Shown here: piece by piece, positions 1 to 64,000 of the stretch
Position numbering within the stretch: position 1 is the stretch's first letter
Layout of the letters: the number at the start of each line of letters is the position of its first letter
Assembly: GCF_006345805.1 (NCBI RefSeq)
Contig: NC_043003.1
Coordinates: 30,442,001-30,506,000 of the forward strand
Direction of reading: 5' to 3'
Source of the DNA: Octopus sinensis
Taxonomy: Eukaryota
DNA length: 64,000 bases
Program-made: the position numbers and the translations under genes
Notes under the pieces: model-generated
What the model was told of the DNA's origin: nothing
Databases searched by the model: none
The model's input: the letters and a program-made list of their open reading frames with translations, nothing else

Positions 1-290
1 GCCCCAATCTAACCAAATCCTTGTAAGTGAATTTGGTGAACAGACGTACATACATATGTATGTATGTATATCTGTCTGTCAAATATATGTGTGTGCATTT
101 TCTGTTAAAATATGATATAATACAAATAAATCAAGTAGTACAGATTTTATCAGACATACATACATGGTGTAATAATTCAGTATTTGCAGGAAGTGCTTTA
201 CTTCAATAAATATGCACCTGAGTAAACATGTTTGTTGTAATGCTATACAGAAATCACCATTTAAAAAAAATGGTCTTTTAAATATAGACA

Positions 291-630
291 CAGGAATAGC
301 TGTGTCGTAAGTAGCTGGCTTACCAACCTCATGGTTTCAGGTTCAGTCCCACTGCATGACACCTTGGACAAGTGTCTTCTACTATAGCCTCAGGCCGACC
401 AAAGCCTTGTGAGTGGATTTGTTAGATGGAAAATGAAAGAAGCCTGTTGTATATATATATGTGTGTGTATCTGTGTCTGTCCCCTCAACATCGCTTGACA
501 ACCAATGCCGGTGTGTTTACGTCCCTATAACCTAGCAGTTTGGCAAAAGAAACCAATAGAATAAGTCCTGGGATCGATTTTCTCAACTAAAGGCAGTGCT
601 CCAGCATGGCTACAGTTAAATGACCAAAAG
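291..630 (+). mobile_element. tRNA-derived SINE, near full length
   Basis: Closely matches the copy at 27428-27805 (gctgtgt..gtaagtagct..ggttcagtcccactg..gaccaaagccttgtgagtggattt..ggcagtgctccagcatggc); central TA/TG microsatellite. Confidence 0.8.
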
Positions 631-634
631 AATA

Positions 635-1918
635 TCATTGATGGGGTTTCTTCTTTGAGTGAGTATGTCTATGTGAAGACAAATTAGATCTTTGAAAAAT
701 TGTTTTACCACAGATATCACAGCAGTATGGTTTTTCGCCTGTGTGGATGCGTTTGTGGGAAGATAAATTAACACTTTTGGAAAATGCTTTACCACATATA
801 TCACAATGGTATGGTTTTTCTCTTGTATGAATATATTTATGGCATGATAAATGACCTCTTTGAGAAAATGTTTTACCACAGATATCACAGTGGTATGGTT
901 TCTCTCCTGTGTGAATATGTCTGTGGCAAGACAAATGGCCAATTCTAGAAAATGTCTCACCACAGATATCACAGTGATATGGTTTCTCTCCGATATGGAT
1001 ACGTTTGTGAGAAGATAAGCAGCCAGTTTGGGAGAACGTTTTGCCACAGATGTTGCAATCATATGGTTTCCCTCCTGAGTGGATGCGTTTATGGGAATAT
1101 AAATTACTACTTCTAGCAAATGTTTTGCCACAGATAGCACAGGGGTATGGCCTCTCTCCAGTATGAATATATTTGTGTTGAGATAAATGACCACTTTCAG
1201 AGAATGTTTTACCACAGCTATCACACTGATATGGTTTCTCTCCTGTGTGAATACATTTGTGTCGGTACAAATGAGAACTTCTAGAAAATTTTTCACCACA
1301 AACATCACAACCATAAGGTTTCTCCCCTGTGTGAATACACTTATGTTCAGATAAATAACCTCTCTGACAAAATGTTTTACCACAGGTATCACACTGATAT
1401 GGTCTTTCTCCTGTGTGAATATATGTATGACGAGATAAATGGCCCTTTTGAGAGAATGTTTTGCCACAAATATCACAGTGATATGGTTTCTCACCAGTAT
1501 GAGTGTGCTTGTGTTGAGAGAAATGTGAATTTCTAGAAAATGTTTCACCACATATATCACAATGGTAAGTTTTTTCTCCAGTGTGAATTCGCCTGTGTTC
1601 AGATAAATGACCCCTTTGAGAGAATGTTTTACCACAGCTGTCACAGTGGTATGGCCTCTCTTCAGTATGAATACGTATATGGTGCAATAATACATTGCTT
1701 GTAGTGAATATTTTACCACAAACCTCACAATGGTATTGCTTTAACACTGAGTGAATTAATTTATGCTGATTTAAACTATTTTCTACTGTAAATAACTTCC
1801 CACAGATGTCACAACAGAGTGATTTCTCTTCTGTATTTTCCTGTATCTGATCAAATATATCAATAGTTTCAGTTTCTGTTCTACTCATAACCAGGTTATC
1901 ACATAATTTCTCCTCCAT
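635..1918 (-). CDS. Poly-C2H2 zinc-finger protein ZNF1, 427 aa, 14 fingers
   Basis: 14 C-x2-C-x12-H-x3-H units with TGEKPY/TGERPY-type linkers; ATG start; uninterrupted ORF. Confidence 0.93.
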
Positions 1919-2214
1919 GACTTTCTCTTTAAATTTACTGTTTTCTTTGTATATTCATAATAGAAATATATCTATATCTATATTTACTTTCCCACTCTGA
2001 TGGCCTTTACCAAAGTCTGATGATGTCTCATCTACTAAGAAATATTTTCCAATAAACATTTGTGTACTTTCACAAATAATGCCAACTCCAAGGAAATATT
2101 TTACATCCATTAAACTGAAGGCTGACATTAGCTTGATGAATATATTTCTAGTCTTCAAAATTTGATTCTCTAATCTTTCAGTGATATATTCTTATCTCAA
2201 TGCCATCAGGTATC

Positions 2215-2240
2215 CTGAAATTAGAAACACAACATAAGAC
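2215..2240 (-). promoter_or_regulatory. Putative splice acceptor of the ZNF1 coding exon (exon starts at 2214)
   Basis: Minus strand reads gtgtttctaatttcag|gatacctgatggcattgag, paralogous to the acceptors of ZNF2-5. Confidence 0.65.
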
Positions 2241-3869
2241 ATTAGGGATAACGAAATGTTAACATAATATGGAGAGAGGATATTTGAGTGCAGATATTGA
2301 AAGTTAGAAGAAGCATAATATATTTACAGAGAAGACACTGTGGCAGTATAAATATATGGGAGGAAATGGATAATGAAGACATCGAAAAATGACCACTGGT
2401 CACTATGACATCAATCTCTGCAATTAATTCAGATATTTTTATAAAGATAAGAATGATATTTCTCATCATCAGCCATTGTATACACAGAATCTATGATGAA
2501 AAGGACTAAATAAATAAATAAATGTTTATCTTCAAATCATCCTTTAAGTTGTGTCAATAGCATATTTAATTAGGATTGACATGGTCTAAATTCATCAAAT
2601 TGTTGTTAAAGTCCATTATATCACAAATGAACACCATATATTTCAAATCTGACAAAATTAAAGGAGCAAAGTATTGTATGATCACAGCAATACTTCCAAA
2701 AACATTGTTGAAATAAGAAAAGTGATGTTCTCTTTTTATCTTAATAATTATTAGATAGAAATGACTGATTATAGTTTGAAGAATTAAATATTTAAAATTA
2801 TCTTTAATTGTTAATAAGTTAGTGATGTTTAGTATTTTAAAGGATGAGATGTGCAGTGTACAATAGAGTTTCAATCTTTTTATTTATCAAAACAAGAAAC
2901 ACTACTTTCATTGAAATTGTAATAGTTTGTTGTCTGTAGCTAAAATAGTTGAATGATATAATCTTGCAAGAAGTGTTATAGAGTAATCTCCCTTTATGAG
3001 AAGTAATTCTTAATTATTCAAAAAGCTTCGTGTTTCTCTTGGAAGTTTCTAGGATGTCTAGCGTTCTATTAATAAAAACAGTTTGCATACCCTGCTCTTT
3101 GCTTCTTTGTCGATCAGACTCAGAACCAATCACGTCGTTGCCATGTCTATCTATTTCTCTATGCCACATTACTAAAAACCACTATTTAGCTGTTATTTCT
3201 ACATTACTGAACTTTCTTGCATAGATTATTTCATTCAATAAGTTTCTACATTTTCATTATGTTTCATCGACAACTAGTGAATAAACTATGTTTTATGTAA
3301 TAAATATACAGTTCCTAAATTTATTCTTCTTCTCTGAAAGAATGCTTATAATAAGATACATGCAGCTTTTCTAAACATATATTCACACTACAAAATCATT
3401 TATAAAATATTGGAAAGATAAAGTTTTCTGAAACTATCTACTACAAATTTGAGACATCTGAATGTCTCAGTAACATCAAGAATATCTCAGTTACTGGACC
3501 GCTAGAAAAATGGAGTTAACCATCTAACTGGAGCAATGTATTTCTCTTTGACATAATATACCTGTTATTTACGAAACGTAATGTAAACATTGTTGGCAAT
3601 GTTAGCAACAAAAATGCCCTGGATAAGATATAATATATGAGAGTCAACCCCTTATGTATTATTTTAAAATAAAATACATTTTCTGAAAACTAGATTAACT
3701 TACGAACTTTAAAAGAATTAGAAAAACGTGAAAGAATGAAATAAAGTAATAATGAAGAGATAAGAAAAAACAGGATCTTGAAGGGAGCAAGGTTGGTGTA
3801 GATGAAGTATGAATGTAAATATATAATAGAGATTTTGTATAAAAAAACGTGTAAATTATATATAAATGA

Positions 3870-4125
3870 TACTTACATAACTACTTAGTTTTAAGATAAA
3901 TTAAAGAGAAACGTACCGAATAGTGAGACTTGAAATTGATGAGCAGAACTTTCAACTTTTCTTACAAAATATCTCTATTGTCTTCTGGTTAATGAAAAAT
4001 CTCATAAGTTTATTAGAAATAATATAACTGCAATGTTTACATATTTATTGAGGTGTGGGGGTTGACATACCGGAAGTGACATTGGATTGTGTGGTAAAAA
4101 CTTACCTCTAATCAATAGAGATTTA
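3870..4125 (-). promoter_or_regulatory. Conserved upstream module of ZNF1: donor-like GAG|GTAAGT (intron would start at 4105) and ETS motif (4070-4077)
   Basis: Reverse complement aligns by eye with the modules at 8310, 29641, 45545 and 57440. Confidence 0.6.
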
Positions 4126-4190
4126 TTTATTTTTATTTTCCAGATTTATCGTCTGCGAGTTGTAATTTGGCGTTTCTCAAATTATCCAGT

Positions 4191-4790
4191 CACATCTGTG
4201 ATGTCTGTTGTAAAACATTCTATGGTAGAAGTGTGATGTTAACATAAAAGCCATACCACTGGAATATCTGATAAAATGTTTGCTAGAATTGCTGAAATCT
4301 TACCGTATTCGTAGCCACACGTTGGAAAGACCATACCATAGATCTATGGTAAAATATTTTCTAGAGATATTGAATTGGGATCTTTTCACTAGAATTGTAT
4401 TCACACAGGAGAAAAACAATAACATTCTCTCCAAGTAGTACTTTATTTCAACACAAATGCATTCACAAAGGTAAAAAGTATATCAACTGATTTCTGAGGT
4501 AAAACATCTTTCCCACACTTGTAGTTCAGAACGACGCATATTTTCAAGAGAAAAGCCATACTACTTGTCATATTTGCAGTGAAGCATTTTCAATTGCGAA
4601 TTCAACTCGGCATAAAACCACACAGAAGTGAAACAATATCAATATGATATATAGAATAAATCTTTTTATACAAATATTGAATTGTCTTCCTACATACATA
4701 CTCACACAAAAGAAAAAGGTGTGCTACAGTGTAATATTTGTGGTAAAATATTCTCCCAAAATGACTGGATATTATTGGTAATTATGATAC
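4191..4790 (+). pseudogene. Decayed C2H2 zinc-finger array (about 7 units)
   Basis: Translatable remnants HICDVCCKTF, KPYH, ERPYH, CIHTGEK and HTHTKEKGVLQCNICGKIFSQ, broken by stops and frameshifts. Confidence 0.8.
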
Positions 4791-4922
4791 ATCCCCTGGA
4801 AGTGGGGATAACTTTAATAAATAAATAAATTTTGTATGCTATTGGACATACCGTCATTGCCTATATATGAATACATATTTGTGTGTATGTATGTGCATGT
4901 TTTATATACATACACACACACA

Positions 4923-4924
<2 letters not shown>

Positions 4925-4993
<69 letters not shown>
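4925..4993. repeat. (TA)n microsatellite
   Basis: Direct reading. Confidence 0.97.
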
Positions 4994-4995
<2 letters not shown>

Positions 4996-5084
4996 ATTAT
5001 TATTATCTCATCTAACACTGCGGAATTCCTTATGTAGATCAAGCGGAGATATACCCCAACTGTGGATGACAGCAGCTAGCCAAA

Positions 5085-5730
5085 ACTGGTAAGGCCTTCA
5101 GGTTCGTTGGCACCAACGCGTCTGGCATGCCACACAAACAGGATGAGTTCTATCGACGCCTGGAGAACTTTCTTGTGACATCGAAGACACTAGTTTTGCT
5201 AGGTGATCTTAACGCTATTCTGGATGCACGACTGGATAGCGTAGGCTCGAATGTTAGGAAGTGTAACTCACGCCTCGTCGACCTGCTGAAGCGATTTAGG
5301 GTGGCAGATCGATACAGACTTGATAACCCGAGCGTTCCAATGTGGACTTGGTCTAATAACGACTGATCTATCAGGTCTTATATAGACAGAATAATAGTTA
5401 ATGCTAGAGATAAGTCTAGTTTAAGCTGTCCACAGTTTACCTATGTACCCTACACGGATCACAAATTAGTGACGTGAAGGCTGGATATAGATAATGTTCG
5501 TAGACAGGAAACTGGCTATTGGAAGTTAAACAAGTCCCTATTGGATTGCGAAACTTACCGTAGGTCACGATAGGGTCTGTGGTAGACGAGCATGGACAGG
5601 AGATCCAAGGACAAGAAGAGATGTGCAAGGCCTTTCGCGAGCATTTTGCCATGTTGTTCGGGAGAAACGGGGCGCTGGAACAAGAAGATGCCCTCCAGCA
5701 CTTCCTGGCTGGCGGCCCGCGTCTTTCGGT
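5085..5730 (+). mobile_element. Tx1/L1-clade LINE ORF2 fragment (AP endonuclease and linker), degenerate
   Basis: Motifs LVLLGDLNAILD, WTWSN, SYIDRI, TDH and GYWKLNKSLL, with in-frame stops. Confidence 0.8.
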
Positions 5731-6119
5731 TGCGATTGGCTGGGTTGCACAGTGGCGCGTAATACAGCAAGAAACAAATTGCGCCAATACCAACCAATCA
5801 GAATAGTGGACACAACAGGGCCCAAGGTTGGCTGTTATCTGCTACGTCCGTATTTGTTTTGTATATGTCAGAGAGATAGAGGATTAATTTCACTAAAGGT
5901 ACGCTACAGAGGCATCCGCCGTCTTGTATACCTCTCTTTGTTGAATCTTGCTACGTTTACAGAGGAAACAATATGTAACAACGGACAGAAAACAGTCAAG
6001 TGCTCAAGAAGTTACTCCATTAATTGTCTGACCTTTATTTTTCATAGATCTAAAGTAATGCTTAGATCTTGAGTATAGAACGAGGATTATAATCAGCGTA
6101 ATGTGCCAACAAACACGAT

Positions 6120-6905
6120 AGTACTTTTTTTTAAGCCTAAAGTTTACATGACGATTTAGAGAAAAAGGAAGATGAAACTTCTAATGAGAAATCCCTTATG
6201 GCTAGTAAAAATTGGTTTGAAATGTTTAAGAAGCGCATGAATTTGATGAAACTGAAATTTTCTGGAGACACATGCCTGCTAGAACTTTTATTTTTCGAGG
6301 AGAAAAGTCGACACCGGGAGTTGTAGCTTCCAAAAAATCGTCTAACATATCTTTTGGGAGGAAATGCAGCTGGTGATATGAAATTAAAGCCTACTTATAT
6401 ATCACTCCCCAAATCCAAGGGCTTTCAAGTGTTACACTTAATTTTAGCATCCTCTGATTTGGTGTTCAAATAAGAATGGTCTAGATAATCTTTGAAAGCG
6501 TGATTTACAATCCTTTTTGGATCTTACACATTCTACCAGTATACGAAGTTTCAAATTGTTTAGTTAACTAGAAAATTCCGTCCATCAAAAGGAAAAGATC
6601 CACGCGTTTTCATCCTGTTGTATAAAGGTACAGTGCCAGACATAATATTTCCAACAAAGCATTACTTCTTTTAGACAATGCACCGGGCCACTCAGTAAAC
6701 TTAGAAGACCTTTCTGATAATATGAAAGTAGAATATATCCCCCAAAATACAACTTCTTTGCTCCAATCAATGGGTCAAGGTGTGATAACTAATGTCAAGG
6801 CATATACGAGAAAAACTTTCAAACAACTTATGAAAGCAATTAACAGAGAGGATAGATCTATGGCTTGAGATTCCTGGAAGAAATTCAACATAATGGATGC
6901 TGATG
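6120..6905 (+). mobile_element. Tigger-like (pogo superfamily, DDE_1) transposase remnant
   Basis: ASKNWFEMFKKR, NRLTYLLGGNAAGDMKLKP, KALLLLDNAPGH and PQNTTSLLQSMGQGVI, with frameshifts; a Tigger-like right-end sequence may lie at about 7910-8040. Confidence 0.8.
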
Positions 6906-7017
6906 CTTCGTAGATAACAAAACAACTTTAGATATGTTCTTCACTCCTCATATGATGGTAAATATTGTCCCTCATCCTCCTAGTAACGTTCATTCCACCA
7001 GTGATGTCACTTGACTG

Positions 7018-7333
7018 TTAACACATAAAGCGCGACAGGCCACGATCGTGGCCGTCAGACACAGGTCGACAGACCACGTTCGTGGCCTAGATAGATGTAT
7101 TTAATTTTTGGGCGTTTATTGTCACTCGTACGCTCCGATACTCCCCAGATTGCATGAGGACTAATAGTTCAACTAATGACTTTTCAGATAATGTAAAACT
7201 TGCCACCATTATATACTAAGAAGATATTTTAAGTATTTTTTGTTTTTTATGCGTGCACGGTAGTCTCATTTTCATAAAATGTGCTCAGCAGTCTGTGCTA
7301 TGTAAGTGCAAATCCCAGCGCTTTATGGGTTAA
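7018..7333. mobile_element. TTAA-flanked piggyBac-like MITE
   Basis: TTAAcacataaagcgc (7018-7033) versus gcgctttatgggTTAA (7318-7333): inverted, 1 mismatch; internal palindromes. Confidence 0.7.
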
Positions 7334-8309
7334 AGTGTATTGTGACGTGGTTAATTGGTCTGTGGTGGTGACTGGCTGAGTTGACGAATGAACATATTAT
7401 TCTTGGGCTGCGTGAAAAAGTAACTGATTAAGTTGAACTGCGATGGTCTTTTACAGATAACGACAGCAATAATAGCATACTAGGAGCGGTACAGTGCCTG
7501 GAGTTTACGGCAAGCTACTGATACAGCAACATGTGGCTTGCCTAACAGAAATGGAAACAACTGTGCGATATTCATGCTGACAGAAGTAGTTGGTAAGCTG
7601 TCTGGTGAGGCAAGAATGGAGACACATCTCACTTAGCCGCCTCAGTATTTTGTAATTACCACCAAAAGCGGCCTTTTATATGGCACAAGAAGACTGAATC
7701 ACGTGATGGCTTGATACTGAGTGGTCGCTTCATAGACTGACCATGTGAAACTACTGTAGTTTATTCGTAATGACCCCGCTGCGATGATAAGAATGTTGTC
7801 TTACGATATTACTTTTCTTAATCATTCTTTAACGTATTCCTCTTGAAATGTTTTTGTAGTTTTATGTATCTATGTTGTATTGTGTATGTTTAGAAATTGT
7901 GTTTTTCCTTTTTCGAGAAAGTCCATAGGAACGCACCCCACTTGCTAATACGAAAGCCCATAGGAAAATTAATTTCGCATTACAGAATTTCGCGTTACGG
8001 CTAGATTATCAAGGATGCATTACTTCCCTAAAACGAGAGATTCATTTAGTCCTAGATCAAAGTTTCTTTAATTTTCTCGTTCTTTCGTGTCTATTCCCCA
8101 CTCCACGTCAAAGAAGAAAGTAGTTGGCGATGTTACGTAACTTCGCCAAGTAGTTTTATATACAACAGTTTAGTGAATATTATTAGCAGCTTTTAAAATC
8201 AACATTTTCTGTCCAAAACGCACCTCGGTGTGAACATCGCTATAATGCATTTAACCATAGGTCCGCAGATTCAAAGAATACGAAGGACAAAACACCACCT
8301 AAACTGTAT

Positions 8310-8760
8310 GGCACTCTCTGCTGTTTAGAGGCAAGTTCTTCTTAATCAGTGACACTTCCGGTATGTTAACCTCCACACTGAAGTCTATAAACATTGTTGA
8401 TATATTATTCTTTCTTTACATGTATTCACAGTGTGAGTAATAACTAATTAATTTCTGTAGTTAACTTAAGAGGTTGTTCATTAACCAGAAGACAATAGAG
8501 ATATTCTATAAGTAGTAGTTGAAAGTTCTGCTCAATCTATCTATTTTCTCATCTATTTCCAAGTCTTACTACTTCACTACATGTCTCATTTCATCTACAT
8601 TGTTTTGTAAGTATCATTCATAAAGATTTTACAGTTACATATATTTGTCTCTTTCAAAAATCTTTGTTTAATATTTACAATTTTTACTTTGTCTATCCCA
8701 TTCTTGTTTCTTACAAAATTCTATTTCATTCTTTAATTTTCATAAATTAATTTAGTTTAC
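8310..8760 (+). promoter_or_regulatory. Conserved upstream module of ZNF2: donor-like GAG|GCAAGT at 8331 and ETS motif ACTTCCGG (8354-8361)
   Basis: Paralogous to the four other modules, including the downstream ttcattaaccagaagacaatagagatatt block. Confidence 0.6.
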
Positions 8761-9263
8761 ACGAAATCTTTTTGTTATATATATATATATATATTCCTCT
8801 GTTTCAATCTCCTCCTTTATTTTTATATTTTAAATCCCCGTTATTTATTCTTACTCTACGTTACGTCATTCAGAGTTCTTTCAACAACATAGTTTTTCCC
8901 ACTGTCACAATTTTTGTCAGAGACCCAGTCGCTACATTTCCGAGAGATCAGGTGATAACATGGTCAGTTAATTCATAGTGTATTGTTACACATCATTTCT
9001 GGATAATTGGAAATGTAAAATCTTTTACCGGTGTTCCAGCAAAACTGGAAACCGATCAAGTGGATGGAGAATCATGGTGAAGTGGGGGAATGCATAAACA
9101 TATCGTGGTTTATTTGAAATATCATAACGGAAACAATATTTTCTGGCGATCTTTGGCATTAAGTACATATAACTGCGGAATCGATAAATCGTGGAAAGTA
9201 CAAGTGTCTTGAGTAAATGAAACGAATATGTAAATGCTTAAAAGTTATTACTATAGATTTCCC

Positions 9264-9430
9264 TAAGGCTGCGAGTTGGTAGAGGTGCTAGCGCGTCGGA
9301 CAAAATGCTGAATGGCATTTCGTCCGACTCTTAAGTTAAAAATTCTACCGAGATCGACTTCGCCTTTTATCCTTTTTGGACACACGAGTTCTTTTTGAAC
9401 ACAAGAGTCGATGTAAGCGACTAACCCTCT
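9264..9430 (+). mobile_element. Second tRNA-derived SINE family, degenerate
   Basis: ggctgcgagttggtaga A-box-like head and gtcgacttcgcctttt-like core; a related head lies near 47470-47545. Confidence 0.55.
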
Positions 9431-10145
9431 GTAAAATTACTGGTGCCTTAATTTGAAACTATTACAGATTTCTTTGTGATAATGCACGCACCACCAGCCT
9501 ATGTATATGCATGCATCTATTTGACTGGACAGACACATCCCCGTTCACAAAGTTCCCTTCTGTAAAATTTCAAGTAATATTTTTGTTCACATTTTGAAAT
9601 GATTTTACGACCTGCAACTTCTCTCTCTCTCTCTCTCTCTCATGCACGCATACACACACATTTCTCATATATATATTCTAACTTTTAAGCAAATACATAT
9701 TCGTTTTACTTACTTATGATACCCAAATCTATTTTTGTACTTTCCTTCAGATCCAGATTGATTTGGATTTTTAAAACATTTTTATTTTGTTTTTACTTCA
9801 GGAAGGGCAAGGTACTTTCATCTTAAAAGTTATCCATTATGAATAATGGACCTTCAGTGAGCTACATCTCACAACAAACCAGGACAAAATCAAATGCAAA
9901 AAAGGCTATAATTTTAAAGAAAAGTAATTGCATTTCATTTATTTGCTATAATTTTCTTCTACTAACTTTTGATCTTAAATATATTGTGGATCCAGTGGAA
10001 ATAATGGGAATGTCATACTAGTTGCTTATCAGTAACTCAGCTGACACTGCAATGTCCAATCTGTTATTGACTTTCATTGTTGAATACTTCTGTTACTTAA
10101 TATTTTCATTTGCTCACAAGAAATAAAATTTTGACAGAATAAAAG

Positions 10146-13085
10146 TACTATATTTTAACGTGTATAAGGAACCCTTTTTTTGTCAAAATTAGGTTAAAAA
10201 AATATGGGAGTTTCTTCTACATGGATAGTATTAAAGATATTAATAAATTACTTAATTGCTCAAATTTCTATGACTTACAACATCGCAAGCCTCAGGCCAA
10301 CACCCAACAGGTTGCGATGTCCTATTGGATGAGTTGCTATCCATTCATCAAGCAACAGCATGCACCTAAAGTAGCCATCACAAACGGCAATCATCTGCCA
10401 AACGGTATTTACTCATGCTCACCGAGACTGTTAAATCCGTGTTTTTGTATTAACATGAAAGTTCTATATTGTATTTAAAATTGCAAATGAACACGCAAGT
10501 GCAAACATTAACACTTTCTAAAAAACCCAGGCCACTTACGGAGGTCATACAACCTATCACAGGCAGCAAGCATGCTCAAAAGCCATATATGGCAATGCCG
10601 CTCACACTGAAACAGGTGTGAATGTAGCATATGAAAATTCAACTGAGACACAATCTTAAGTATTATCTACTATTATTTAAATTGATCTTGCATTACTCTT
10701 TTTATAGATTTTTGTTTTCTACTAGCATAAAAATGTCTGAGAATTAAAAGTACATTTCATATCCTTCAAATTTCATATTGAAAGTGATTCAGTTTGCAGA
10801 GGAGCATGGAAATAAAGCTGCAGCAAGACAGTTTGAGCCTCCTCCTATGGCTACCATGATTGGACTGTGGAGAAAGCACAAAGATGCCAAGGATGAAGAG
10901 AGCAGCACGACGCAAAAAGGCAAGGTGGCCAAATCTGGGGGGAAAACTCAAACACTGGGTCAAAAGCCAAAGGCAAACTGGTGCGTTAGTTTTGACAAAG
11001 ATCTTCATCGATCAAGGAAGAAGAATTGCTCAGGAGATAAAAAAGAGCAAAGGGGAAGGACAAGAAACAACTGATTTTAGAGGCATGCCCATCTATTGTT
11101 TCCGTTTTATGAAGAGGAATGGTTTGAGTCTAAAGACTAGAACCAAGCTTGCTCAGAAGATGCCTGATGCTTATGAAGAAAAGATTCTTAAGTTTCATTC
11201 TTATATCATTAATTTACACAAGAATACCAACTTTGAACTTTGCCACATAGCAAATATGGACGAATTTCCACTTACCTTTGATGTTCCTTCCAATAAAACT
11301 GAATCAAAAAGAGGCCAAAACAGTGGCCCTCAAGACAAGTGGACATGAGAAGACTCATTACACAATTGTCTGGCATACTGTTCTGATGGTACCCAGTTGC
11401 CACCCATACTCATTTACAAAAGACACTTCCAGAGAAGAAGCTGCCAGAAGGAGTTCTTGTGCATGTTGATGCAAAGGACTAGATGGATCAAGCTAGTATG
11501 AAGCTTTGGTTCAAGAAGATTTGGAGTAAGAGACCTGGGAACCTTTTTAAGAAGCCATCTACGCTGGTGTTAGATCAGTTCAGGGCACTTATAACTGATG
11601 AAACAAAAAAACTTGGCAAAAAAAAATCAAAAACCCAATTGGCAGTTATTCCCGGTAGCCTGACAAGCCAGTTTCAGTCTCTGGACATCACTATCAACAA
11701 ACCATTCAAGGAACTAACGAGAAATGAAAGGAGCAAGTGGTGCAAGCAGGTGACTCCAACCTCACACCAACAGGAAAAGTTAGGAAGCCAACAATTAGTG
11801 AAGTTTGTGGCTAAGCAAATGGCGTGAAGAACGAAGTGATTGTAAAGGCCTTTAAAAAGTGCAGCATAAGCAACAACATGGATGGTATGGAGGATAATGT
11901 AATTTACAATGAGGGTGATTCTGATGATAATGAACTACCAGTAGTTGTATCTGATTATGATGTATCAGATGAGAGTGATGAGGAATTTAATGGTTTCTAT
12001 GATTAATAAAAATATTGTTGATAAAACTTGTTAAGATAATTTATTAATATTCTTCTTAAGGGTATTTACAGTAAATTTTGATAAGTGCACCTGCACACAT
12101 TTCACTAAGAAGAGAAAACCTTGGATTTTTTGCGTGAAATCAAGTACCCTGATTTCCCAATGTGCCACAATCCCCTTATTTTTGGTTGGAAAAAAGTGGG
12201 GTTGGGAAATTGGAACCCTCTTCTCCATCCTGGAATCATTGGAAATTAATTTTTTTCATTGAATGAATTACAGTGACTGCCTAATATGCCACAAAACACT
12301 TTTTGTCCAGAAAACAGGGGTTGGGGTGGGGTGGAACTCTCAGAAATTTCAACCCCAGCCCCAACATTTTACAGAAATGTGTTTTCAAGAGTGTGGATTA
12401 CATAAGATTGAAAAATTCAAACAACTTTGAAAAGAAGTGAAAATGCTGAAGTTGTAGAAATTAGTGGTAACGACAGGAATGTATCCCCCCGGAGAATTTT
12501 TGTGTTAGTGTGAAACAAGTAAAGTATAATATTAAAACAAAATATCTTTTTCATACCTCTAAAAATCTCTAGGTATATTAATCCCAGATTGCAAAATATA
12601 TTCAAATGGTATCATGTGTTTTATATAAAAAAAAAATTCACTTTCTCTTTGCAAGTTTTTCCACCTGAAACTCGAGTCAAGATTGAGAGAATTAGTTTTC
12701 TCTATGTACTAAGAATCAATTTAAAATAACTATATCTTAAATGTTATGTGAGGAAAGAAGTATATTCTAATGGGAAAATATTGTATCTTTTAAAAGAATC
12801 CTTAATTTACTGTGCATTTGTTTGTGTGTGTGTATTTATCATTTAAGATATTTTAAATTTCATTTATGTATCTCCTTTCTTTCATAGAAAGCCTTCCTTC
12901 TTTCTTACTATATGCATAGTCTCTCATCTCTCTCTCTCTTTCTTTCAAAAATGAAACACATTACTTGATAAGTGCGGGTGCACTTATCAAAATTTACCTA
13001 ATCTCTTACAAAACCTCTTTTCCAACTTTTAAGCCTGCAAAATTTGGGGTTTCCTCATACAGTAATTCATTTATTGACAGTAAAG
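10146..13085 (+). mobile_element. pogo/POGK-like DNA transposon; transposase pseudogene at about 10760-12005
   Basis: Brinker-type DBD (KVIQFAEEHGNKAAARQF), CENP-B HTH (FMKRNGLSLKTRT), DDE_1 motifs (NMDEFPLTFDVP, LVLDQFRA, VIPGSLTSQFQSLD) split by frameshifts; pogo-like degenerate termini. Confidence 0.8.
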
Positions 13086-13559
13086 TAAAATGGCACATAG
13101 TAGTATGAAGTAGAATGAGGCAACCTTTTTCTAGCAGCAGGTTTTGTGAGATGTTGCTGATTTTCATTTCATCATCATCAGTTTAACGTCCACTTCACAC
13201 TTGCATGAGTTAGACAGAATTTGTTGAAGTAGATTTTCAGTGGCTGGATGGCCTTCCTGTCACCAACCCTTACCCACTTTCAAGTAAGTTAATAATTTCC
13301 TAGTCTTTTCAACAGTGCACAACCTGGATGTAGTTATGTAGTGAACTGGAAACAAATTACACCATTTGAATGACTCTTGTTTACAAAGATCACATAACAT
13401 GTCAAAGAAGTCTACACATACTTTTGTGATGGATTGTAAGCAAAGGACACTATTGACAGCAAGACTTTCATTTACAGTCAACAAATATACATGAGCATGA
13501 GGGAAAATATGAATTCACACAAATTTATACAGAGGTATATCCTATCTATTTATCATTAT

Positions 13560-13800
13560 CACCATCATTTAACGTCCAATGTCCATGCTGGCATGGGTTG
13601 GATAGTTTGACCAGGGCTGGCAGGCTGGGGAGCTTCACCTGATGCCAGTCTAATTTGGCATAGTTTCTATGGACAAATGCCCTTCCTAATGTCAACCATT
13701 TTATAGAGTGTGCTGGGTGCTTTTATGTGTTGCCACACAGGCGTTTTTTCACAGCACTGCATGGGCAGGCTTTTATGTGGCACTGCCATGAGTGCTTTAC
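13560..13800 (-). mobile_element. RTE LINE 3' UTR fragment (a related piece lies at 13168-13270)
   Basis: catcatttaacgtcc..catgctggcatgggttgga..gcccttcctaatg tail shared with the longer RTE copies. Confidence 0.65.
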
Positions 13801-14199
13801 ACCACCAAAAGGATTGGTCTTAACATTTCTACTGCAGAGTATTGCAAGGTGCTAGGCATTTCAGTCCTTTGTCATCCCACCTAAAAGATTCAATGTCTTG
13901 AGGTTGTTCCTCAGTACTCCATCCTATGTCTTCCATATATATGACAGGCTTCTTCAGTTTCTGTCTGCTAATTTCACTTACAAAGCTATAGTATGAAATG
14001 TTAGTCAATAACATTTATGCAGTAGGACCAAACCATTGACCACATGGTTCCAAATCATAGCATTTAACCACACAGTCAAGCCTTTGTAATACAAATTAAC
14101 ACTACACTATAGTAAGCAAGTTCAAATTTGAGAGAAAATGTGAGTGGATGTAAGAGAAATGAACATGTGTAAAGAACAGCAAGTTATACATGCCTGATA

Positions 14200-15422
14200 T
14201 ATAAGAGTTGGCTAAAAAGTTCATAGGCTGATCAAGATACTCTCATGGAGTGTGAGACAACCAAATGAAGTTTATTTTTCAACATAGTCCTCTTTGCAGT
14301 TCACACACTTCCTCCATTGGTATTGCATGCTTGGATCCCATTGATGAAGAAACTTTCATCTTGTTTGTCAAAAAAGTCATCAATAGTAGATATGTCCTCA
14401 TCACAGTGACACTGGTTCCCTTCATGTAAGGGAACAGATGATAATCAGGAGAATAGGTGGGGTGATCAGCCAGCTCAAAGCCACAGTCATGCAGAGTAGC
14501 TATTGACATGAAGGACTTGTGTCCTGATGAAACAAGATCCCTTTCATCAGTTTTCCTCTGTGTTTGGTCTGATGGCCTTTTGTACCTGTCTCAGCAAATT
14601 GGCATAGTACTCTTTGTTGACAGTGTAGTCCTTTTGAAGATAGTCAATAAACACAATGCCTCTTGCATCCTGAAAATCTGAGGCTATCACCTTCCCTGCA
14701 GATGAAACATTGGCTTTCTTTGGAACAGGTGATGGGGAGATGTTTCCACTGCATGGATTGTCTGTTTGAATCTGGCTCAAAGTGATGAATTCAACATTCA
14801 CCAAGGCTTAGGAAGCATTTGAGGAAACCAGCTGGATCTACCTCAAACAATGTCAGATTTTCTTGTGATGTGATCAGCATGGTGAAGATTTGACCAGTTG
14901 TCAGAAGACATAGCATCCACCAAACTGAAACCTTCATCATGCCAAGTTCATTGTGCAGGATATTCTCAACTCTTATGGGATATACTAATAGCATTTAAAT
15001 TATAGTCAATTGCTTGTCATCCATCACCTTGTGGTGAACATGGTCAATGTGTTTTCCTTGGTGGGAGCAGTTGCAGGATGTCATCTTCAAGACTCTCCCT
15101 TCCCCTCCGAAATTCAGCTGCCCCCTTTTGCACTGTTGATAAAGCTGGAGCGTCATCCCCTAATGTAGTATCCATGAATATCTTTGGGAGCTAAAGCCTT
15201 TTTCTGCAGATTAACACCACAATGCCAAATTTTGTCCATATTCAAGAGAAGTTACAACTATTCACTTTCTGAAATCGTCTTTGAACAGTCAAATGTCAGT
15301 TTATCTGAAAAGAAACAATGCAATTATTAATAAGAAGAGTTGAAATTGATGCATACACAATTTCACAGATCTAGTATCACACTTTCATAGTCAGCCTATG
15401 AACTTTTCAGCCCACCCTCATA
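14200..15422 (-). mobile_element. Full-length degenerate mariner element (about 1.22 kb)
   Basis: About 30-bp TIRs (agagttggctaaaaagttcataggctga / tcagcctatgaacttttcagcccaccctca) in TA context; motifs HPTYSPD and GIVFIDYLQK, and a degenerate WVP-x-LLT. Confidence 0.88.
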
Positions 15423-16060
15423 TAGCTCTGAGTTTTATGTTTTTTTTATTATATTCATTAGATAATGGAAATATGGCTTATTTACTATCAAAGTGTATCA
15501 GATATAGGCATGTTAAAGTACTTGACAAAAAAAAAAGGGACATACAAATATCACATTCTATCTTCTCCTAGGTGTGGTGAAGATATGAAGCTCACTGAAT
15601 ATCTATATCCTGTAGATAAACTGTGTCTTGTACAAGTAAGGTGGCCTGAAGTATAAATTGGCATCAGAAATTATCGTGAGCTTTATGACCTACTGTTGTG
15701 ATGTATTTGCAGAGCAATTTATTTAAAATGGTAGCATTGGTGTCACTATTTGAAACTCATTAGAGTGACTTTGTCATGTGTAAGCACAATGTAGGCCATT
15801 TAGTGAAAATTCATTGGGAGTTAGGGGATTTTGAAGTTGATTCTAGGCAGTACTTTCTGGTTGCAGTAGTTAATAGAATAACTATGAAAGTATTAGATGT
15901 ACTGCAACATTGTTTTATCAGCAAAATCTATTCTATATGCTGTATAGATCTCAAACAACATCAAAGTGGTTTTTCAGCACCTGACAGTCCCCTTTTCACT
16001 CAATTTCCTTGATCCAGTTATGTATATGACCTTCACTTCATGGAAAGATGAAGGCTATAT

Positions 16061-16750
16061 CACCGTCGTTGTCATTTAACATCTGCTTTCTATGCTGGCA
16101 TGGGTTGGATGGTTTGACTGAAGACTGACAAGCCAGGAGGCTGTACTAGGCTCCAATCTGATTTGGCAAAGTTTCTACAGCTGGATGCCCTTCCTAACGC
16201 CAACTACTCCGAGAGTGTAGTGGGTGTTTCTTACACGCCACTGGCACAGGAGCCAGTCAGGCGGCACTGGCATCAACCATACTCAAATGGTGCTTTTTAT
16301 GTACCACCAGCACATGAGCCAATCAGGTACCACTGGCAATGACCACGCTCGAATGGTGCTTTTTTACATGCTGCTGGCATGGGTGCCATCAGACTTACAT
16401 CAGTCACTCTCGAATGGTGCTTTTTATGTGCCACTGGCATGGATGCCAGTCAGGCAGCACTAGCATCAGCCACGACTACAATTTCACTTGGTTCAACAGG
16501 TATTCACAAGCATGGCATATTGCCCAACGATTGAAGGGTGCTTTTAAAAGGGCCAGTTACGCGACACTGGGACGAGACACAGCTTCAATCTCACTTGGCT
16601 TGCCATGGCTTTTCAAGCACAGTATATCTCTAAAGGTTTTAGTCATTTGTCATTGCCTTTGTGAGGCCCAACATTTGAAGGTTGTGCTTCACCACCTCAT
16701 TTCATGTCTTCCTGGGTCTACCTCTTCCACAAGTTCACATAACTATATGC
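16061..16750 (-). mobile_element. RTE LINE 3' portion
   Basis: Minus strand encodes RGRPRKT*NEVVKHNLQMLGLTK; tandem 55-60 bp 3' UTR units. Confidence 0.8.
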
Positions 16751-17874
16751 AATCTCCACACCTTAAAAAGAAAATGTGCCAAATGTTTAAGTGCTGCTCA
16801 CATACCCAGGTGAATTATTAATTTCCATTAGCACAGCTTCAGAACATATATTTTGAATTATGAAAGGGTAACCAAAGTGGGTAGTGGGCATTTTGTTTGG
16901 ATAACCAATCTGGTCATAAAGAAAGAAAACCACACTGCACATAAATACATAAAAAGTATGTATGTTTACAGTTTTTGTCATTCAGTCTAAAGAGTGTGTA
17001 CAAACACTGGATAATACTTAAACCTTCTTTATAGCTTACAAATAAAATCACATTTTGAGTATAAATAATAAAAATATGGAACTCTAGAATTCAAAGAAAA
17101 CTGGCTTAACTACAAAAAATAATTTCATATATTCAGAAAGTTTACAGAATTTATCAAACAGTTTATCTAGATATAATTCAATGAGGTGGAGGCTGGTTCT
17201 CCAGTCACTGTTGCTAATGTGCTTGTGTTTCTTTGTTTCTACTAGCAATTATATTTGACAAAGATGTATCAACTTAATGGCATTGGCTTTGTTTACTGCT
17301 TCATGCCACTCCATCAAATGTCACAAGCTGTTGAAAGTTTTGTTAATGGGACTTGAAGAGGTTTTGATATTTAATTATCTTTATCATCCACAGCATCTCT
17401 ACTTTGCTTGATTTTCTTATTAAAGGTCCAAATGAAGTAATCCATTATGATGTGCATATATCTTTTTGTTTGCTTTGATCATGTGGAAGACAAACATTTT
17501 AGGATGTTCTGGTAATGTTCTGTACAACAAGATATAATGCCTAGAGTATCTCCATTTCAAGGTCTACATCAATAATCCTTATCACATCTCTAGACTAAAA
17601 GTCTTTGTAAACGTCTTCTGACTCTTTCTTGCTATTCTAACTTTCTAAGAATATCTGAATCATATGCAGAGATTGATGTCTTAGTGATCTGCAGTCATTT
17701 TTTAATGCTTTCATTCCTCAATCCATAACCATAGTCCTCGTTCATTTCCTCTATATTTCTACACCAAAGTACCATCTCTCTGATTCATTCTTGCTATTCT
17801 AACTTTCAGTGTCTGTGGTCAAATATATTCTCTCCAATAATCTTCATGTTAACACTTCATTGTCCCTTATGTCC

Positions 17875-17896
17875 TATGTTGTTTTTTTTATTTCAG
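17875..17896 (+). promoter_or_regulatory. Putative splice acceptor of the ZNF2 coding exon (exon starts at 17897)
   Basis: gtttttttatttcag|gttatttgatgacattgag, conserved in all five genes. Confidence 0.7.
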
Positions 17897-18306
17897 GTTA
17901 TTTGATGACATTGAGATAAAAATAATACACTGAAGATCGACTTTTGAAACTATAGCTTCATCAAGCTGATATCAACCTGTTTCAACAACTCTTATTTGAA
18001 AGGATGTAAAATATTTCTTTGGAATTGAGATTATTTGCAAGAATTCCTACATAAAAGGTTGTGGGAAAATTTTGTGGAAACATTAAGTTTATGAGATTTA
18101 CAACAAGGTTTCAACTGACTCATTTGTAAGGGCTTTAATGTCTGGGTATATCTTAACTGAAGCTAGTTTAATGATCTCATAGCTGATGATTATTAATTAC
18201 AAAATTCTATCCTTTTAAATCCACTTTAAGTTATTTTGAACACCCAAGACATCTTCAGTCTTTAATAAAGATCATCTACGTGCTAAATATAGATTAAAGT
18301 GAAGTT

Positions 18307-19392
18307 ATGGATGAAAAAACACAACCTGAAATTACTGATTCATCTATTCAGATAAAGGGAAATAAAAGGGAAAAATCATACCCTTGTGATGTATGTGGAG
18401 AGGTATACACAACAAGAAGTAATTTAATGCAACACAAATTAATCCATGCAACCTCCAAGGTGCACTACTGTGAAGTTTGTGGTAAAGGATTCACTCGTAA
18501 CAGTTTATTGACTCGCCATAAGCATATACATACAAGAGAAAGGCCATACCACTGTGATATCTGTGGTGAAAAATTTTCTAGAAGTGCTCATTTGTCTAGA
18601 CACAGGCATATTCACACAGGAGAAAAACCATATCCCTGTGATGTCTGTGGTAAAACATTCTCTCAAAGTGGTACTCTATCCACTCATAAACATATTCATA
18701 CAGGAGAGAAACCATATCAGTGTGATATCTGTGATGACAGATTTTCTACAAGGGGTCAATTGTCTAACCACAAACGTATCCACACAGGAGAAAGACCCTA
18801 CCAATGTGATATTTGTAGTAAAACATTTTCTAGAAGTGGTCATTTGTCTTCCCATAAACTTATCCACACAGGTGAAAGGCCATACCAATGTGATATCTGT
18901 GATAAAACATTTTCTCGAAGTGGTGATTTGTCTTCTCACAAACATATTCACTCAGGAGAAAGACCATACCACTGTGATATCTGTGGTACAACATTCTCTC
19001 AAAGTGGTAGTTTATCTCAGCACAAACGTATTCATACAGGAGAGAAACCATACCAGTGTGATATCTGTGATAAAACATTTTCAACAAAGAGTCATTTATC
19101 TTCCCACATACGTACTCACACAGGAGAAAGGCCCTACCATTGTGATATCTGTGGTAAAACATTCACTCAAAGTGGTAGTTTATCTCAGCACAAACCTATT
19201 CATACAGGAGAGAGACCATACAATTGTGATATTTGTGGCAAAACCTTTTCTACAACTCGTAATTTAACTCGACACAAACGTATTCACACAGAAGAGAAAG
19301 CATACCACTGTGATATTTGTGATGAAGCATTTTCTACGAGGGGTCGTTTATCTTCCCACATACGTATTCATACAGGAGAAAGACCATCATAA
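18307..19392 (+). CDS. Poly-C2H2 zinc-finger protein ZNF2, 361 aa, 12 fingers
   Basis: 12 canonical C2H2 units with TGE(K/R)PY linkers. Confidence 0.94.
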   Translation: MDEKTQPEITDSSIQIKGNKREKSYPCDVCGEVYTTRSNLMQHKLIHATSKVHYCEVCGKGFTRNSLLTRHKHIHTRERPYHCDICGEKFSRSAHLSRHRHIHTGEKPYPCDVCGKTFSQSGTLSTHKHIHTGEKPYQCDICDDRFSTRGQLSNHKRIHTGERPYQCDICSKTFSRSGHLSSHKLIHTGERPYQCDICDKTFSRSGDLSSHKHIHSGERPYHCDICGTTFSQSGSLSQHKRIHTGEKPYQCDICDKTFSTKSHLSSHIRTHTGERPYHCDICGKTFTQSGSLSQHKPIHTGERPYNCDICGKTFSTTRNLTRHKRIHTEEKAYHCDICDEAFSTRGRLSSHIRIHTGERPS

Positions 19393-19558
19393 CACTGAAA
19401 TTTCTGTTATAAAGCATTGTCACAAAGTAGTTTATTTTGACATAAATATATTTTACAGAGGAGAAAGACCATACCCTTGTGATATCGACAGTGAAACATT
19501 TTCTAGAAGCGGTAATTTTACTCAGTGTAAATATACCCTCACAGAAAGTAAACCATAG
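19393..19558 (+). pseudogene. Two dead finger units after the ZNF2 stop (same remnant at 37270-37410, 50554-50672 and 62042-62170)
   Basis: Reads H*NFCYKALSQSSLF*HKYI, then GERPYPCDIDSETFSRSGNF after a frameshift. Confidence 0.8.
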
Positions 19559-19579
19559 TTATATGTCTATGGTAAAATA

Positions 19580-20384
19580 TCTATATATATAAAACTCAAC
19601 TTGTGTGTCTGTGTGTTTAACTTCCCGGCACATCTCCTCCTAGCCAACAAATCGTAGAACCACCAAAAATGGGTCACTTACAGTTTAGGCGAATGATAAT
19701 TGAACTGCACTATTTCTGTTCCGGAATTCATCTCACAAGTGCAAAAGTCGATAATGTGCTTGTTTAGGCCTTATCCTATGCATTGAATAGTGAACTATAC
19801 TCAGTCAGCTGTTTGACATGAACTGTGTTCACCACGCGTGCAGGCATGCGTGTATTGCATGAAAAATAAAAAATAAAAATATAAAAGCGAATTGCTGTAA
19901 ACATTGTAGAAATTCGGCAAAGAAATGAATTTTCGGGATGTAGCCTGGAGGGTTTTTTTCGTATTAATCATTTGGACTTTGTGAACACATACCAATTGTT
20001 TTCATAACATTTTTAACGCTTTGAATTAAATGTGACCATTTTGCGTTGAGTCTGCAGTTTGAATCACTTTAACCAAATTTTAGCAGGCCGGATTTTTGAT
20101 CATCACGATACATTGCCAGCGACTCCCTGAAACTCTCCCCTGAAATCCCTGTTGAGAAATACTGATCTAAAAGAATAATTCAACAATGCAATTATTTGAT
20201 AAACAAAAATTTATGAAACGCTTCTACGTACTTCCTATTGAGGAAATGGAACACATAAGCGCAAAAATAGAGGGCATTAAATGCTTGATTTTAAAACCAA
20301 AATAATTGAATTTTGATTGAACTTCATCCAAGTTTATCTTAATTCGCGCGTGCATAGAATGCACGAGCCGGGCAATACTGCTAG
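19580..20384 (+). mobile_element. Non-autonomous Helitron
   Basis: Starts TC, ends CTAG, inserted between A and T; hairpin cgtgcat-aga-atgcacg (20349-20365) 15 nt before CTAG; paralogous empty site at about 37926-37950. Confidence 0.8.
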
Positions 20385-21384
20385 TTTTCTATAAATAACA
20401 AAATATGTTATAATAAATGTATTTCTTTAATACAACACTGACATACTTGTAATATCCTTTATTTCATACTGGCAATTTATCTTCAACCCCATTACATTTA
20501 TATACACTGTTTAACCAGTTGAATGTTTCATAGCTATTGTTACTCTTAACTACTCCTCTACACCAAAACTATTTGATGTCCCAGTCCTCCATCAGCCTGA
20601 AAGAATACCCCTACCTACTTTGTTTATCTTCATTTCTACACACTTTATGTTGAACATTTTAATATCCAGCACATTATTTTGTGTTATAGATCTTCAGCTA
20701 AACTATAGCCTATTCCTTGAAGGTTGAACCCTTTCTGCATCTCTCCTGACATAAAACATATCAGTAGATTAGAAAATGGTAACGACAAATATAGTATTTA
20801 GTATTTACCATCAAGACAAGAAATGTCAATAGCTTGAAGATATAAGAAATGGGTTATGGTATTGTAGAAAGAATTGTGACAGACCAAGAATTATTTGGAT
20901 GGACAGCATCAATGAAGGGATTGAGTTACACAGTAATGTCAGTGTAAGAATGGTATGAGATGAGACAGAATGGATATCTTTGATGGTTGATATACTATGA
21001 CCACATGACACTCAATGAATAAATGAAATTTAATGATGACAAATATTTAATATTAATATAATAGTTGAGTAACATTAATAGAGTCAGCTAAGTTGCAGAG
21101 GTAGCAAACAAGATTGTTAGGAGGACCATATCTGGTTGTATGGGGTACAATGCAGGACATTTTTTGCTGTCAAGACTAGTAGCACTATTAATGTTCTTGT
21201 GTATTGCGGTATATGAAGAACTGATTGTAGGTCATCATGATGGTATCTGTAGATGATTTTATATGTACATTGTAAGGTGATATAAATTGTACAAGTATAA
21301 ATTGAAAATTGTAGCAAATAAGATTTAAAGCACAAGACCTTCAACATAATATCTATAACTGTTTATTTCATTAAACCACTAGGA

Positions 21385-24110
21385 TCATCTTTTAATGTCT
21401 GTTCTCCATGCTGGCATGGGTTGGACGGTTTGACCAGGGTTGGTAAGCTGAGGGGGCTGCACCTTCCTAATGCCAACCACTCCAAGGGTGTAATGGGTGC
21501 TTTTACATGCTACTGGCATGGGTGCCAGTTGCTTGACACCAGTACCTGCTACAACTACAATTTCACTTGGCTTGATGGGTCTCCTCAAGTATGGCATATT
21601 GCCAAAGGTCTCGGTCATTTGTCATTGCCCCCCGTGAGGCCCAATGCTTGAAAGGTGCTTTCTGCATGCCACTGGCACAGATAACAGTTGCGTAGTACTG
21701 GCATTGGCCACATTGCCTCCATGAGGCCCAACACTCAACAGGTTCTTCGTATTTGTCACCGGCATGGGTGCCAGTTGCTTACATGAGGCCCAACACTAAA
21801 AGGGTGATTTTTACATGCCGCCAGCACAGGTACCAGTTGTGCAACACTGGCATTGGCCACAGATATTGCCTCCGTGAAGCCCAACATTCGAAGATCAAGC
21901 TTCGCCATCATGTCCCATGTCTTCCTGGGTCTACTTCTTCAGGTTCCCTCCACAGAGATCAACATTTCTTTACACAGCTCTCCTCATCCATATGCATCAC
22001 ATGACCATACCAGCACAGTTATCTCTCTTGCACACATCTGATGCCTCTTATGCCCAACTTTTCTCTCAAGAAACAGTTATACATGCACACTGATATTGCA
22101 CATCCAGCGAAGCATACTAGCTTCAATTCTTTCAAGCCTAAGCATGTCCTCGGTGATTAGGGCCCATGTTTCACTACTGCTGGCACACAGGCATCATACA
22201 CTCTGCCTTTCACTCTGAGGAAGAGGCCCTTTGTTGCCAAAAGAGATAGGAGCTCTCTGAACTTAGTCCAACCTATTCTTGTTCTTGCAGCTACACTCTT
22301 AGAGCAACTACCTCTGCAACTGACTTGGTCACCTAGATAACAGTAGGTATCAACTGCCTCAAGCTTACCTTACTGGCATTTGATGGAGTTTATTTTCTGT
22401 ACATTTTTCATGTTTATTGTACTTGTGCACCTTCCATATACAAAATCTATCTTCCCAGTTAATTTTCCTCTGATATTGCTGCTAGACCTTGCTGCCACAC
22501 CTGAAACTTATTTCTAGTCCTGATAGTGATTCAGCTATAAGAAAACACTATACAATGATAAAACAAAAACTCCCAGAAACAATGAAGAGCAAGAAGAAAA
22601 GAAAAAGAAATTTTTTTAAAAATGTTGGAGCAAAACAGATCTCCAACAATGAAGTCAATACAAATAGAGGGTACAAAAGCAAAAGTAGAAACATATGCAG
22701 ATTTTACTTGCAAGAAAACTGCTGGCATGATGACGATGGTATAGACTTCCGTTTTGCACATCTGTAGTCCTGACTAAACTGCATAGACCTACAACAGAAC
22801 TCATTTCCAGGAGGAGGACAAAGAAAAAAGAGGCACCAAAAGAAAAATACACACACTGCTCCTAAAATACGATAAGCAGACGTAGTGCATGCTACTCCAA
22901 AAGCTCAGCCTCCCTCAGATCTGAAAAGAGCAGCTGCTGAACAAATATCTTTTCTGGCTATGTCAAACACACACTGGGAACCACACGAGGCCACCACATA
23001 TGACAAGGTACAAGATAGCCATCACTGTTACCAATACATGCGTTACTCCAATATTTTTATTGGAAGCTCTCAGGGTCAGCCCGTCTTAAATTCCTGTTAT
23101 TGCCTGGAGGACTATGATTAACAAGAGGGGGCTGGGGACTAATTCTTGGTGAACCCCTACTTCTATCCTAAATTCCCTGCTATATTCATTACTGACACCA
23201 TCCCTGTACATGGCTTCTATAACTCTCATCAACCACTCATCTATTACTAGTTTTCACATTGACCACCAGAAAGGGATTGGGGGATCCTGTCAAAGGTTTT
23301 CTTTATGTCAACAAACGCCAAGTACAGAGGTTTGTCTTTGGCTAGGGACTTCTGCAGCTGCCTTACTAGAAATATAGCATCAGTGGTGCTTCTTGGCACA
23401 AAACTACCTGCATTTTATCCAGACTAAGCATGTCCCTAATTAGTTGGGCTATGATCCTCTCTGTAAATTTCATCAACTGATGCAACTATTTGATACCTCT
23501 GTAATTATTTCTGTCTAAGGCATCACCTTTACCTTTGTAGCAGTTGAATATGGTGCTGCTACACCAGTCATTAGGTATGACTCTTTCATGATCAGACCAT
23601 AACCCACACTGCTAGATATTTTAAGCATCTCAGTAGTTATTCCAGACAGGCCAGGGTCTTACCCCGTCTTTATATCCTTCATGACATTGTCTATTTGGAT
23701 TTCTGGGCTCTCTGTTAGAGCCACACTAGGCAGACTCTCCCATGGGTTCTCTACATTTAGTAGCCTTTCGTAACTGCCAGTAATCCATCATTCCTGTGAA
23801 CACAATTTTCTCTGATACAGTCTTGCAATCCAGAACACTTCAAGCCCCTGGTCCTCACACCGCAAGACATTGGCACTTTCTTCTCTCTGCTTCTCCCCTG
23901 GCTAGATACATCTGTTTTCTAGCCTCCCTTCTAGCTACCTGATATAGTTCCCTGCTTCCACCACTTTTCCAGTCCTGCTTCTTTGCTCTAATAGTCTTAT
24001 CTACAGCATTACTCCACCACCATGTCACCCTAAGTCTGGTTAGGACTTTGCACCAGCTGCAAAATTTGGCTGTGGTGCTCAGCAAGCTGTCCCACAGGAA
24101 TTCCCAGTTG
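21385..24110 (-). mobile_element. RTE LINE, internally deleted or interrupted
   Basis: 3' UTR and C-terminus (21385-22488); RT pieces similar to PLYLAFVD-KTFDRIP (about 23170-24110); paralogous empty site near 51655-51680. Confidence 0.8.
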
Positions 24111-25234
24111 CCAGATATTTAGAATATTTTAGTCCTCTTTGGATAAATTAATGTATCAAAGGAGGATATATACAATTACAATATGATCAAAGCTAATTCA
24201 ATATATAGTAAGAGATATCTCACCAGCCTCTTGGTATCACAGCCATATTACTGGTTTATATTAGAGGTACTATAACATAGAAATGGCAATAGACGACATA
24301 TCTGTAACTTATTAATAAATTTATTATCATTACATTAATTATGTGTTAACTCTATCTTGGTTTGTTATTTGTATAGTTGGTATTGTTTCCATTCAACAGT
24401 TTGTCCAATTTTATTATCAACATTCCTGACAAAACATGCCAGTATTATAGAAAATACTTCCAAGCACATAGCTGTCTTAGAGTTTTCTCTATAAAGATGT
24501 TTACTGTTACATATATTCACTGCCAATGTAGATTTTAAAGCTAGAATTACTGAGAAATACTTTATACTTCAGCACAAAATGTGCATGGTGTGCATGTTAG
24601 AGTTTGTAAATATAGTGTTCTATGTATGTGTGAAAGTTGCCTATATCTGTCAATGTATTTGTGTGCCTGCCTGTACATTTCTGTATGCTGCTGTTGTTCT
24701 TGTTTTGTATTTTTAGCAACATAAAATATTTGAACAAGATAGACTGAGTACATAATTTGCATTTTATTACTGTTGTGTTCTGATGACAGTTTTAGTTGTG
24801 TTCCAGACCATTTCTAAAGTGATTGTGTGGATAATATTCGAATACCACCTAATGATATTTTCAAAAATTTGATGAGATAAAGCAAATAATTCGTTTTTTT
24901 TTTTAAAGGACTAGCTATGACCAATGTCAAGTGTGTGATGTTTTTAATCGTTGTCTTTTGACAGCCACCTTTCCATGATCTGTATGGGTGAGGGGGAATT
25001 CATTGACGCAGATTTTGTACAGTTGAATGCCCCTTCCTGTTATTCAAGCCTCACCTGTTTCCAAGCAAGATAATTCCCCATGGCTGGGTATGTTTTCAAC
25101 GATTGGAAATGAAGTATACTGCTTGCAAAACAATGACATACTTACAACTATTCTGCGCTATCAAAACAAGAACATGGGTGCACATACATATGAATAAATA
25201 TAAATATATATATGAGTGAAACCCATGACACATT

Positions 25235-25390
25235 TGATGGGCTTCATTTAGTTTCTGCCTGCCAAATCTACTCACAAGGTTTTGGTTGACCCAGGGCTAT
25301 AGTAGAACACACTTGCCCAAAGTGACATGAAGTTGGACTGAAGCTGAAGTCATGTTTTGGAAGTGAACATCTTAGTAGACAATCACATTT
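25235..25390 (-). mobile_element. tRNA-derived SINE 5' half
   Basis: Reverse-complement similarity to the SINE at 291-630. Confidence 0.6.
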
Positions 25391-25398
25391 GTGCTTTA

Positions 25399-25408
25399 TA
25401 TATATATA

Positions 25409-25442
<34 letters not shown>
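25399..25442. repeat. (TA)n microsatellite followed by CA/TACA repeats
   Basis: Direct reading. Confidence 0.9.
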
Positions 25443-25449
<7 letters not shown>

Positions 25450-25742
25450 CACACATACATACATATATGGTCCCACTCATGCCAGCATGGAGAATAGACA
25501 TTAAATGATGATGATGATCACATGACAGGTTTCTTTTGGTTGGTGTTTACCAAATATTCACAAAACTTTTGATTAACTCAGGACTATATTAAAAGACTTA
25601 CTGAAGGTGCTATGCTGTGGTTTGGAAGTGAACTTAACCACACAGCCATGCCTGCACCTATTATACAAAAGTGAAATGTCAGTACAAAGCCCTGAAGATG
25701 AATTCAAAGATATGAAAGTTGTGAACTGTGGAAGAATATCAC

Positions 25743-26230
25743 CACCATCATCATCATCATCATTGTTTACTGCCTGTCTTCCATGCTCACAACATGGGCT
25801 AGATGATTTGATAGGATCTGACAAGCCAGAGGACTGTGTCAAGCTCCACTGTCTGCTTTGGAATGGTTTCTATAGCTGGATGCCTTCTTTATGGCACCAG
25901 CACTAGTGGGGTTGTCAAATAACTCACAAGACATAAGTACAGTTGCAGTATGGGGGAAGGGTGCCTTTACACCAGGTGCTGAGAAGTTAAAGTGTGGTAA
26001 GGAGACAAGAATGGATGTCTTGCTGTAGAGGAGCTACATGACTACCACAGCTGGAAAGAGAAATAAGATGGTGAAGATGAAGTGTCAGAGCATATCCCCA
26101 AGGTACAAGAAACTAAATGTAAAAGAAAAGGGCCAGGACTGGAGTGTGAAAGGGGTGCAAGAAGTGGTTGAGAGATAGAGACAAAATTGAATGATGTATA
26201 TAGGTGTGTGTGTAGTCAATGATGATTATA
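25743..26230 (+). repeat. Dispersed repeat carrying an RTE-like (CAT)n end; related copies at about 28490-28910 (-), 40400-41340 and 54460-54860
   Basis: Shared gacaagaa..ggtgtcttgctgtagaggag.tacat and ccccaaggtacaaga blocks. Confidence 0.55.
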
Positions 26231-26929
26231 TGAGTCAGGAGGAGAAGTGGCTGTTAAACTGTTTATCACTCACTCTAGTATTTATTTATATACAAACATA
26301 CACATACACTCTAGTGGTGTAGAAGAATTCTTCAGTTAATTGATGCATATTCTCTCTCTAGATATGATAACCACAAAATTATTTTAGAATAAATCTAGAC
26401 ATACTTGTATAGAATAATAAATTTATCAATCTGTCTTCAGCTTTTGTTGTTTATAGCGATTGATCCAGTTTCTGCTGCCATTTGAATCTTAATCAATTTT
26501 GTGATTAAAAGTTGTTTTTGGAGAGCAAGAAGAGCGCAGCATCCTATATATTCATTCAAAATCTTTTTTTTTTTGTTTTTTTGCAAAAGCAACCTTTCAA
26601 TCATGTTGGTCCACACCTCCTTTTCTGGTTAATCCATAACATATAACTCTAGTCAGTAGTGTGCTCAAATGACAGTAATAGAAATCCTTGCTGTTGGCCA
26701 TAATATAAATGTAGATATTAAAACTGTAATAGAATATATGGCATCATCTGGGTATTGTGTTAAGGTAACATAAGAAAAGGGTGTGATTTGAAAGAGATGT
26801 GATATCTACTCCTTGCCGGACCAATTAATCTCACTTCCAATACTTCCAAGCAGAAATTTATGCAGTCCTTAAATTGCAACCTTTGTTTATGCTAAGGCTG
26901 TTTTCTATGTACAAGCCCACCATACAGCA

Positions 26930-27130
26930 TTTGTTAATGATACTTTAATCAGTTAGTCATACAAGATGTCCTGTCCATTGAAAACAGTGCCTGGGTATTG
27001 TTATCTAAATGCTCAAGACTTTGGCTTCGTTCAAAATCTCTGTTGACCAGCTGACCTTTGGAATATGTCTTGAACATCTCTGATGAAAGTGCTCAATAAC
27101 CACATGCCCCATGCATTTACATGGACATGT
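26930..27130 (-). mobile_element. Old RTE/BovB-like LINE C-terminal fragment
   Basis: Translates to EHFHQRCSRHIPKVSW..EILNEAKVLSI..HCFQWTGHLV. Confidence 0.6.
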
Positions 27131-27427
27131 AAATACTCATGAAATCACATGCAATATGCACATTATTGGTGGCTATTGATTCTCCTGAAGTCATCTGCCC
27201 TCTGACAAGATTTTGTTCTTTTAGTCTGCAGGATGTCCAGAAATTTCCCTTCTCACTAAGCAGGCTGAGTGGAATTGCCAGCTTAATGAGACAACCTGAC
27301 CATGCAACAAATTGTCCAAGGTTACATGTCACCAGTTAATGTTCAGGAATGATCTGACTTTTCATTTGCACATATTTCCTTAGGTGCACTGGGTTATGTG
27401 ATATATTTGCATAATAGACTTGAAATA

Positions 27428-27805
27428 TGCAGGAGTGGCTGTGTGGTAAGTAGCTTGCTTACCAACCACATGGTTGCAGGTTCAGTCCCACTGTGTGGCA
27501 CCTTTGGCAAGTGCCTTCTACTATAGCCTCAGGCTAACCAAAGCCTTGTGAGTGGATTTGGTAGACGGAAACTGAAAAGAAGCCCTCGTATATATGTGTG
27601 TGTGTTTGCGTTTGTCCCCTCAACATCGCTTGACAACCAATGCTGGAGTGTTTATGTCCCCATAAGTTAGCAGTTCAGCAAAAGAGACTGATAGAATAAG
27701 TACTAGGCTTACAAAGAATAAGTCCTGGGGTCGATTTGCTTGACTAAAGGCAGTGCTCCAGCATGGCCGCAGTCAAAATGACTGAAACAAGTAAAAGAGA
27801 GAGAG
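27428..27805 (+). mobile_element. tRNA-derived SINE, full length
   Basis: Head with A/B-box-like motifs (ggctgtgtggtaa; ggttcagtccc) and tail gactgaaacaagtaaaagag; paralog of 291-630. Confidence 0.85.
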
Positions 27806-27974
27806 TAAGAATACTGCAGTTTTCTAAGAAAGAACAGCAAATTGACTGGCATCTTCCAAATTCAATTGATTAGTGATGGTATAGTGAAGATTTGTAAAGG
27901 ATTCCTGGGATTCTACATTTAGTTTCCTGGGATGAACATATAATCATGCAAATTCTCATAACACACTCTGGAAG

Positions 27975-28420
27975 TATTGTTGCTAGAGTAGGAATAGTAA
28001 CAAGGCTTGTCTCTCGAAGTGAAAGGCAGACTGTATGATGCTTGCATATGAACAGCTGTGGGCCCTGAATACAGATGATATGCATAGACTGGAGAGAAAT
28101 GAAGCTAGTATGCTTCAATGGATGAGCAATATGTGCAACAAAGTGCAAATTTGGTGAGAAAAAAGATGGACATAAAAGGAATTCATCATAGCATGCAAGA
28201 GAGAAGACTATGATGATTTGGACATGTGATGCATATGAATGAAAACAAGTGTATAAAGTAGTACCAATTGCTGAAATTGGATGGCACCTGTGGAAGAAGA
28301 AGATCCAGGAAGACATGGAATGAAACAGTGAGATCTGATGTCAAGATGTTGGGTGTCACAAAGATGACAATGGACTGAGATGTTTGGTGATATGAGCTTC
28401 TTCCGAAGACCCCCATTTCA
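27975..28420 (+). mobile_element. RTE LINE C-terminal fragment
   Basis: GLSLEVKGRLYDACI, LERNEASMLQWM and GTCGRRRSRKTWNE similarity. Confidence 0.75.
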
Positions 28421-29640
28421 GCAAAACTGAGTTCTGGAAGTGCTGTGTATTCCATCCACATGTATCATTAATTCACACACTCTATCCCAATGAACCAAAC
28501 TACATATTTTATTCATGCACTATGCCTATCTCTTTCTCTCCATCTTTGCAGCCCCAAACCATGCTATCATCTCTCTCGTTCTCCCTCTTGCCAGCTGTAT
28601 CATCACTGTATCTGTGTTTCACCACTTACTGCATTCCCTCCCATCTCCCTCTTTGCCCTTATGTGAACTCCCTGCTCATGCATCCTAGGCAATCTTCTAT
28701 CATTCCATTTATATTGACCTCCTTGTACCTTAAGAGTGCACCCTGACACATCTCTCACTCTCTCCATTTGACTGGGTAACCATGTATCTCCTCTACAGGA
28801 AGACACCTATTTTTGTCCCTCTGATACACTCTACCCTCTCATCACCTGGCACAAAACCGTGTCCCTCAATACCACTCAGTTGAAGGCTCTTTGTCTTGTT
28901 TTACATTTTTTAAGTGGTATAAGTAATGAATTTAAAAAATTGGCTGAAGTTTTTGGAACGATGGTGGATAATCTTGTGGGCTTCTACCAAGTCAGCTGCA
29001 AGACATCAAAGTTTTAGTGTCACTGTCCAGAGAAGCAAGACATTCAAGACATGGTCACTCATCAAAAATATTCATCTGGCTGTGTCTCAGGGCAGTTCCA
29101 AGAAAATTGATATTTTGGACAAGATGAAGGTTCCAGATTGAAGAAGCAAAAAAAGTTACTCAATCATCGTCCTCGCAGTTACAAGGACCTTATCAGGATG
29201 ACCACCCCCCATACACACACACACACACACACACAAGCGTCGTCGAGACACAACACATTCAAGACCAGGCCGGCTCAGATGTTAGTAACGTCGTCAATAC
29301 CCAAACTGAAAGAAAAGTTTTAAAATATCGCTAAATGTTTTTATTAATAATAAAAAAAAATTGCAGACTTACAATCTCTGATGTTCAAAGTGTTTTTTAA
29401 AGGCATCATAACAATGTTAAGGGATGTCTAAAAATCCACTTTCTTTCTTTTTTTCTTTTCGCATTTTAAAATTACTTTACAATTCTGATTATTGCACTAG
29501 TTTAATGCTATGAACATATCGCAGGTTCTAAGCGTTATAATATACCGTTTTACCGAAATCACAAGGCTAATGTGAATACACTGGAAACCAAAGCTAAAAA
29601 CATAAACTAATAATTTTCCGGGAATAAAAAAACTTTAAAG

Positions 29641-30110
29641 AATTCTCTATTGATTAGAGGTAGGTTATTCCTACACAATGAATGCTACTTCCGTTATGCA
29701 CGTTACTTTTTGAGGCATGTACTGTTTATATATTATTTCTTTGCACGTATTTAGTGTTACTAATAATTAATTACCGCCTGTAATTAACTTAAATGATTGT
29801 TCATTAACCAGTCGAACACAATAGGGATATTCAGTCAAAAGTAGTTAAAAATTCTGCCCAATCGATGTCTTCATTAATTTCAACTCTCTACTTCAAAACA
29901 TCTCACATTATTTCATCAATAACTACGTTGTCATGCAAGTATCGTTTGTAAATTTTACACATTTTGTATTGAAAAAAGTCTCTCTTGTATTCTTACATTT
30001 CTTCTTCTCTTATATGACTTATCTTCTTTTCAAGATCCTATTTTCTTTCGTTCTTTCTCTCATGTACTTCATCTAAATACCGTAATTAATCTAAATTTCA
30101 GGAAATTTGC
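29641..30110 (+). promoter_or_regulatory. Conserved upstream module of ZNF3: donor-like GAG|GTAGGT at 29660 and ETS variant ACTTCCGT (29687-29694)
   Basis: Paralogous to the four other modules. Confidence 0.6.
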
Positions 30111-30153
30111 AATATTTATTTTAATTCGTTCAACCTCTTCCTTCGTTATTTTT

Positions 30154-30235
30154 GGCAGAGGTAAAGAATACGTACACCACCGGTTTTCGGCGTAACAAAA
30201 ACATTAACCGGGTGTACGTATTCTTTTCCTTAGCC
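30154..30235. repeat. Short hairpin or mini-MITE
   Basis: aaagaatacgtacacc (30163-30178) is the perfect inverse of ggtgtacgtattcttt (30211-30226). Confidence 0.75.
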
Positions 30236-30809
30236 ATATTTTTATCCCATATCCACTCCACTGTTCGTGTAGTTTTTCATTGGCCCCTCTTTGTTTCGTC
30301 TTTTATAAAACTTTATTTACTTGAATAATTGTAAAGATGTGACCCAAATCTACCGCCTCGCCCCTCGTCCTATTGTTGCCGACAAAATACGATTAAAGTT
30401 TGCTTACTATTTTCTTGATTGATAATATTTTTCAAGACACAGTTGCATGTCCGAGACGTCAGTATTTCATGTAAAGTTTTATTGGATCTTTTTTACTTTT
30501 TTCCAGCTACACATTTTAATCTGAAAGTTTTAAACAAAAACGTAATTTTGATGTAGTTTTACTTGCTGATGACGAAAAACGAATTCATTTTTTCGAAAAA
30601 TTAATAAAGAAGTTAGATGCATTTACGATTACATGTTTTCAGCATGTGTCCTTACAGCAGAAGTTGAAACTGTTTGTTGTCATGGCAACGCCAGTGTATC
30701 GTGTACTCATGATGCTGAGTGAAAGAATTGGGGTATAGAGGTGCGGGGATACGAAAGATTGCCAGGGGGAGGTTACCATTTCGGTTGACTAGAGATTATT
30801 TACGAGATC

Positions 30810-30950
30810 TATTGAAGATTAGCGGTCCAGATAAAATTGTTGAAATAAACGAAACTGTATTTTCAAGCAGGAAATACAGCCGGAGTCGAATGCTGCCTAA
30901 ACATAGGGTTTTCGGCTGAGTGTGCCGTTAAACTCGAGAACTTTCTTTAT
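30810..30950 (+). mobile_element. Merlin (IS1016/ISXO2-like) transposase fragment, first catalytic region
   Basis: KISGPDKIVEINETVFSSRKYSRSR..RVFG resembles the Merlin IGGPGKIVEIDES..KRKYNRGR..WVFG motif. Confidence 0.7.
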
Positions 30951-31814
30951 TTTGCTGTACCTTCTCCGGATTATGACACACTCGAAGATTGCATCAACTT
31001 TTTCATCCATTTATTTATTTGTCTATCTATTTATCCCTATCCGTTTATTCATAAAATATATTTGTCAACTAAATGTGGCTGTTGTTTTTAGCCCCAGGAA
31101 AACATATCTATCTATCTATCTTTTTATACACCTATCTATATGCTTATTGAATTTAAAAAGTTTCAAAACGTAGTTTCTTGCATATCCGGAATCTCCGTCA
31201 TCTAAACCATAGGGGGAAAAAAATTTCGAAAAAGTTCAAAATTTTAAACGGGAGTGGGGGTGTTAAAATTTTTTTTTTGCATATTCGTAATCTCCGACAT
31301 CTAAAACGTGGGAATCTGAAAACAATTTTTCAAAAAAAATGCATATTTCAAGGAGAGATGCGAAACTGCATTAGCCCCTTACATGTATCATTTTGTGTTA
31401 GTGTTGAAAAAAAAAATTGTTAAATTTTCAGTTTACAAGAAATGTGTGAGTAATTGTAATGGCAATCGCCGTAGTAAGAGCAGTGTGGGGGGTGAGTGGT
31501 TCCAAATTAATGGACTTTCATGGATTTAAACGAACATTTATGATTTTTAATAAGAAAAACAAGTTCTCACATTCTGTATGTGCGTGTATTCTCAACTACA
31601 CACATAATATACAATAGGTTTATATATTACATATCTATGCACATGTACATAATGGTGGCGGGGAGGGGCATAATGAGGGTTATTTACTGTATTTTTTACT
31701 TTAAGGTGGGGGGGGCGGTCTTCTCTAAATACATTTTAAAAACTATAACATAATCTGAACACTTTCATAAGATTATTTTCGTTCTCTTTAAGTTGGTAAA
31801 AGACAAATTTAGCT

Positions 31815-32138
31815 GGGGCAAAATGAGTAAGATATAATAAGGTAAATTTGCCTCATCAGTTCTCCATAATTATATATGAAAAAAGACTCATACACATCAA
31901 CATCCATCCTTAGACATCAGAAAGATGATAAATACGACAAAAATTTATAATATCAGAGTCAAATGAAAGAGGGTCATGGGAAAATGGCACATGATATGGA
32001 ATTAACAAAACTCAACTAAATCTAAAATTTCAGCATAAAATATTTTCTATAACTTCTTCAGGATCTGCTAGAGTGGCTCTCTTCCTGCGTGATGTGCAGT
32101 TAAATAGAAGAAATTATTTGAATTATTCATTTTGCCCC
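31815..32138. mobile_element. MITE with 16-bp TIR
   Basis: ggggcaaaatgagtaa / ttattcattttgcccc, inverted with 1 mismatch. Confidence 0.55.
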
Positions 32139-33125
32139 GTTTTAGACTATTCTTTTGAAAATTGAAAATGATCAAATTAGACATTTGTATGGGGGGAAAA
32201 AATGACTTGGAATCCAAGAGAGAAAAGAATATTGATTGTTAAATGCCAAATATTATCCAGATATTTTATTCAGAACATCGATTACAATCGTATCTTGTTG
32301 TCTAAGTTTCAATCTCTTTCAACTTCAACAGCTATGCTGACTGATTCTTACCTCCAAACATGCTGCAGTAGTACTCCCAGTGATGGTGCAATACTTGCAA
32401 TGTAATGGTTTCAAACAGGTTAGGAGAGATCACAAATTACTCATTTTACCCTAGTTATTAATACATATCGTTGCTATTATGCAAAAGTATTGTAAGACCA
32501 AAACGTTGCATTTTCAGAAAACGAAAAAATAGTTTCACCATTCCATTTCTTTTTACATTAACAACTCCATGCATGTTTGATATTTTCAGTCAGAAATATT
32601 TTTACAAAAGTGTTGTATGTGGGAATTAGTACACTTTTGAAAAATGCTAAGCTGGTGTACTACACTTTGACAATTTTCATATCTTAGCCTCTGAAGCATC
32701 TGGAGATATGATAGTTTGACCAAAAGAACCAACTATTGCAAGCAAAATTAAATATTGAAGAAAACACAGTTGGCCAAATTTGGACATAGGACAGTTTAAC
32801 ATAATAGCAATGATATATATTTACATATGTGCAGACAGTTGTTGAAATTAATATGCATAATGTAATGTGCCCAGCATTATGTCAATCTATGGCAGTCATG
32901 ATTTTTACAAAGAGAAAAACATTTCATGATTGTAATGGTGATTACTGTCAAGAGGAGGGAGTGAGCAGCTTCCAAAATGATGGATTTCAATTTTGGTTTT
33001 TCAAGGCTTGTCCCATCGTTTTTCAGAGCATCATGCAAAAAAAAATCCATGGAAGTCGGGGATCATAAATTTTTGAAAATTATTTTTTCATAAAAGGCTT
33101 CCTCCCATCATTTTGAAGCATGTGG

Positions 33126-33972
33126 TCATCATCATAATCATCATTTAACGTTTGTTTTCCATGTTGGCATGGGCTGGACGGTTTGACTGAGGTCTGGAGA
33201 GCCAGCAGCTGCATCAAGCTCCAATCTGATCTGAAAATGTTTCTACAGCTTGATGACCTTCCTAATGCCAACCACTCCAAGAGTGCAGTGGGTGCTTTTC
33301 ACATGCCACCAGCATGGGGGGGGGAGGCCCAGTCAGACGGTCCTGGCATTGATCGCATTTGGATGGTACCTTTTATGTGCCATCGGCACGGGAGCCAGTC
33401 GGAGACACTGGCATCAACCACATTCAGATGATGTATTTTACATGCTACCAGAACAGGAGCCAGTCAGGAGGCACTGGCCACAGCTACGATTTTGGTTTTG
33501 ATTTTACTTGACTCAGCAGGTCTTCTCAAGCATATCATATCACCCGACACATCAGGGGTACTCTTAAATAGACCAGATATGCCACACTGGTGTTGGCTAT
33601 GGCTGCAATCTCACTTTAGTTGCCGGGTCTTCTCACAGCATATCTCCAAAGGTCTTGGTCTCTTCTCATTGCCTTTGTGAGGCCCAGTGTTCAAAGGTCA
33701 TGCTTCACCACCTCATCCCATGTCTTCCTGGGTCTACCTCTTCTACAGGTTCCTTCCACAGGGAGTGGCACTTCCTCACGCAGCTGTCCTCATCCATACA
33801 TAACACATGGACCATACCAGCACAGTCGTCTCTCTTATACACTACATTTGATGCTTTTTATACCCAACTTTTCTCTCAGGGCACCTACACTCTGTTGTGT
33901 ATGCGCACTGACATTACATATACAGCGGATCATACTTGCTTTGTTTCTTTCAAGCCTGCGCATGTCCACTGC
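33126..33972 (-). mobile_element. RTE LINE 3' portion
   Basis: (CAT)n tail, tandem UTR units and the C-terminal GRGRPRKTWDEVVKHDL motif. Confidence 0.82.
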
Positions 33973-35779
33973 TGAAAGATCTTCAATTGGTTACAAGACA
34001 AATGTAAAAGATCTGTTTTATTCTCTTATTATTACTGCCAGCCCCAATTTTTGTTGAGGTGCAGGAATCTCAGGATGAGGATATTAATTGGGTAAGATGC
34101 AGTTGATGAGTAGAATTTTAAGTCTGATACTTATTCTGTTGTCAAGCGGTGGTGGAACAAATGCAAAATTTGTGATTTTTATCAGTGATTCAATTGAATC
34201 TTTCGATTAGAACATTTGCTTGAGAACGCTAGGATAGAACTTTTGATGTTATTCTGGTATTGTTCTCAAGATACTTTAAATCTCATATTTTAGAAACTCT
34301 GGGCCTTTGTCAGAAACTGTTCTTTAGAGAATTCCCCAAAGATGCAAAAACTAATTCCATCAAATTCTGAGTTGCAGTCAATTTCATGGCAAATATCTCT
34401 GGCCAATGTGGCACCACATCTACCACAATTAATAGGTAGTAAACTCTTGAAATCACATGTTTTTTTTTGGTTTAATGTGAATATATATCCAATATTGTTA
34501 AAAATCAAATCAATGTTATAGTAAAGTGCTTTTTTTGTTTTATTATCTACCATAGATTAGAATATCAGCTGTAATGTTAACTTCTAGGTTGCCATAAACT
34601 AGAATCTCAGCTCCAGTGTTATTTGTTATGTTGAGATTTAAAGCTTACTGATGAGTTCCTGGAATTCTTCAACTACAGAGAAAATTTCCAGAAACAACCT
34701 CTTATAGCAGTATAATCAGCTGGTACAATGAAGAATCTGTATGGTAGCCTATATTAAGATGCAGATTTAGAAAGAAGCTTGATCCAGTGAAATTTTTCCG
34801 TACCTTTCCAACAGTGGGTAATATTGATATTCATACTGATAATGGCATTTTCACTACATATATGTCTGCTTTAGTGGCTGGTCCCTCTATTCAGTATACA
34901 TGCTGTAATTCTCTCTTGTACACATTTTCTACTTTCAGTAGCCTCACATAGTAACATTTCAAAGCAAATTTTTTTTTCAGTAGCAGTATGCTACTGTCAT
35001 TTCAAACTTACTTTTCTCCAGCATCTTGTTTAACCCCAGCACTCTGAAGCACTTTGCTTCTGATCTTCTTATCATAGAACAGTAGCAAACCTCCTCCTTT
35101 CAACTTCTCTTCGCCTACAATTATATTACTCTTTACTGTCTCATTTTCTTTCAGTCTTTCCAAACCTGTCTTAGAACTTTTATGGCCCTGTATACATAAT
35201 ATTCTACTGTTGTGTTGTCTTTCCTCTGGATAGAATATTACTCAAGCCACAGACATATTATGAGGCTTTCGGCACATCTTGTGCATATTCTATATTATAG
35301 ATCTCTATCTCCTACTCTTTCTCAAATAGCTTGCCTAGAACCTCTTTGAAACTGTGTTTAGCAGAAGGATATTTCAATATCCACATATTCCTTTCCAGTC
35401 CAATGTAAGGTAATCATATTTTTGTTTGCTAGGATTGATTTAGATATATCTGAAAAGACAGTCTATTACAGTTTAGTCCAAGTGAAGTAATCTGTTTTAG
35501 ACCTATTATGGTGTAGATGCTAGAGAAGACATGAGGGAAAGTGGTGTAGATTGAGGAGGCCTACAACCAAGTAAATAAACTGTTTTGTATCTATTATGAT
35601 GTAGATGTGTATTTTTGCTTGCTTAGAATGTTTTTAGACCAAATTATAATGACCTGCGCTCATCTCTGAGTGTCTTCATACCAGTTTCACATCAATGTGT
35701 CTTTTCCCTTTGTATATATGTTTTCACTGTTTCTAAGTTATTCCAATAACCTTTATGTTAACACTTCATTGTCCCTTTT

Positions 35780-35803
35780 TATTATATTGTCTTTCTATTT
35801 CAG
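35780..35803 (+). promoter_or_regulatory. Putative splice acceptor of the ZNF3 coding exon (exon starts at 35804)
   Basis: gtctttctatttcag|gttatctgatg. Confidence 0.7.
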
Positions 35804-36192
35804 GTTATCTGATGATATTGAAATAAAAATATTTCACTGATGAGAATCAACTTTTTAAGATTAAAGATATCTTAATCAAACTGATGTCAGCCCATTTTGG
35901 CAACTCTTGACTTAATGGATGAGAAAAACTTCCTTGGAATTGAGATTATGTTAAAAAATTCTTACTCAGTTATAGAAAGATTCTATGTACAGATTAAGCT
36001 TTGAAGATAAGTCTTGTCCACTGGATATATATATATTTGATACCTGGATATATATTTTATAAGTGGAGCAGTTTTACCAACCTTTGGTCATTGGGTATTG
36101 ATTTCTGGATTCAATCCTAATAAATCTACTTGAAACTCTTTAACAGCAAAAATATCACCACACTTTGTTACAAGAAAAAAAGATTAAAAGTT

Positions 36193-37269
36193 ATGGAAAA
36201 AAATGCAGAGCCTGAAACTATTGATTCCCTTACATATACAGAGGAAAATACAGAAGAGAAATCACATGATTTATGTGGGGAATTGTTAACAAAAAAGGAT
36301 TTAATTCGGCATCAGTCAATTCACTCAGTCTCAAAGCTGTATAACTGTGAAGTTTGTGGAAAGACATTTACAAGCAGTACTTTGTTGACTAGCCACAAAG
36401 ATATCCACAATGGAGAAAAATTATACCAATGTTACATGTGTGATGAAAAGTTTTCAACAAAGGACAATTTGTCGTCTCACACATGTATTCAAACAGCAGA
36501 AAGACCATACTGTTGTGATATCTGTGGTAAAACATTTTGTAGAAGTGGTCAGTTGTCTTCCCATAAATATATTCATTCAAGAGAGAGACCATACCATTGT
36601 GATATCTGTGGTCAAACATTTTCTAGAAGTGGTCATTTGATTAACCACAAACGCATCCACACAGGCGAAAGGCCATACAACTGTGATATTTGTGATAAAA
36701 AATTTTCTAGAATTAGTGAATTATCTTCCCACAAATGTATTCACTTGGGTGAAAGACAATATCGCTGTCATAGCTGTGATAAAATATTTTCTAACAGAAC
36801 TGATTTGTCTTCTCATAAACATATTCACTCAGGAGGACGAATATACCACTGTGATATCTGTGATACAACATTCTCTCAAAGTGGAAGTTTATCTCAACAT
36901 AAGCGTATTCATACAGGAGAGAAGCCATACCAGTGTGATATTTGTAAGAAAAAATTTTCTACTAGCAGTTATTTGTCAACCCACAAACGTACTCACACTG
37001 GTGAAAGACCCTACCGTTGTGATATCTGTGGTAAAACATTCACTCAAAGTGGGTGTTTATCTCAACACAAATATATTCATACAGGAGTAAGACCTTACCA
37101 TTGTGATATTTGTGGTAAAGCATTTTCTACAACTCGTAATTTAACTCGACACAAATGTATTCATACAAAAGAGAAAGCATACCACTGTGATATCTGTGAT
37201 GAAACATTTTCTACTAGGGGTCGTTTATCTTCCCACATACGTATTCATACAGGAGAAAGACCTTCATAA
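36193..37269 (+). CDS. Poly-C2H2 zinc-finger protein ZNF3, 358 aa, 11 fingers plus a degenerate first unit
   Basis: ATG at 36193 (MEKNAEPE) matches the ZNF4 and ZNF5 starts; same ORF length (1077 nt) as ZNF4. Confidence 0.93.
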   Translation: MEKNAEPETIDSLTYTEENTEEKSHDLCGELLTKKDLIRHQSIHSVSKLYNCEVCGKTFTSSTLLTSHKDIHNGEKLYQCYMCDEKFSTKDNLSSHTCIQTAERPYCCDICGKTFCRSGQLSSHKYIHSRERPYHCDICGQTFSRSGHLINHKRIHTGERPYNCDICDKKFSRISELSSHKCIHLGERQYRCHSCDKIFSNRTDLSSHKHIHSGGRIYHCDICDTTFSQSGSLSQHKRIHTGEKPYQCDICKKKFSTSSYLSTHKRTHTGERPYRCDICGKTFTQSGCLSQHKYIHTGVRPYHCDICGKAFSTTRNLTRHKCIHTKEKAYHCDICDETFSTRGRLSSHIRIHTGERPS

Positions 37270-37542
37270 CACTGAGATTTCTGTTATAAAGCATTGTTAC
37301 AAAATAGTAGTTTATTTTGATACAAATATATTTATTGAGGAGAAAGAAAGACCATACCGTTGTGATATCTGCAGTGAAACATTTTCTGGAAGTGGTAATT
37401 TTTACTCAGTATATACACACACACACACGCATAAGAAATAAACAATACTCATATATAAATATATTAATAATAATATGACAACAAAAGAATGAATGAGACC
37501 TTGATATTATGTAAATAGATGAATTTATCTATATATATATAA

Positions 37543-37908
37543 TATAGGACAATCAGGAAGTTGTCATAATAATACTCAGTTTCAAATACCGGAGTTAAAA
37601 GCTTCTAGGCATTTATCATCAGTTATTAAGACAAGAATGCTATGAAAAAAAAAACATTGAATAAAGGGAAGTTACTCTAATAGGCATGGAAATAACAGTA
37701 AAAGATATTAAATATTATATAAATACAACCACATACTCATAAAGATAGAACTCTTTGTTCATAAAATCTACATATGTACACATATATGTATGTATATTTT
37801 TTTTCATAGCGTTCTTTTCTTAATAACTAATGATAAATGCCTAGAAGCTTTTAGCTCTGGTATTTGAAACTCTGAGTATTATTATGACAACTTACTGATT
37901 GCCTTATA
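37543..37908. mobile_element. MITE with about 105-bp terminal inverted repeats in TA-repeat context
   Basis: caatcaggaagttgtcataataatactcag..ctatgaaaaaa (37543-37650) is inverse to ttttttcatagc..gattgcc (37797-37908). Confidence 0.85.
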
Positions 37909-38081
37909 TATATATATATATATATATGGTAAATTATTTTCTATAAGTAACAATATATTTTATAATAAATTTATTTCTTTAATGCATCAGTGTCATAACA
38001 ATGTTTTTATATCCTTTATTTTATACTGGCAGTTTAACTTACACCACATTTCATTATAAACAGTTTGACCTGGTGGATATA

Positions 38082-38755
38082 CAGGGTGGAGCAGAGAGGG
38101 CGGAAGTATTTGAAAATTTCACAAAATCATTGATTTTAGCTACAAACAAATTTTATTGACATCGACGTGTTTGTATTGAATTAGCATTTGTCACAATCAA
38201 GTGTGGAAAACAACATCCATCATGTGGTATCCATTTTCATTGATGCATTTCTGAAGATATTCTTGAAAGTTGGCCTCCACTCTCTCCAGCATTGTTCTGT
38301 CGATTTGGGCTACTTGCACATGAATATCTTCCTTCAAATCCTCCAATGTACAGGGCTTATGTACATACACGTGCCTTGAGGTTTCCCCACAAGAAATAAT
38401 CACACAGAATCGATGGAGCCAAGGAATGTCAGAAAACCTGGAAATGAGGCATTCACCAAAGAGAAGGTGAAGAACAGCCATTGATGCTCTGGCTATGTGG
38501 GCTATTGCTCCATCCTTTTGAAACTACACACATTGAATAGGCATACGTTTTCATTGTAATTTAGGCACAAAGAAGTTGTTTATCATCTCGATGTAACATT
38601 CGGAGTTCACAGTAGCAGCATTTCCATTATTGTCTTCAAAAAGGTACGGGTCAGTGACAGCAGCTTCTCCAATAGCACACAAGACCATTACTTTTGGGCT
38701 GTGCAGTAGTGTTTTGTGCAGTCCTCTCAGATTTTCAAGAGCACAATAACAATAG
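38082..38755 (-). mobile_element. Tc1/mariner-superfamily (maT/DD37D-like) element, 3' part
   Basis: TA|cagggtg terminus; HSPKVMVLCAI, GNAATVNSECY, FQKDGAIAH and KPCTLEDLK..NFQEYLQKCINENG motifs; truncated by an RTE. Confidence 0.75.
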
Positions 38756-39960
38756 GTCTTCATGCAAAGTACACCTTGTGTACAAACAGCCATGTAAAAG
38801 CATGTATACAAACAGCCATGCTACATGGCAGTAAATCATGGGCTGTGACTGCTGAGGACATGTGTAAGCTTGCAAGTAATGAAGTCAGTATGCTCTGCTG
38901 GATGTGTAATGCCAGTGTGCATACACGACGGAGTGTAAGCACCCTGTGAGAAAAGTTGGATTTAAGAAGCATCAGATGTGGTGTACAAGAGAGACGACTG
39001 CGTTAGTATGGTCATGTCTTGCGAATGAATGAGGACAGCTCTGTGAAAAAGTGTCACACTCTAGCAATTGAGGGAACCTGTGGAAGAGGTAGACCCAGGA
39101 AAACCTGGGATGAGGTGGTGAAGCACGACCTTCAAACATTGGGCCTTACCGAGGCAATGATTAGTGACCGAGATCTCTGGAGATATGCTGTGCCTGAGAA
39201 GACCCGACAAGACAAGTGAGATCATAGCCCATGGCCTATGCCAGTGGGTGTAACCAGCCCAGTTATGGATACCCCTCATTCATTGGACAATAAACTTTTC
39301 TTGTGAAGACCTATTGAGGCAAGTGAAATCAAAATCGCTGACGTGGCCGATGATATTACCGCCTGATTGGCACTTGTGCCAGTAGAACGTTAAAAGTACA
39401 TCCAAACGTGGGGTGTAACCGGCCCACTTATGAGTACCTCTGATTCATTGGACAATGAACTTCACTTGCGAAGACCTATTAAAGCAAGTGTAAACAAATC
39501 AAAATCGCTGATATGGCGGATGACAGTACTGCCTGATTGGCATTCATGCTACTGGAACGTTAAAAGCACATCCGAGTGTGACCGTTGCCAGGGCCACGGG
39601 TTGGCTCCCATGCTGGTGACACATGAAAAGCACCATTCAAGCTTGATCATTGCCAGCGTCGCCTTACCGGCACATGGAGTGTGGTAGTTGCTAGTGCCGC
39701 CAAACTGGCTCCTATGCAGGTAGCATGTAAAAATCACCTTTTGAGTGTGATCGTTGCCAGAATTGCCTAACTGGCCCTCATGCTGGTGGAACTTAAAAGC
39801 ACCCACTACACTCTCAGAGTGGTTGGCGTTAGGAAGGGCATCTAGCTGTCGAAACTTTGCCAGATCAGATTGAGCCTGGTGCAGCCTTTGGCTCACCAGT
39901 CCTCAGGCAAACCATCCAACCCATGCTAGCATGGAAAGCAGACATTAAACAATGATGAAT
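38756..39960 (+). mobile_element. RTE LINE 3' portion with an internal duplication of about 190 bp in the UTR
   Basis: LREKLDLRSIRCGVQERRL and GRGRPRKTWDEVVKHDLQTLGLTEAM; tail ends aatgatga. Confidence 0.85.
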
Positions 39961-41670
39961 ATGTAGGTCATGTTCAGCAACAGATTTTTTAAGGTTGGTT
40001 TTGTGGAGGGTTTAGGTAAATTCTAGATTTTTTTTCACAAAATGTATAGTGGTGTACTTGTCTACTTGGCTAGTCAGCAATCCATTGCTGCATTTTGTTC
40101 TGATAAAATTGCAGGAAAGATCTCTAGCATAAAAGATGTTCTTTTCATCTCAAAGAAAAGCTTAATGTCTGTATACTTAAACATAGTAACATGCTCCCAA
40201 TTGGCATGTTTTGGTCATACATGCATACCTCTATACACAAAAGTTCAGTGGACAAAATGCCTTGTGGTACTTAGTAAGGTTTTAATTTTAAATGCTAGCG
40301 GTAAATGTTGCTTTTCATTCTCTAGCATGTGCAGGAGAGCTATCTTATTTGAAATATGATCTCATTTTTAAGAAACCAATATTTTATATATGTTTTGTTC
40401 CATCATCATTTATGCCTGTTTTCCGTACTGCCATGACTTGGATGGTTTTACCGGATCAAACAAGATGAAGGGCTACATTGAGCTACAAAGTCTGCTATTG
40501 TTCTGGCACTAGAGATGTTACCAACTGACAAGACAGAAAAAGGTCTCCACAACTGATTAAAATTGTAGTAGGGAGGAAGTAGCTTTATACTAGGTGACGA
40601 AAGGCTGAAGTATGGCAGGACAGAAACAGGTGTTTTGCTATAGAAGAGATACATAGTTACTCTACACCAAGCATCACCAAACTACAGCCTGTGAGGTCAG
40701 CTCATCTGGCCTGCTGCTGCACTGTACCTTTTATGTAAGTACCTGCAATGAGAATTCATTTGTCTCTGGTATGGCATCAATGTTTGGAACAACTTATGTC
40801 TGCCAACAAACATTTTCAAAAATAAAGTACGTGAAGTGAGCACATTGAATGAGGATGACTGATGAACACTTGAAAGCAATTCTCTTGATTGGATGCAGCA
40901 ATTCCAAAGTAAATATTGATGAAATCTTAAAAGCTAAACACCATTTTCACAAATTTCACAAACCTTTTTTGCTGCTTAGTTTGTGAGATTCCGATATGTG
41001 CGCACTGGGTGTGGTATAACTATCTTATTGCTAATGTTGCCTTCTTTAATGACTTTTTGGTAAATAAATATGCTGGTTGTCTTTATATTTTTGTGTATTC
41101 ACTGAATTGTATTGAACAAAACGGTTATGCAACCCACACTCATCATTCTTTGTTATCGGGCCCGCTGTGGAAAAAAGTTTGGTGACCCCTGCTCTACAGT
41201 ATATCAGACAGTGGGAGTAGCTGAAAATAAAATAAAAATGTGGGTGTTGAAAAGTCAGTGTATACTCCCAAGGCACAAGAATTGTGGGAGGAGAGTGACA
41301 GATGGTTAGAGATAAATGTAGTAAATGATGTGCTATGCATTTTATAATTTTTCACACACATTTAAGTATTTAGCAACAGTTATGTAAGTCACGAGAATTT
41401 AAAAGTATTTACAAAGAAACTTAAATCATTCACGAAGGGGAAAATGTGTACTCAAGTTGTCAAGTATAGTGAAAGAAGAGAAAGAAAGAGGAATATATCT
41501 AAATTGAGGGTAAACATAATGCAAAACATTTTTAAATTTTCGTTTTTGTATCTAGACACAAATTTTTTAAAATTCATCTAACACTTAGGTACAGCATCGT
41601 TTAATTTTCTTGCAACACCTTCAAATCACCCTTCAAAGATAAAACAGAAGTGCTTGGGAAAATTTTGCCA
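39961..41670 (+). repeat. Segmental-duplication paralog of about 54000-55040 plus 56851-56990
   Basis: Long colinear similarity, for example gatgttcttttcatctcaaagaaaagcttaatg and tttcgtttttgt.tctagacac; continues 44771-46030 versus 56991-57900. Confidence 0.85.
40668..41191 (+). mobile_element. Non-autonomous hAT (Charlie/SPIN-like) deletion derivative
   Basis: TIRs caagcatcaccaaac / gtttggtgacccctg; 8-bp TSD ctctacac (40660-40667) / ctctacag (41192-41199); MASMFGTTYVCQQTFS..MTDEHL C-terminal motif; empty site near 54700. Confidence 0.85.
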
Positions 41671-41744
41671 TAATAATAATAATAATAATAATAATTGTGT
41701 ACAGTGCTCAGGTGCACTACAACTCATCTAAAGTGTATATATAA

Positions 41745-44510
41745 TCAGGTGTAGTTTCGGCGGATTTCGGAAAGCATGAGGGCCTTAAAAGATGCAGTGT
41801 CATGGTAGTCAACAACTGACGCAGGCAGTTTATTCCATGCTTCAGCAACTCTGAGCGTGAAAAAATGTTTCCGAAAGTCATGAGAGCTGTATTGTTTTCT
41901 GACTTTGTAGGCATGTCCATGTGTGTTAGACACATGGAGATCAAAAAGGTGTTCAGTGTTGTTGTTGGTGAGGTGGTTGATAACTTTGTGGGTGTTTACC
42001 AAGTCCGTCGCCAGACGCCAGAGCTTCAGTGAATCCATGCCCAGGGAAACAAGGCGCTCAGAATATGGTAGGTGTCTGATGGAGGGTATGCGTTTGGTTG
42101 CACGTCTCTGGACAGATTCCAGGAGGTCAATGTTCTGTGCAAGATAGGGGTTCCAAACTGATGATGCAAATTCCAAGTGTGGTCGTACCATAGCTGTATA
42201 CAGTTTTAAATAGATGGCTGGAGAGCGGCTAACAAAAGACCTGCTGAGTGATGCCAAGACACCCTCGGCCTTCCTGACAATCTTAGAGATATGCTTTGTC
42301 CAACGCAAATCACTGCTGACAGTGATGCCTAGGTCACGCTCGCAAGAGGATTTCTTGATATCAGTGTTGTGGAGGGAGTATGTGAACGCAGGGTTTTTTC
42401 TCCCAAAATGCATGGTGGTACACTTGTCCACAGCCAGTTTCAGTTGCCAGTCTGTGATCCATTGCTGCATTGTGTCTAGGTCTGATTGCAGGAAAGAGTT
42501 GTAGACATCAGGATCTGTCCTCTTGATTTCAAGGTACAGCTTGATGTCGTCTGCATATTTCAATACTGTGGCATTCTTTAAATTGGCATCTATGTCGTTA
42601 ATGTATGCCACAAACAAGAGGGGACCAAGGACAGATCCCTGTGGTACACCCGATGACATCTCATATGGTGTAGAGTGCTGTCCTAGAACTGTGACAACCT
42701 CCTTTCGGCTGAGGATGAAGGATTTCAACCAGTTAAAAAGGTCATCCCCCACACCCATTGCAGAGAGTTTCACCATAAGCCTTTTGTGTGGCACAGAGTT
42801 GAAAGCCTTAGCAAAGTCAAGGTAGACAACATCCACCCATGAGCCACTGTCAGTAATCTGAGTAATGTCCTCAAGGAACTCGACAAGCTGGTCACTGCAG
42901 CTGGAGTTAGGGACAAATCCATATTGTGAGGGTCGGATGAGACTGTGAGAGCTCCAGAAGTTCCAGAGTGTTTCTCTGACACACGATTCCATCAGTTTTG
43001 CAATACAGCTAGTGAGACTGACTGGGCGATAGTTGACAGGTGATGTGCGGTCGCCCTTTTTGAACAGAGGAATGACACTGGCAGTTTTCCACTGCTCCGG
43101 AGTAGCACCATTGTTGAGACAGTACTGGAAGAAAATAGAAAGCTGGTGTAAAAGGAAGTGCCTGCCACGTTTGAGAAGCAGGTATGTAACTCCATCGAGA
43201 CCAGGGGAGGCATAGTTGCGCTTATTTTGAAGGTGACGTCGCAGCATTGCAGGCGTAAATTCCATAGTTGTTATGGAGTTTGCTGTTAGTGATGGTGAAG
43301 ATGGTACATCTTGACTTTCAACAGTGAATATGTTTGCATAGCACTCGGCAATGAGTTCTGCGCATTCCTTGGGGTCGTCAGTGATCTGGTTTGTGTGAGG
43401 GTTGCGAAGAGGGCCCACTGGAGAGTGAGGTCTCTGCTTTGAGTGCACATATTTCCAGAAAACCTTACTGTCAGGATTGGCTGCTATGCACTGTTCAAAT
43501 TCAAGCACTGCTTTTTTTGTTACTTGCTTGAGATGGTTGGAGGATTTATTCCGCTTCTTCCTGTTGGTGTCTGATTTATGCAACCTGTATTCCTGTTCAG
43601 CAGTCCGACGTTCCCTCCTGGCAAGTCGGACCGCTGAAGTTTCCCAAATTGCCCTTTTGGGGCGGTTCTTCTTTTTTTGTTTACGTGGCACTGATGCTGC
43701 ACATGCTGCCCATATTGAGTCCAGGATACTCTGGAGTATAGTATTCACATCTCCAGAGTTGTAGAATTCACGCCAGTTTGGGTGCTGTAGTTCAGTGTGG
43801 TACAGGTTCCAATCTGCTCTCTTCCAATCGAAGGAAGCAGATTGGAGATGGTTCAGGTTTTTGTTGCCCGCAAGAGCCAGATTGGCGATGATCATAGCAT
43901 GATCAGAGTCACCTAGAGGTTCCTCCGTAGTGCAATTGATAACCGCTTCAGGAGTTGTGGTGAAGAGCAGGTCCAAGGTGTTGTCGCCTCTTGTTGGAGA
44001 GGTGACTACTTGCGACCAGTTTGAGTCCAGCACAAGCTCAACAAAATCGTTTGCACTCTGTGGCCAATGGAAGGTCTCCCAATCGATCTCAGGATGATTG
44101 AAATCGCCTGCAATAAACACATAAGTGGCTGTTTTCCTGGCAGCAGCTCGGAGGACATTGCAAAGCTGTGTGTCCCGATGGTAACTTGGGGGACGATAAA
44201 CAACGCCAAGCAGGAGTGTTGACATGGTCATACGCACGTCACAGAAAAAAACTTCTTCTTGTGATTCGTTCAAATCGGCACAAGGAATTACCAAAAAATT
44301 TGAACGAACGTAGACCATCACACCACCACCACGGCGGTTAGTGCGGTCCTTACGGAAGAGGTTGTACCCTGTAATGTTGAAAACCCCATCACAGAGTAAG
44401 GAATGCGCCCATGTTTCCGTGACAGTGATGAAGTCAGGGTCAACACTTCTGACGTAGGCGTTGAACAAATGTATTTTGTTGCATAAACTGCGAGCATTTA
44501 AGGACAACAA
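41745..44510 (-). CDS. CR1 ORF2: AP endonuclease and reverse transcriptase, 921 aa from a TTG (frame open from 44594)
   Basis: LNARSL, VTETW, GGGV, GDFN, SDH; YRPVSL, YLDFAKAF, GVPQGSVLGPLLF, YADD; C-terminal RKHFFTLRVAEAWNKLP. Confidence 0.95.
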   Translation of the reverse strand: MLSLNARSLCNKIHLFNAYVRSVDPDFITVTETWAHSLLCDGVFNITGYNLFRKDRTNRRGGGVMVYVRSNFLVIPCADLNESQEEVFFCDVRMTMSTLLLGVVYRPPSYHRDTQLCNVLRAAARKTATYVFIAGDFNHPEIDWETFHWPQSANDFVELVLDSNWSQVVTSPTRGDNTLDLLFTTTPEAVINCTTEEPLGDSDHAMIIANLALAGNKNLNHLQSASFDWKRADWNLYHTELQHPNWREFYNSGDVNTILQSILDSIWAACAASVPRKQKKKNRPKRAIWETSAVRLARRERRTAEQEYRLHKSDTNRKKRNKSSNHLKQVTKKAVLEFEQCIAANPDSKVFWKYVHSKQRPHSPVGPLRNPHTNQITDDPKECAELIAECYANIFTVESQDVPSSPSLTANSITTMEFTPAMLRRHLQNKRNYASPGLDGVTYLLLKRGRHFLLHQLSIFFQYCLNNGATPEQWKTASVIPLFKKGDRTSPVNYRPVSLTSCIAKLMESCVRETLWNFWSSHSLIRPSQYGFVPNSSCSDQLVEFLEDITQITDSGSWVDVVYLDFAKAFNSVPHKRLMVKLSAMGVGDDLFNWLKSFILSRKEVVTVLGQHSTPYEMSSGVPQGSVLGPLLFVAYINDIDANLKNATVLKYADDIKLYLEIKRTDPDVYNSFLQSDLDTMQQWITDWQLKLAVDKCTTMHFGRKNPAFTYSLHNTDIKKSSCERDLGITVSSDLRWTKHISKIVRKAEGVLASLSRSFVSRSPAIYLKLYTAMVRPHLEFASSVWNPYLAQNIDLLESVQRRATKRIPSIRHLPYSERLVSLGMDSLKLWRLATDLVNTHKVINHLTNNNTEHLFDLHVSNTHGHAYKVRKQYSSHDFRKHFFTLRVAEAWNKLPASVVDYHDTASFKALMLSEIRRNYT

Positions 44511-44566
44511 TTTGTACCCTGCTCGCAGTTTATGATGGTGTGTAGAGGATGGCAGGTTGTTCTGGC

Positions 44567-44770
44567 TTAGTTTCCCTGAGTTGCTGTAGTCTTTTTAGTT
44601 ATTGTGGGTAGAGAGCACTCAGACCAGCTGGTATCTCTCTTCCACGTTTCAGCAGTCTTGACAAATCTCCAGATTTGTCCATCTTCCTGAAGACTGAAGC
44701 TTTCCTGTAGAGCTGAGTTCCTATTCAGGGAAGCCACTACACGTAGCTTCGGACGTACATCGGACGGTAA
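44567..44770 (-). CDS. C-terminal remnant of CR1 ORF1 (67 codons plus stop, ending TQGN*)
   Basis: My translation shows an open frame from the truncation point to TAA at 44569-44567; ORF1 identity is inferred from position. Confidence 0.6.
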   Translation of the reverse strand, partial: LPSDVRPKLRVVASLNRNSALQESFSLQEDGQIWRFVKTAETWKRDTSWSECSLPTITKKTTATQGN

Positions 44771-45253
44771 GATACCCTAACTAAAAATATGTTGAGATTG
44801 TCATATCAATACGTATCTGGAACTCTAAATGTGGCTACAAATGTTAACCCTTTAACATCGCTGAGGATATCTCAAAATACAAGACTGGATTTCGTCTTCG
44901 GAGTGAGACAGTATTTCCACACTAACACACTAAATTTTTGGAAAACTCAGTTCGGTCCCAAAATAATGAACTGCTCCCTCACCTACCACCCAGCCTCCAA
45001 TCTCATGTCGGCTGCCAAACTTCAGAGCACACTTGCATGCTGTCTTTTCACAGACTTTTCTATCAAGCCATTCCGATACTTTTTTTTTTATCTCGTCATC
45101 CATTTTCTCTACATTAGTATAATTTCATCCAGTCCTTCTTCCTGAAAAAGCCAACCCACTCGGATCGCGCACCCCTGCCCATATTTTTGCAACAGCTAGG
45201 ACTTGCCCTTAAAATTGACCGAAATCATTTCCCTCGAAACAAGATACCTATAT

Positions 45254-45477
45254 TTTATTGTGTCCCGGGAGAGTCATTCTGTTTTAGTACCTTATTACTT
45301 AACACATTCACCGGTTCGATTTCCGCTCATTTACTTATTTATTTTTTCTAAAATTTCGTTGCGTCTTGCAACCGTTTCAATAGAAAAAGAAGCAAGTGAG
45401 TGAAAATCGAAGCGACGAGTGTGTTAAGTAATAAGGCACTAAAAGAGAATAAATCTCCGCAGACACAATAAAATATG
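45254..45477. mobile_element. MITE with imperfect inverted arms of about 55 bp
   Basis: tattttattgtgtc..cttattacttaacac is inverse to gtgttaagtaataag..gacacaataaaata; absent at the paralogous site near 57425-57440. Confidence 0.6.
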
Positions 45478-45544
45478 CTTCAATACACGAATTCACGTAA
45501 AGAATACCGCAAACCAAATACAAAAACGAAGATACTTATAAACA

Positions 45545-46050
45545 ACTCTTTATTGATAAGAGGTAGTTTTATTCCTATGCGATCAAGCACACTTCCGGTT
45601 TATCCTTGACGTCGCTGTATGTACATTTATATTGCAGATATATTATTTCTTTATACATATTTACATTGTATGAGTAATAATTAAGTACCGCTTGTAATTA
45701 ACTTAAAAGACTAAGACAATAGAGATATCCTGTATGAAGTAGTTAAAAGTTCTGCCCAATCTATTAATGCCTTCATCAATTTCAAGTCTCACTACTTAAT
45801 TACCTTTCTCATTATCTCATCTCATAACTACATTTTTATGTAAGTATCATTTATATATAATTTACACGTTATTTTATTGAAACATCTCTTTTTGTATTTA
45901 CTTTTTGTACTTCCTTTACCACTTCTATTCCCTACACGATCCTATTTTTTTTTTTTGTCTTCATATTTCATATGTATCTCGTCTTAAAGACCGTAATTAA
46001 TCTAAATTTCAGGAAATTTGTAATATTTATTTTAATTCGTTCAACCTCTT
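45545..46050 (+). promoter_or_regulatory. Conserved upstream module of ZNF4: donor-like GAG|GTAGTT at 45563 and ETS motif (45591-45598)
   Basis: Paralogous to the four other modules. Confidence 0.6.
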
Positions 46051-46079
46051 TGTTAATCTTTTCTACCTGCCTTCCCTGG

Positions 46080-48219
46080 TTAATATAGGGCGTTACGATT
46101 ATCAGAAAATCAAAAAAAAAATGTGTGTAATAGGTGTGAAACAACTTCCTATGAACGAATATGAAAAAAAAATTCGCGCACGCGAAAGGGGGGTGGGGGA
46201 GAGGACTCGGGAAGTTCCGAAAGCGTCTGAGGAGCTGACCCGGGCACCGAAACAAAAAAAAAAAATAGTGTAATATGTGTAAAACAACTTGCTCTAAACG
46301 AATATGACAAAAAAAAATGCGACTCGCGAAAGAGGGGGGGGGGAGAGGCCTCGGAAAATTTATATCGGGAATTTCCGAAAGCGTCTGAACCGGGCACAAA
46401 AACAAAAACAGCGTAATAGGTGTAAAACAACTTGCTCTAAACGACTATCATGAAAAAAATGCGCGCTCGCGAAAGGGGGGTGGGGGAGAGGACTCGGGAA
46501 GTTCCGAAAGCGTCTGAGGAGCTGACCCGGGCACCGAAACAAAAAAAAAAAATAGTGTAATATGTGTAAAACAACTTGCTCTAAACGAATATGACAAAAA
46601 AAAATGCGACTCGCGAAAGAGGGGGGGGGGAGAGGCCTCGGAAAATTTATATCGGGAATTTCCGAAAGCGTCTGAACCGGGCACAAAAACAAAAACAGCG
46701 TAATAGGTGTAAAACAACTTGCTCTAAACGACTATCATGAAAAAAATGCGCGCTCGCGAAAGGGGGGTGGGGGAGAGGCTTCGGAAATTTCACATCTTCA
46801 GTCCACGGCCTTTAAACTAAGAAAAAATAGTGTAATTGGTGTAAAACTACTTGTTCTAAACGAGTATCAAGAACACACACTCACACATGAATCATAAACT
46901 CCGTATTTTTGTATATATTTCGCAAAAAAATAAATAAATAAAGAGAAGAAATTCTGGAAAAAGTGAAGAAATGTTGGATCTCATTCCTTGGTTAAAGCTA
47001 TTTTAAACATTAAATTTATGCTTTTCTTTGAAATAGTTCAGATATATGCAATTCTTCTCACTTATTAAGATGCATTTATCAGAAAAAAAGAGACAGAAAA
47101 AATTATTATTTTGTGTCAATCCTTCCCTAATTATCCTTTATTAATTAGTTTTGGCGTGTATTTTTTTCCCAAATTTATTTTTTCACCTTTACAAACACTG
47201 TTTAGTAAAGCAATTAATTATCTTTATAACTTGCATATTTGACTTATTAATCAAAATTCTCTAGATGTAATATATACTAAGTAATGCATCCTTCATTTAT
47301 GTGTTCCGTTCTATATTATGCATGCTTGACTGTTTGTATGTAAGTGTGTTTAACTGTGCACATGAATGTGAATATTAAAGAACATATTTATTTACTATGA
47401 TTGTTATTTTCAGAACAAATAAATATTTTGGCTGTTATGTTATTGATGTTATTATTATTGCTAGTTAAAGGGTGGTGACTTGGCTGAATATTTTGACTCT
47501 TGTAGTATGTAGTTGTGTTAGTCAATATTCTGAGTTCAAATCCAACATAATTTCTGTAGTATTTCAAGATTTTCTGACACGTATTTTGATTCACATGGCG
47601 GAGATCCAACATTTCTTCACTTTTTCCAGAATTTCTTCTCTTTATTTTTTTTTTTTGCGAAATACGGAGTTTATGATTCATGTGTGAGTGTGTGTTCTTG
47701 ATACTCGTTTAGAACAAGTAGTTTTACACCAATTACACTATTTTTTCTTAGTTTAAAGGCCGTGGACTGAAGATGTGAAATTTCCGAAGCCTCTCCCCCA
47801 CCCCCCTTTCGCGAGCGCGCATTTTTTTCATGATAGTCGTTTAGAGCAAGTTGTTTTACACCTATTACGCTGTTTTTGTTTTTGTTTTTGTGCCCGGTTC
47901 AGACGCTTTCGGAAATTCCCGATATAAAATTTCCGAGGCCTCTCCCCCACCCCTCTTTCGCGAGAGCGCATTTTTTTTGTCATATTCGTTTAGAGTAAGT
48001 TGTTTTACACATATTACACTTTTTTTTTTTTGTTTTGGTGCCTGGGTCAGCTCCTCAGACGCTTTCGGAACTTCCCGATGTGAATTTTCCGAGGCCTCTC
48101 CCCCACCCCCCTTTCGCGTGCGCGAATTTTTTTTTCATATTCGTTCATAGGAAGTTGTTTTACACCTATTACACACATTTTTTTTTTGATTTTCTGATAA
48201 TCGTAACGCCCTATATTAA
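46080..48219. mobile_element. TTAA-flanked foldback element with long inverted arms built of 143-144 bp tandem monomers
   Basis: Left arm 46080-46982 and right arm 47601-48219 are reverse complements; 287-bp period (46201 versus 46488). Confidence 0.88.
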
Positions 48220-49104
48220 CCCCTTCCCTTTTGTTGCCAAGCAAATGAATCAGATTAAATGTTTGTTTAGTACTTCGGTTAATACATAGTTTAAGACCCA
48301 GTGTTCTAGGTGTAAAATAAATGTGTAGAAAATGAATATGAAAACAGAAGTTTGCGCAAATGAAGAGAGGGTAAGTGGGGAGAGGACTTTCGGAAAATTC
48401 ACAAGATCCGATTTTTCTTTCATAACTTTCAGGAAAATGGATATATATTGATGAAATTTTATAGAAATATCGTTCAAATGGCGCAGATTACGATTTTAAA
48501 GCAATTTCGGTAAATTTTGGAAAGTACACCAGCACGCGTTTCACTAAGAAAAAAAAACCTCCAATTTTTTGCCTGGAATCAAGTACCCTGACCTCCTAAT
48601 GTGCTGCAAACCCCTTATTGGATCTTTTCAATCTGACGGCTAGATTTTAAGATAAATTTTTTAAATTAAACACTTTGAAACTTCGGATACTGGTAGAATG
48701 TGTTACATAGAACAGGGTATACTCATAACGTTTTTGACAAAATTTTGTATTTTAGAAGTTATTTCATGTTAAATTTGTCGTATTTGGGTAATTTTAACCA
48801 ATCAATGACGTGCATTCAGCTGAAGAAAATTACTGCTGCTGTTTGCGAACAACAACGTCTGGGTCCATTAAGAAAACGAATGTTCGACAACGGGAAAATT
48901 TAAACTGAAAATCTCCCCTAACAAAACCCTTCTTTAATAACCAGAGATGTTTTTATAGCAACATAGGTTTGCTGTATCGGGGTTGATTTGAGGCTAAATA
49001 ACAAAAAGATTATTACTGAGACAGACCAACAACGGGGCCTATATGTTTTAGCTGTTTCTAGTTACTCCAATAATCTTTATGTTAACACTTCATTGTCCCT
49101 AATG

Positions 49105-49129
49105 TATTATGTTGTCTTTCTTTTTTCAG
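49105..49129 (+). promoter_or_regulatory. Putative splice acceptor of the ZNF4 coding exon (exon starts at 49130)
   Basis: gtctttcttttttcag|gttatctgatg. Confidence 0.7.
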
Positions 49130-49476
49130 GTTATCTGATGACATTGACAAGGTTTAACCTTTTAGGACTAAAAATAACTTAATCAAGATGTGGTTAGCTC
49201 ATTTTGTTAACTCTTGATTTAATGGATGAGAAAAACTTCCTTCCAATTGAGATTATGTGCAAAAAATTTTATTCTCTTATTGAAAGATTCTATGTATAGA
49301 TTAAACTTTGAAGATATGTTTTTGCATTGGAAATATTTTTTTGGAGCAGTTTTAGCAATCATCTGGTCATTGGTTATTGATTACTAGATTCAATCCTAAT
49401 AAATCTACTTGAAACTCTTTAACAGCAAAAATATCACCACACTTTGTTAAAGATATAAGAAAAAAGATTAAAAGAT

Positions 49477-50553
49477 ATGGAAAAAAATGCAGAGCCTGAA
49501 ACTATTGATTCCCTTACATATACAGAGGAAAATACAGAAGAGAAATCACATGATTTATGTGGGGAATTATTAACAAAAAAGGATTTAATGCGGCATCAGT
49601 CAATTCACTCAGTCTCAAAGCTGTATAACTGTGAAGTTTGTGGAAAGACATTTACAAGCAGTACTTTGTTGACTAGCCACAAAGATATCCACAATGGAGA
49701 AAAATTATACCAATGTTACATGTGTGATGAAAAGTTTTCAACAAAGGACAATTTGTCATCTCACACATGTATTCAAACAGCAGAAAGACCATACTGTTGT
49801 GATATCTGTGGTAAAACATTTTGTAGAAGTGGTCAGTTGTCTTCCCATAAATATATTCATTCAAGGGAGAGACCATACCATTGTGATATCTGTGGTCAGA
49901 CATTTTCTAGAAGTGGTCATTTGATTAACCACAAACGCATTCACACAGACGAAAGGCCATACAACTGTGATATTTGTGGTAAAAAATTTTCTAGAATTAG
50001 TGAATTATCTTCCCACAAACGTATTCACTTGGGTGAAAGACAATATCGCTGTCATATCTGTGATAAAATATTTTCTAAAAGTACTGATTTGTCTTCTCAT
50101 AAACATATTCACTCAGGAGGACGAATATACCACTGTGATATCTGTGATACAACATTCTCTCAAGGCGGCAATTTATCTCGACATCAGCGCATTCATACAG
50201 GTGAGAAACCATACCAGTGTGATATTTGCAAGAAAAAGTTTTCCTCGAATGATTATTTGTCTGCCCACAAACGTACTCACACTGGTGAAAGACCCTACCA
50301 TTGTGATATCTGTGGCAAAACATTCACTCAAAGTGGATGTTTATCTCAACACAAGCATATTCATACAAGAGAAAGACAGTTCCATTGTGATATTTGTGGT
50401 AAAATGTTTTCTACGGATCATAATTTAAATCGACACAAATGTATTCGTACAGAAGAGAAAGCATACCACTGTGATATCTGTGATGAAACATTTTCGACTA
50501 GGGGTCGTTTATCTTCCCACATACGTATTCATACAGGAGAAAGACCATCATAA
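49477..50553 (+). CDS. Poly-C2H2 zinc-finger protein ZNF4, 358 aa, 11 fingers plus a degenerate first unit
   Basis: Close paralog of ZNF3. Confidence 0.94.
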   Translation: MEKNAEPETIDSLTYTEENTEEKSHDLCGELLTKKDLMRHQSIHSVSKLYNCEVCGKTFTSSTLLTSHKDIHNGEKLYQCYMCDEKFSTKDNLSSHTCIQTAERPYCCDICGKTFCRSGQLSSHKYIHSRERPYHCDICGQTFSRSGHLINHKRIHTDERPYNCDICGKKFSRISELSSHKRIHLGERQYRCHICDKIFSKSTDLSSHKHIHSGGRIYHCDICDTTFSQGGNLSRHQRIHTGEKPYQCDICKKKFSSNDYLSAHKRTHTGERPYHCDICGKTFTQSGCLSQHKHIHTRERQFHCDICGKMFSTDHNLNRHKCIRTEEKAYHCDICDETFSTRGRLSSHIRIHTGERPS

Positions 50554-52026
50554 CTTTGAGATTTCTGTTGTAAAGCATTTTGACACAAATATATTTACTG
50601 GAGAGAAAGAGAGACCATACCGTTGTGATATCCTCTGTGAAACATTTTCTGGAAGTGGTAGCTTTTACTCAGTATATATATATATATATATATATAATAA
50701 TAATAAATGTATTTCTTTAACACACCACTATCATAACAGTATTTTTATATTCTTTATTTCATACTGGCAATTTAATTTTGTCTGCATTACATTCATTACA
50801 TACACTGTTTGACCAGGTGAATATTTCATAGTTATTGTTACTGTTGATAACTCCTGTTTACCTAGACTTTGATGTTCCAGTCCTCCCTCAACCTGCAAGA
50901 ACATCCCTACCTGCTTTGTACACCTGCATTTCTACACATATCCTCTTATGTCGAACATAATAATATTCACTATTAAACTACACATAAATTTATGCTTTAT
51001 TGATCTTTAGGTTCATTAACTATAGACCATTCCTTCAAATTTAAACTTTGTGGCAACTCAGTATATCTTTACTATTTACCATCAAAAACTGAACTCTCAG
51101 TAACTTGGAGATGTAAGAAGAAATGTGTTACAGTATTATTAAAAAGAAAAATAAATAGAAAGAGATGTGACAGACTAAGAAATGTGTAGATAGACAGCAT
51201 CAATGAAGGGATAGAATTAATTAGTGATGTGTATGTAAGAATGCTATGAGATGGGACCAAATGGATTCCTATGATAGTTGACATAATCTGACCACATAAC
51301 TCACTACAGATATTACTTAATATCAATGTAGTTTTTGAATAACTTTGGAGTTGGCCATGTCACATTGGTGGCTAATAAAATTGTGAGGAGACCATATCTC
51401 TGGTTGTGTGAGACATCTTTTAACCATCCAGTCTATTGGCAAAAATATACAACTAAACTGGATGGTAAAAAGTCTAGTGTTAATGTGTTCTTGTGCAGGC
51501 AAGATGGCTATATGTTAGGAACTGCAACAGTTGGTCATTGTCATGTCATCTGTAGATAATTTTATGGGTACATTGTAAGGAGATGTATAGGTAGAATACT
51601 AGTGAACAAGATTGAAAGCAAATGACCTACAACACAACATCTACAACTGTTTATTTCATTAAATCAGTGGAATATTCAGAATATTTTAGTTCTCTTTGGA
51701 TAGATTACAAAATATCAAGGAAGAATATAGACAATTATAAGCTAATTCAATACATAGTAAGGCATATATCTCACCAGTGTTTTGATATGACAGTTATATT
51801 ATTGGTTTATATTAGAGGTAGTATAGCATGGAACTGGCATTGGGAGATGAGACATATCTAACTTTTTAATAAATGTATTACAATAACATTGTGTGTTAAC
51901 TCTATCTAGGTTTGTTATTCATGGAGTTGGTATTGTAATTGTTTCCATTCAACAGTTTCTCCAGTTTCATTGTGAACATTCTTGACAAAACATGCTAGTA
52001 TTATAGAAAATACTTCCGAAGCAAAA

Positions 52027-53200
52027 ATTGGGTCACCCCATAAACAATGCATTTTTTAAAATTCCTTTTTTTATTTCTCAAAATTAAGATACACAAAGCT
52101 CTTTTTTAATCTAAACTATACTCTCCTTTATTTTCTACAATGCTGTTCCATCTAGCTGGTAAACTTGAAAGGCTCCTCTTCCAAAATTCACTTGTCTATG
52201 ATGAAAAATACTCCTCTAGTATTGTTCTGACTTCGTTTACAGAATTCATATTTTTTTGTGTCCTGATGATTTTGAAGACTGGAATGAATGATAATCAAAT
52301 GGGGCAATGTTTGGCGAATATGGTGGGTGGGGCATCATTTCTCATTCAAACTGCTCCAGCCTTTGGAATGTAATCCTTGCTGTGGCCAAGCATTATCCTG
52401 ATGGAAGAACAATTTTCATCTTGAAATGAATGATGGCCATTTTACTTCTAGCACTGACTTAAGCCACTCTCAAGCTGCTCACAGTGGATCTCTTTACTTA
52501 TTGTTCAGTTTGGGTTTAAAAGTTCAAAGTGGACTAAACCTTTCATATTCCACCAAATATAACAATACTTTATGTGGGTGAAGACCTTCTTTAACCTAGG
52601 GTACCAGTGTTTCTCTTTTTCCTACCCACTGTCTTCAGCGCTTGACATTTTTATAGAGAACTCATTTCTTGTCATCAGTCACTATTCAGCCCAGAAAAGG
52701 TGCATTCATGAGACATGACAGCAAAGAAAAGCACACATTCACTCTCTGCATGCGATTAGACTTGGTAAGTTTGTGGGGAACCCATTGACCCAATTTGCTG
52801 AATTTTCCAATGGCATGTAGGTGTTGATGAATGATTGAATGACCAAATCCAAGGTTCTCTGCTAGTTCCTCAACAGTTAAGATGGGATTTTGTTCCAGCA
52901 GGGTTTGCAGGACATCCTTGTCGAGCTCTACAGATTTTCCTGGATGAGGTTCGTCTTCGTGGATGTAGTTTCTGGCTCGGAATTTCTGGAACCACCATAG
53001 ACATTGGCTCATGCTTATTGTCTGAACCCCATACACTGCATTAATATTATTCGCATTTTCTGTTGCGTTGTTGCATTTATTGAACTCATAAAGCAGAATA
53101 TGCTCCTTTGTCACTTCCATTACAGCTTTGAAAAAATAAATGCTTAAATCGAACTGCACTCTTCAAAACTTGCTCTAAGAATGAGTATCATGGCAAAATT
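52027..53200 (-). mobile_element. Degenerate mariner element
   Basis: HILLYEFNK HTH region, WFQKFR, GQWVPHKL and HQDNA motifs; one TIR-like end attgggtcacccataaacaatgc at 52027. Confidence 0.85.
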
Positions 53201-53236
53201 ACTACCTGGTAATACAAAAATTTAATACTCTCCATA

Positions 53237-53425
53237 TTGGAAAATAATATTTACTATGAGAAGATAAAACAATACAACCCACAGAAATCACTTAAAAACT
53301 TATCCTCCTTACTTCAAATACATGGAAAGGGTCTCACTAAACATGAAATAGACTATTTATCCAATTTTAAATACAGTCCTAGGCTATTCTACGGATTACC
53401 TAAAATACACAAAAATCCACATATT
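53237..53425 (+). mobile_element. Penelope-like element RT fragment
   Basis: PRLFYGLPKIHK motif. Confidence 0.65.
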
Positions 53426-55292
53426 TGTAAAGCCTGCAAAGTTTATCATGCTGACATGGGTTGGATTCTTCAACATGATCTGACAAACCAGAGGACTGCT
53501 TTGGCATTGTTTATGTGGCTGGAAACAGGCACATCAAGAATTGTTAAATTTCAGGAAGCATGTTCGAAAGATACATTATTCTCACAGATAATACCCAATG
53601 CAGATAGGTTATTCCATGATTTGACAATTCTGAGCATGAAAAAATTGTTTCTGAATGTAGTGGGTGCTATGCTGTTTTTCAATTTATAAGCATGTCCTCA
53701 GATGATAGAAGTATTGAATTCAAAAACGTTGTAAAAATGGTGGGTAGTCTTGTGGGCTTATATCAAGGAGGCAACAAGACAAGCTATGGTGCCTGACAGA
53801 AGGTAATCATCTGGTTGCAAGTCTCTGAACAGCTTCATGTAGATCAATATTCTGGACAAGAGATGCAAACTATAAGTGTGGACATAACTATTGAGAGCTG
53901 GTAAGCAGCTGACACAGGTCTCATTGAATGATACTAAGACACTTTCAGTCTCTTTGACGATTTTAGAAATGTGGTTTGTCCAACACAGATTATTGTCAAC
54001 AATATGAAGGTCAAGTTCAGCAACAGATTTATGGTTGGTTTTATGGAAGATGTAGATAAAACTCTAGATGTTTTCTTCACAAAATGTTGTGGTGTACTAG
54101 TCTACAGCCAAGTTGCATGGCTAATCAGCAACCCATTGCCACATTTTGTTAAGATGAAATTGCAGGAAAGACCTATAACATAAGGGATGTTCTTTTCATC
54201 TCAAAGAAAAGCTTAATGTTGTCTGTATACTTAAACATAGTAACATGCTCCCAGTTGGCATGTTTAGGTCATCTATGTATACCTCTATACACAAACAGTT
54301 TGAGGGATAAAATGCCTTGTGGTATTTAGTAAGGTCTTAATTTTAAATGCCAGAGGTAAATGTTGCTTTTCATTTTCTAGCATGTGCAGGAGAGCTTTCT
54401 TATTTGAAATATGATCTGATTTTTAAGAAACTAATATTTTATATATGTTTTGTTCCATCATCATTTAACGTCTGATTACCCTACTGGCATGATTTGGATA
54501 GTTTTACAGGATCAAACAAGATGAAGGACTGCATCAAGCTACAATGTCTGCTATGGTTCTGGCACTAGAGAAGTCACCAACTGACAAGACAGAAAAAGAA
54601 GTCTCTGCAACTGATTGAAGTTGTAGTCAAGAGGAAGTAGCTTTATTCTAGGAAATATGTTAAGACAGAAACAAGTATTTTGCTACAGAAGAAAAAGATA
54701 GTTACCCCACACTATATTTGAGGGTGACTAGCTGAAAATAAAGTAAAAATGTTGGTGTTGCAAAGTCAGGCTATACCCCAAGGTACAAGAAGTGTAGGAA
54801 AAGAGTGGCAGATGGTTAGACACAAGGGTAGAAATAAATGTAGTAAAAGATGAGGTATGCATTTTATAATTTTTCTCACATTTAAGTGTTTAGCAACAGT
54901 TATGTCACTCAGGAAAAGAAGCATGTACAAATGGAATAAACTCATTCATGAAGAGAAGCTGTGTACTCAAGTTCTTAAGTATAGTGAAAGAAATAAAAGA
55001 TAAATATATCTAAATGTAAAATATTTATAAAATTTTGTATGCTGGAGCTGGATGACAGTCACATATACACACTAAAACCGAGCTTTCGTAAATCTTTTTT
55101 TTTTCTCAGTGGACTCCTAGGTTTTCAATGATGGATATTCCAAACATGCAAAATATCATGTTTTCAAAATTTTAAATTCCCCCTTCCCATCCTAAAATTT
55201 TTTTAATTTTTAACTTTTTGCAAAATTTTTTTTTTTCAATCTAAAAAATACGGAGATTAACAATATGGCAAACAAAAACTTAATTAAATTTC

Positions 55293-55685
55293 AAATTTTG
55301 TATGAAAAACTCCAAATTTGATGCATAAACACTTGCCACCCAGCAGAAAAGGGTGCACGTGTGCAACAGTCTCCACAGCTCACTGCAAATGAATGACTGA
55401 AACAGCATGTTTTACATATCAGAGGTGTGTGGATCAATCTAGGAAGTATGTTAAAGATTTTAGTAGACATATGACTGAGAGTTATTTAATATTGTGTTTG
55501 CTTCTATGAGAATCGTTTACCTTTAAAGCGAAAAAACAAGACCGACATATACGAGTATGTAAAACATGCTGTTTCACTTTTGTTCATTTTCAATGAGCTG
55601 TAGAGATTGTTGCACACGCGCACCATTTTTTTGTTGGGTGGCGACTAGTGTGTGGATCAAATTTGGAGTTTTTCATATAAAATTT
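55293..55685. mobile_element. Nested MITE with about 125-bp TIRs
   Basis: aaattttgtatgaaaaactccaaatttg..aaacagcatgtttt is inverse to aaaacatgctgttt..caaatttggagtttttcatataaaattt. Confidence 0.8.
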
Positions 55686-55890
55686 GGTCAAGACTTCCAC
55701 CCAAACCATCCTTTTATTAAAATTTATTTTTAGACACAAACCCCACCTTTTCGGCTACGGGGAATACGGATCTGCAAAAAAATTGGCAAAAATCAGTATC
55801 TTTAACCCCCACCCTCCAACCCCATTTATTTCATCTTTCACTTTTTTCAGAAATTTTTTTTTAAATATGAGGCAAAATACGCAGATTATG

Positions 55891-56299
55891 GATCTTTTCG
55901 GTTTGAACGGCAGTTTTTAACATAATTTCTAGGTAACTAAAAAATTTTAAACTTCGTACACTGGTAGAATGTATTTATAAAACATCTTTTTCTCTTGGCT
56001 TTATTGAGAAAATTCTATAGTTTGTAAGATATTTGTTGTTTTTTTTCTTCAATTTCTGTAATTTCAACCAATCACTGACGTCTATTGAGGTAAAAAAAAA
56101 CATTCTGTGCCGTATGAATATGTCCCTCGTTTAAGAAACAGATTGAGTTTATTTACATTTGTGAAGAAAAAAAGATACCCTTCCCCCCAACTCTAACTAA
56201 CCCTAACCCTAAATTGAAATGCAATAGATCGATACTAAGGTCATAATTATGGGTGACAATTTCATATGACACCGCTAGAAAAAACTGCCGTTCAAACCG
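55891..56299. mobile_element. Nested MITE with a 19-bp perfect inverted repeat
   Basis: cggtttgaacggcagtttt (55899-55917) / aaaactgccgttcaaaccg (56281-56299); flanked by the direct repeat agattatg (55883-55890, 56300-56307). Confidence 0.8.
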
Positions 56300-57439
56300 A
56301 GATTATGATATGATTCTGAAAAAAATTTCCAAAAATTTTTGTAAAATGTTTTTTAAGATTTTTGTTTTTCTAAATATGCGGAAAAATACGGACATTATGA
56401 TTCGGACAAAAATTTCAAAACATTTCTGGAGTTACGGTTAGGGTTAGTGTTGGGGGAAAAGGTCAAAGAATTTTGGGGAGGGAATTTAACAATGTCAGTT
56501 TTTGACAAATTTCCGGAACTTCCGTATCCGAAAACGGAGGTTTTTTGGCAAAAATAAATAAACAAATTTGAGAGAAAATGGAGGGGAGGACGGGCGGAAG
56601 CCTTACCAAAATTTGAAATTAATTAATTTTTTGTTTGCCATATTGTTAATCTCCGTATATTTTCACATAGATTGTAAAAGAAAATTCGAAAAAAGTTAAA
56701 AATGAAAAAATTTGATGGGAGGAGGAATTAAAAATTTTGAAAACGTGATCTTTTGCATATTCGGAATCTCTGTCATCGAAAACCTTGGAATCCGCTGAGA
56801 AAAAAAAATTCCGAAAGGTCGAGGGGGAGGGTGACTCGTCCAGCTCCACCTTTCGTTTTTGTGTCTAGACACGACAAAATTTTTTTAATTTATCTCACAT
56901 TTTGGTGTAGCATTATTTAATTTTTTAGCAACACATTCAAATCACACTCAACTGTCATAAAAACAAGGGCACGGGAAAATTCCGTCACAAGATACCCTTC
57001 TAAAAAATAAGTCGAGATTGTCATGTGAAAAGTGCATCTGGAACTTTCAACGTCGCTACAAATAGCAGTCTCTTAGCATCGTTGAGGGTGTCTCAAAACA
57101 CAAAACTTCTATCGCACAGACTGGATTTGGTCTTCGGAATGAGACAGTACTTCCACGCTAACAGAAATTTTGGAAAACTCAGTTGGGTCCCAAAATAATG
57201 TACTACTATTACATCTTTCCAACCCACTTGTAATCTCAAGTTGGTTGCCAAACTCCAGTTCATACGCATGCTGTTTTTTCACTGACTTTTCTGACTTTAT
57301 TCATCTAGTCATCCATTTTCTCCACATTAGTATAACTGCACCATTATTCACTTCACTCAGTCCTTTCTGAAAAAGCCAACCCACTTCAATTGCTCATAGA
57401 TCTGAACAAAATTGTTGCTGCGAAACAAGATACTTATAA

Positions 57440-57900
57440 ACAACTCTTTATTGATAAGAGGTAGTTTTATTCCTATGCGATCAAGGACACTTCCGGTTTA
57501 TTCTTGACTTTGCTGTGTTCGTTTATATTGTAGATATATTATTATTTCTTTATACATATTTACATTGTATGAGTAATAATTAAGTACTGATTGTAATTAA
57601 CTTAAGACATAATTCATTAACCAGACTAAGACAGAGATATCCTGAATGAAGTAAAAAGTTCTGTCCAGTTTATCAATTTCAAGTTTGACCACTTCAATTG
57701 TCTCATCTTATAGCTACATTTTTATGTAAGCATGATTTATATTTAATTTACGTCATTTTATTGAAAGATCTCTTTTATATTTACATTTCTACTTCCTCCA
57801 CTACTTCTGTTTCCTACAGGATCCTACTTTCTTTTATTTACTTCTTTCTTGTGTATTTCATCTAAACACCGTAATTAATTCGAATTTCTGGAAATTACTA
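57440..57900 (+). promoter_or_regulatory. Conserved upstream module of ZNF5: donor-like GAG|GTAGTT at 57461 and ETS motif (57489-57496)
   Basis: Paralogous to the four other modules. Confidence 0.6.
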
Positions 57901-58399
57901 ATATTTACGGACGTAACCAAACAGCTTTTGCTAAACGGTGGCGGAACAAACATAGACACAAACACACATACTTTTCTGTACTTTGCAGCTATTGCACAAA
58001 TCGTTAGGCTTGCTTACTCAGTATTAACTGCAAAAATAAGCTCAAATTTTGGTAATGTGCTATACGTTCTGTCTCACTTTTAAATTGTATATATTATCAT
58101 CATTTTCTTTTAACGTCCACTTTTTTCAAAGCTTACATGGCTCACACAAAATGTGTTGAAGTAGATTTTATACGGCCGGATAGGTAATCTTTCAACATTT
58201 GGTGGTTAAATAAGTAAATTAAAGGGGAGATAATTAGGTTATCGTTCTTTTCATCGAAATCATTCTCCAAAATAGGTTCTCATTGTTTACTTACACTGAA
58301 ATATATTCTCCCATTCTTTACTTTCGAAATGGCACGTGGAAGACCAGCTGCACGGCAATTCATTGTTCCTAAATTTGAAGTCCTCAACCCTGAGTCAAT

Positions 58400-58775
58400 T
58401 TTGTAAATTAAGTAAAGCAGAAGACAAAATTCTTCAGTGGCTGGCACGTCGTCGACTAATTATGAATATGTAAATTTGGGAAAATTGTAATTGATTATGT
58501 GGCCTCACTACATGTGGTGACTGTATGAATGTAAAAACCTATGTCTGTAAGCTCTGTAAAAGGAAGAAATCAATTCGTCACTGTTCATTCTTCGAAAGAA
58601 GCCATATTTCATTCTACAAGTGTTGCTCATTTATTGTCGGGCACGCGATATGTCACAAGAAGATATTATGAATGAGTGTTCATTGACAACCGACTACTGC
58701 AGTAGATTTGTGTAATTTTTGCCGTGAAGTCTGTGATATATGACTTCAGCAAAACCCAGTGGAACCAAAGAATAC
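58400..58775 (+). mobile_element. Merlin-like transposase N-terminal fragment
   Basis: ILQWLARRRLI, KSIRHCSFFERSHIS and AVDLCNFCREVC resemble the Merlin SIR-x-SWF and VDWYNFCREVC motifs. Confidence 0.6.
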
Positions 58776-59094
58776 TTTTGTTAACTTTTTGTTGGTTCTA
58801 GCCAATGTTTACGTTGTTTAACAGTAAGTTGACTTATTTATCTCCCCTTCTTATTTCCCATTTCTTTTTTATCACTTTAATTACCAGATACAGAAAGATT
58901 ACCGGCCGGATATTATTGCTGTTGCAAACCATCTCTTTCCAAGCAGTCAAATTTCCCCAAGGCCAAACATGTCTTTCACGGAAGACGAAGTTCACTCATG
59001 TGAGAATGATGCCTGTTTATAATCACATAATCTCAAGAGCAGGAATGATATATAGACACTCACACACAAATATACAACTGGCTTCTTTCAGTTT

Positions 59095-59205
59095 CCATTC
59101 ACTTGCCCAAAGGGTTGTCTAATAGGAGTGAAACAGAGATGCCATGCAAAGGAAGTGAACCCAAGACCTTGTGAGTTTGAAAATAGACTTCTGAACCACA
59201 GCTAT
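59095..59205 (-). mobile_element. tRNA-derived SINE fragment
   Basis: Partial reverse-complement similarity to 27428-27560. Confidence 0.45.
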
Positions 59206-59561
59206 ATACTGTTTACTTTTTTCAATCCAAGTGTGAAGTAATCTGTTTTAGATCTATTATGGTGTAGATAGTAAGGAAGATGAGAACAAGTGATGTAGAC
59301 TGAGAGCAACAACCAAAGTTTGGGGTGAATGTAGTAATCAGTTTTGCAGTTATTGTGGGGTACATATGTATCTTTGGTGCCTTGGATCAAGTGGAGGATT
59401 AAATGATTTTTGAATGTTTTTAGACCAAACTATTGTGACCTGTAGTCATCTGTGTCTTTATGCCAAGATGCACTTCATTGTGTCTTTTGCCTTTACATAT
59501 ATGTTTTGGCTGTTTCTAGTTATTCCAATAATCTTTATGTTAATACTTCATTGTCCCTAAT

Positions 59562-59586
59562 GTATGATGTTGCATTTCTATTTCAG
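59562..59586 (+). promoter_or_regulatory. Putative splice acceptor of the ZNF5 coding exon (exon starts at 59587)
   Basis: gcatttctatttcag|gttatctgatg. Confidence 0.7.
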
Positions 59587-59959
59587 GTTATCTGATGACA
59601 TTGAAATAAAAATATTTCACTGATGAGAATCAACCTTTTAAGAATAGAAATAACTTAATCAATCTGAAGTCAGCCCATTTTGGCAACGCTTGATTTAATG
59701 GATGAGAAAAACTTGCTTGCAATTTAGATTGTGCAAAAATTTTTACTCTGTTATTTATTGAAAGATTCTATGTACAGATTAAACTTTGAAGATATGTCTT
59801 GTGCACCGGATATATTTCTTTAAGTGGAGCAGATTTAGCAATCTTTTGGTCATTGGATATTGGTTACTAGATTCAATCCTAATAAATCTACTTGAGATTC
59901 TTTAACAGCAAAAATATCATCACATTTTGTTAAAGATATAAGAAAAAAGATTAAAAGAT

Positions 59960-62041
59960 ATGGAAAAAAATGCAGAGCCTGAAACTATTGATTCCCCTAC
60001 TCATCACACAGAGGAAAATACAGAAGAGAAATTGCATTCATGTGATTCACGTGAGGAATTATTCACAAGAAAGGATTTAATTCAGCATCAGTCAATTCAC
60101 TCAGTCTCAAAGCTGTATAACTGTGAAGTTTGTGGAAAGACATTTACAAGCAGTACTTTGTTGACTAGCCACAAAGATATCCACAATGGAGAAAAATTAT
60201 ACCAATGTTACATGTGTGATGAAAAGTTTTCAACAAAGGACAATTTGTCATCTCACACATGTATTCAAACGGCAGAAAGACCATACCGCTGTGATATCTG
60301 TGGTAAAACATTTTGTAGAAGTGGTCAGTTATCTTCCCATAAATTTATTCATTCTGGAGAGAGACCATACCATTGTGATATCTGTGGTCAAACATTTTGT
60401 AGAAGTGGTCAATTGTCTTCCCATAAACATATTCATTCAAGGGAGAGACCATACCATTGTGATATCTGTGGTCTAACATTTTCTAGTAGTGGTCATTTGA
60501 TTAACCACAAACGCATCCACACTGAAGAAAGGCCATACAACTGTGATATTTGTGATAAAACATTTTCTAGAATTAGTGAATTATCTTCCCACAAACGTAT
60601 TCACATGGGTGAAAGACAATACCGCTGTCATATCTGTGACAAAATATTTTCTAACAGAACTGATTTGTCTTCTCATAAGCATATTCACTCAGGAGGACGA
60701 ATATACCACTGTGATATCTGTGATAAAACATTCTCTCAAAGAGGTATTTTATCTCAACATCAGCGCATTCATACAGGAGAGAAACCATACCAGTGTGATA
60801 TTTGCAATAAAAAATTTTCTTCAAATAGTAATTTGTCCTCCCACAAACGTACTCACACTGGCGAAAGACCCTACAGTTGTGATTTCTGTGGTAAAAGTTT
60901 CCCTCGACGTGCACATTTATTTCAACACAAGAATACGCACACAAGAGAAAAACATTTTCATTGTGATATTTGTAATAAAATGTTTTCTTCGGAACAGTAT
61001 TTCACTCGACACAAATGTATTCGTACAGAAGAGAAATCACATTCATCTGGAGAATTATTCGAAAGAAAGGATTTAATTCAGCATCAGTCAATTCACTCAG
61101 TCTCAAAGCTATATAACTGTGAAGTTTGTGGAAAGACATTTACAAGCAGTACTTTGTTGACTAGCCACAAAGATATCCACAATGGAGAAAAATTATACCA
61201 ATGTTACATGTGTGATGAAAAGTTTTCAACAAAGGACAATTTGTCATCTCACACATGTATTCAAACGGCAGAAAGACCATACCACTGTGATATCTGTGGT
61301 AAAACATTTTCTAGAAGTGGTCAGTTGTCTTCCCATAAATATATTCATTCAAGTGAGAGACCATACCATTGTGATATCTGTGGTCTAACATTTTCTAGTA
61401 GTGGTCATTTGATTAACCACAAACGCATCCACACTGAAGAAAGGCCATACAACTGTGATATTTGTGATAAAACATTTTCTAGAATTAGTGAATTATCTTC
61501 CCACAAACGTATTCACTTGGGTGAAAGACAATATCGCTGTCATATCTGTAATAAGATATTTTCTAAAAGAACTGATTTGTCTTCTCATAAACATACTCAC
61601 TCAGGAGGACGAATATACCACTGTGATATCTGTGATACAACATTCTCTCAAAGTGGAAGTTTGTCTCGACATCAGCGCATTCATACAGGAGAGAAGCCAT
61701 ACCAGTGTGATATTTGTAAGAAAAGATTTTCTACTAGCAGTTGTTTGTCTGCCCACAAACGTACTCACACTGGAGAAAGACCGTACTGTTGTGATATCTG
61801 TGGTAAAAGTTTCACTCAGAGTGCACATTTATTTCAACACAAGCATACTCATTCAGGAGAAAGACAGTTCCATTGTGATATTTGTGGTAAAATGTTTTCT
61901 ACAAATCAAAATTTAGCTCGACACAAATGTATTCGTACAGAAGAGAAAGCATACCACTGTGATATCTGTGATGAAACATTTTCGACTAGGGGTCGTTTAT
62001 CTTCGCACATACGTATTCATACAGGAGAAAGACCATCATAA
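59960..62041 (+). CDS. Poly-C2H2 zinc-finger protein ZNF5, 693 aa, 22 CxxC finger units (18 canonical), internally duplicated
   Basis: Two tandem copies of the ZNF3/4-type array in one ORF. Confidence 0.92.
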   Translation: MEKNAEPETIDSPTHHTEENTEEKLHSCDSREELFTRKDLIQHQSIHSVSKLYNCEVCGKTFTSSTLLTSHKDIHNGEKLYQCYMCDEKFSTKDNLSSHTCIQTAERPYRCDICGKTFCRSGQLSSHKFIHSGERPYHCDICGQTFCRSGQLSSHKHIHSRERPYHCDICGLTFSSSGHLINHKRIHTEERPYNCDICDKTFSRISELSSHKRIHMGERQYRCHICDKIFSNRTDLSSHKHIHSGGRIYHCDICDKTFSQRGILSQHQRIHTGEKPYQCDICNKKFSSNSNLSSHKRTHTGERPYSCDFCGKSFPRRAHLFQHKNTHTREKHFHCDICNKMFSSEQYFTRHKCIRTEEKSHSSGELFERKDLIQHQSIHSVSKLYNCEVCGKTFTSSTLLTSHKDIHNGEKLYQCYMCDEKFSTKDNLSSHTCIQTAERPYHCDICGKTFSRSGQLSSHKYIHSSERPYHCDICGLTFSSSGHLINHKRIHTEERPYNCDICDKTFSRISELSSHKRIHLGERQYRCHICNKIFSKRTDLSSHKHTHSGGRIYHCDICDTTFSQSGSLSRHQRIHTGEKPYQCDICKKRFSTSSCLSAHKRTHTGERPYCCDICGKSFTQSAHLFQHKHTHSGERQFHCDICGKMFSTNQNLARHKCIRTEEKAYHCDICDETFSTRGRLSSHIRIHTGERPS

Positions 62042-62170
62042 CATTAAGATTTCTGTTATAAAGCCATTGTCACAAAGTAGTTTATTTTCACAAAAATATA
62101 TTTACTGAGGGGAAAGAGAGACCATACCTTTGTGATATCTACTGTGAAACGAGAGGAAATTTTTACTCAC

Positions 62171-62228
<58 letters not shown>
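62171..62228. repeat. Compound (TA)n(TG)n(TA)n microsatellite
   Basis: Direct reading. Confidence 0.92.
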
Positions 62229-62229
<1 letters not shown>

Positions 62230-62303
62230 GCATACTCACATAGGAAATAAACCATAGCCATATATATTGTAAAATTTTTTTTTTAACTAACAGCATATTT
62301 TAT

Positions 62304-62309
62304 AATAAA
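62304..62309 (+). terminator. Candidate polyadenylation signal AATAAA; paralogous copies at 20412-20417, 37964-37969 and 50702-50707
   Basis: Same position in all four plus-strand genes; AT-rich context makes chance occurrence possible. Confidence 0.4.
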
Positions 62310-62638
62310 TGTATTTTGTTAACACAACACTGTGATAACAATGTTTTATATCCTTTATTTCATACTAACAGTTTAACTTAGACTGCATTACATTCATTAT
62401 ATACACTGTTTGACCAGGTGAATATTTCATAGTTATTGTTACTGTTAACAACCTGCAAAAACATCCCTACCTACTTTGTATACCTTCATTTCTACACATA
62501 TCCTCTTATATTGAACATAATAATATCCACTGTTAAACTACACGTAAAGTTATGCTTTATCGTCTTTAGATTCGTAAACTATTGACCATTCCTTCAAATT
62601 TAAACTTGTTTGCTTCTCAGTATATCTTTACTATTTAC

Positions 62639-64000
62639 CATCATCATCGTTTAACGTCCGCTTTCCATGCTAGCATGGGTTGGACGGTTCAACTGGGGTC
62701 TGGGAAGCCCGAAGGCTGCACCAGGCCAGTCAGATCTGGCGGTGTTTCTACAGCTGGATGCCTTCCTAACGCCAACCACTCCGTGAGTGTAGTGGGTGCT
62801 TTTTATGTGCCACCGATACAGGTGCCAGACAAGGCTGGCGAACAGCCACGCTCGGATGGTGTTTTTTACGTGCCTCTGGCACGGAGGCCAGGCGGGGCTG
62901 GCACGGCCATGATCAGATGGTGTTTGTTACGTGCCACCAGCACGGAGGCCAGTCGATGCGGTGCTGGCTACAGCCACGTACGAATGGTTCTCTTATGTGC
63001 CACCGGCACTGGTACCACAAACTACAAATTCCATTGATGTGGATTGATTTTGATTTTCACTTGCCTCAACAGGTCTTCACAAGTAGAGTTATGTGTCCCA
63101 AGAAGGAAGGTATGCACAGGTGGACTGACTACGTCCCAGGTAGGGGCCACGGGTTATAGCCTCACTTGTCCTGCCGGGTCTTCTCACACACAGCATACTT
63201 CCAAAGGTCTCGGTCTCTGGTCATTTCCTCGGTGAGACCTAAAGAGCAAAGGTCGTGTTTCACCACCTCATCCCAGGTTTTCCTGGGTCTACCTCTTCCA
63301 CAGGTTCCCTCACCACTAGGGTGCGGCACTTTTTCACACAACTATCTTCATCCATTCTTACCACATGTCCATACCAGCGTAGACGTCTCTCTTGCACACC
63401 ACATCTGATGCTTCTTAGGTCCAACTTTTCTCTCAAGGCACTTATACTCTGTCAGGTATGAACACTGACATTACACATCCATCGGAGCATACTGGCTTCA
63501 TTTCTTGCGAGCTTACACATATCCTCAGCAGTCACGGCCCATGTTTCACTGCCATGTAGCATGGCTGTTCATACACAAATGTGTCATACAGTCTGCCTTT
63601 TACTCTGAGCGAGAGGCCTTTTGTCACCAGCAGAAGTAAGAGCTCTTTGAACTTTGCCCAGGCTGTTCTTACTCTAGCAGTTACACTTTCGGCACACCCA
63701 CCCCCACTACTGACTTGATCACCTAGATAACAGGAACTATCAACTATTCCTAGTTTTTCTCCCTGGAATGTGGCGGAAGACGGTCTCTGCGCATTTTCAG
63801 TGTTTATTGCACCAGAGCATCTGCCACATACAAAAACTATATTCCTAGTTAGCCTTCCTTTGACATTGCTGCACCTCTTATGTGTCCATAGCTTACACTT
63901 GGTGCATCTTATAGAGTTCCTACCTACGCCTTTTCTACAGATCAAGCAGGGCCATCTACCTGAAGGCGTTTGAGATTTGTCTACCTTCCTACTTATTAGG
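62639..64000 (-). mobile_element. RTE LINE 3' part, running off the window, with a PHD-type finger in ORF2
   Basis: (CAT)n tail inserted at a catca site that is empty in paralogs (about 51075, 20808); C4HC3 motif at 63817-63948; YLGDQV and GLSLRVKGRLY motifs. Confidence 0.88.

Follow-up and report, generated by a model that had tools for sequence, protein, structure and literature searches.

The locus and its genes

Five paralogous multi-finger genes lie inside 62 kb of octopus genome, within a window of 64,000 nucleotides (the whole stretch that was analysed; Table 1). The exact products of the cluster ORFs were placed on O. sinensis GCA_006345805.1 CM016865.1, and the other octopus record involved was O. 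vulgaris OX597820.1, in which the ZNF2 protein is identical. A gene with the exact ZNF3 product is recorded in O. sinensis GCA_006345805.1, a recorded gene range (49477-62041) begins at the ZNF4 ATG, and a 749-aa minus-strand gene model overlaps them, spanning the whole cluster. Consensus polishing of near-identical paralogs could overstate the identity among ZNF3, ZNF4 and ZNF5.

Table 1. Genes and sequence features of the cluster, by position in the window
Feature	Position	Strand	Equivalents	Remarks
ZNF1	635..1918	-		14 fingers, opposite strand; in-window paralog most distant from the rest
ZNF2	18307..19392	+		Older paralog, 12 intact fingers
ZNF3	36193..37269	+		Single-coding-exon C2H2 gene, 358 aa (ORF and finger parse)
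ZNF4	49477..50553	+		ZNF3 paralog, 358 aa
ZNF5	59960..62041	+		693 aa, two arrays fused in frame; 693-aa product on record
ZNF5a	59960-61036	+		First array of ZNF5
ZNF5b	61037-62041	+		Second array of ZNF5
Extra 28-codon finger in ZNF5a	60284..60367	+		F3 duplicate, RSGQLSS (protein alignment)
ZNF5 fusion junction	61024..61036	+		13-nt microhomology TACAGAAGAGAAA (T-E-E-K)
Putatively homogenised tract, ZNF3	36073..36843	+	ZNF4 ~49357-50127; ZNF5a ~59840-60703; ZNF5b 61037-61615	About -120 nt through F6; 97-100% identity among the copies (sliding identity)
F6-F10 block, ZNF3	36760..37179	+	50044-50463; 60620-61036; 61532-61951	Divergence of duplication age
Terminal finger F11 (TRGRLSS) and tail, ZNF3	37180..37266	+	50464-50550; 61952-62038; ZNF2 19303-19389	
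Duplicated 5' noncoding flank, ZNF3	35706..36192	+	49031-49476; 59489-59959	
LINE insertion	41665..44768	-		Intact 921-aa endonuclease-reverse transcriptase ORF, within the ZNF3 duplication unit

ZNF3, ZNF4 and ZNF5 each have one coding exon and a short acidic N-terminus. In ZNF3, 11 aligned finger positions (F1-F11) follow a degenerate N-terminal finger, and all four zinc ligands are kept in 10 fingers, with F2 lacking one; the additional finger that precedes F1 is degenerate throughout ZNF3-5 and intact in ZNF1 and ZNF2. A regex parse found tandem C-X2-C-X12-H-X3-H fingers with TGEKP-like linkers, as in C2H2 poly-zinc-finger proteins (PF00096/PF13465), and Pfam zf-C2H2 matched 10 stretches in ZNF3 (E=2.4e-53) and 19 in ZNF5 (E=4.6e-100). 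Only C2H2 families were matched; there were zero Pfam matches to KRAB, SCAN, BTB or ZAD, KRAB (PF01352) being matched in none of the five ZNF ORFs, and ZNF3, ZNF4 and ZNF5 carry no recognisable effector domain. The recorded products start at the same ATG as the ORFs searched for KRAB. Thus, the locus is indeed a tandem poly-zinc-finger cluster without KRAB, as initially described, and this absence is expected, since KRAB is a vertebrate domain and the host is an octopus. In a homolog search with the whole ZNF3 protein, generic vertebrate and insect ZNFs dominated at no more than 55% identity, so that the search said nothing of orthologs; a search with the front block (aa 1-106) gave no relatives in a database apparently without these octopus proteins, and it carries little weight.

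All the helix strings listed in the preliminary description occur exactly as written in the ORFs of ZNF3, ZNF4 and ZNF5. Common to the four arrays (ZNF3, ZNF4, ZNF5a and ZNF5b) are the helices of F1 (SSTLLTS), F2 (TKDNLSS), F3 (RSGQLSS) and F5 (RISELSS), and F4 reads RSGHLIN or SSGHLIN; those of F6-F10 differ among the arrays precisely as first listed. The F11 helix, TRGRLSS, is found in ZNF2, ZNF3, ZNF4 and ZNF5b, and ZNF5a is without F11. F2 ends in HTCIQ in all four arrays and has therefore lost its second zinc-binding His. F10 lost the same residue in ZNF4, ZNF5a and ZNF5b, where it ends in HKCIR, and is intact (HKCIH) in ZNF3 only. Given canonical C2H2 docking, the proteins are predicted to be sequence-specific DNA binders; the paralogs would then share an F1 plus F3-F5 sub-site and the F11 triplet, and differ at the F6-F9 sub-site.

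The fusion junction of ZNF5 is probably explained by its microhomology. Set beside the linkers and N-termini of ZNF3, ZNF4 and ZNF5b, the junction sequence TACAGAAGAGAAA recurs both in the linker of F10 and in the unit's N-terminal region. ZNF5 would have originated by unequal exchange at these 13 nt, with two arrays joined in frame.

Divergence along the arrays

The four arrays are not equally similar along their length. Within the tract that runs from the 5' flank through F5/F6, the copies are 95-100% identical. Block distances between copies are 0-1.3% in F1-F2 and 2.4-5.6% in F3-F5, and reach 6-10.7% in F6-F8 and 10.7-23.6% in F9-F10. As for the surrounding DNA, mismatch in the 5' noncoding flank is 10-11% overall and 5-9% in the 120 nt adjoining the ATG, the 3' flank is diverged by 13-15%, and, in intergenic DNA, the ZNF3 and ZNF4 units match collinearly with 71-84% identity (16-29% diverged). 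Because the flanks have diverged by 10-15% and the intergenic DNA by 16-29%, F6-F10 stand at duplication-age divergence and F1-F5 are the exception. With flanks and intergenic DNA as the yardstick, the 5' half is unusually similar, and the 3' half is not unusually diverged.

Silent change follows the same course. Between copies, dS is 0.03-0.08 in the front block versus 0.15-0.29 in the back block, and synonymous-only variable columns number 5/128 and 16/96, respectively (p=0.002). In codon models, the branch-length scale of F1-F5 relative to F6-F10 was 0.18-0.26, a scale of 1 being rejected (p=1e-6 to 6e-5), so neutral divergence is 4-5 times lower in the front fingers. The ratio of amino-acid-variable to synonymous-only columns is equal in the two halves (12:5 in front, 44:16 at the back). 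Taken pair by pair, synonymous divergence in front (5-7%) lies only modestly below that of the 5' flank (10-13%). In short, neutral divergence in the tract lies below that of both adjacent segments (p<=6e-5) and flanks, as gene conversion would have it. F11 shows zero amino-acid changes across three arrays despite a dS of 0.06-0.18, which indicates purifying selection.

Comparison with ZNF2 gives a different picture. Here the front helices all differ, and three helices at the back (F7, F10 and F11) are identical. Likewise, dS against ZNF3-5 is above 1 for the N-terminus and for F1-F2 and is only 0.17-0.24 at F11; for ZNF2 and ZNF3, it falls from more than 1 (N-terminus, F1-F2) to 0.24 (F9-F10) and 0.17 (F11). 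In F9-F10, ZNF2 nests with ZNF3 (9.5% vs 11.9-23.6%), and ZNF4, ZNF5a and ZNF5b are farther from ZNF3; in F1-F2, ZNF2 is 32% distant. Distances, the dS gradient and runs of sites all indicate that different segments support different relationships. The front/back pattern is not a fixed constant-plus-variable architecture, as had been proposed, because the constant and variable halves reverse against ZNF2.

Runs tests followed the GENECONV logic of Sawyer 1989, as applied in PMC2604467. With all sites and ZNF2 added, concordant-site runs of 41-63 were found over codon columns 42-105 (p<=0.0006). Restricted to the four copies, the test has little sensitivity, since homogenisation across all of them leaves the tract without polymorphic sites; a Sawyer-type test of silent sites alone, which are few, was not significant. 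GC3 gave no clear mark of biased gene conversion. Conversion is read here from one genome, with ZNF3-5 seen in one assembly and an orthologous region obtained for ZNF2 only.

Selection, probable conversion and the history of the cluster

It is likely that the constant fingers are mainly a gene-conversion tract and that F6-F10 drifted neutrally after tandem duplication. Amino-acid change in F6-F10 is, as first claimed, concentrated in the recognition helices, where 21/35 codon columns vary, versus 23/105 in the scaffold (Fisher p=5e-5, odds ratio 5.3); in F1-F5, 1/35 helix columns varies. Helix dN/dS in F6-F10 is 0.96 (p=0.86 vs 1), and that of the scaffold is 0.23 (helix vs scaffold, p=2e-8), with a marked difference between the scaffolds of F6-F8 (0.09) and F9-F10 (0.46; p=2e-5). 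At contact positions -1, 2, 3 and 6, omega is 0.98-1.17 (p=0.60-0.95 vs 1). None of these helix and contact values differs from 1, and no partition of the codon models supports omega above 1 at helix or contact positions. The term "hypervariable block" is thus not justified for F6-F10, in which helix dN/dS does not exceed 1 and synonymous divergence is itself raised, a combination that the preliminary description had named in advance as counting against it. The contrast between constant front and variable back fares better in one respect. Front helix omega is 0.12-0.19 versus about 1 in back helices (LRT p≈0.02), a stronger constraint than homogenisation alone predicts, so selection also contributes in front; F6-F10, nevertheless, evolve at the neutral rate and not faster.

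The concentration of back-block changes in helices and the front/back difference in helix omega could also be read as adaptive, with F6-F10 under diversifying selection (for instance, in a transposon arms race) and F1-F5 a selectively fixed anchor. Remnants of LINE, mariner-like and Tc5/pogo-like TEs surround the cluster, and an omega near 1 may mask mixed positive and purifying selection. In octopus ZNFs in general, base-contacting residues vary most, and TE consensus sequences show an enrichment of the motifs predicted for ZNF ORFs (PMC10547256). Such selection is nonetheless unlikely here, as the positive selection at DNA-contacting residues that marks KRAB-ZFP-like TE surveillance was not detected; helix omega reaches 1.66-1.73 only when both halves are forced to share a single tree, and this apparent value of about 1.7 is a model artefact of the one-tree constraint. 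Moreover, synonymous divergence is up 4-5 fold in the same block, whose divergence does not exceed that of the noncoding flanks or the intergenic DNA; the helices conserved against ZNF2 are those at the back, and, in three arrays, F10 has lost a zinc ligand within an F9-F10 scaffold that is relaxed.

A related proposal is that homogenisation was selectively kept, conversion maintaining F1 and F3-F5 as a shared anchor for reading one half-site across the paralogs and the other half being free to explore new specificities. The sole hint in this direction is that front helices are modestly more constrained (p≈0.02), and the proposal is very doubtful; if true, the family would be a modular constant-plus-variable DNA-recognition system, perhaps against variants of one repeat family.

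A-to-I editing is extensive in cephalopods, and Liscovitch-Brauer and colleagues are said to have found, in 2017, that recoding sites constrain neighbouring sequence. Low synonymous divergence in the front block might therefore reflect selection on the nucleotide sequence rather than conversion, through RNA structure for editing or through a regulatory or antisense element lying within the block, to which the minus-strand 749-aa model could be related. This is highly improbable. The front segment folds a little more stably than shuffled controls (z=-2.36) and the back segment similarly (-1.62), without a meaningful difference, so structural constraint is unsupported; high identity continues into 120 nt of noncoding sequence before the ATG and declines gradually at either end, and thus resembles conversion tracts and not a discrete element; and the front dS of ZNF2 against the same block is saturated (>1), so the front sequence is not universally constrained. 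Equally improbable is an assembly or polishing artefact, in which cross-mapped paralog reads homogenised the consensus or the ZNF5 doublet was mis-joined: although ZNF3-5 come from one assembly and only O. sinensis yielded the exact products of ZNF3 and ZNF5, the adjoining 20 kb including ZNF2 show 99.3% agreement with O. vulgaris, which was assembled independently, identity changes smoothly along the copies, scattered differences persist inside the tract, and what joins the two arrays of ZNF5 is an exact microhomology in frame and not a gap or repeat collapse.

If conversion and drift are the main processes, a unit of ~12 kb would have been duplicated in tandem long before the O. sinensis / O. 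vulgaris split. Ectopic gene conversion would then have repeatedly overwritten ~0.8 kb, extending from ~120 nt ahead of the ATG as far as F5/F6, to judge by how synonymous and noncoding divergence are distributed, and the 3' half would have retained duplication-age divergence. The scaffold of F6-F8 is strongly conserved, and the helix residues there would have drifted at the neutral rate; that of F9-F10 is relaxed too, with the F10 zinc ligand lost in three of the four arrays, and F11 was probably maintained by purifying selection. The ZNF4 unit lacks the LINE insertion at the corresponding site (56981/56989), so the insertion is younger than the duplication.

Relation to known systems

Albertin and colleagues reportedly described a lineage-specific C2H2 zinc-finger expansion in octopus in 2015. 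ZNF3, ZNF4 and ZNF5 are tandem paralogs within this expansion, and the cluster is ordinary. It shares the octopus genome, single-exon many-finger C2H2 arrays, tandem paralogs and the lack of a vertebrate-type effector with the expansion documented by Holzinger et al. 2025 (PMC12513265), and differs in nothing of kind. The ZNF5 fusion and the mosaic history are local details for which no published description was found; the cluster raises no new question and serves as a worked example of the expansion, with a 12-kb tandem duplication, conversion, finger duplication, zinc-ligand decay and in-frame array fusion.

Vertebrate KRAB-ZFP clusters and cyprinid FiNZ-ZNFs resemble the octopus cluster in tandem duplication, finger gain and loss between paralogs, variation focused on DNA-contacting helix residues and paralog gene conversion as a known complication (Emerson & Thomas 2009, PMC2604467; Wells et al. 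2023, PMC10547256). In contrast to them, the octopus cluster has no KRAB or FiNZ domain, its contact-residue dN/dS is not above 1, and it is known here from sequence, so that TE binding or repression is hypothetical. KRAB-free TE surveillance by octopus ZNFs was previously proposed from genome-wide prediction (Wells et al. 2023, PMC10547256); for this cluster, it is a hypothetical role and not a new idea.

With the concerted evolution of tandem families, the cluster shares synonymous divergence that is lower in the tract than in the flanks, segment-specific trees, and a tract of <1 kb in which identity declines gradually towards the edges; it differs in that conversion is inferred from a single genome and has no clear GC-bias mark. 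A conserved block plus a hypervariable block in protein alignments of tandem ZNF clusters should be treated with caution, as this can arise via gene conversion. If the mosaic is overlooked, positive selection is then signalled falsely; in this cluster, imposing a single tree on both halves raised helix omega from 0.96 to about 1.7.

Genes, arrays and age of the cluster

An ORF and finger parse of the window gives five C2H2 poly-zinc-finger ORFs, ZNF1-ZNF5, the last of which carries two arrays. Pfam assigns these ORFs exclusively to C2H2-type families and gives no match to KRAB, SCAN, BTB or ZAD domains in them, which agrees with the preliminary description of the cluster as KRAB-less. Absence of KRAB is the expectation for zinc-finger genes outside vertebrates. 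The cluster is part of the well-documented octopus C2H2 expansion, reportedly first described by Albertin and colleagues in 2015. It is typical of that expansion and of local interest, and its history combines tandem duplication with gene conversion, the gain and the decay of fingers, and an array fusion. In O. bimaculoides, 1,453 C2H2 sequences have been counted (Holzinger et al. 2025, PMC12513265).

Features of the window (aa, residues of the ZNF5 product)
Feature	Position	Strand	Description
ZNF1	635-1918	-	14 fingers
Tc5/pogo-like	10860-11827	+	two adjacent transposase ORF fragments (HTH_Tnp_Tc5, DDE_1)
ZNF2	18307-19392	+	12 fingers
O. vulgaris segment	26297/26298		~1.16 kb missing here, present at L005 17951-19113
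Candidate splice acceptor	36136-36144		ctttaacag
ZNF3	36193-37269	+	C2H2 poly-zinc-finger ORF
LINE	41665-44768	-	intact 921-aa endonuclease and reverse-transcriptase ORF, (TAA)n-type tail
~143-149 bp repeat	46112-46787, 47772-48193		two mutually inverted arrays, 2.8-4.6 copies each
ZNF4	49477-50553	+	C2H2 poly-zinc-finger ORF
Mariner/Mos1-type	52686-53159	-	transposase N-terminal HTH fragment (PF17906)
ZNF5	59960-62041	+	one frame, two arrays
ZNF5a	aa 1-359		additional F3 copy, terminal finger absent
ZNF5 junction	61024-61036		13-nt microhomology (T-E-E-K)
ZNF5b	aa 360-693		
RT-like repeat	63174-63960		

The exact ZNF2, ZNF3 and ZNF5 products are recorded in the O. sinensis assembly GCA_006345805.1 on chromosome CM016865.1, where the window begins at 30,442,001, and the ZNF2 product also in O. 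vulgaris (GCA_951406725). The database gene range for the 693-aa ZNF5 product, 49477-62041, begins exactly at the ZNF4 ATG; thus, the annotation merges ZNF4 and ZNF5 into a single multi-product gene, suggestive of read-through or common transcripts. The candidate acceptor near ZNF3 lies about 50 nt 5′ of the ATG, inside the conserved proximal flank; it hints that a non-coding 5′ exon may lie further upstream. A minus-strand gene model with a 749-aa product spans the whole cluster and extends past each of the database loci L003, L004, L006 and L007, so ZNF2-5 would be antisense within its introns.

Individual fingers have been both gained and lost. An 84-nt duplication added one finger to ZNF5a, while a finger 5′ of F1 that is intact in ZNF1 and ZNF2 is degenerate in ZNF3-5. 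The second zinc-binding histidine is missing from F2 in all four arrays of ZNF3, ZNF4 and ZNF5 (...HTCIQ) and from F10 in ZNF4, ZNF5a and ZNF5b (...HKCIR). The junction sequence of ZNF5, TACAGAAGAGAAA, is found again both in the linker of F10 and within the unit's N-terminal region; this points to unequal exchange at this microhomology as the event that fused the two arrays in frame.

Divergence and selection along the arrays

The recognition-helix strings given in the preliminary description are correct throughout when checked against the ORFs, and amino-acid change in F6-F10 is indeed focused on the helices (21 of 35 helix versus 23 of 105 scaffold columns vary, p=5e-5); in F1-F5, 1 of 35 helix columns varies. 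Its interpretation of this pattern is only partly supported. Mismatch is 10-11% in the duplicated 5′ flank of the units, with 5-9% for the 120 nt adjoining the ATG, and 13-15% in the 3′ flank; the intergenic DNA of the ZNF3 unit aligns collinearly with that of the ZNF4 unit for ~12 kb, with 71-84% identity. Against this background, the back block (F6-F10) has the divergence of the duplication age, and the front (F1-F5) is the exception. By sliding identity, the tract of exceptional similarity runs from about -120 nt to F6 and tapers on both sides, as would be expected from its sequence pattern if repeated ectopic gene conversion between copies had kept it alike.

Divergence and omega among the four arrays
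Fingers	Divergence	Helix omega	Scaffold omega	Remarks
F1-F2	0-1.3%			
F3-F5	2.4-5.6%			
F6-F8	6-10.7%	0.80	0.09	
F9-F10	10.7-23.6%	1.30	0.46	helix vs 1, p=0.42
F11	1.1-3.4%			amino-acid changes 0; dS 0.06-0.18

An assembly artefact behind the similarity of ZNF3-5 is a remote possibility, as these genes were compared in one assembly only, although the neighbouring region matches O. vulgaris: window 8294-28278 is 99.3% identical to its ortholog (49 mismatches in 18 kb), and ZNF2 differs at 3 of 1086 nt with an identical protein. The measured divergence between the two species is 0.27%, and paralog divergences are 10-100 times higher; thus, the copies are much older than the species split.

Diversifying selection on F6-F10, the block called hypervariable in the preliminary description, finds no positive support. 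Pairwise Nei-Gojobori dS among the four arrays is 0.03-0.08 in F1-F5 and 0.15-0.29 in F6-F10, where overall dN/dS is 0.34-0.64. Columns with synonymous variation only number 5 of 128 in front versus 16 of 96 in back (p=0.002), and both halves have the same proportion of amino-acid-variable to synonymous-only columns (12:5 and 44:16). Under a purpose-written GY94-type codon likelihood model, fitted to four taxa on all three topologies with F3x4 frequencies, omega in F6-F10 is 0.96 for helices (vs 1, p=0.86), 0.98-1.17 for contact positions -1, 2, 3 and 6 (vs 1, p=0.60-0.95) and 0.23 for the scaffold (helix vs scaffold, p=2e-8), although an omega near 1 may blend positive and purifying selection. 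The claimed contrast of constant front and variable back holds insofar as front helices are more constrained (omega 0.12-0.19, p≈0.02), but not in a back omega above 1. Scaffold omega differs between F6-F8 and F9-F10 (p=2e-5), and F9-F10 would reflect relaxed constraint rather than adaptive change. Front branch lengths are 0.18-0.26 of those in back (equality rejected, p=1e-6 to 6e-5); when they are forced to be equal, back-helix omega climbs to 1.66-1.73, so that any apparent positive selection would be spurious, produced by leaving the mosaic out of account. Gene conversion has already been flagged as a confounder for such analyses (Emerson & Thomas 2009, PMC2604467).

Mosaic history with ZNF2

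Nor is a constant scaffold with a variable block a fixed architecture, since the halves reverse when ZNF2 is compared, and the split thus depends on the pair chosen. All five front helices of ZNF2 differ from those of the four arrays, whereas its F7, F10 and F11 helices are those of ZNF3. Between ZNF2 and ZNF3, dS is above 1 in the N-terminus and F1-F2, ~0.5 in F3-F8, 0.24 in F9-F10 and 0.17 in F11, and the 5′ noncoding flank is merely ~20-30% diverged. In F9-F10, ZNF3 is nearer to ZNF2 (9.5%) than to ZNF4, ZNF5a or ZNF5b. A Sawyer-type runs test including ZNF2 finds 41-63 consecutive concordant sites in codon columns 42-105 (p<=0.0006), with shorter runs within F10 that pair ZNF2 with ZNF3 and ZNF4 with ZNF5b; on silent sites alone, the test has low power. 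Nucleotide-level constraint on the front block, such as an RNA-editing structure, is unlikely, because front and back fold similarly (z=-2.36 and -1.62), the similar tract reaches into noncoding DNA and the ZNF2 front block is synonymously saturated.

Function and transposon surroundings

The window ZNFs are functional genes and not pseudogenes; their ORFs are still intact at 10-20% neutral divergence, the F6-F8 scaffold is strongly conserved and F11 is invariant. The proteins are presumably sequence-specific DNA binders, with a predicted sub-site common to the arrays (F1, F3-F5, F11) and a differing part (F6-F9); from their sequence, F2, and F10 in three arrays, may be spacers or non-functional for want of a zinc ligand. 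The KRAB-free transposon surveillance proposed earlier is plausible for octopus ZNFs in general and conjectural for these genes. The idea is not new: TE consensus sequences show an enrichment of the motifs predicted for octopus ZNFs, with experimental validation still required (Wells et al. 2023, PMC10547256), and Holzinger et al. regard such targeting as an open question (PMC12513265).

The window itself is eukaryotic, ~35% GC and transposon-rich. The LINE sits in the ZNF3 duplication unit, and the homologous ZNF4-unit site (56981/56989) is uninterrupted; its insertion postdates the unit duplication, and the element may be young and potentially active. The Tc5/pogo-like fragments are kept in the orthologous O. 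vulgaris region (L005 2586-3518), where they are annotated as genes, and the mariner/Mos1-type fragment lies between ZNF4 and ZNF5. The ~1.16-kb O. vulgaris segment, part of which has 77% identity to the RT-like repeat, probably marks a TE insertion by which the two species differ. The ~143-149 bp repeat arrays contain G-runs and A-runs and spurious minus-strand ORFs.

Follow-up and report, generated by a model that had tools for sequence, protein, structure and literature searches.

A head-to-tail doubled zinc-finger array in Octopus sinensis, joined in frame at a 13-nt repeat and probably old

Array duplication in C2H2 zinc-finger genes

C2H2 zinc-finger (ZNF) genes commonly evolve by duplicating blocks of fingers internally, a mode that is well established. 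Microhomology-mediated tandem duplication or deletion, via replication template switching or MMEJ, leaves copies head to tail, with a short repeat at their ends and once at the junction. Internal array duplications have been reported in 140 human C2H2-zf proteins, the copies of which diverge in predicted specificity (PMC13541613). Lineage-specific C2H2 expansions are also known from octopus genomes (PMC12513265), and studies of cephalopod C2H2-ZNFs, as far as their available text goes, concern expansion in gene number (PMC12513265; Albertin et al. 2015 via a citing paper). No description of array doubling within genes was found in the available portions of this cephalopod ZNF expansion literature (PMC12513265).

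Here we describe ZNF5 of Octopus sinensis, which consists of a leader, a first array half (half A, 1005 nt), a second half (half B, 912 nt) and one terminal finger. As in human ZNF721 and ZNF775, neighboring fingers recur as a collinear block within one protein, with the copies later diverging at their specificity residues (PMC13541613). Collinear, near-identical finger pairs within one protein, by which the human cases were recognized (PMC13541613), are present here as well: fingers 1-5 of the two halves differ by 0, 0, 3, 1, and 0 residues (0-3 per finger, 4 in total), and fingers 6-10 by more. Particular to ZNF5 are the extent of the duplication, its breakpoint, and the host lineage. Unlike the human internal duplications (PMC13541613), the ZNF5 block takes in almost the whole array, 11 of 12 repeats with the degenerate first finger among them, and its breakpoint resolves to one 13-nt repeat without homology to the left. 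Unlike the vertebrate poly-ZNF cases, ZNF5 is a cephalopod ZNF without a KRAB domain. It also lies, like the genes of other cephalopod C2H2-ZNF expansions as portrayed in the available text of PMC12513265, in a tandem same-strand cluster of lineage-specific octopus paralogs.

Two exchange processes offer further points of comparison. As with unequal crossing-over in the 84-nt repeat of PRDM9 and KRAB-ZNF genes, the exchange was in frame between linker or finger sequences that are repeated, and an extra finger in half A is a textbook finger-4/finger-3 hybrid; unlike that process, the main event in ZNF5 shifts 11 repeats on 13 nt of identity. As with microhomology-mediated duplication, the copies lie head to tail with one junction repeat and nothing inserted. 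The ZNF5 mechanism, unlike that of the microhomology-mediated process itself, is read from its scar, and later conversion may have changed the length of the microhomology.

The doubled array and its junction

The window analyzed, a 64,000-nt stretch of the O. sinensis genome, lies in a tandem C2H2-ZNF cluster and contains five C2H2 zinc-finger genes, each one long open reading frame (ORF), and a decayed ZNF fragment at ~4310-4801 (Table 1). ZNF5 before its doubling is best modeled by ZNF4. The exact ZNF5 protein is encoded at ~30.5 Mb on chromosome CM016865.1 of GCA_006345805.1, the O. sinensis assembly of Li et al. 2020 (cited in PMC10700109). An annotated gene model spans 49477-62041, from the ATG of ZNF4 to the stop codon of ZNF5; because this model merges the two genes, it is not independent evidence for a 693-aa transcript and was rejected as such.

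Table 1. Genes of the cluster and components of ZNF5 (positions within the window)
Feature	Position	Strand	Description
ZNF1	635-1918	minus	427 aa
ZNF2	18307-19392	plus	361 aa
ZNF3	36193 (ATG)-37269	plus	single-array paralog; first TEEK site exact, second with 1 mismatch
ZNF4	49477-50553	plus	single-array paralog, 358 aa; both TEEK sites exact (49533, 50448; 915 nt apart)
ZNF5	59960-62041	plus	single ORF, 693 aa + stop
N-terminal leader	59960-60018	plus	upstream of first TEEK site; present once; 95.7% identical to ZNF3/ZNF4 leaders; 3-nt insertion
TEEK 13-mer copy 1	60019-60031	plus	leader site, linker-equivalent position before finger 0
Half A	60019-61023	plus	fingers 0-10 + one extra finger, 1005 nt
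Constant module, half A	60100-60603	plus	fingers 1-5 including extra finger
Extra finger, half A	60352-60435	plus	84-nt hybrid: nt 1-43 finger-4 type, nt 44-84 finger-3 type
Variable module, half A	60604-61023	plus	fingers 6-10
Junction, TEEK 13-mer copy 2	61024-61036	plus	left context C-terminal type (finger 10), right context N-terminal type (finger 0)
Half B	61024-61935	plus	fingers 0-10, 912 nt
Constant module, half B	61096-61515	plus	fingers 1-5
Variable module, half B	61516-61935	plus	fingers 6-10
TEEK 13-mer copy 3 (61936-61948) + single terminal finger + stop codon	61936-62041	plus	105/106 nt identical to ZNF4

Tandem C-x2-C-x12-H-x3-H motifs place ZNF5 among the Krueppel-type C2H2 poly-zinc-finger proteins, and Pfam matched the array to PF00096 (E = 4.6e-100, 14 stretches) and PF13465 (E = 2.3e-130). 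TRF recovered the 84-nt (28-residue) period, and the fingers are connected by TGEKP, TGERP, SGERP, or TEEK linkers. A three-finger period of 252 nt, also given by TRF, was unsupported, with offsets 1-7 of the finger distance matrix all giving 25.6-27.5 differences. Following a leader of ~20 residues, ZNF5 carries 24 finger-like repeats (12 in half A, 11 in half B, and 1 terminal), 18 of which are canonical C2H2 and 6 degenerate. The degenerate repeats comprise two with Arg and two with Gln at the last ligand, and two cysteine-less relics of finger 0. More generally, each TEEK-to-TEEK unit consists of 11 finger-like repeats (0-10), in which finger 0 is without its cysteines and the last zinc ligand of finger 2 is Gln; that of finger 10 is Arg in ZNF4 and both ZNF5 halves, and His in ZNF3. 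Pfam identified no KRAB, SCAN, BTB, or other effector domain within the ZNF5 ORF. One marginal Pfam match to BolA fell inside the finger array. The 5' flank of ZNF5 is conserved with those of ZNF3 and ZNF4; an acceptor-like ttctttaacag lies within it.

The first-pass annotation had proposed that a 13-mer encoding TEEK, TACAGAAGAGAAA, occurs at both ends of ZNF5 and at its junction, and it does so exactly, at 60019, 61024, and 61936. Further exact copies of TACAGAAGAGAAA lie in ZNF4 (49533 and 50448), ZNF3 (36249), and the ZNF1 leader (1823, minus strand); allowing up to one mismatch, there are 14 matches in the window versus 0.18 expected. The contexts described for the junction were also borne out. 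To the left, the 45 nt preceding 61024 show 8 mismatches to the C-terminal context of ZNF5 and 6 to that of ZNF4, versus 30-34 to the N-terminal (leader) contexts. To the right, the match is to the N-terminal finger-0 region of ZNF3, ZNF4, and ZNF5. The contexts switch exactly at a single copy of the 13-mer with no inserted bases. A short repeat at both unit ends, one copy at the junction and no filler are the marks of a microhomology-mediated rearrangement. The extended homology on both sides of the breakpoint that marks non-allelic homologous recombination is missing here, since the leader and C-terminal left contexts, with 30-34 mismatches in 45 nt, are close to random with respect to each other. 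Weak finger-type similarity, judged by eye, remains on the right side of the breakpoint.

The proposed periods of 1005 and 912 nt were recovered, both multiples of 3, and the fusion is in frame as claimed, with one ORF of 693 aa running through both halves. In ZNF3 and ZNF4 the TEEK-to-TEEK unit measures 915 nt, also in frame. The equivalent sites in ZNF2, in which finger 0 is intact, are 924 nt apart, i.e., 11 x 84 nt, and therefore the leader TEEK occupies a linker-equivalent position and the exchange was in register, 11 repeats apart.

The 93-nt difference between the halves had been attributed to one finger plus three codons. The 84-nt extra finger is present, whereas the "three codons" are two separate indels in finger 0, namely a 6-nt insertion in half A and a 3-nt deletion in half B. 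A finger-by-finger matrix of half A against half B gave one clean collinear diagonal, with partners 0-16 nt apart over all 10 aligned fingers; most non-partner pairs were 20-43 nt apart, declining to 10-17 around the finger-3/4 hybrid. This extra finger keeps the ancestral CGQTF, while finger 4 reads CGLTF in both halves. From its composition, the hybrid appears to be the product of a one-finger unequal crossover.

Uneven divergence and the history of the two halves

As the first-pass annotation had noticed, most differences between the halves fall in fingers 6-10 (52 of 420 nt), compared with 5 of 420 nt in fingers 1-5. The contrast extends to synonymous sites, with a dS of 0.30 in fingers 6-10 (19/77 sites) and of 0.011 in fingers 1-5 (1/89 sites; columns 50-600, reaching into the 3' end of finger 0), and is significant for synonymous sites (P = 2.7e-6) as for all nucleotides (P = 1.6e-11). 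Finger 0 differs at 8 of 72 nt and by two indels, again in contrast to fingers 1-5 (P = 1e-4), and tree shape differs between fingers 1-5 and 6-10 (P = 0.011). This unevenness therefore requires either gene conversion or an origin from two paralogs. A simple clock date from overall identity was rejected, as divergence is strongly uneven along the unit.

In this cluster, paralogs demonstrably exchange sequence by gene conversion. For example, the ZNF3 and ZNF4 leaders are identical at 69 of 69 nt next to flanks with d = 0.145, and finger 10 of ZNF3 shows 8 differences from that of ZNF2 versus 14 from that of ZNF4. Fingers 1-5 of halves A and B are probably a gene-conversion tract as well. Fingers 6-10 have a mosaic make-up, in which some patches group half B with ZNF3 or ZNF4. 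The two halves share derived states relative to ZNF3 and ZNF4, at four sites in finger 0 and seven in finger 9, and they carry 25 and 17 private changes. Since the non-coding flanks of ZNF3, ZNF4, and ZNF5 have d = 0.11-0.19, the A-B split in finger 0 and fingers 6-10 dates from the separation of these genes or earlier. This age estimate is soft, because mosaic imports from other paralogs may inflate the divergence of fingers 6-10. Nonetheless, the doubling is real and best read as not recent.

The halves also bear a signature of selection. Omega between A and B is 0.45 overall (P = 0.007 for a value below 1) and 0.35 in fingers 6-10 (P = 0.001), and all three A/B indels are in frame; both halves are under purifying selection. 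Amino acid differences in fingers 6-10 affect 9 of 20 recognition positions (-1, 2, 3, and 6) versus 21 of 120 positions elsewhere (P = 0.015), whereas the halves agree at all 20 recognition positions of fingers 1-5. All paralog pairs repeat this pattern, with enrichment at recognition positions in fingers 6-10 and not in fingers 1-5. Hence, the subfamily has a constant and a variable module, and ZNF5 carries each of them twice. The predicted ZNF5 protein would possess two related, distinct DNA-reading sub-arrays, and by analogy with ZNF721 and ZNF775 we infer that it may bind in two related modes or prefer targets that are bipartite or direct repeats.

The first-pass annotation held that recombination between two TEEK sites had doubled the array without a frameshift. 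A head-to-tail, collinear fusion at the 13-mer stands, while a simple divergence of the halves since the doubling does not (dS of 0.011 versus 0.30). We infer, with a probability of roughly 0.5, that one old TEEK-TEEK exchange took place within a ZNF4-like gene, followed by conversion of fingers 1-5 and a one-finger crossover. A register-shifted exchange or a replication template switch would have joined two TEEK-coding 13-mers, one before finger 0 and one before the last finger. The event would have occurred once, most likely by tandem duplication of ~915 nt within a single ZNF4-like gene, with the frame kept because the spacing is a multiple of 3, and its age would roughly equal that of the ZNF3/ZNF4/ZNF5 split. 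Gene conversion would later have made fingers 1-5 of the two halves uniform, as it also acted between ZNF3 and ZNF4. Half A would subsequently have gained a finger by an ordinary one-finger unequal crossover, and in-frame finger-0 indels would have arisen in both halves. Purifying selection presumably held both halves open as fingers 6-10 diverged, mainly at DNA-contacting residues.

A serious rival, though in our view an unlikely one, is that two tandem ZNF4-like genes ~10 kb apart were fused by a microhomology-mediated deletion running from the C-terminal TEEK of the upstream gene to the leader TEEK of the downstream gene. The resulting structure would be identical to the present one, such that intragenic doubling and fusion of neighbors are indistinguishable by sequence, and either would count as recombination between TEEK sites. 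Such a deletion would take out a terminal finger and a leader together with the DNA between the genes. The arrangement of the cluster suits a fusion, with ZNF2 to ZNF5 all in direct orientation and spaced 10-18 kb apart, as does the divergence of finger 0 and fingers 6-10, in which the halves differ as much as separate paralogs do. Overall A-B identity (93.0%) is likewise not above that of either half to ZNF3 or ZNF4 (91-93%), and mosaic patterns at eight sites group half A with ZNF4 and half B with ZNF3. Site patterns along the whole unit favor A and B as sisters (19 versus 8 and 3 for the alternatives). Outside the homogenized tract this support is only 11:8:3, so an origin from two paralogs fits about equally well. 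A fusion, however, requires two events, a gene duplication and a ~10-kb deletion at a 13-nt repeat, versus one 915-nt tandem duplication. The derived states shared in fingers 0 and 9 also speak against it, although sister paralogs would share these too. The intragenic route is accordingly favored over fusion.

Less probable still is a recent doubling, as young as fingers 1-5 (dS of ~0.01), in which finger 0 and fingers 6-10 were afterwards overwritten by gene conversion from paralogs. It would account directly for the near identity of fingers 1-5, and it draws on a paralog exchange that is demonstrably active in the cluster; finger 8 of half B is only 4 nt from that of ZNF3, and its finger 10 only 7 nt from that of ZNF4. 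At least two conversion tracts flanking an untouched core would be needed, however, versus one tract under the favored intragenic model, and the window holds no donor for fingers 6-10 of half A, which show 6-17 differences per finger from every unit. Moreover, finger 0 of A and of B each have private changes and a private indel, yet have four derived sites in common.

An assembly artefact, in which two genes or two haplotypes were joined by the assembler, is very improbable: the duplicated-BUSCO fraction of the O. sinensis assembly (5.2%) is higher than in other octopus assemblies, but the halves differ by 7% and three indels, far beyond the expected allelic difference, the sequence has no gaps, a random join would not be expected to leave 2,079 nt of open frame with every indel in frame, a misjoin at the longest exact inter-unit repeats (134-186 nt, in fingers 1-2) would neither make nor remove the junction, and the junction must be present in the reads, because a 13-nt repeat cannot act as an assembly overlap and all junction-spanning k-mers are unique in the window.

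Recurrence and meaning for octopus zinc-finger genes

It had further been suggested that every ZNF4-type gene carries both TEEK sites and that these constitute a built-in route to multimerization. The first statement fails within this cluster: the second site of ZNF3 is mismatched, in ZNF2 the sole site is C-terminal with a 12/13 match, in ZNF1 it is that of the leader, and at least two exact TEEK 13-mers occur only in ZNF4 and ZNF5. The second is overstated, as the TEEK pair of ZNF4 has 12 counterparts in that gene and is simply the most widely spaced of the 13. All are exact direct repeats in frame and 13 nt or longer, some reaching 22 nt, and 12 of the 13 are in 84-nt register. Neither the other four genes nor the rest of the window yielded another two- or threefold array or a reciprocal single-finger product. 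A 13-mer with one mismatch at 54684 was considered as a reciprocal product and rejected as a non-coding chance match.

Beyond the window, a full-length search for ZNF5 homologs, in a database that proved to contain no ZNF4-like protein, returned only generic long ZNFs (≤49% identity), with no cephalopod matches, and a search with a junction-spanning peptide gave one candidate and no matches. An exhaustive search of representatives with the junction peptide reached ≤48% identity and was swamped by poly-ZNFs. Exact protein-cluster look-ups for ZNF1, ZNF2, ZNF4, and ZNF5 found none in the collection searched.

Recurrence is not demonstrated, because one gene in five is doubled, the event is old, and the window holds no reciprocal product. 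That the leader/C-terminal TEEK pair is a recurrent recombination site in an octopus ZNF subfamily, at which arrays have been repeatedly doubled, tripled, and collapsed, is highly doubtful. If it were true, the pair would offer a modular route to proteins that read tandemly repeated or bipartite targets, in which gene conversion keeps one five-finger module uniform and the other five-finger module diversifies.

The doubling of ZNF5 is an old example of a common way in which ZNF genes grow, and it reveals no new mechanism and answers no open question. It is an unusually clean case of a poly-zinc-finger protein doubling its DNA-reading array in what would have been one step, with the breakpoint resolved to 13 bases. 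Its later history would also be legible, with one module converted, the other diversified, and one finger added. The process has been documented mainly in vertebrate ZNFs, to which ZNF5 adds an example from a cephalopod, and it shows that the expansion of octopus ZNFs involves within-gene remodeling and concerted evolution too, beyond the duplication of genes.

Probable exchange between paralogous zinc-finger genes

Comparison of the tandem C2H2 zinc-finger genes ZNF3 and ZNF4 revealed near-identity from the ATG through finger 3 (36193-36600 versus 49477-49880). The leader, which precedes finger 0, was identical at 69/69 positions, with two differences in finger 0 and one across fingers 1-3, despite divergence of the non-coding 5' flanks (d=0.145). 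This stretch has the appearance of a gene-conversion tract shared by two paralogs located 13 kb apart. The penultimate finger of ZNF3 (finger 10, 37080-37163) differed at 8/84 positions from that of ZNF2 and at 14/84 from that of ZNF4. It also retained a His zinc ligand where ZNF4 and both array halves of ZNF5 encode Arg. This likeness to ZNF2, together with the retained His, points to an exchange between paralogs.

Annotation and surroundings of the cluster

Public annotation includes a gene giving a 693-aa product that extends from 49477 to 62041 (L001 10001-22565). The annotated span runs from the ZNF4 ATG to the ZNF5 stop codon, and two ZNF loci are therefore merged in the annotation, either as isoforms assigned to a single "gene" or through a faulty model. 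The entire 32.5-kb locus is also covered by another annotated gene, on the minus strand, with a length of 749 aa. Protein searches using the ZNF sequences of the window matched bivalve and gastropod ZNFs, and in none was a cephalopod ZNF matched; the searchable protein collections seem to be without close relatives of the ZNF locus.

Other features of the window are listed in the table. The decayed fragment probably represents a pseudogene belonging to this ZNF cluster. Every ZNF array also contains long ORFs (135-370 aa, e.g., VISVVKHFL...) in a second reading frame. Rather than genes, these are most likely a by-product of a repeated finger unit that has no stop codons in that frame. The endonuclease/reverse-transcriptase ORF located between ZNF3 and ZNF4 is a LINE-type retrotransposon, possibly a young one, and the transposase ORF is a mariner-like fragment.

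Features located in and around the ZNF genes (window positions)
Feature	Position	Strand	Remarks
Decayed ZNF-like fragment	4310-4801	+	stops and frameshifts in every frame
Second-frame ORFs	60543-61076, 61455-61916, 49967-50428, 36683-37090, 18554-19267, 616-1728(-)		
Intact 921-aa ORF	41745-44510	-	endonuclease and reverse-transcriptase domains (PF03372, PF14529, PF00078)
157-aa ORF	52686-53159	-	Mos1-type transposase HTH domain (PF17906, E=4.7e-13)
Weak PHD-like match	63532-63945	-	under Pfam cutoff
Finger 2, end HTCIQ	60184-60267, 61180-61263 (ZNF5)		both ZNF5 halves; also ZNF3, ZNF4
Finger 10, end HKCIR	60940-61023, 61852-61935 (ZNF5)		both ZNF5 halves; also ZNF4
3' relic finger	62100-62140 (ZNF5); about 50610-50660 (ZNF4); about 37330-37400 (ZNF3); about 19450-19520 (ZNF2)		
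(TA)n(TG)n(TA)n microsatellite	62176-62232		immediately 3' of ZNF5 relic finger
(TA)n run	about 50680 onward		matching place in ZNF4

Altered zinc ligands and array ends

The last zinc ligand is substituted at two finger positions (2 and 10), and the substitutions are common to paralogs. In both substituted types, a Cys lies at +2 residues from the first His, and this Cys might serve as a replacement zinc ligand. Beyond the arrays, a relic of a further finger (EKERPYRCDICSETFSGSG) is conserved from ZNF2 to ZNF5, in a different frame and about 60-70 nt past the stop codon. The present stop codon has apparently shortened the ancestral array of these four genes.
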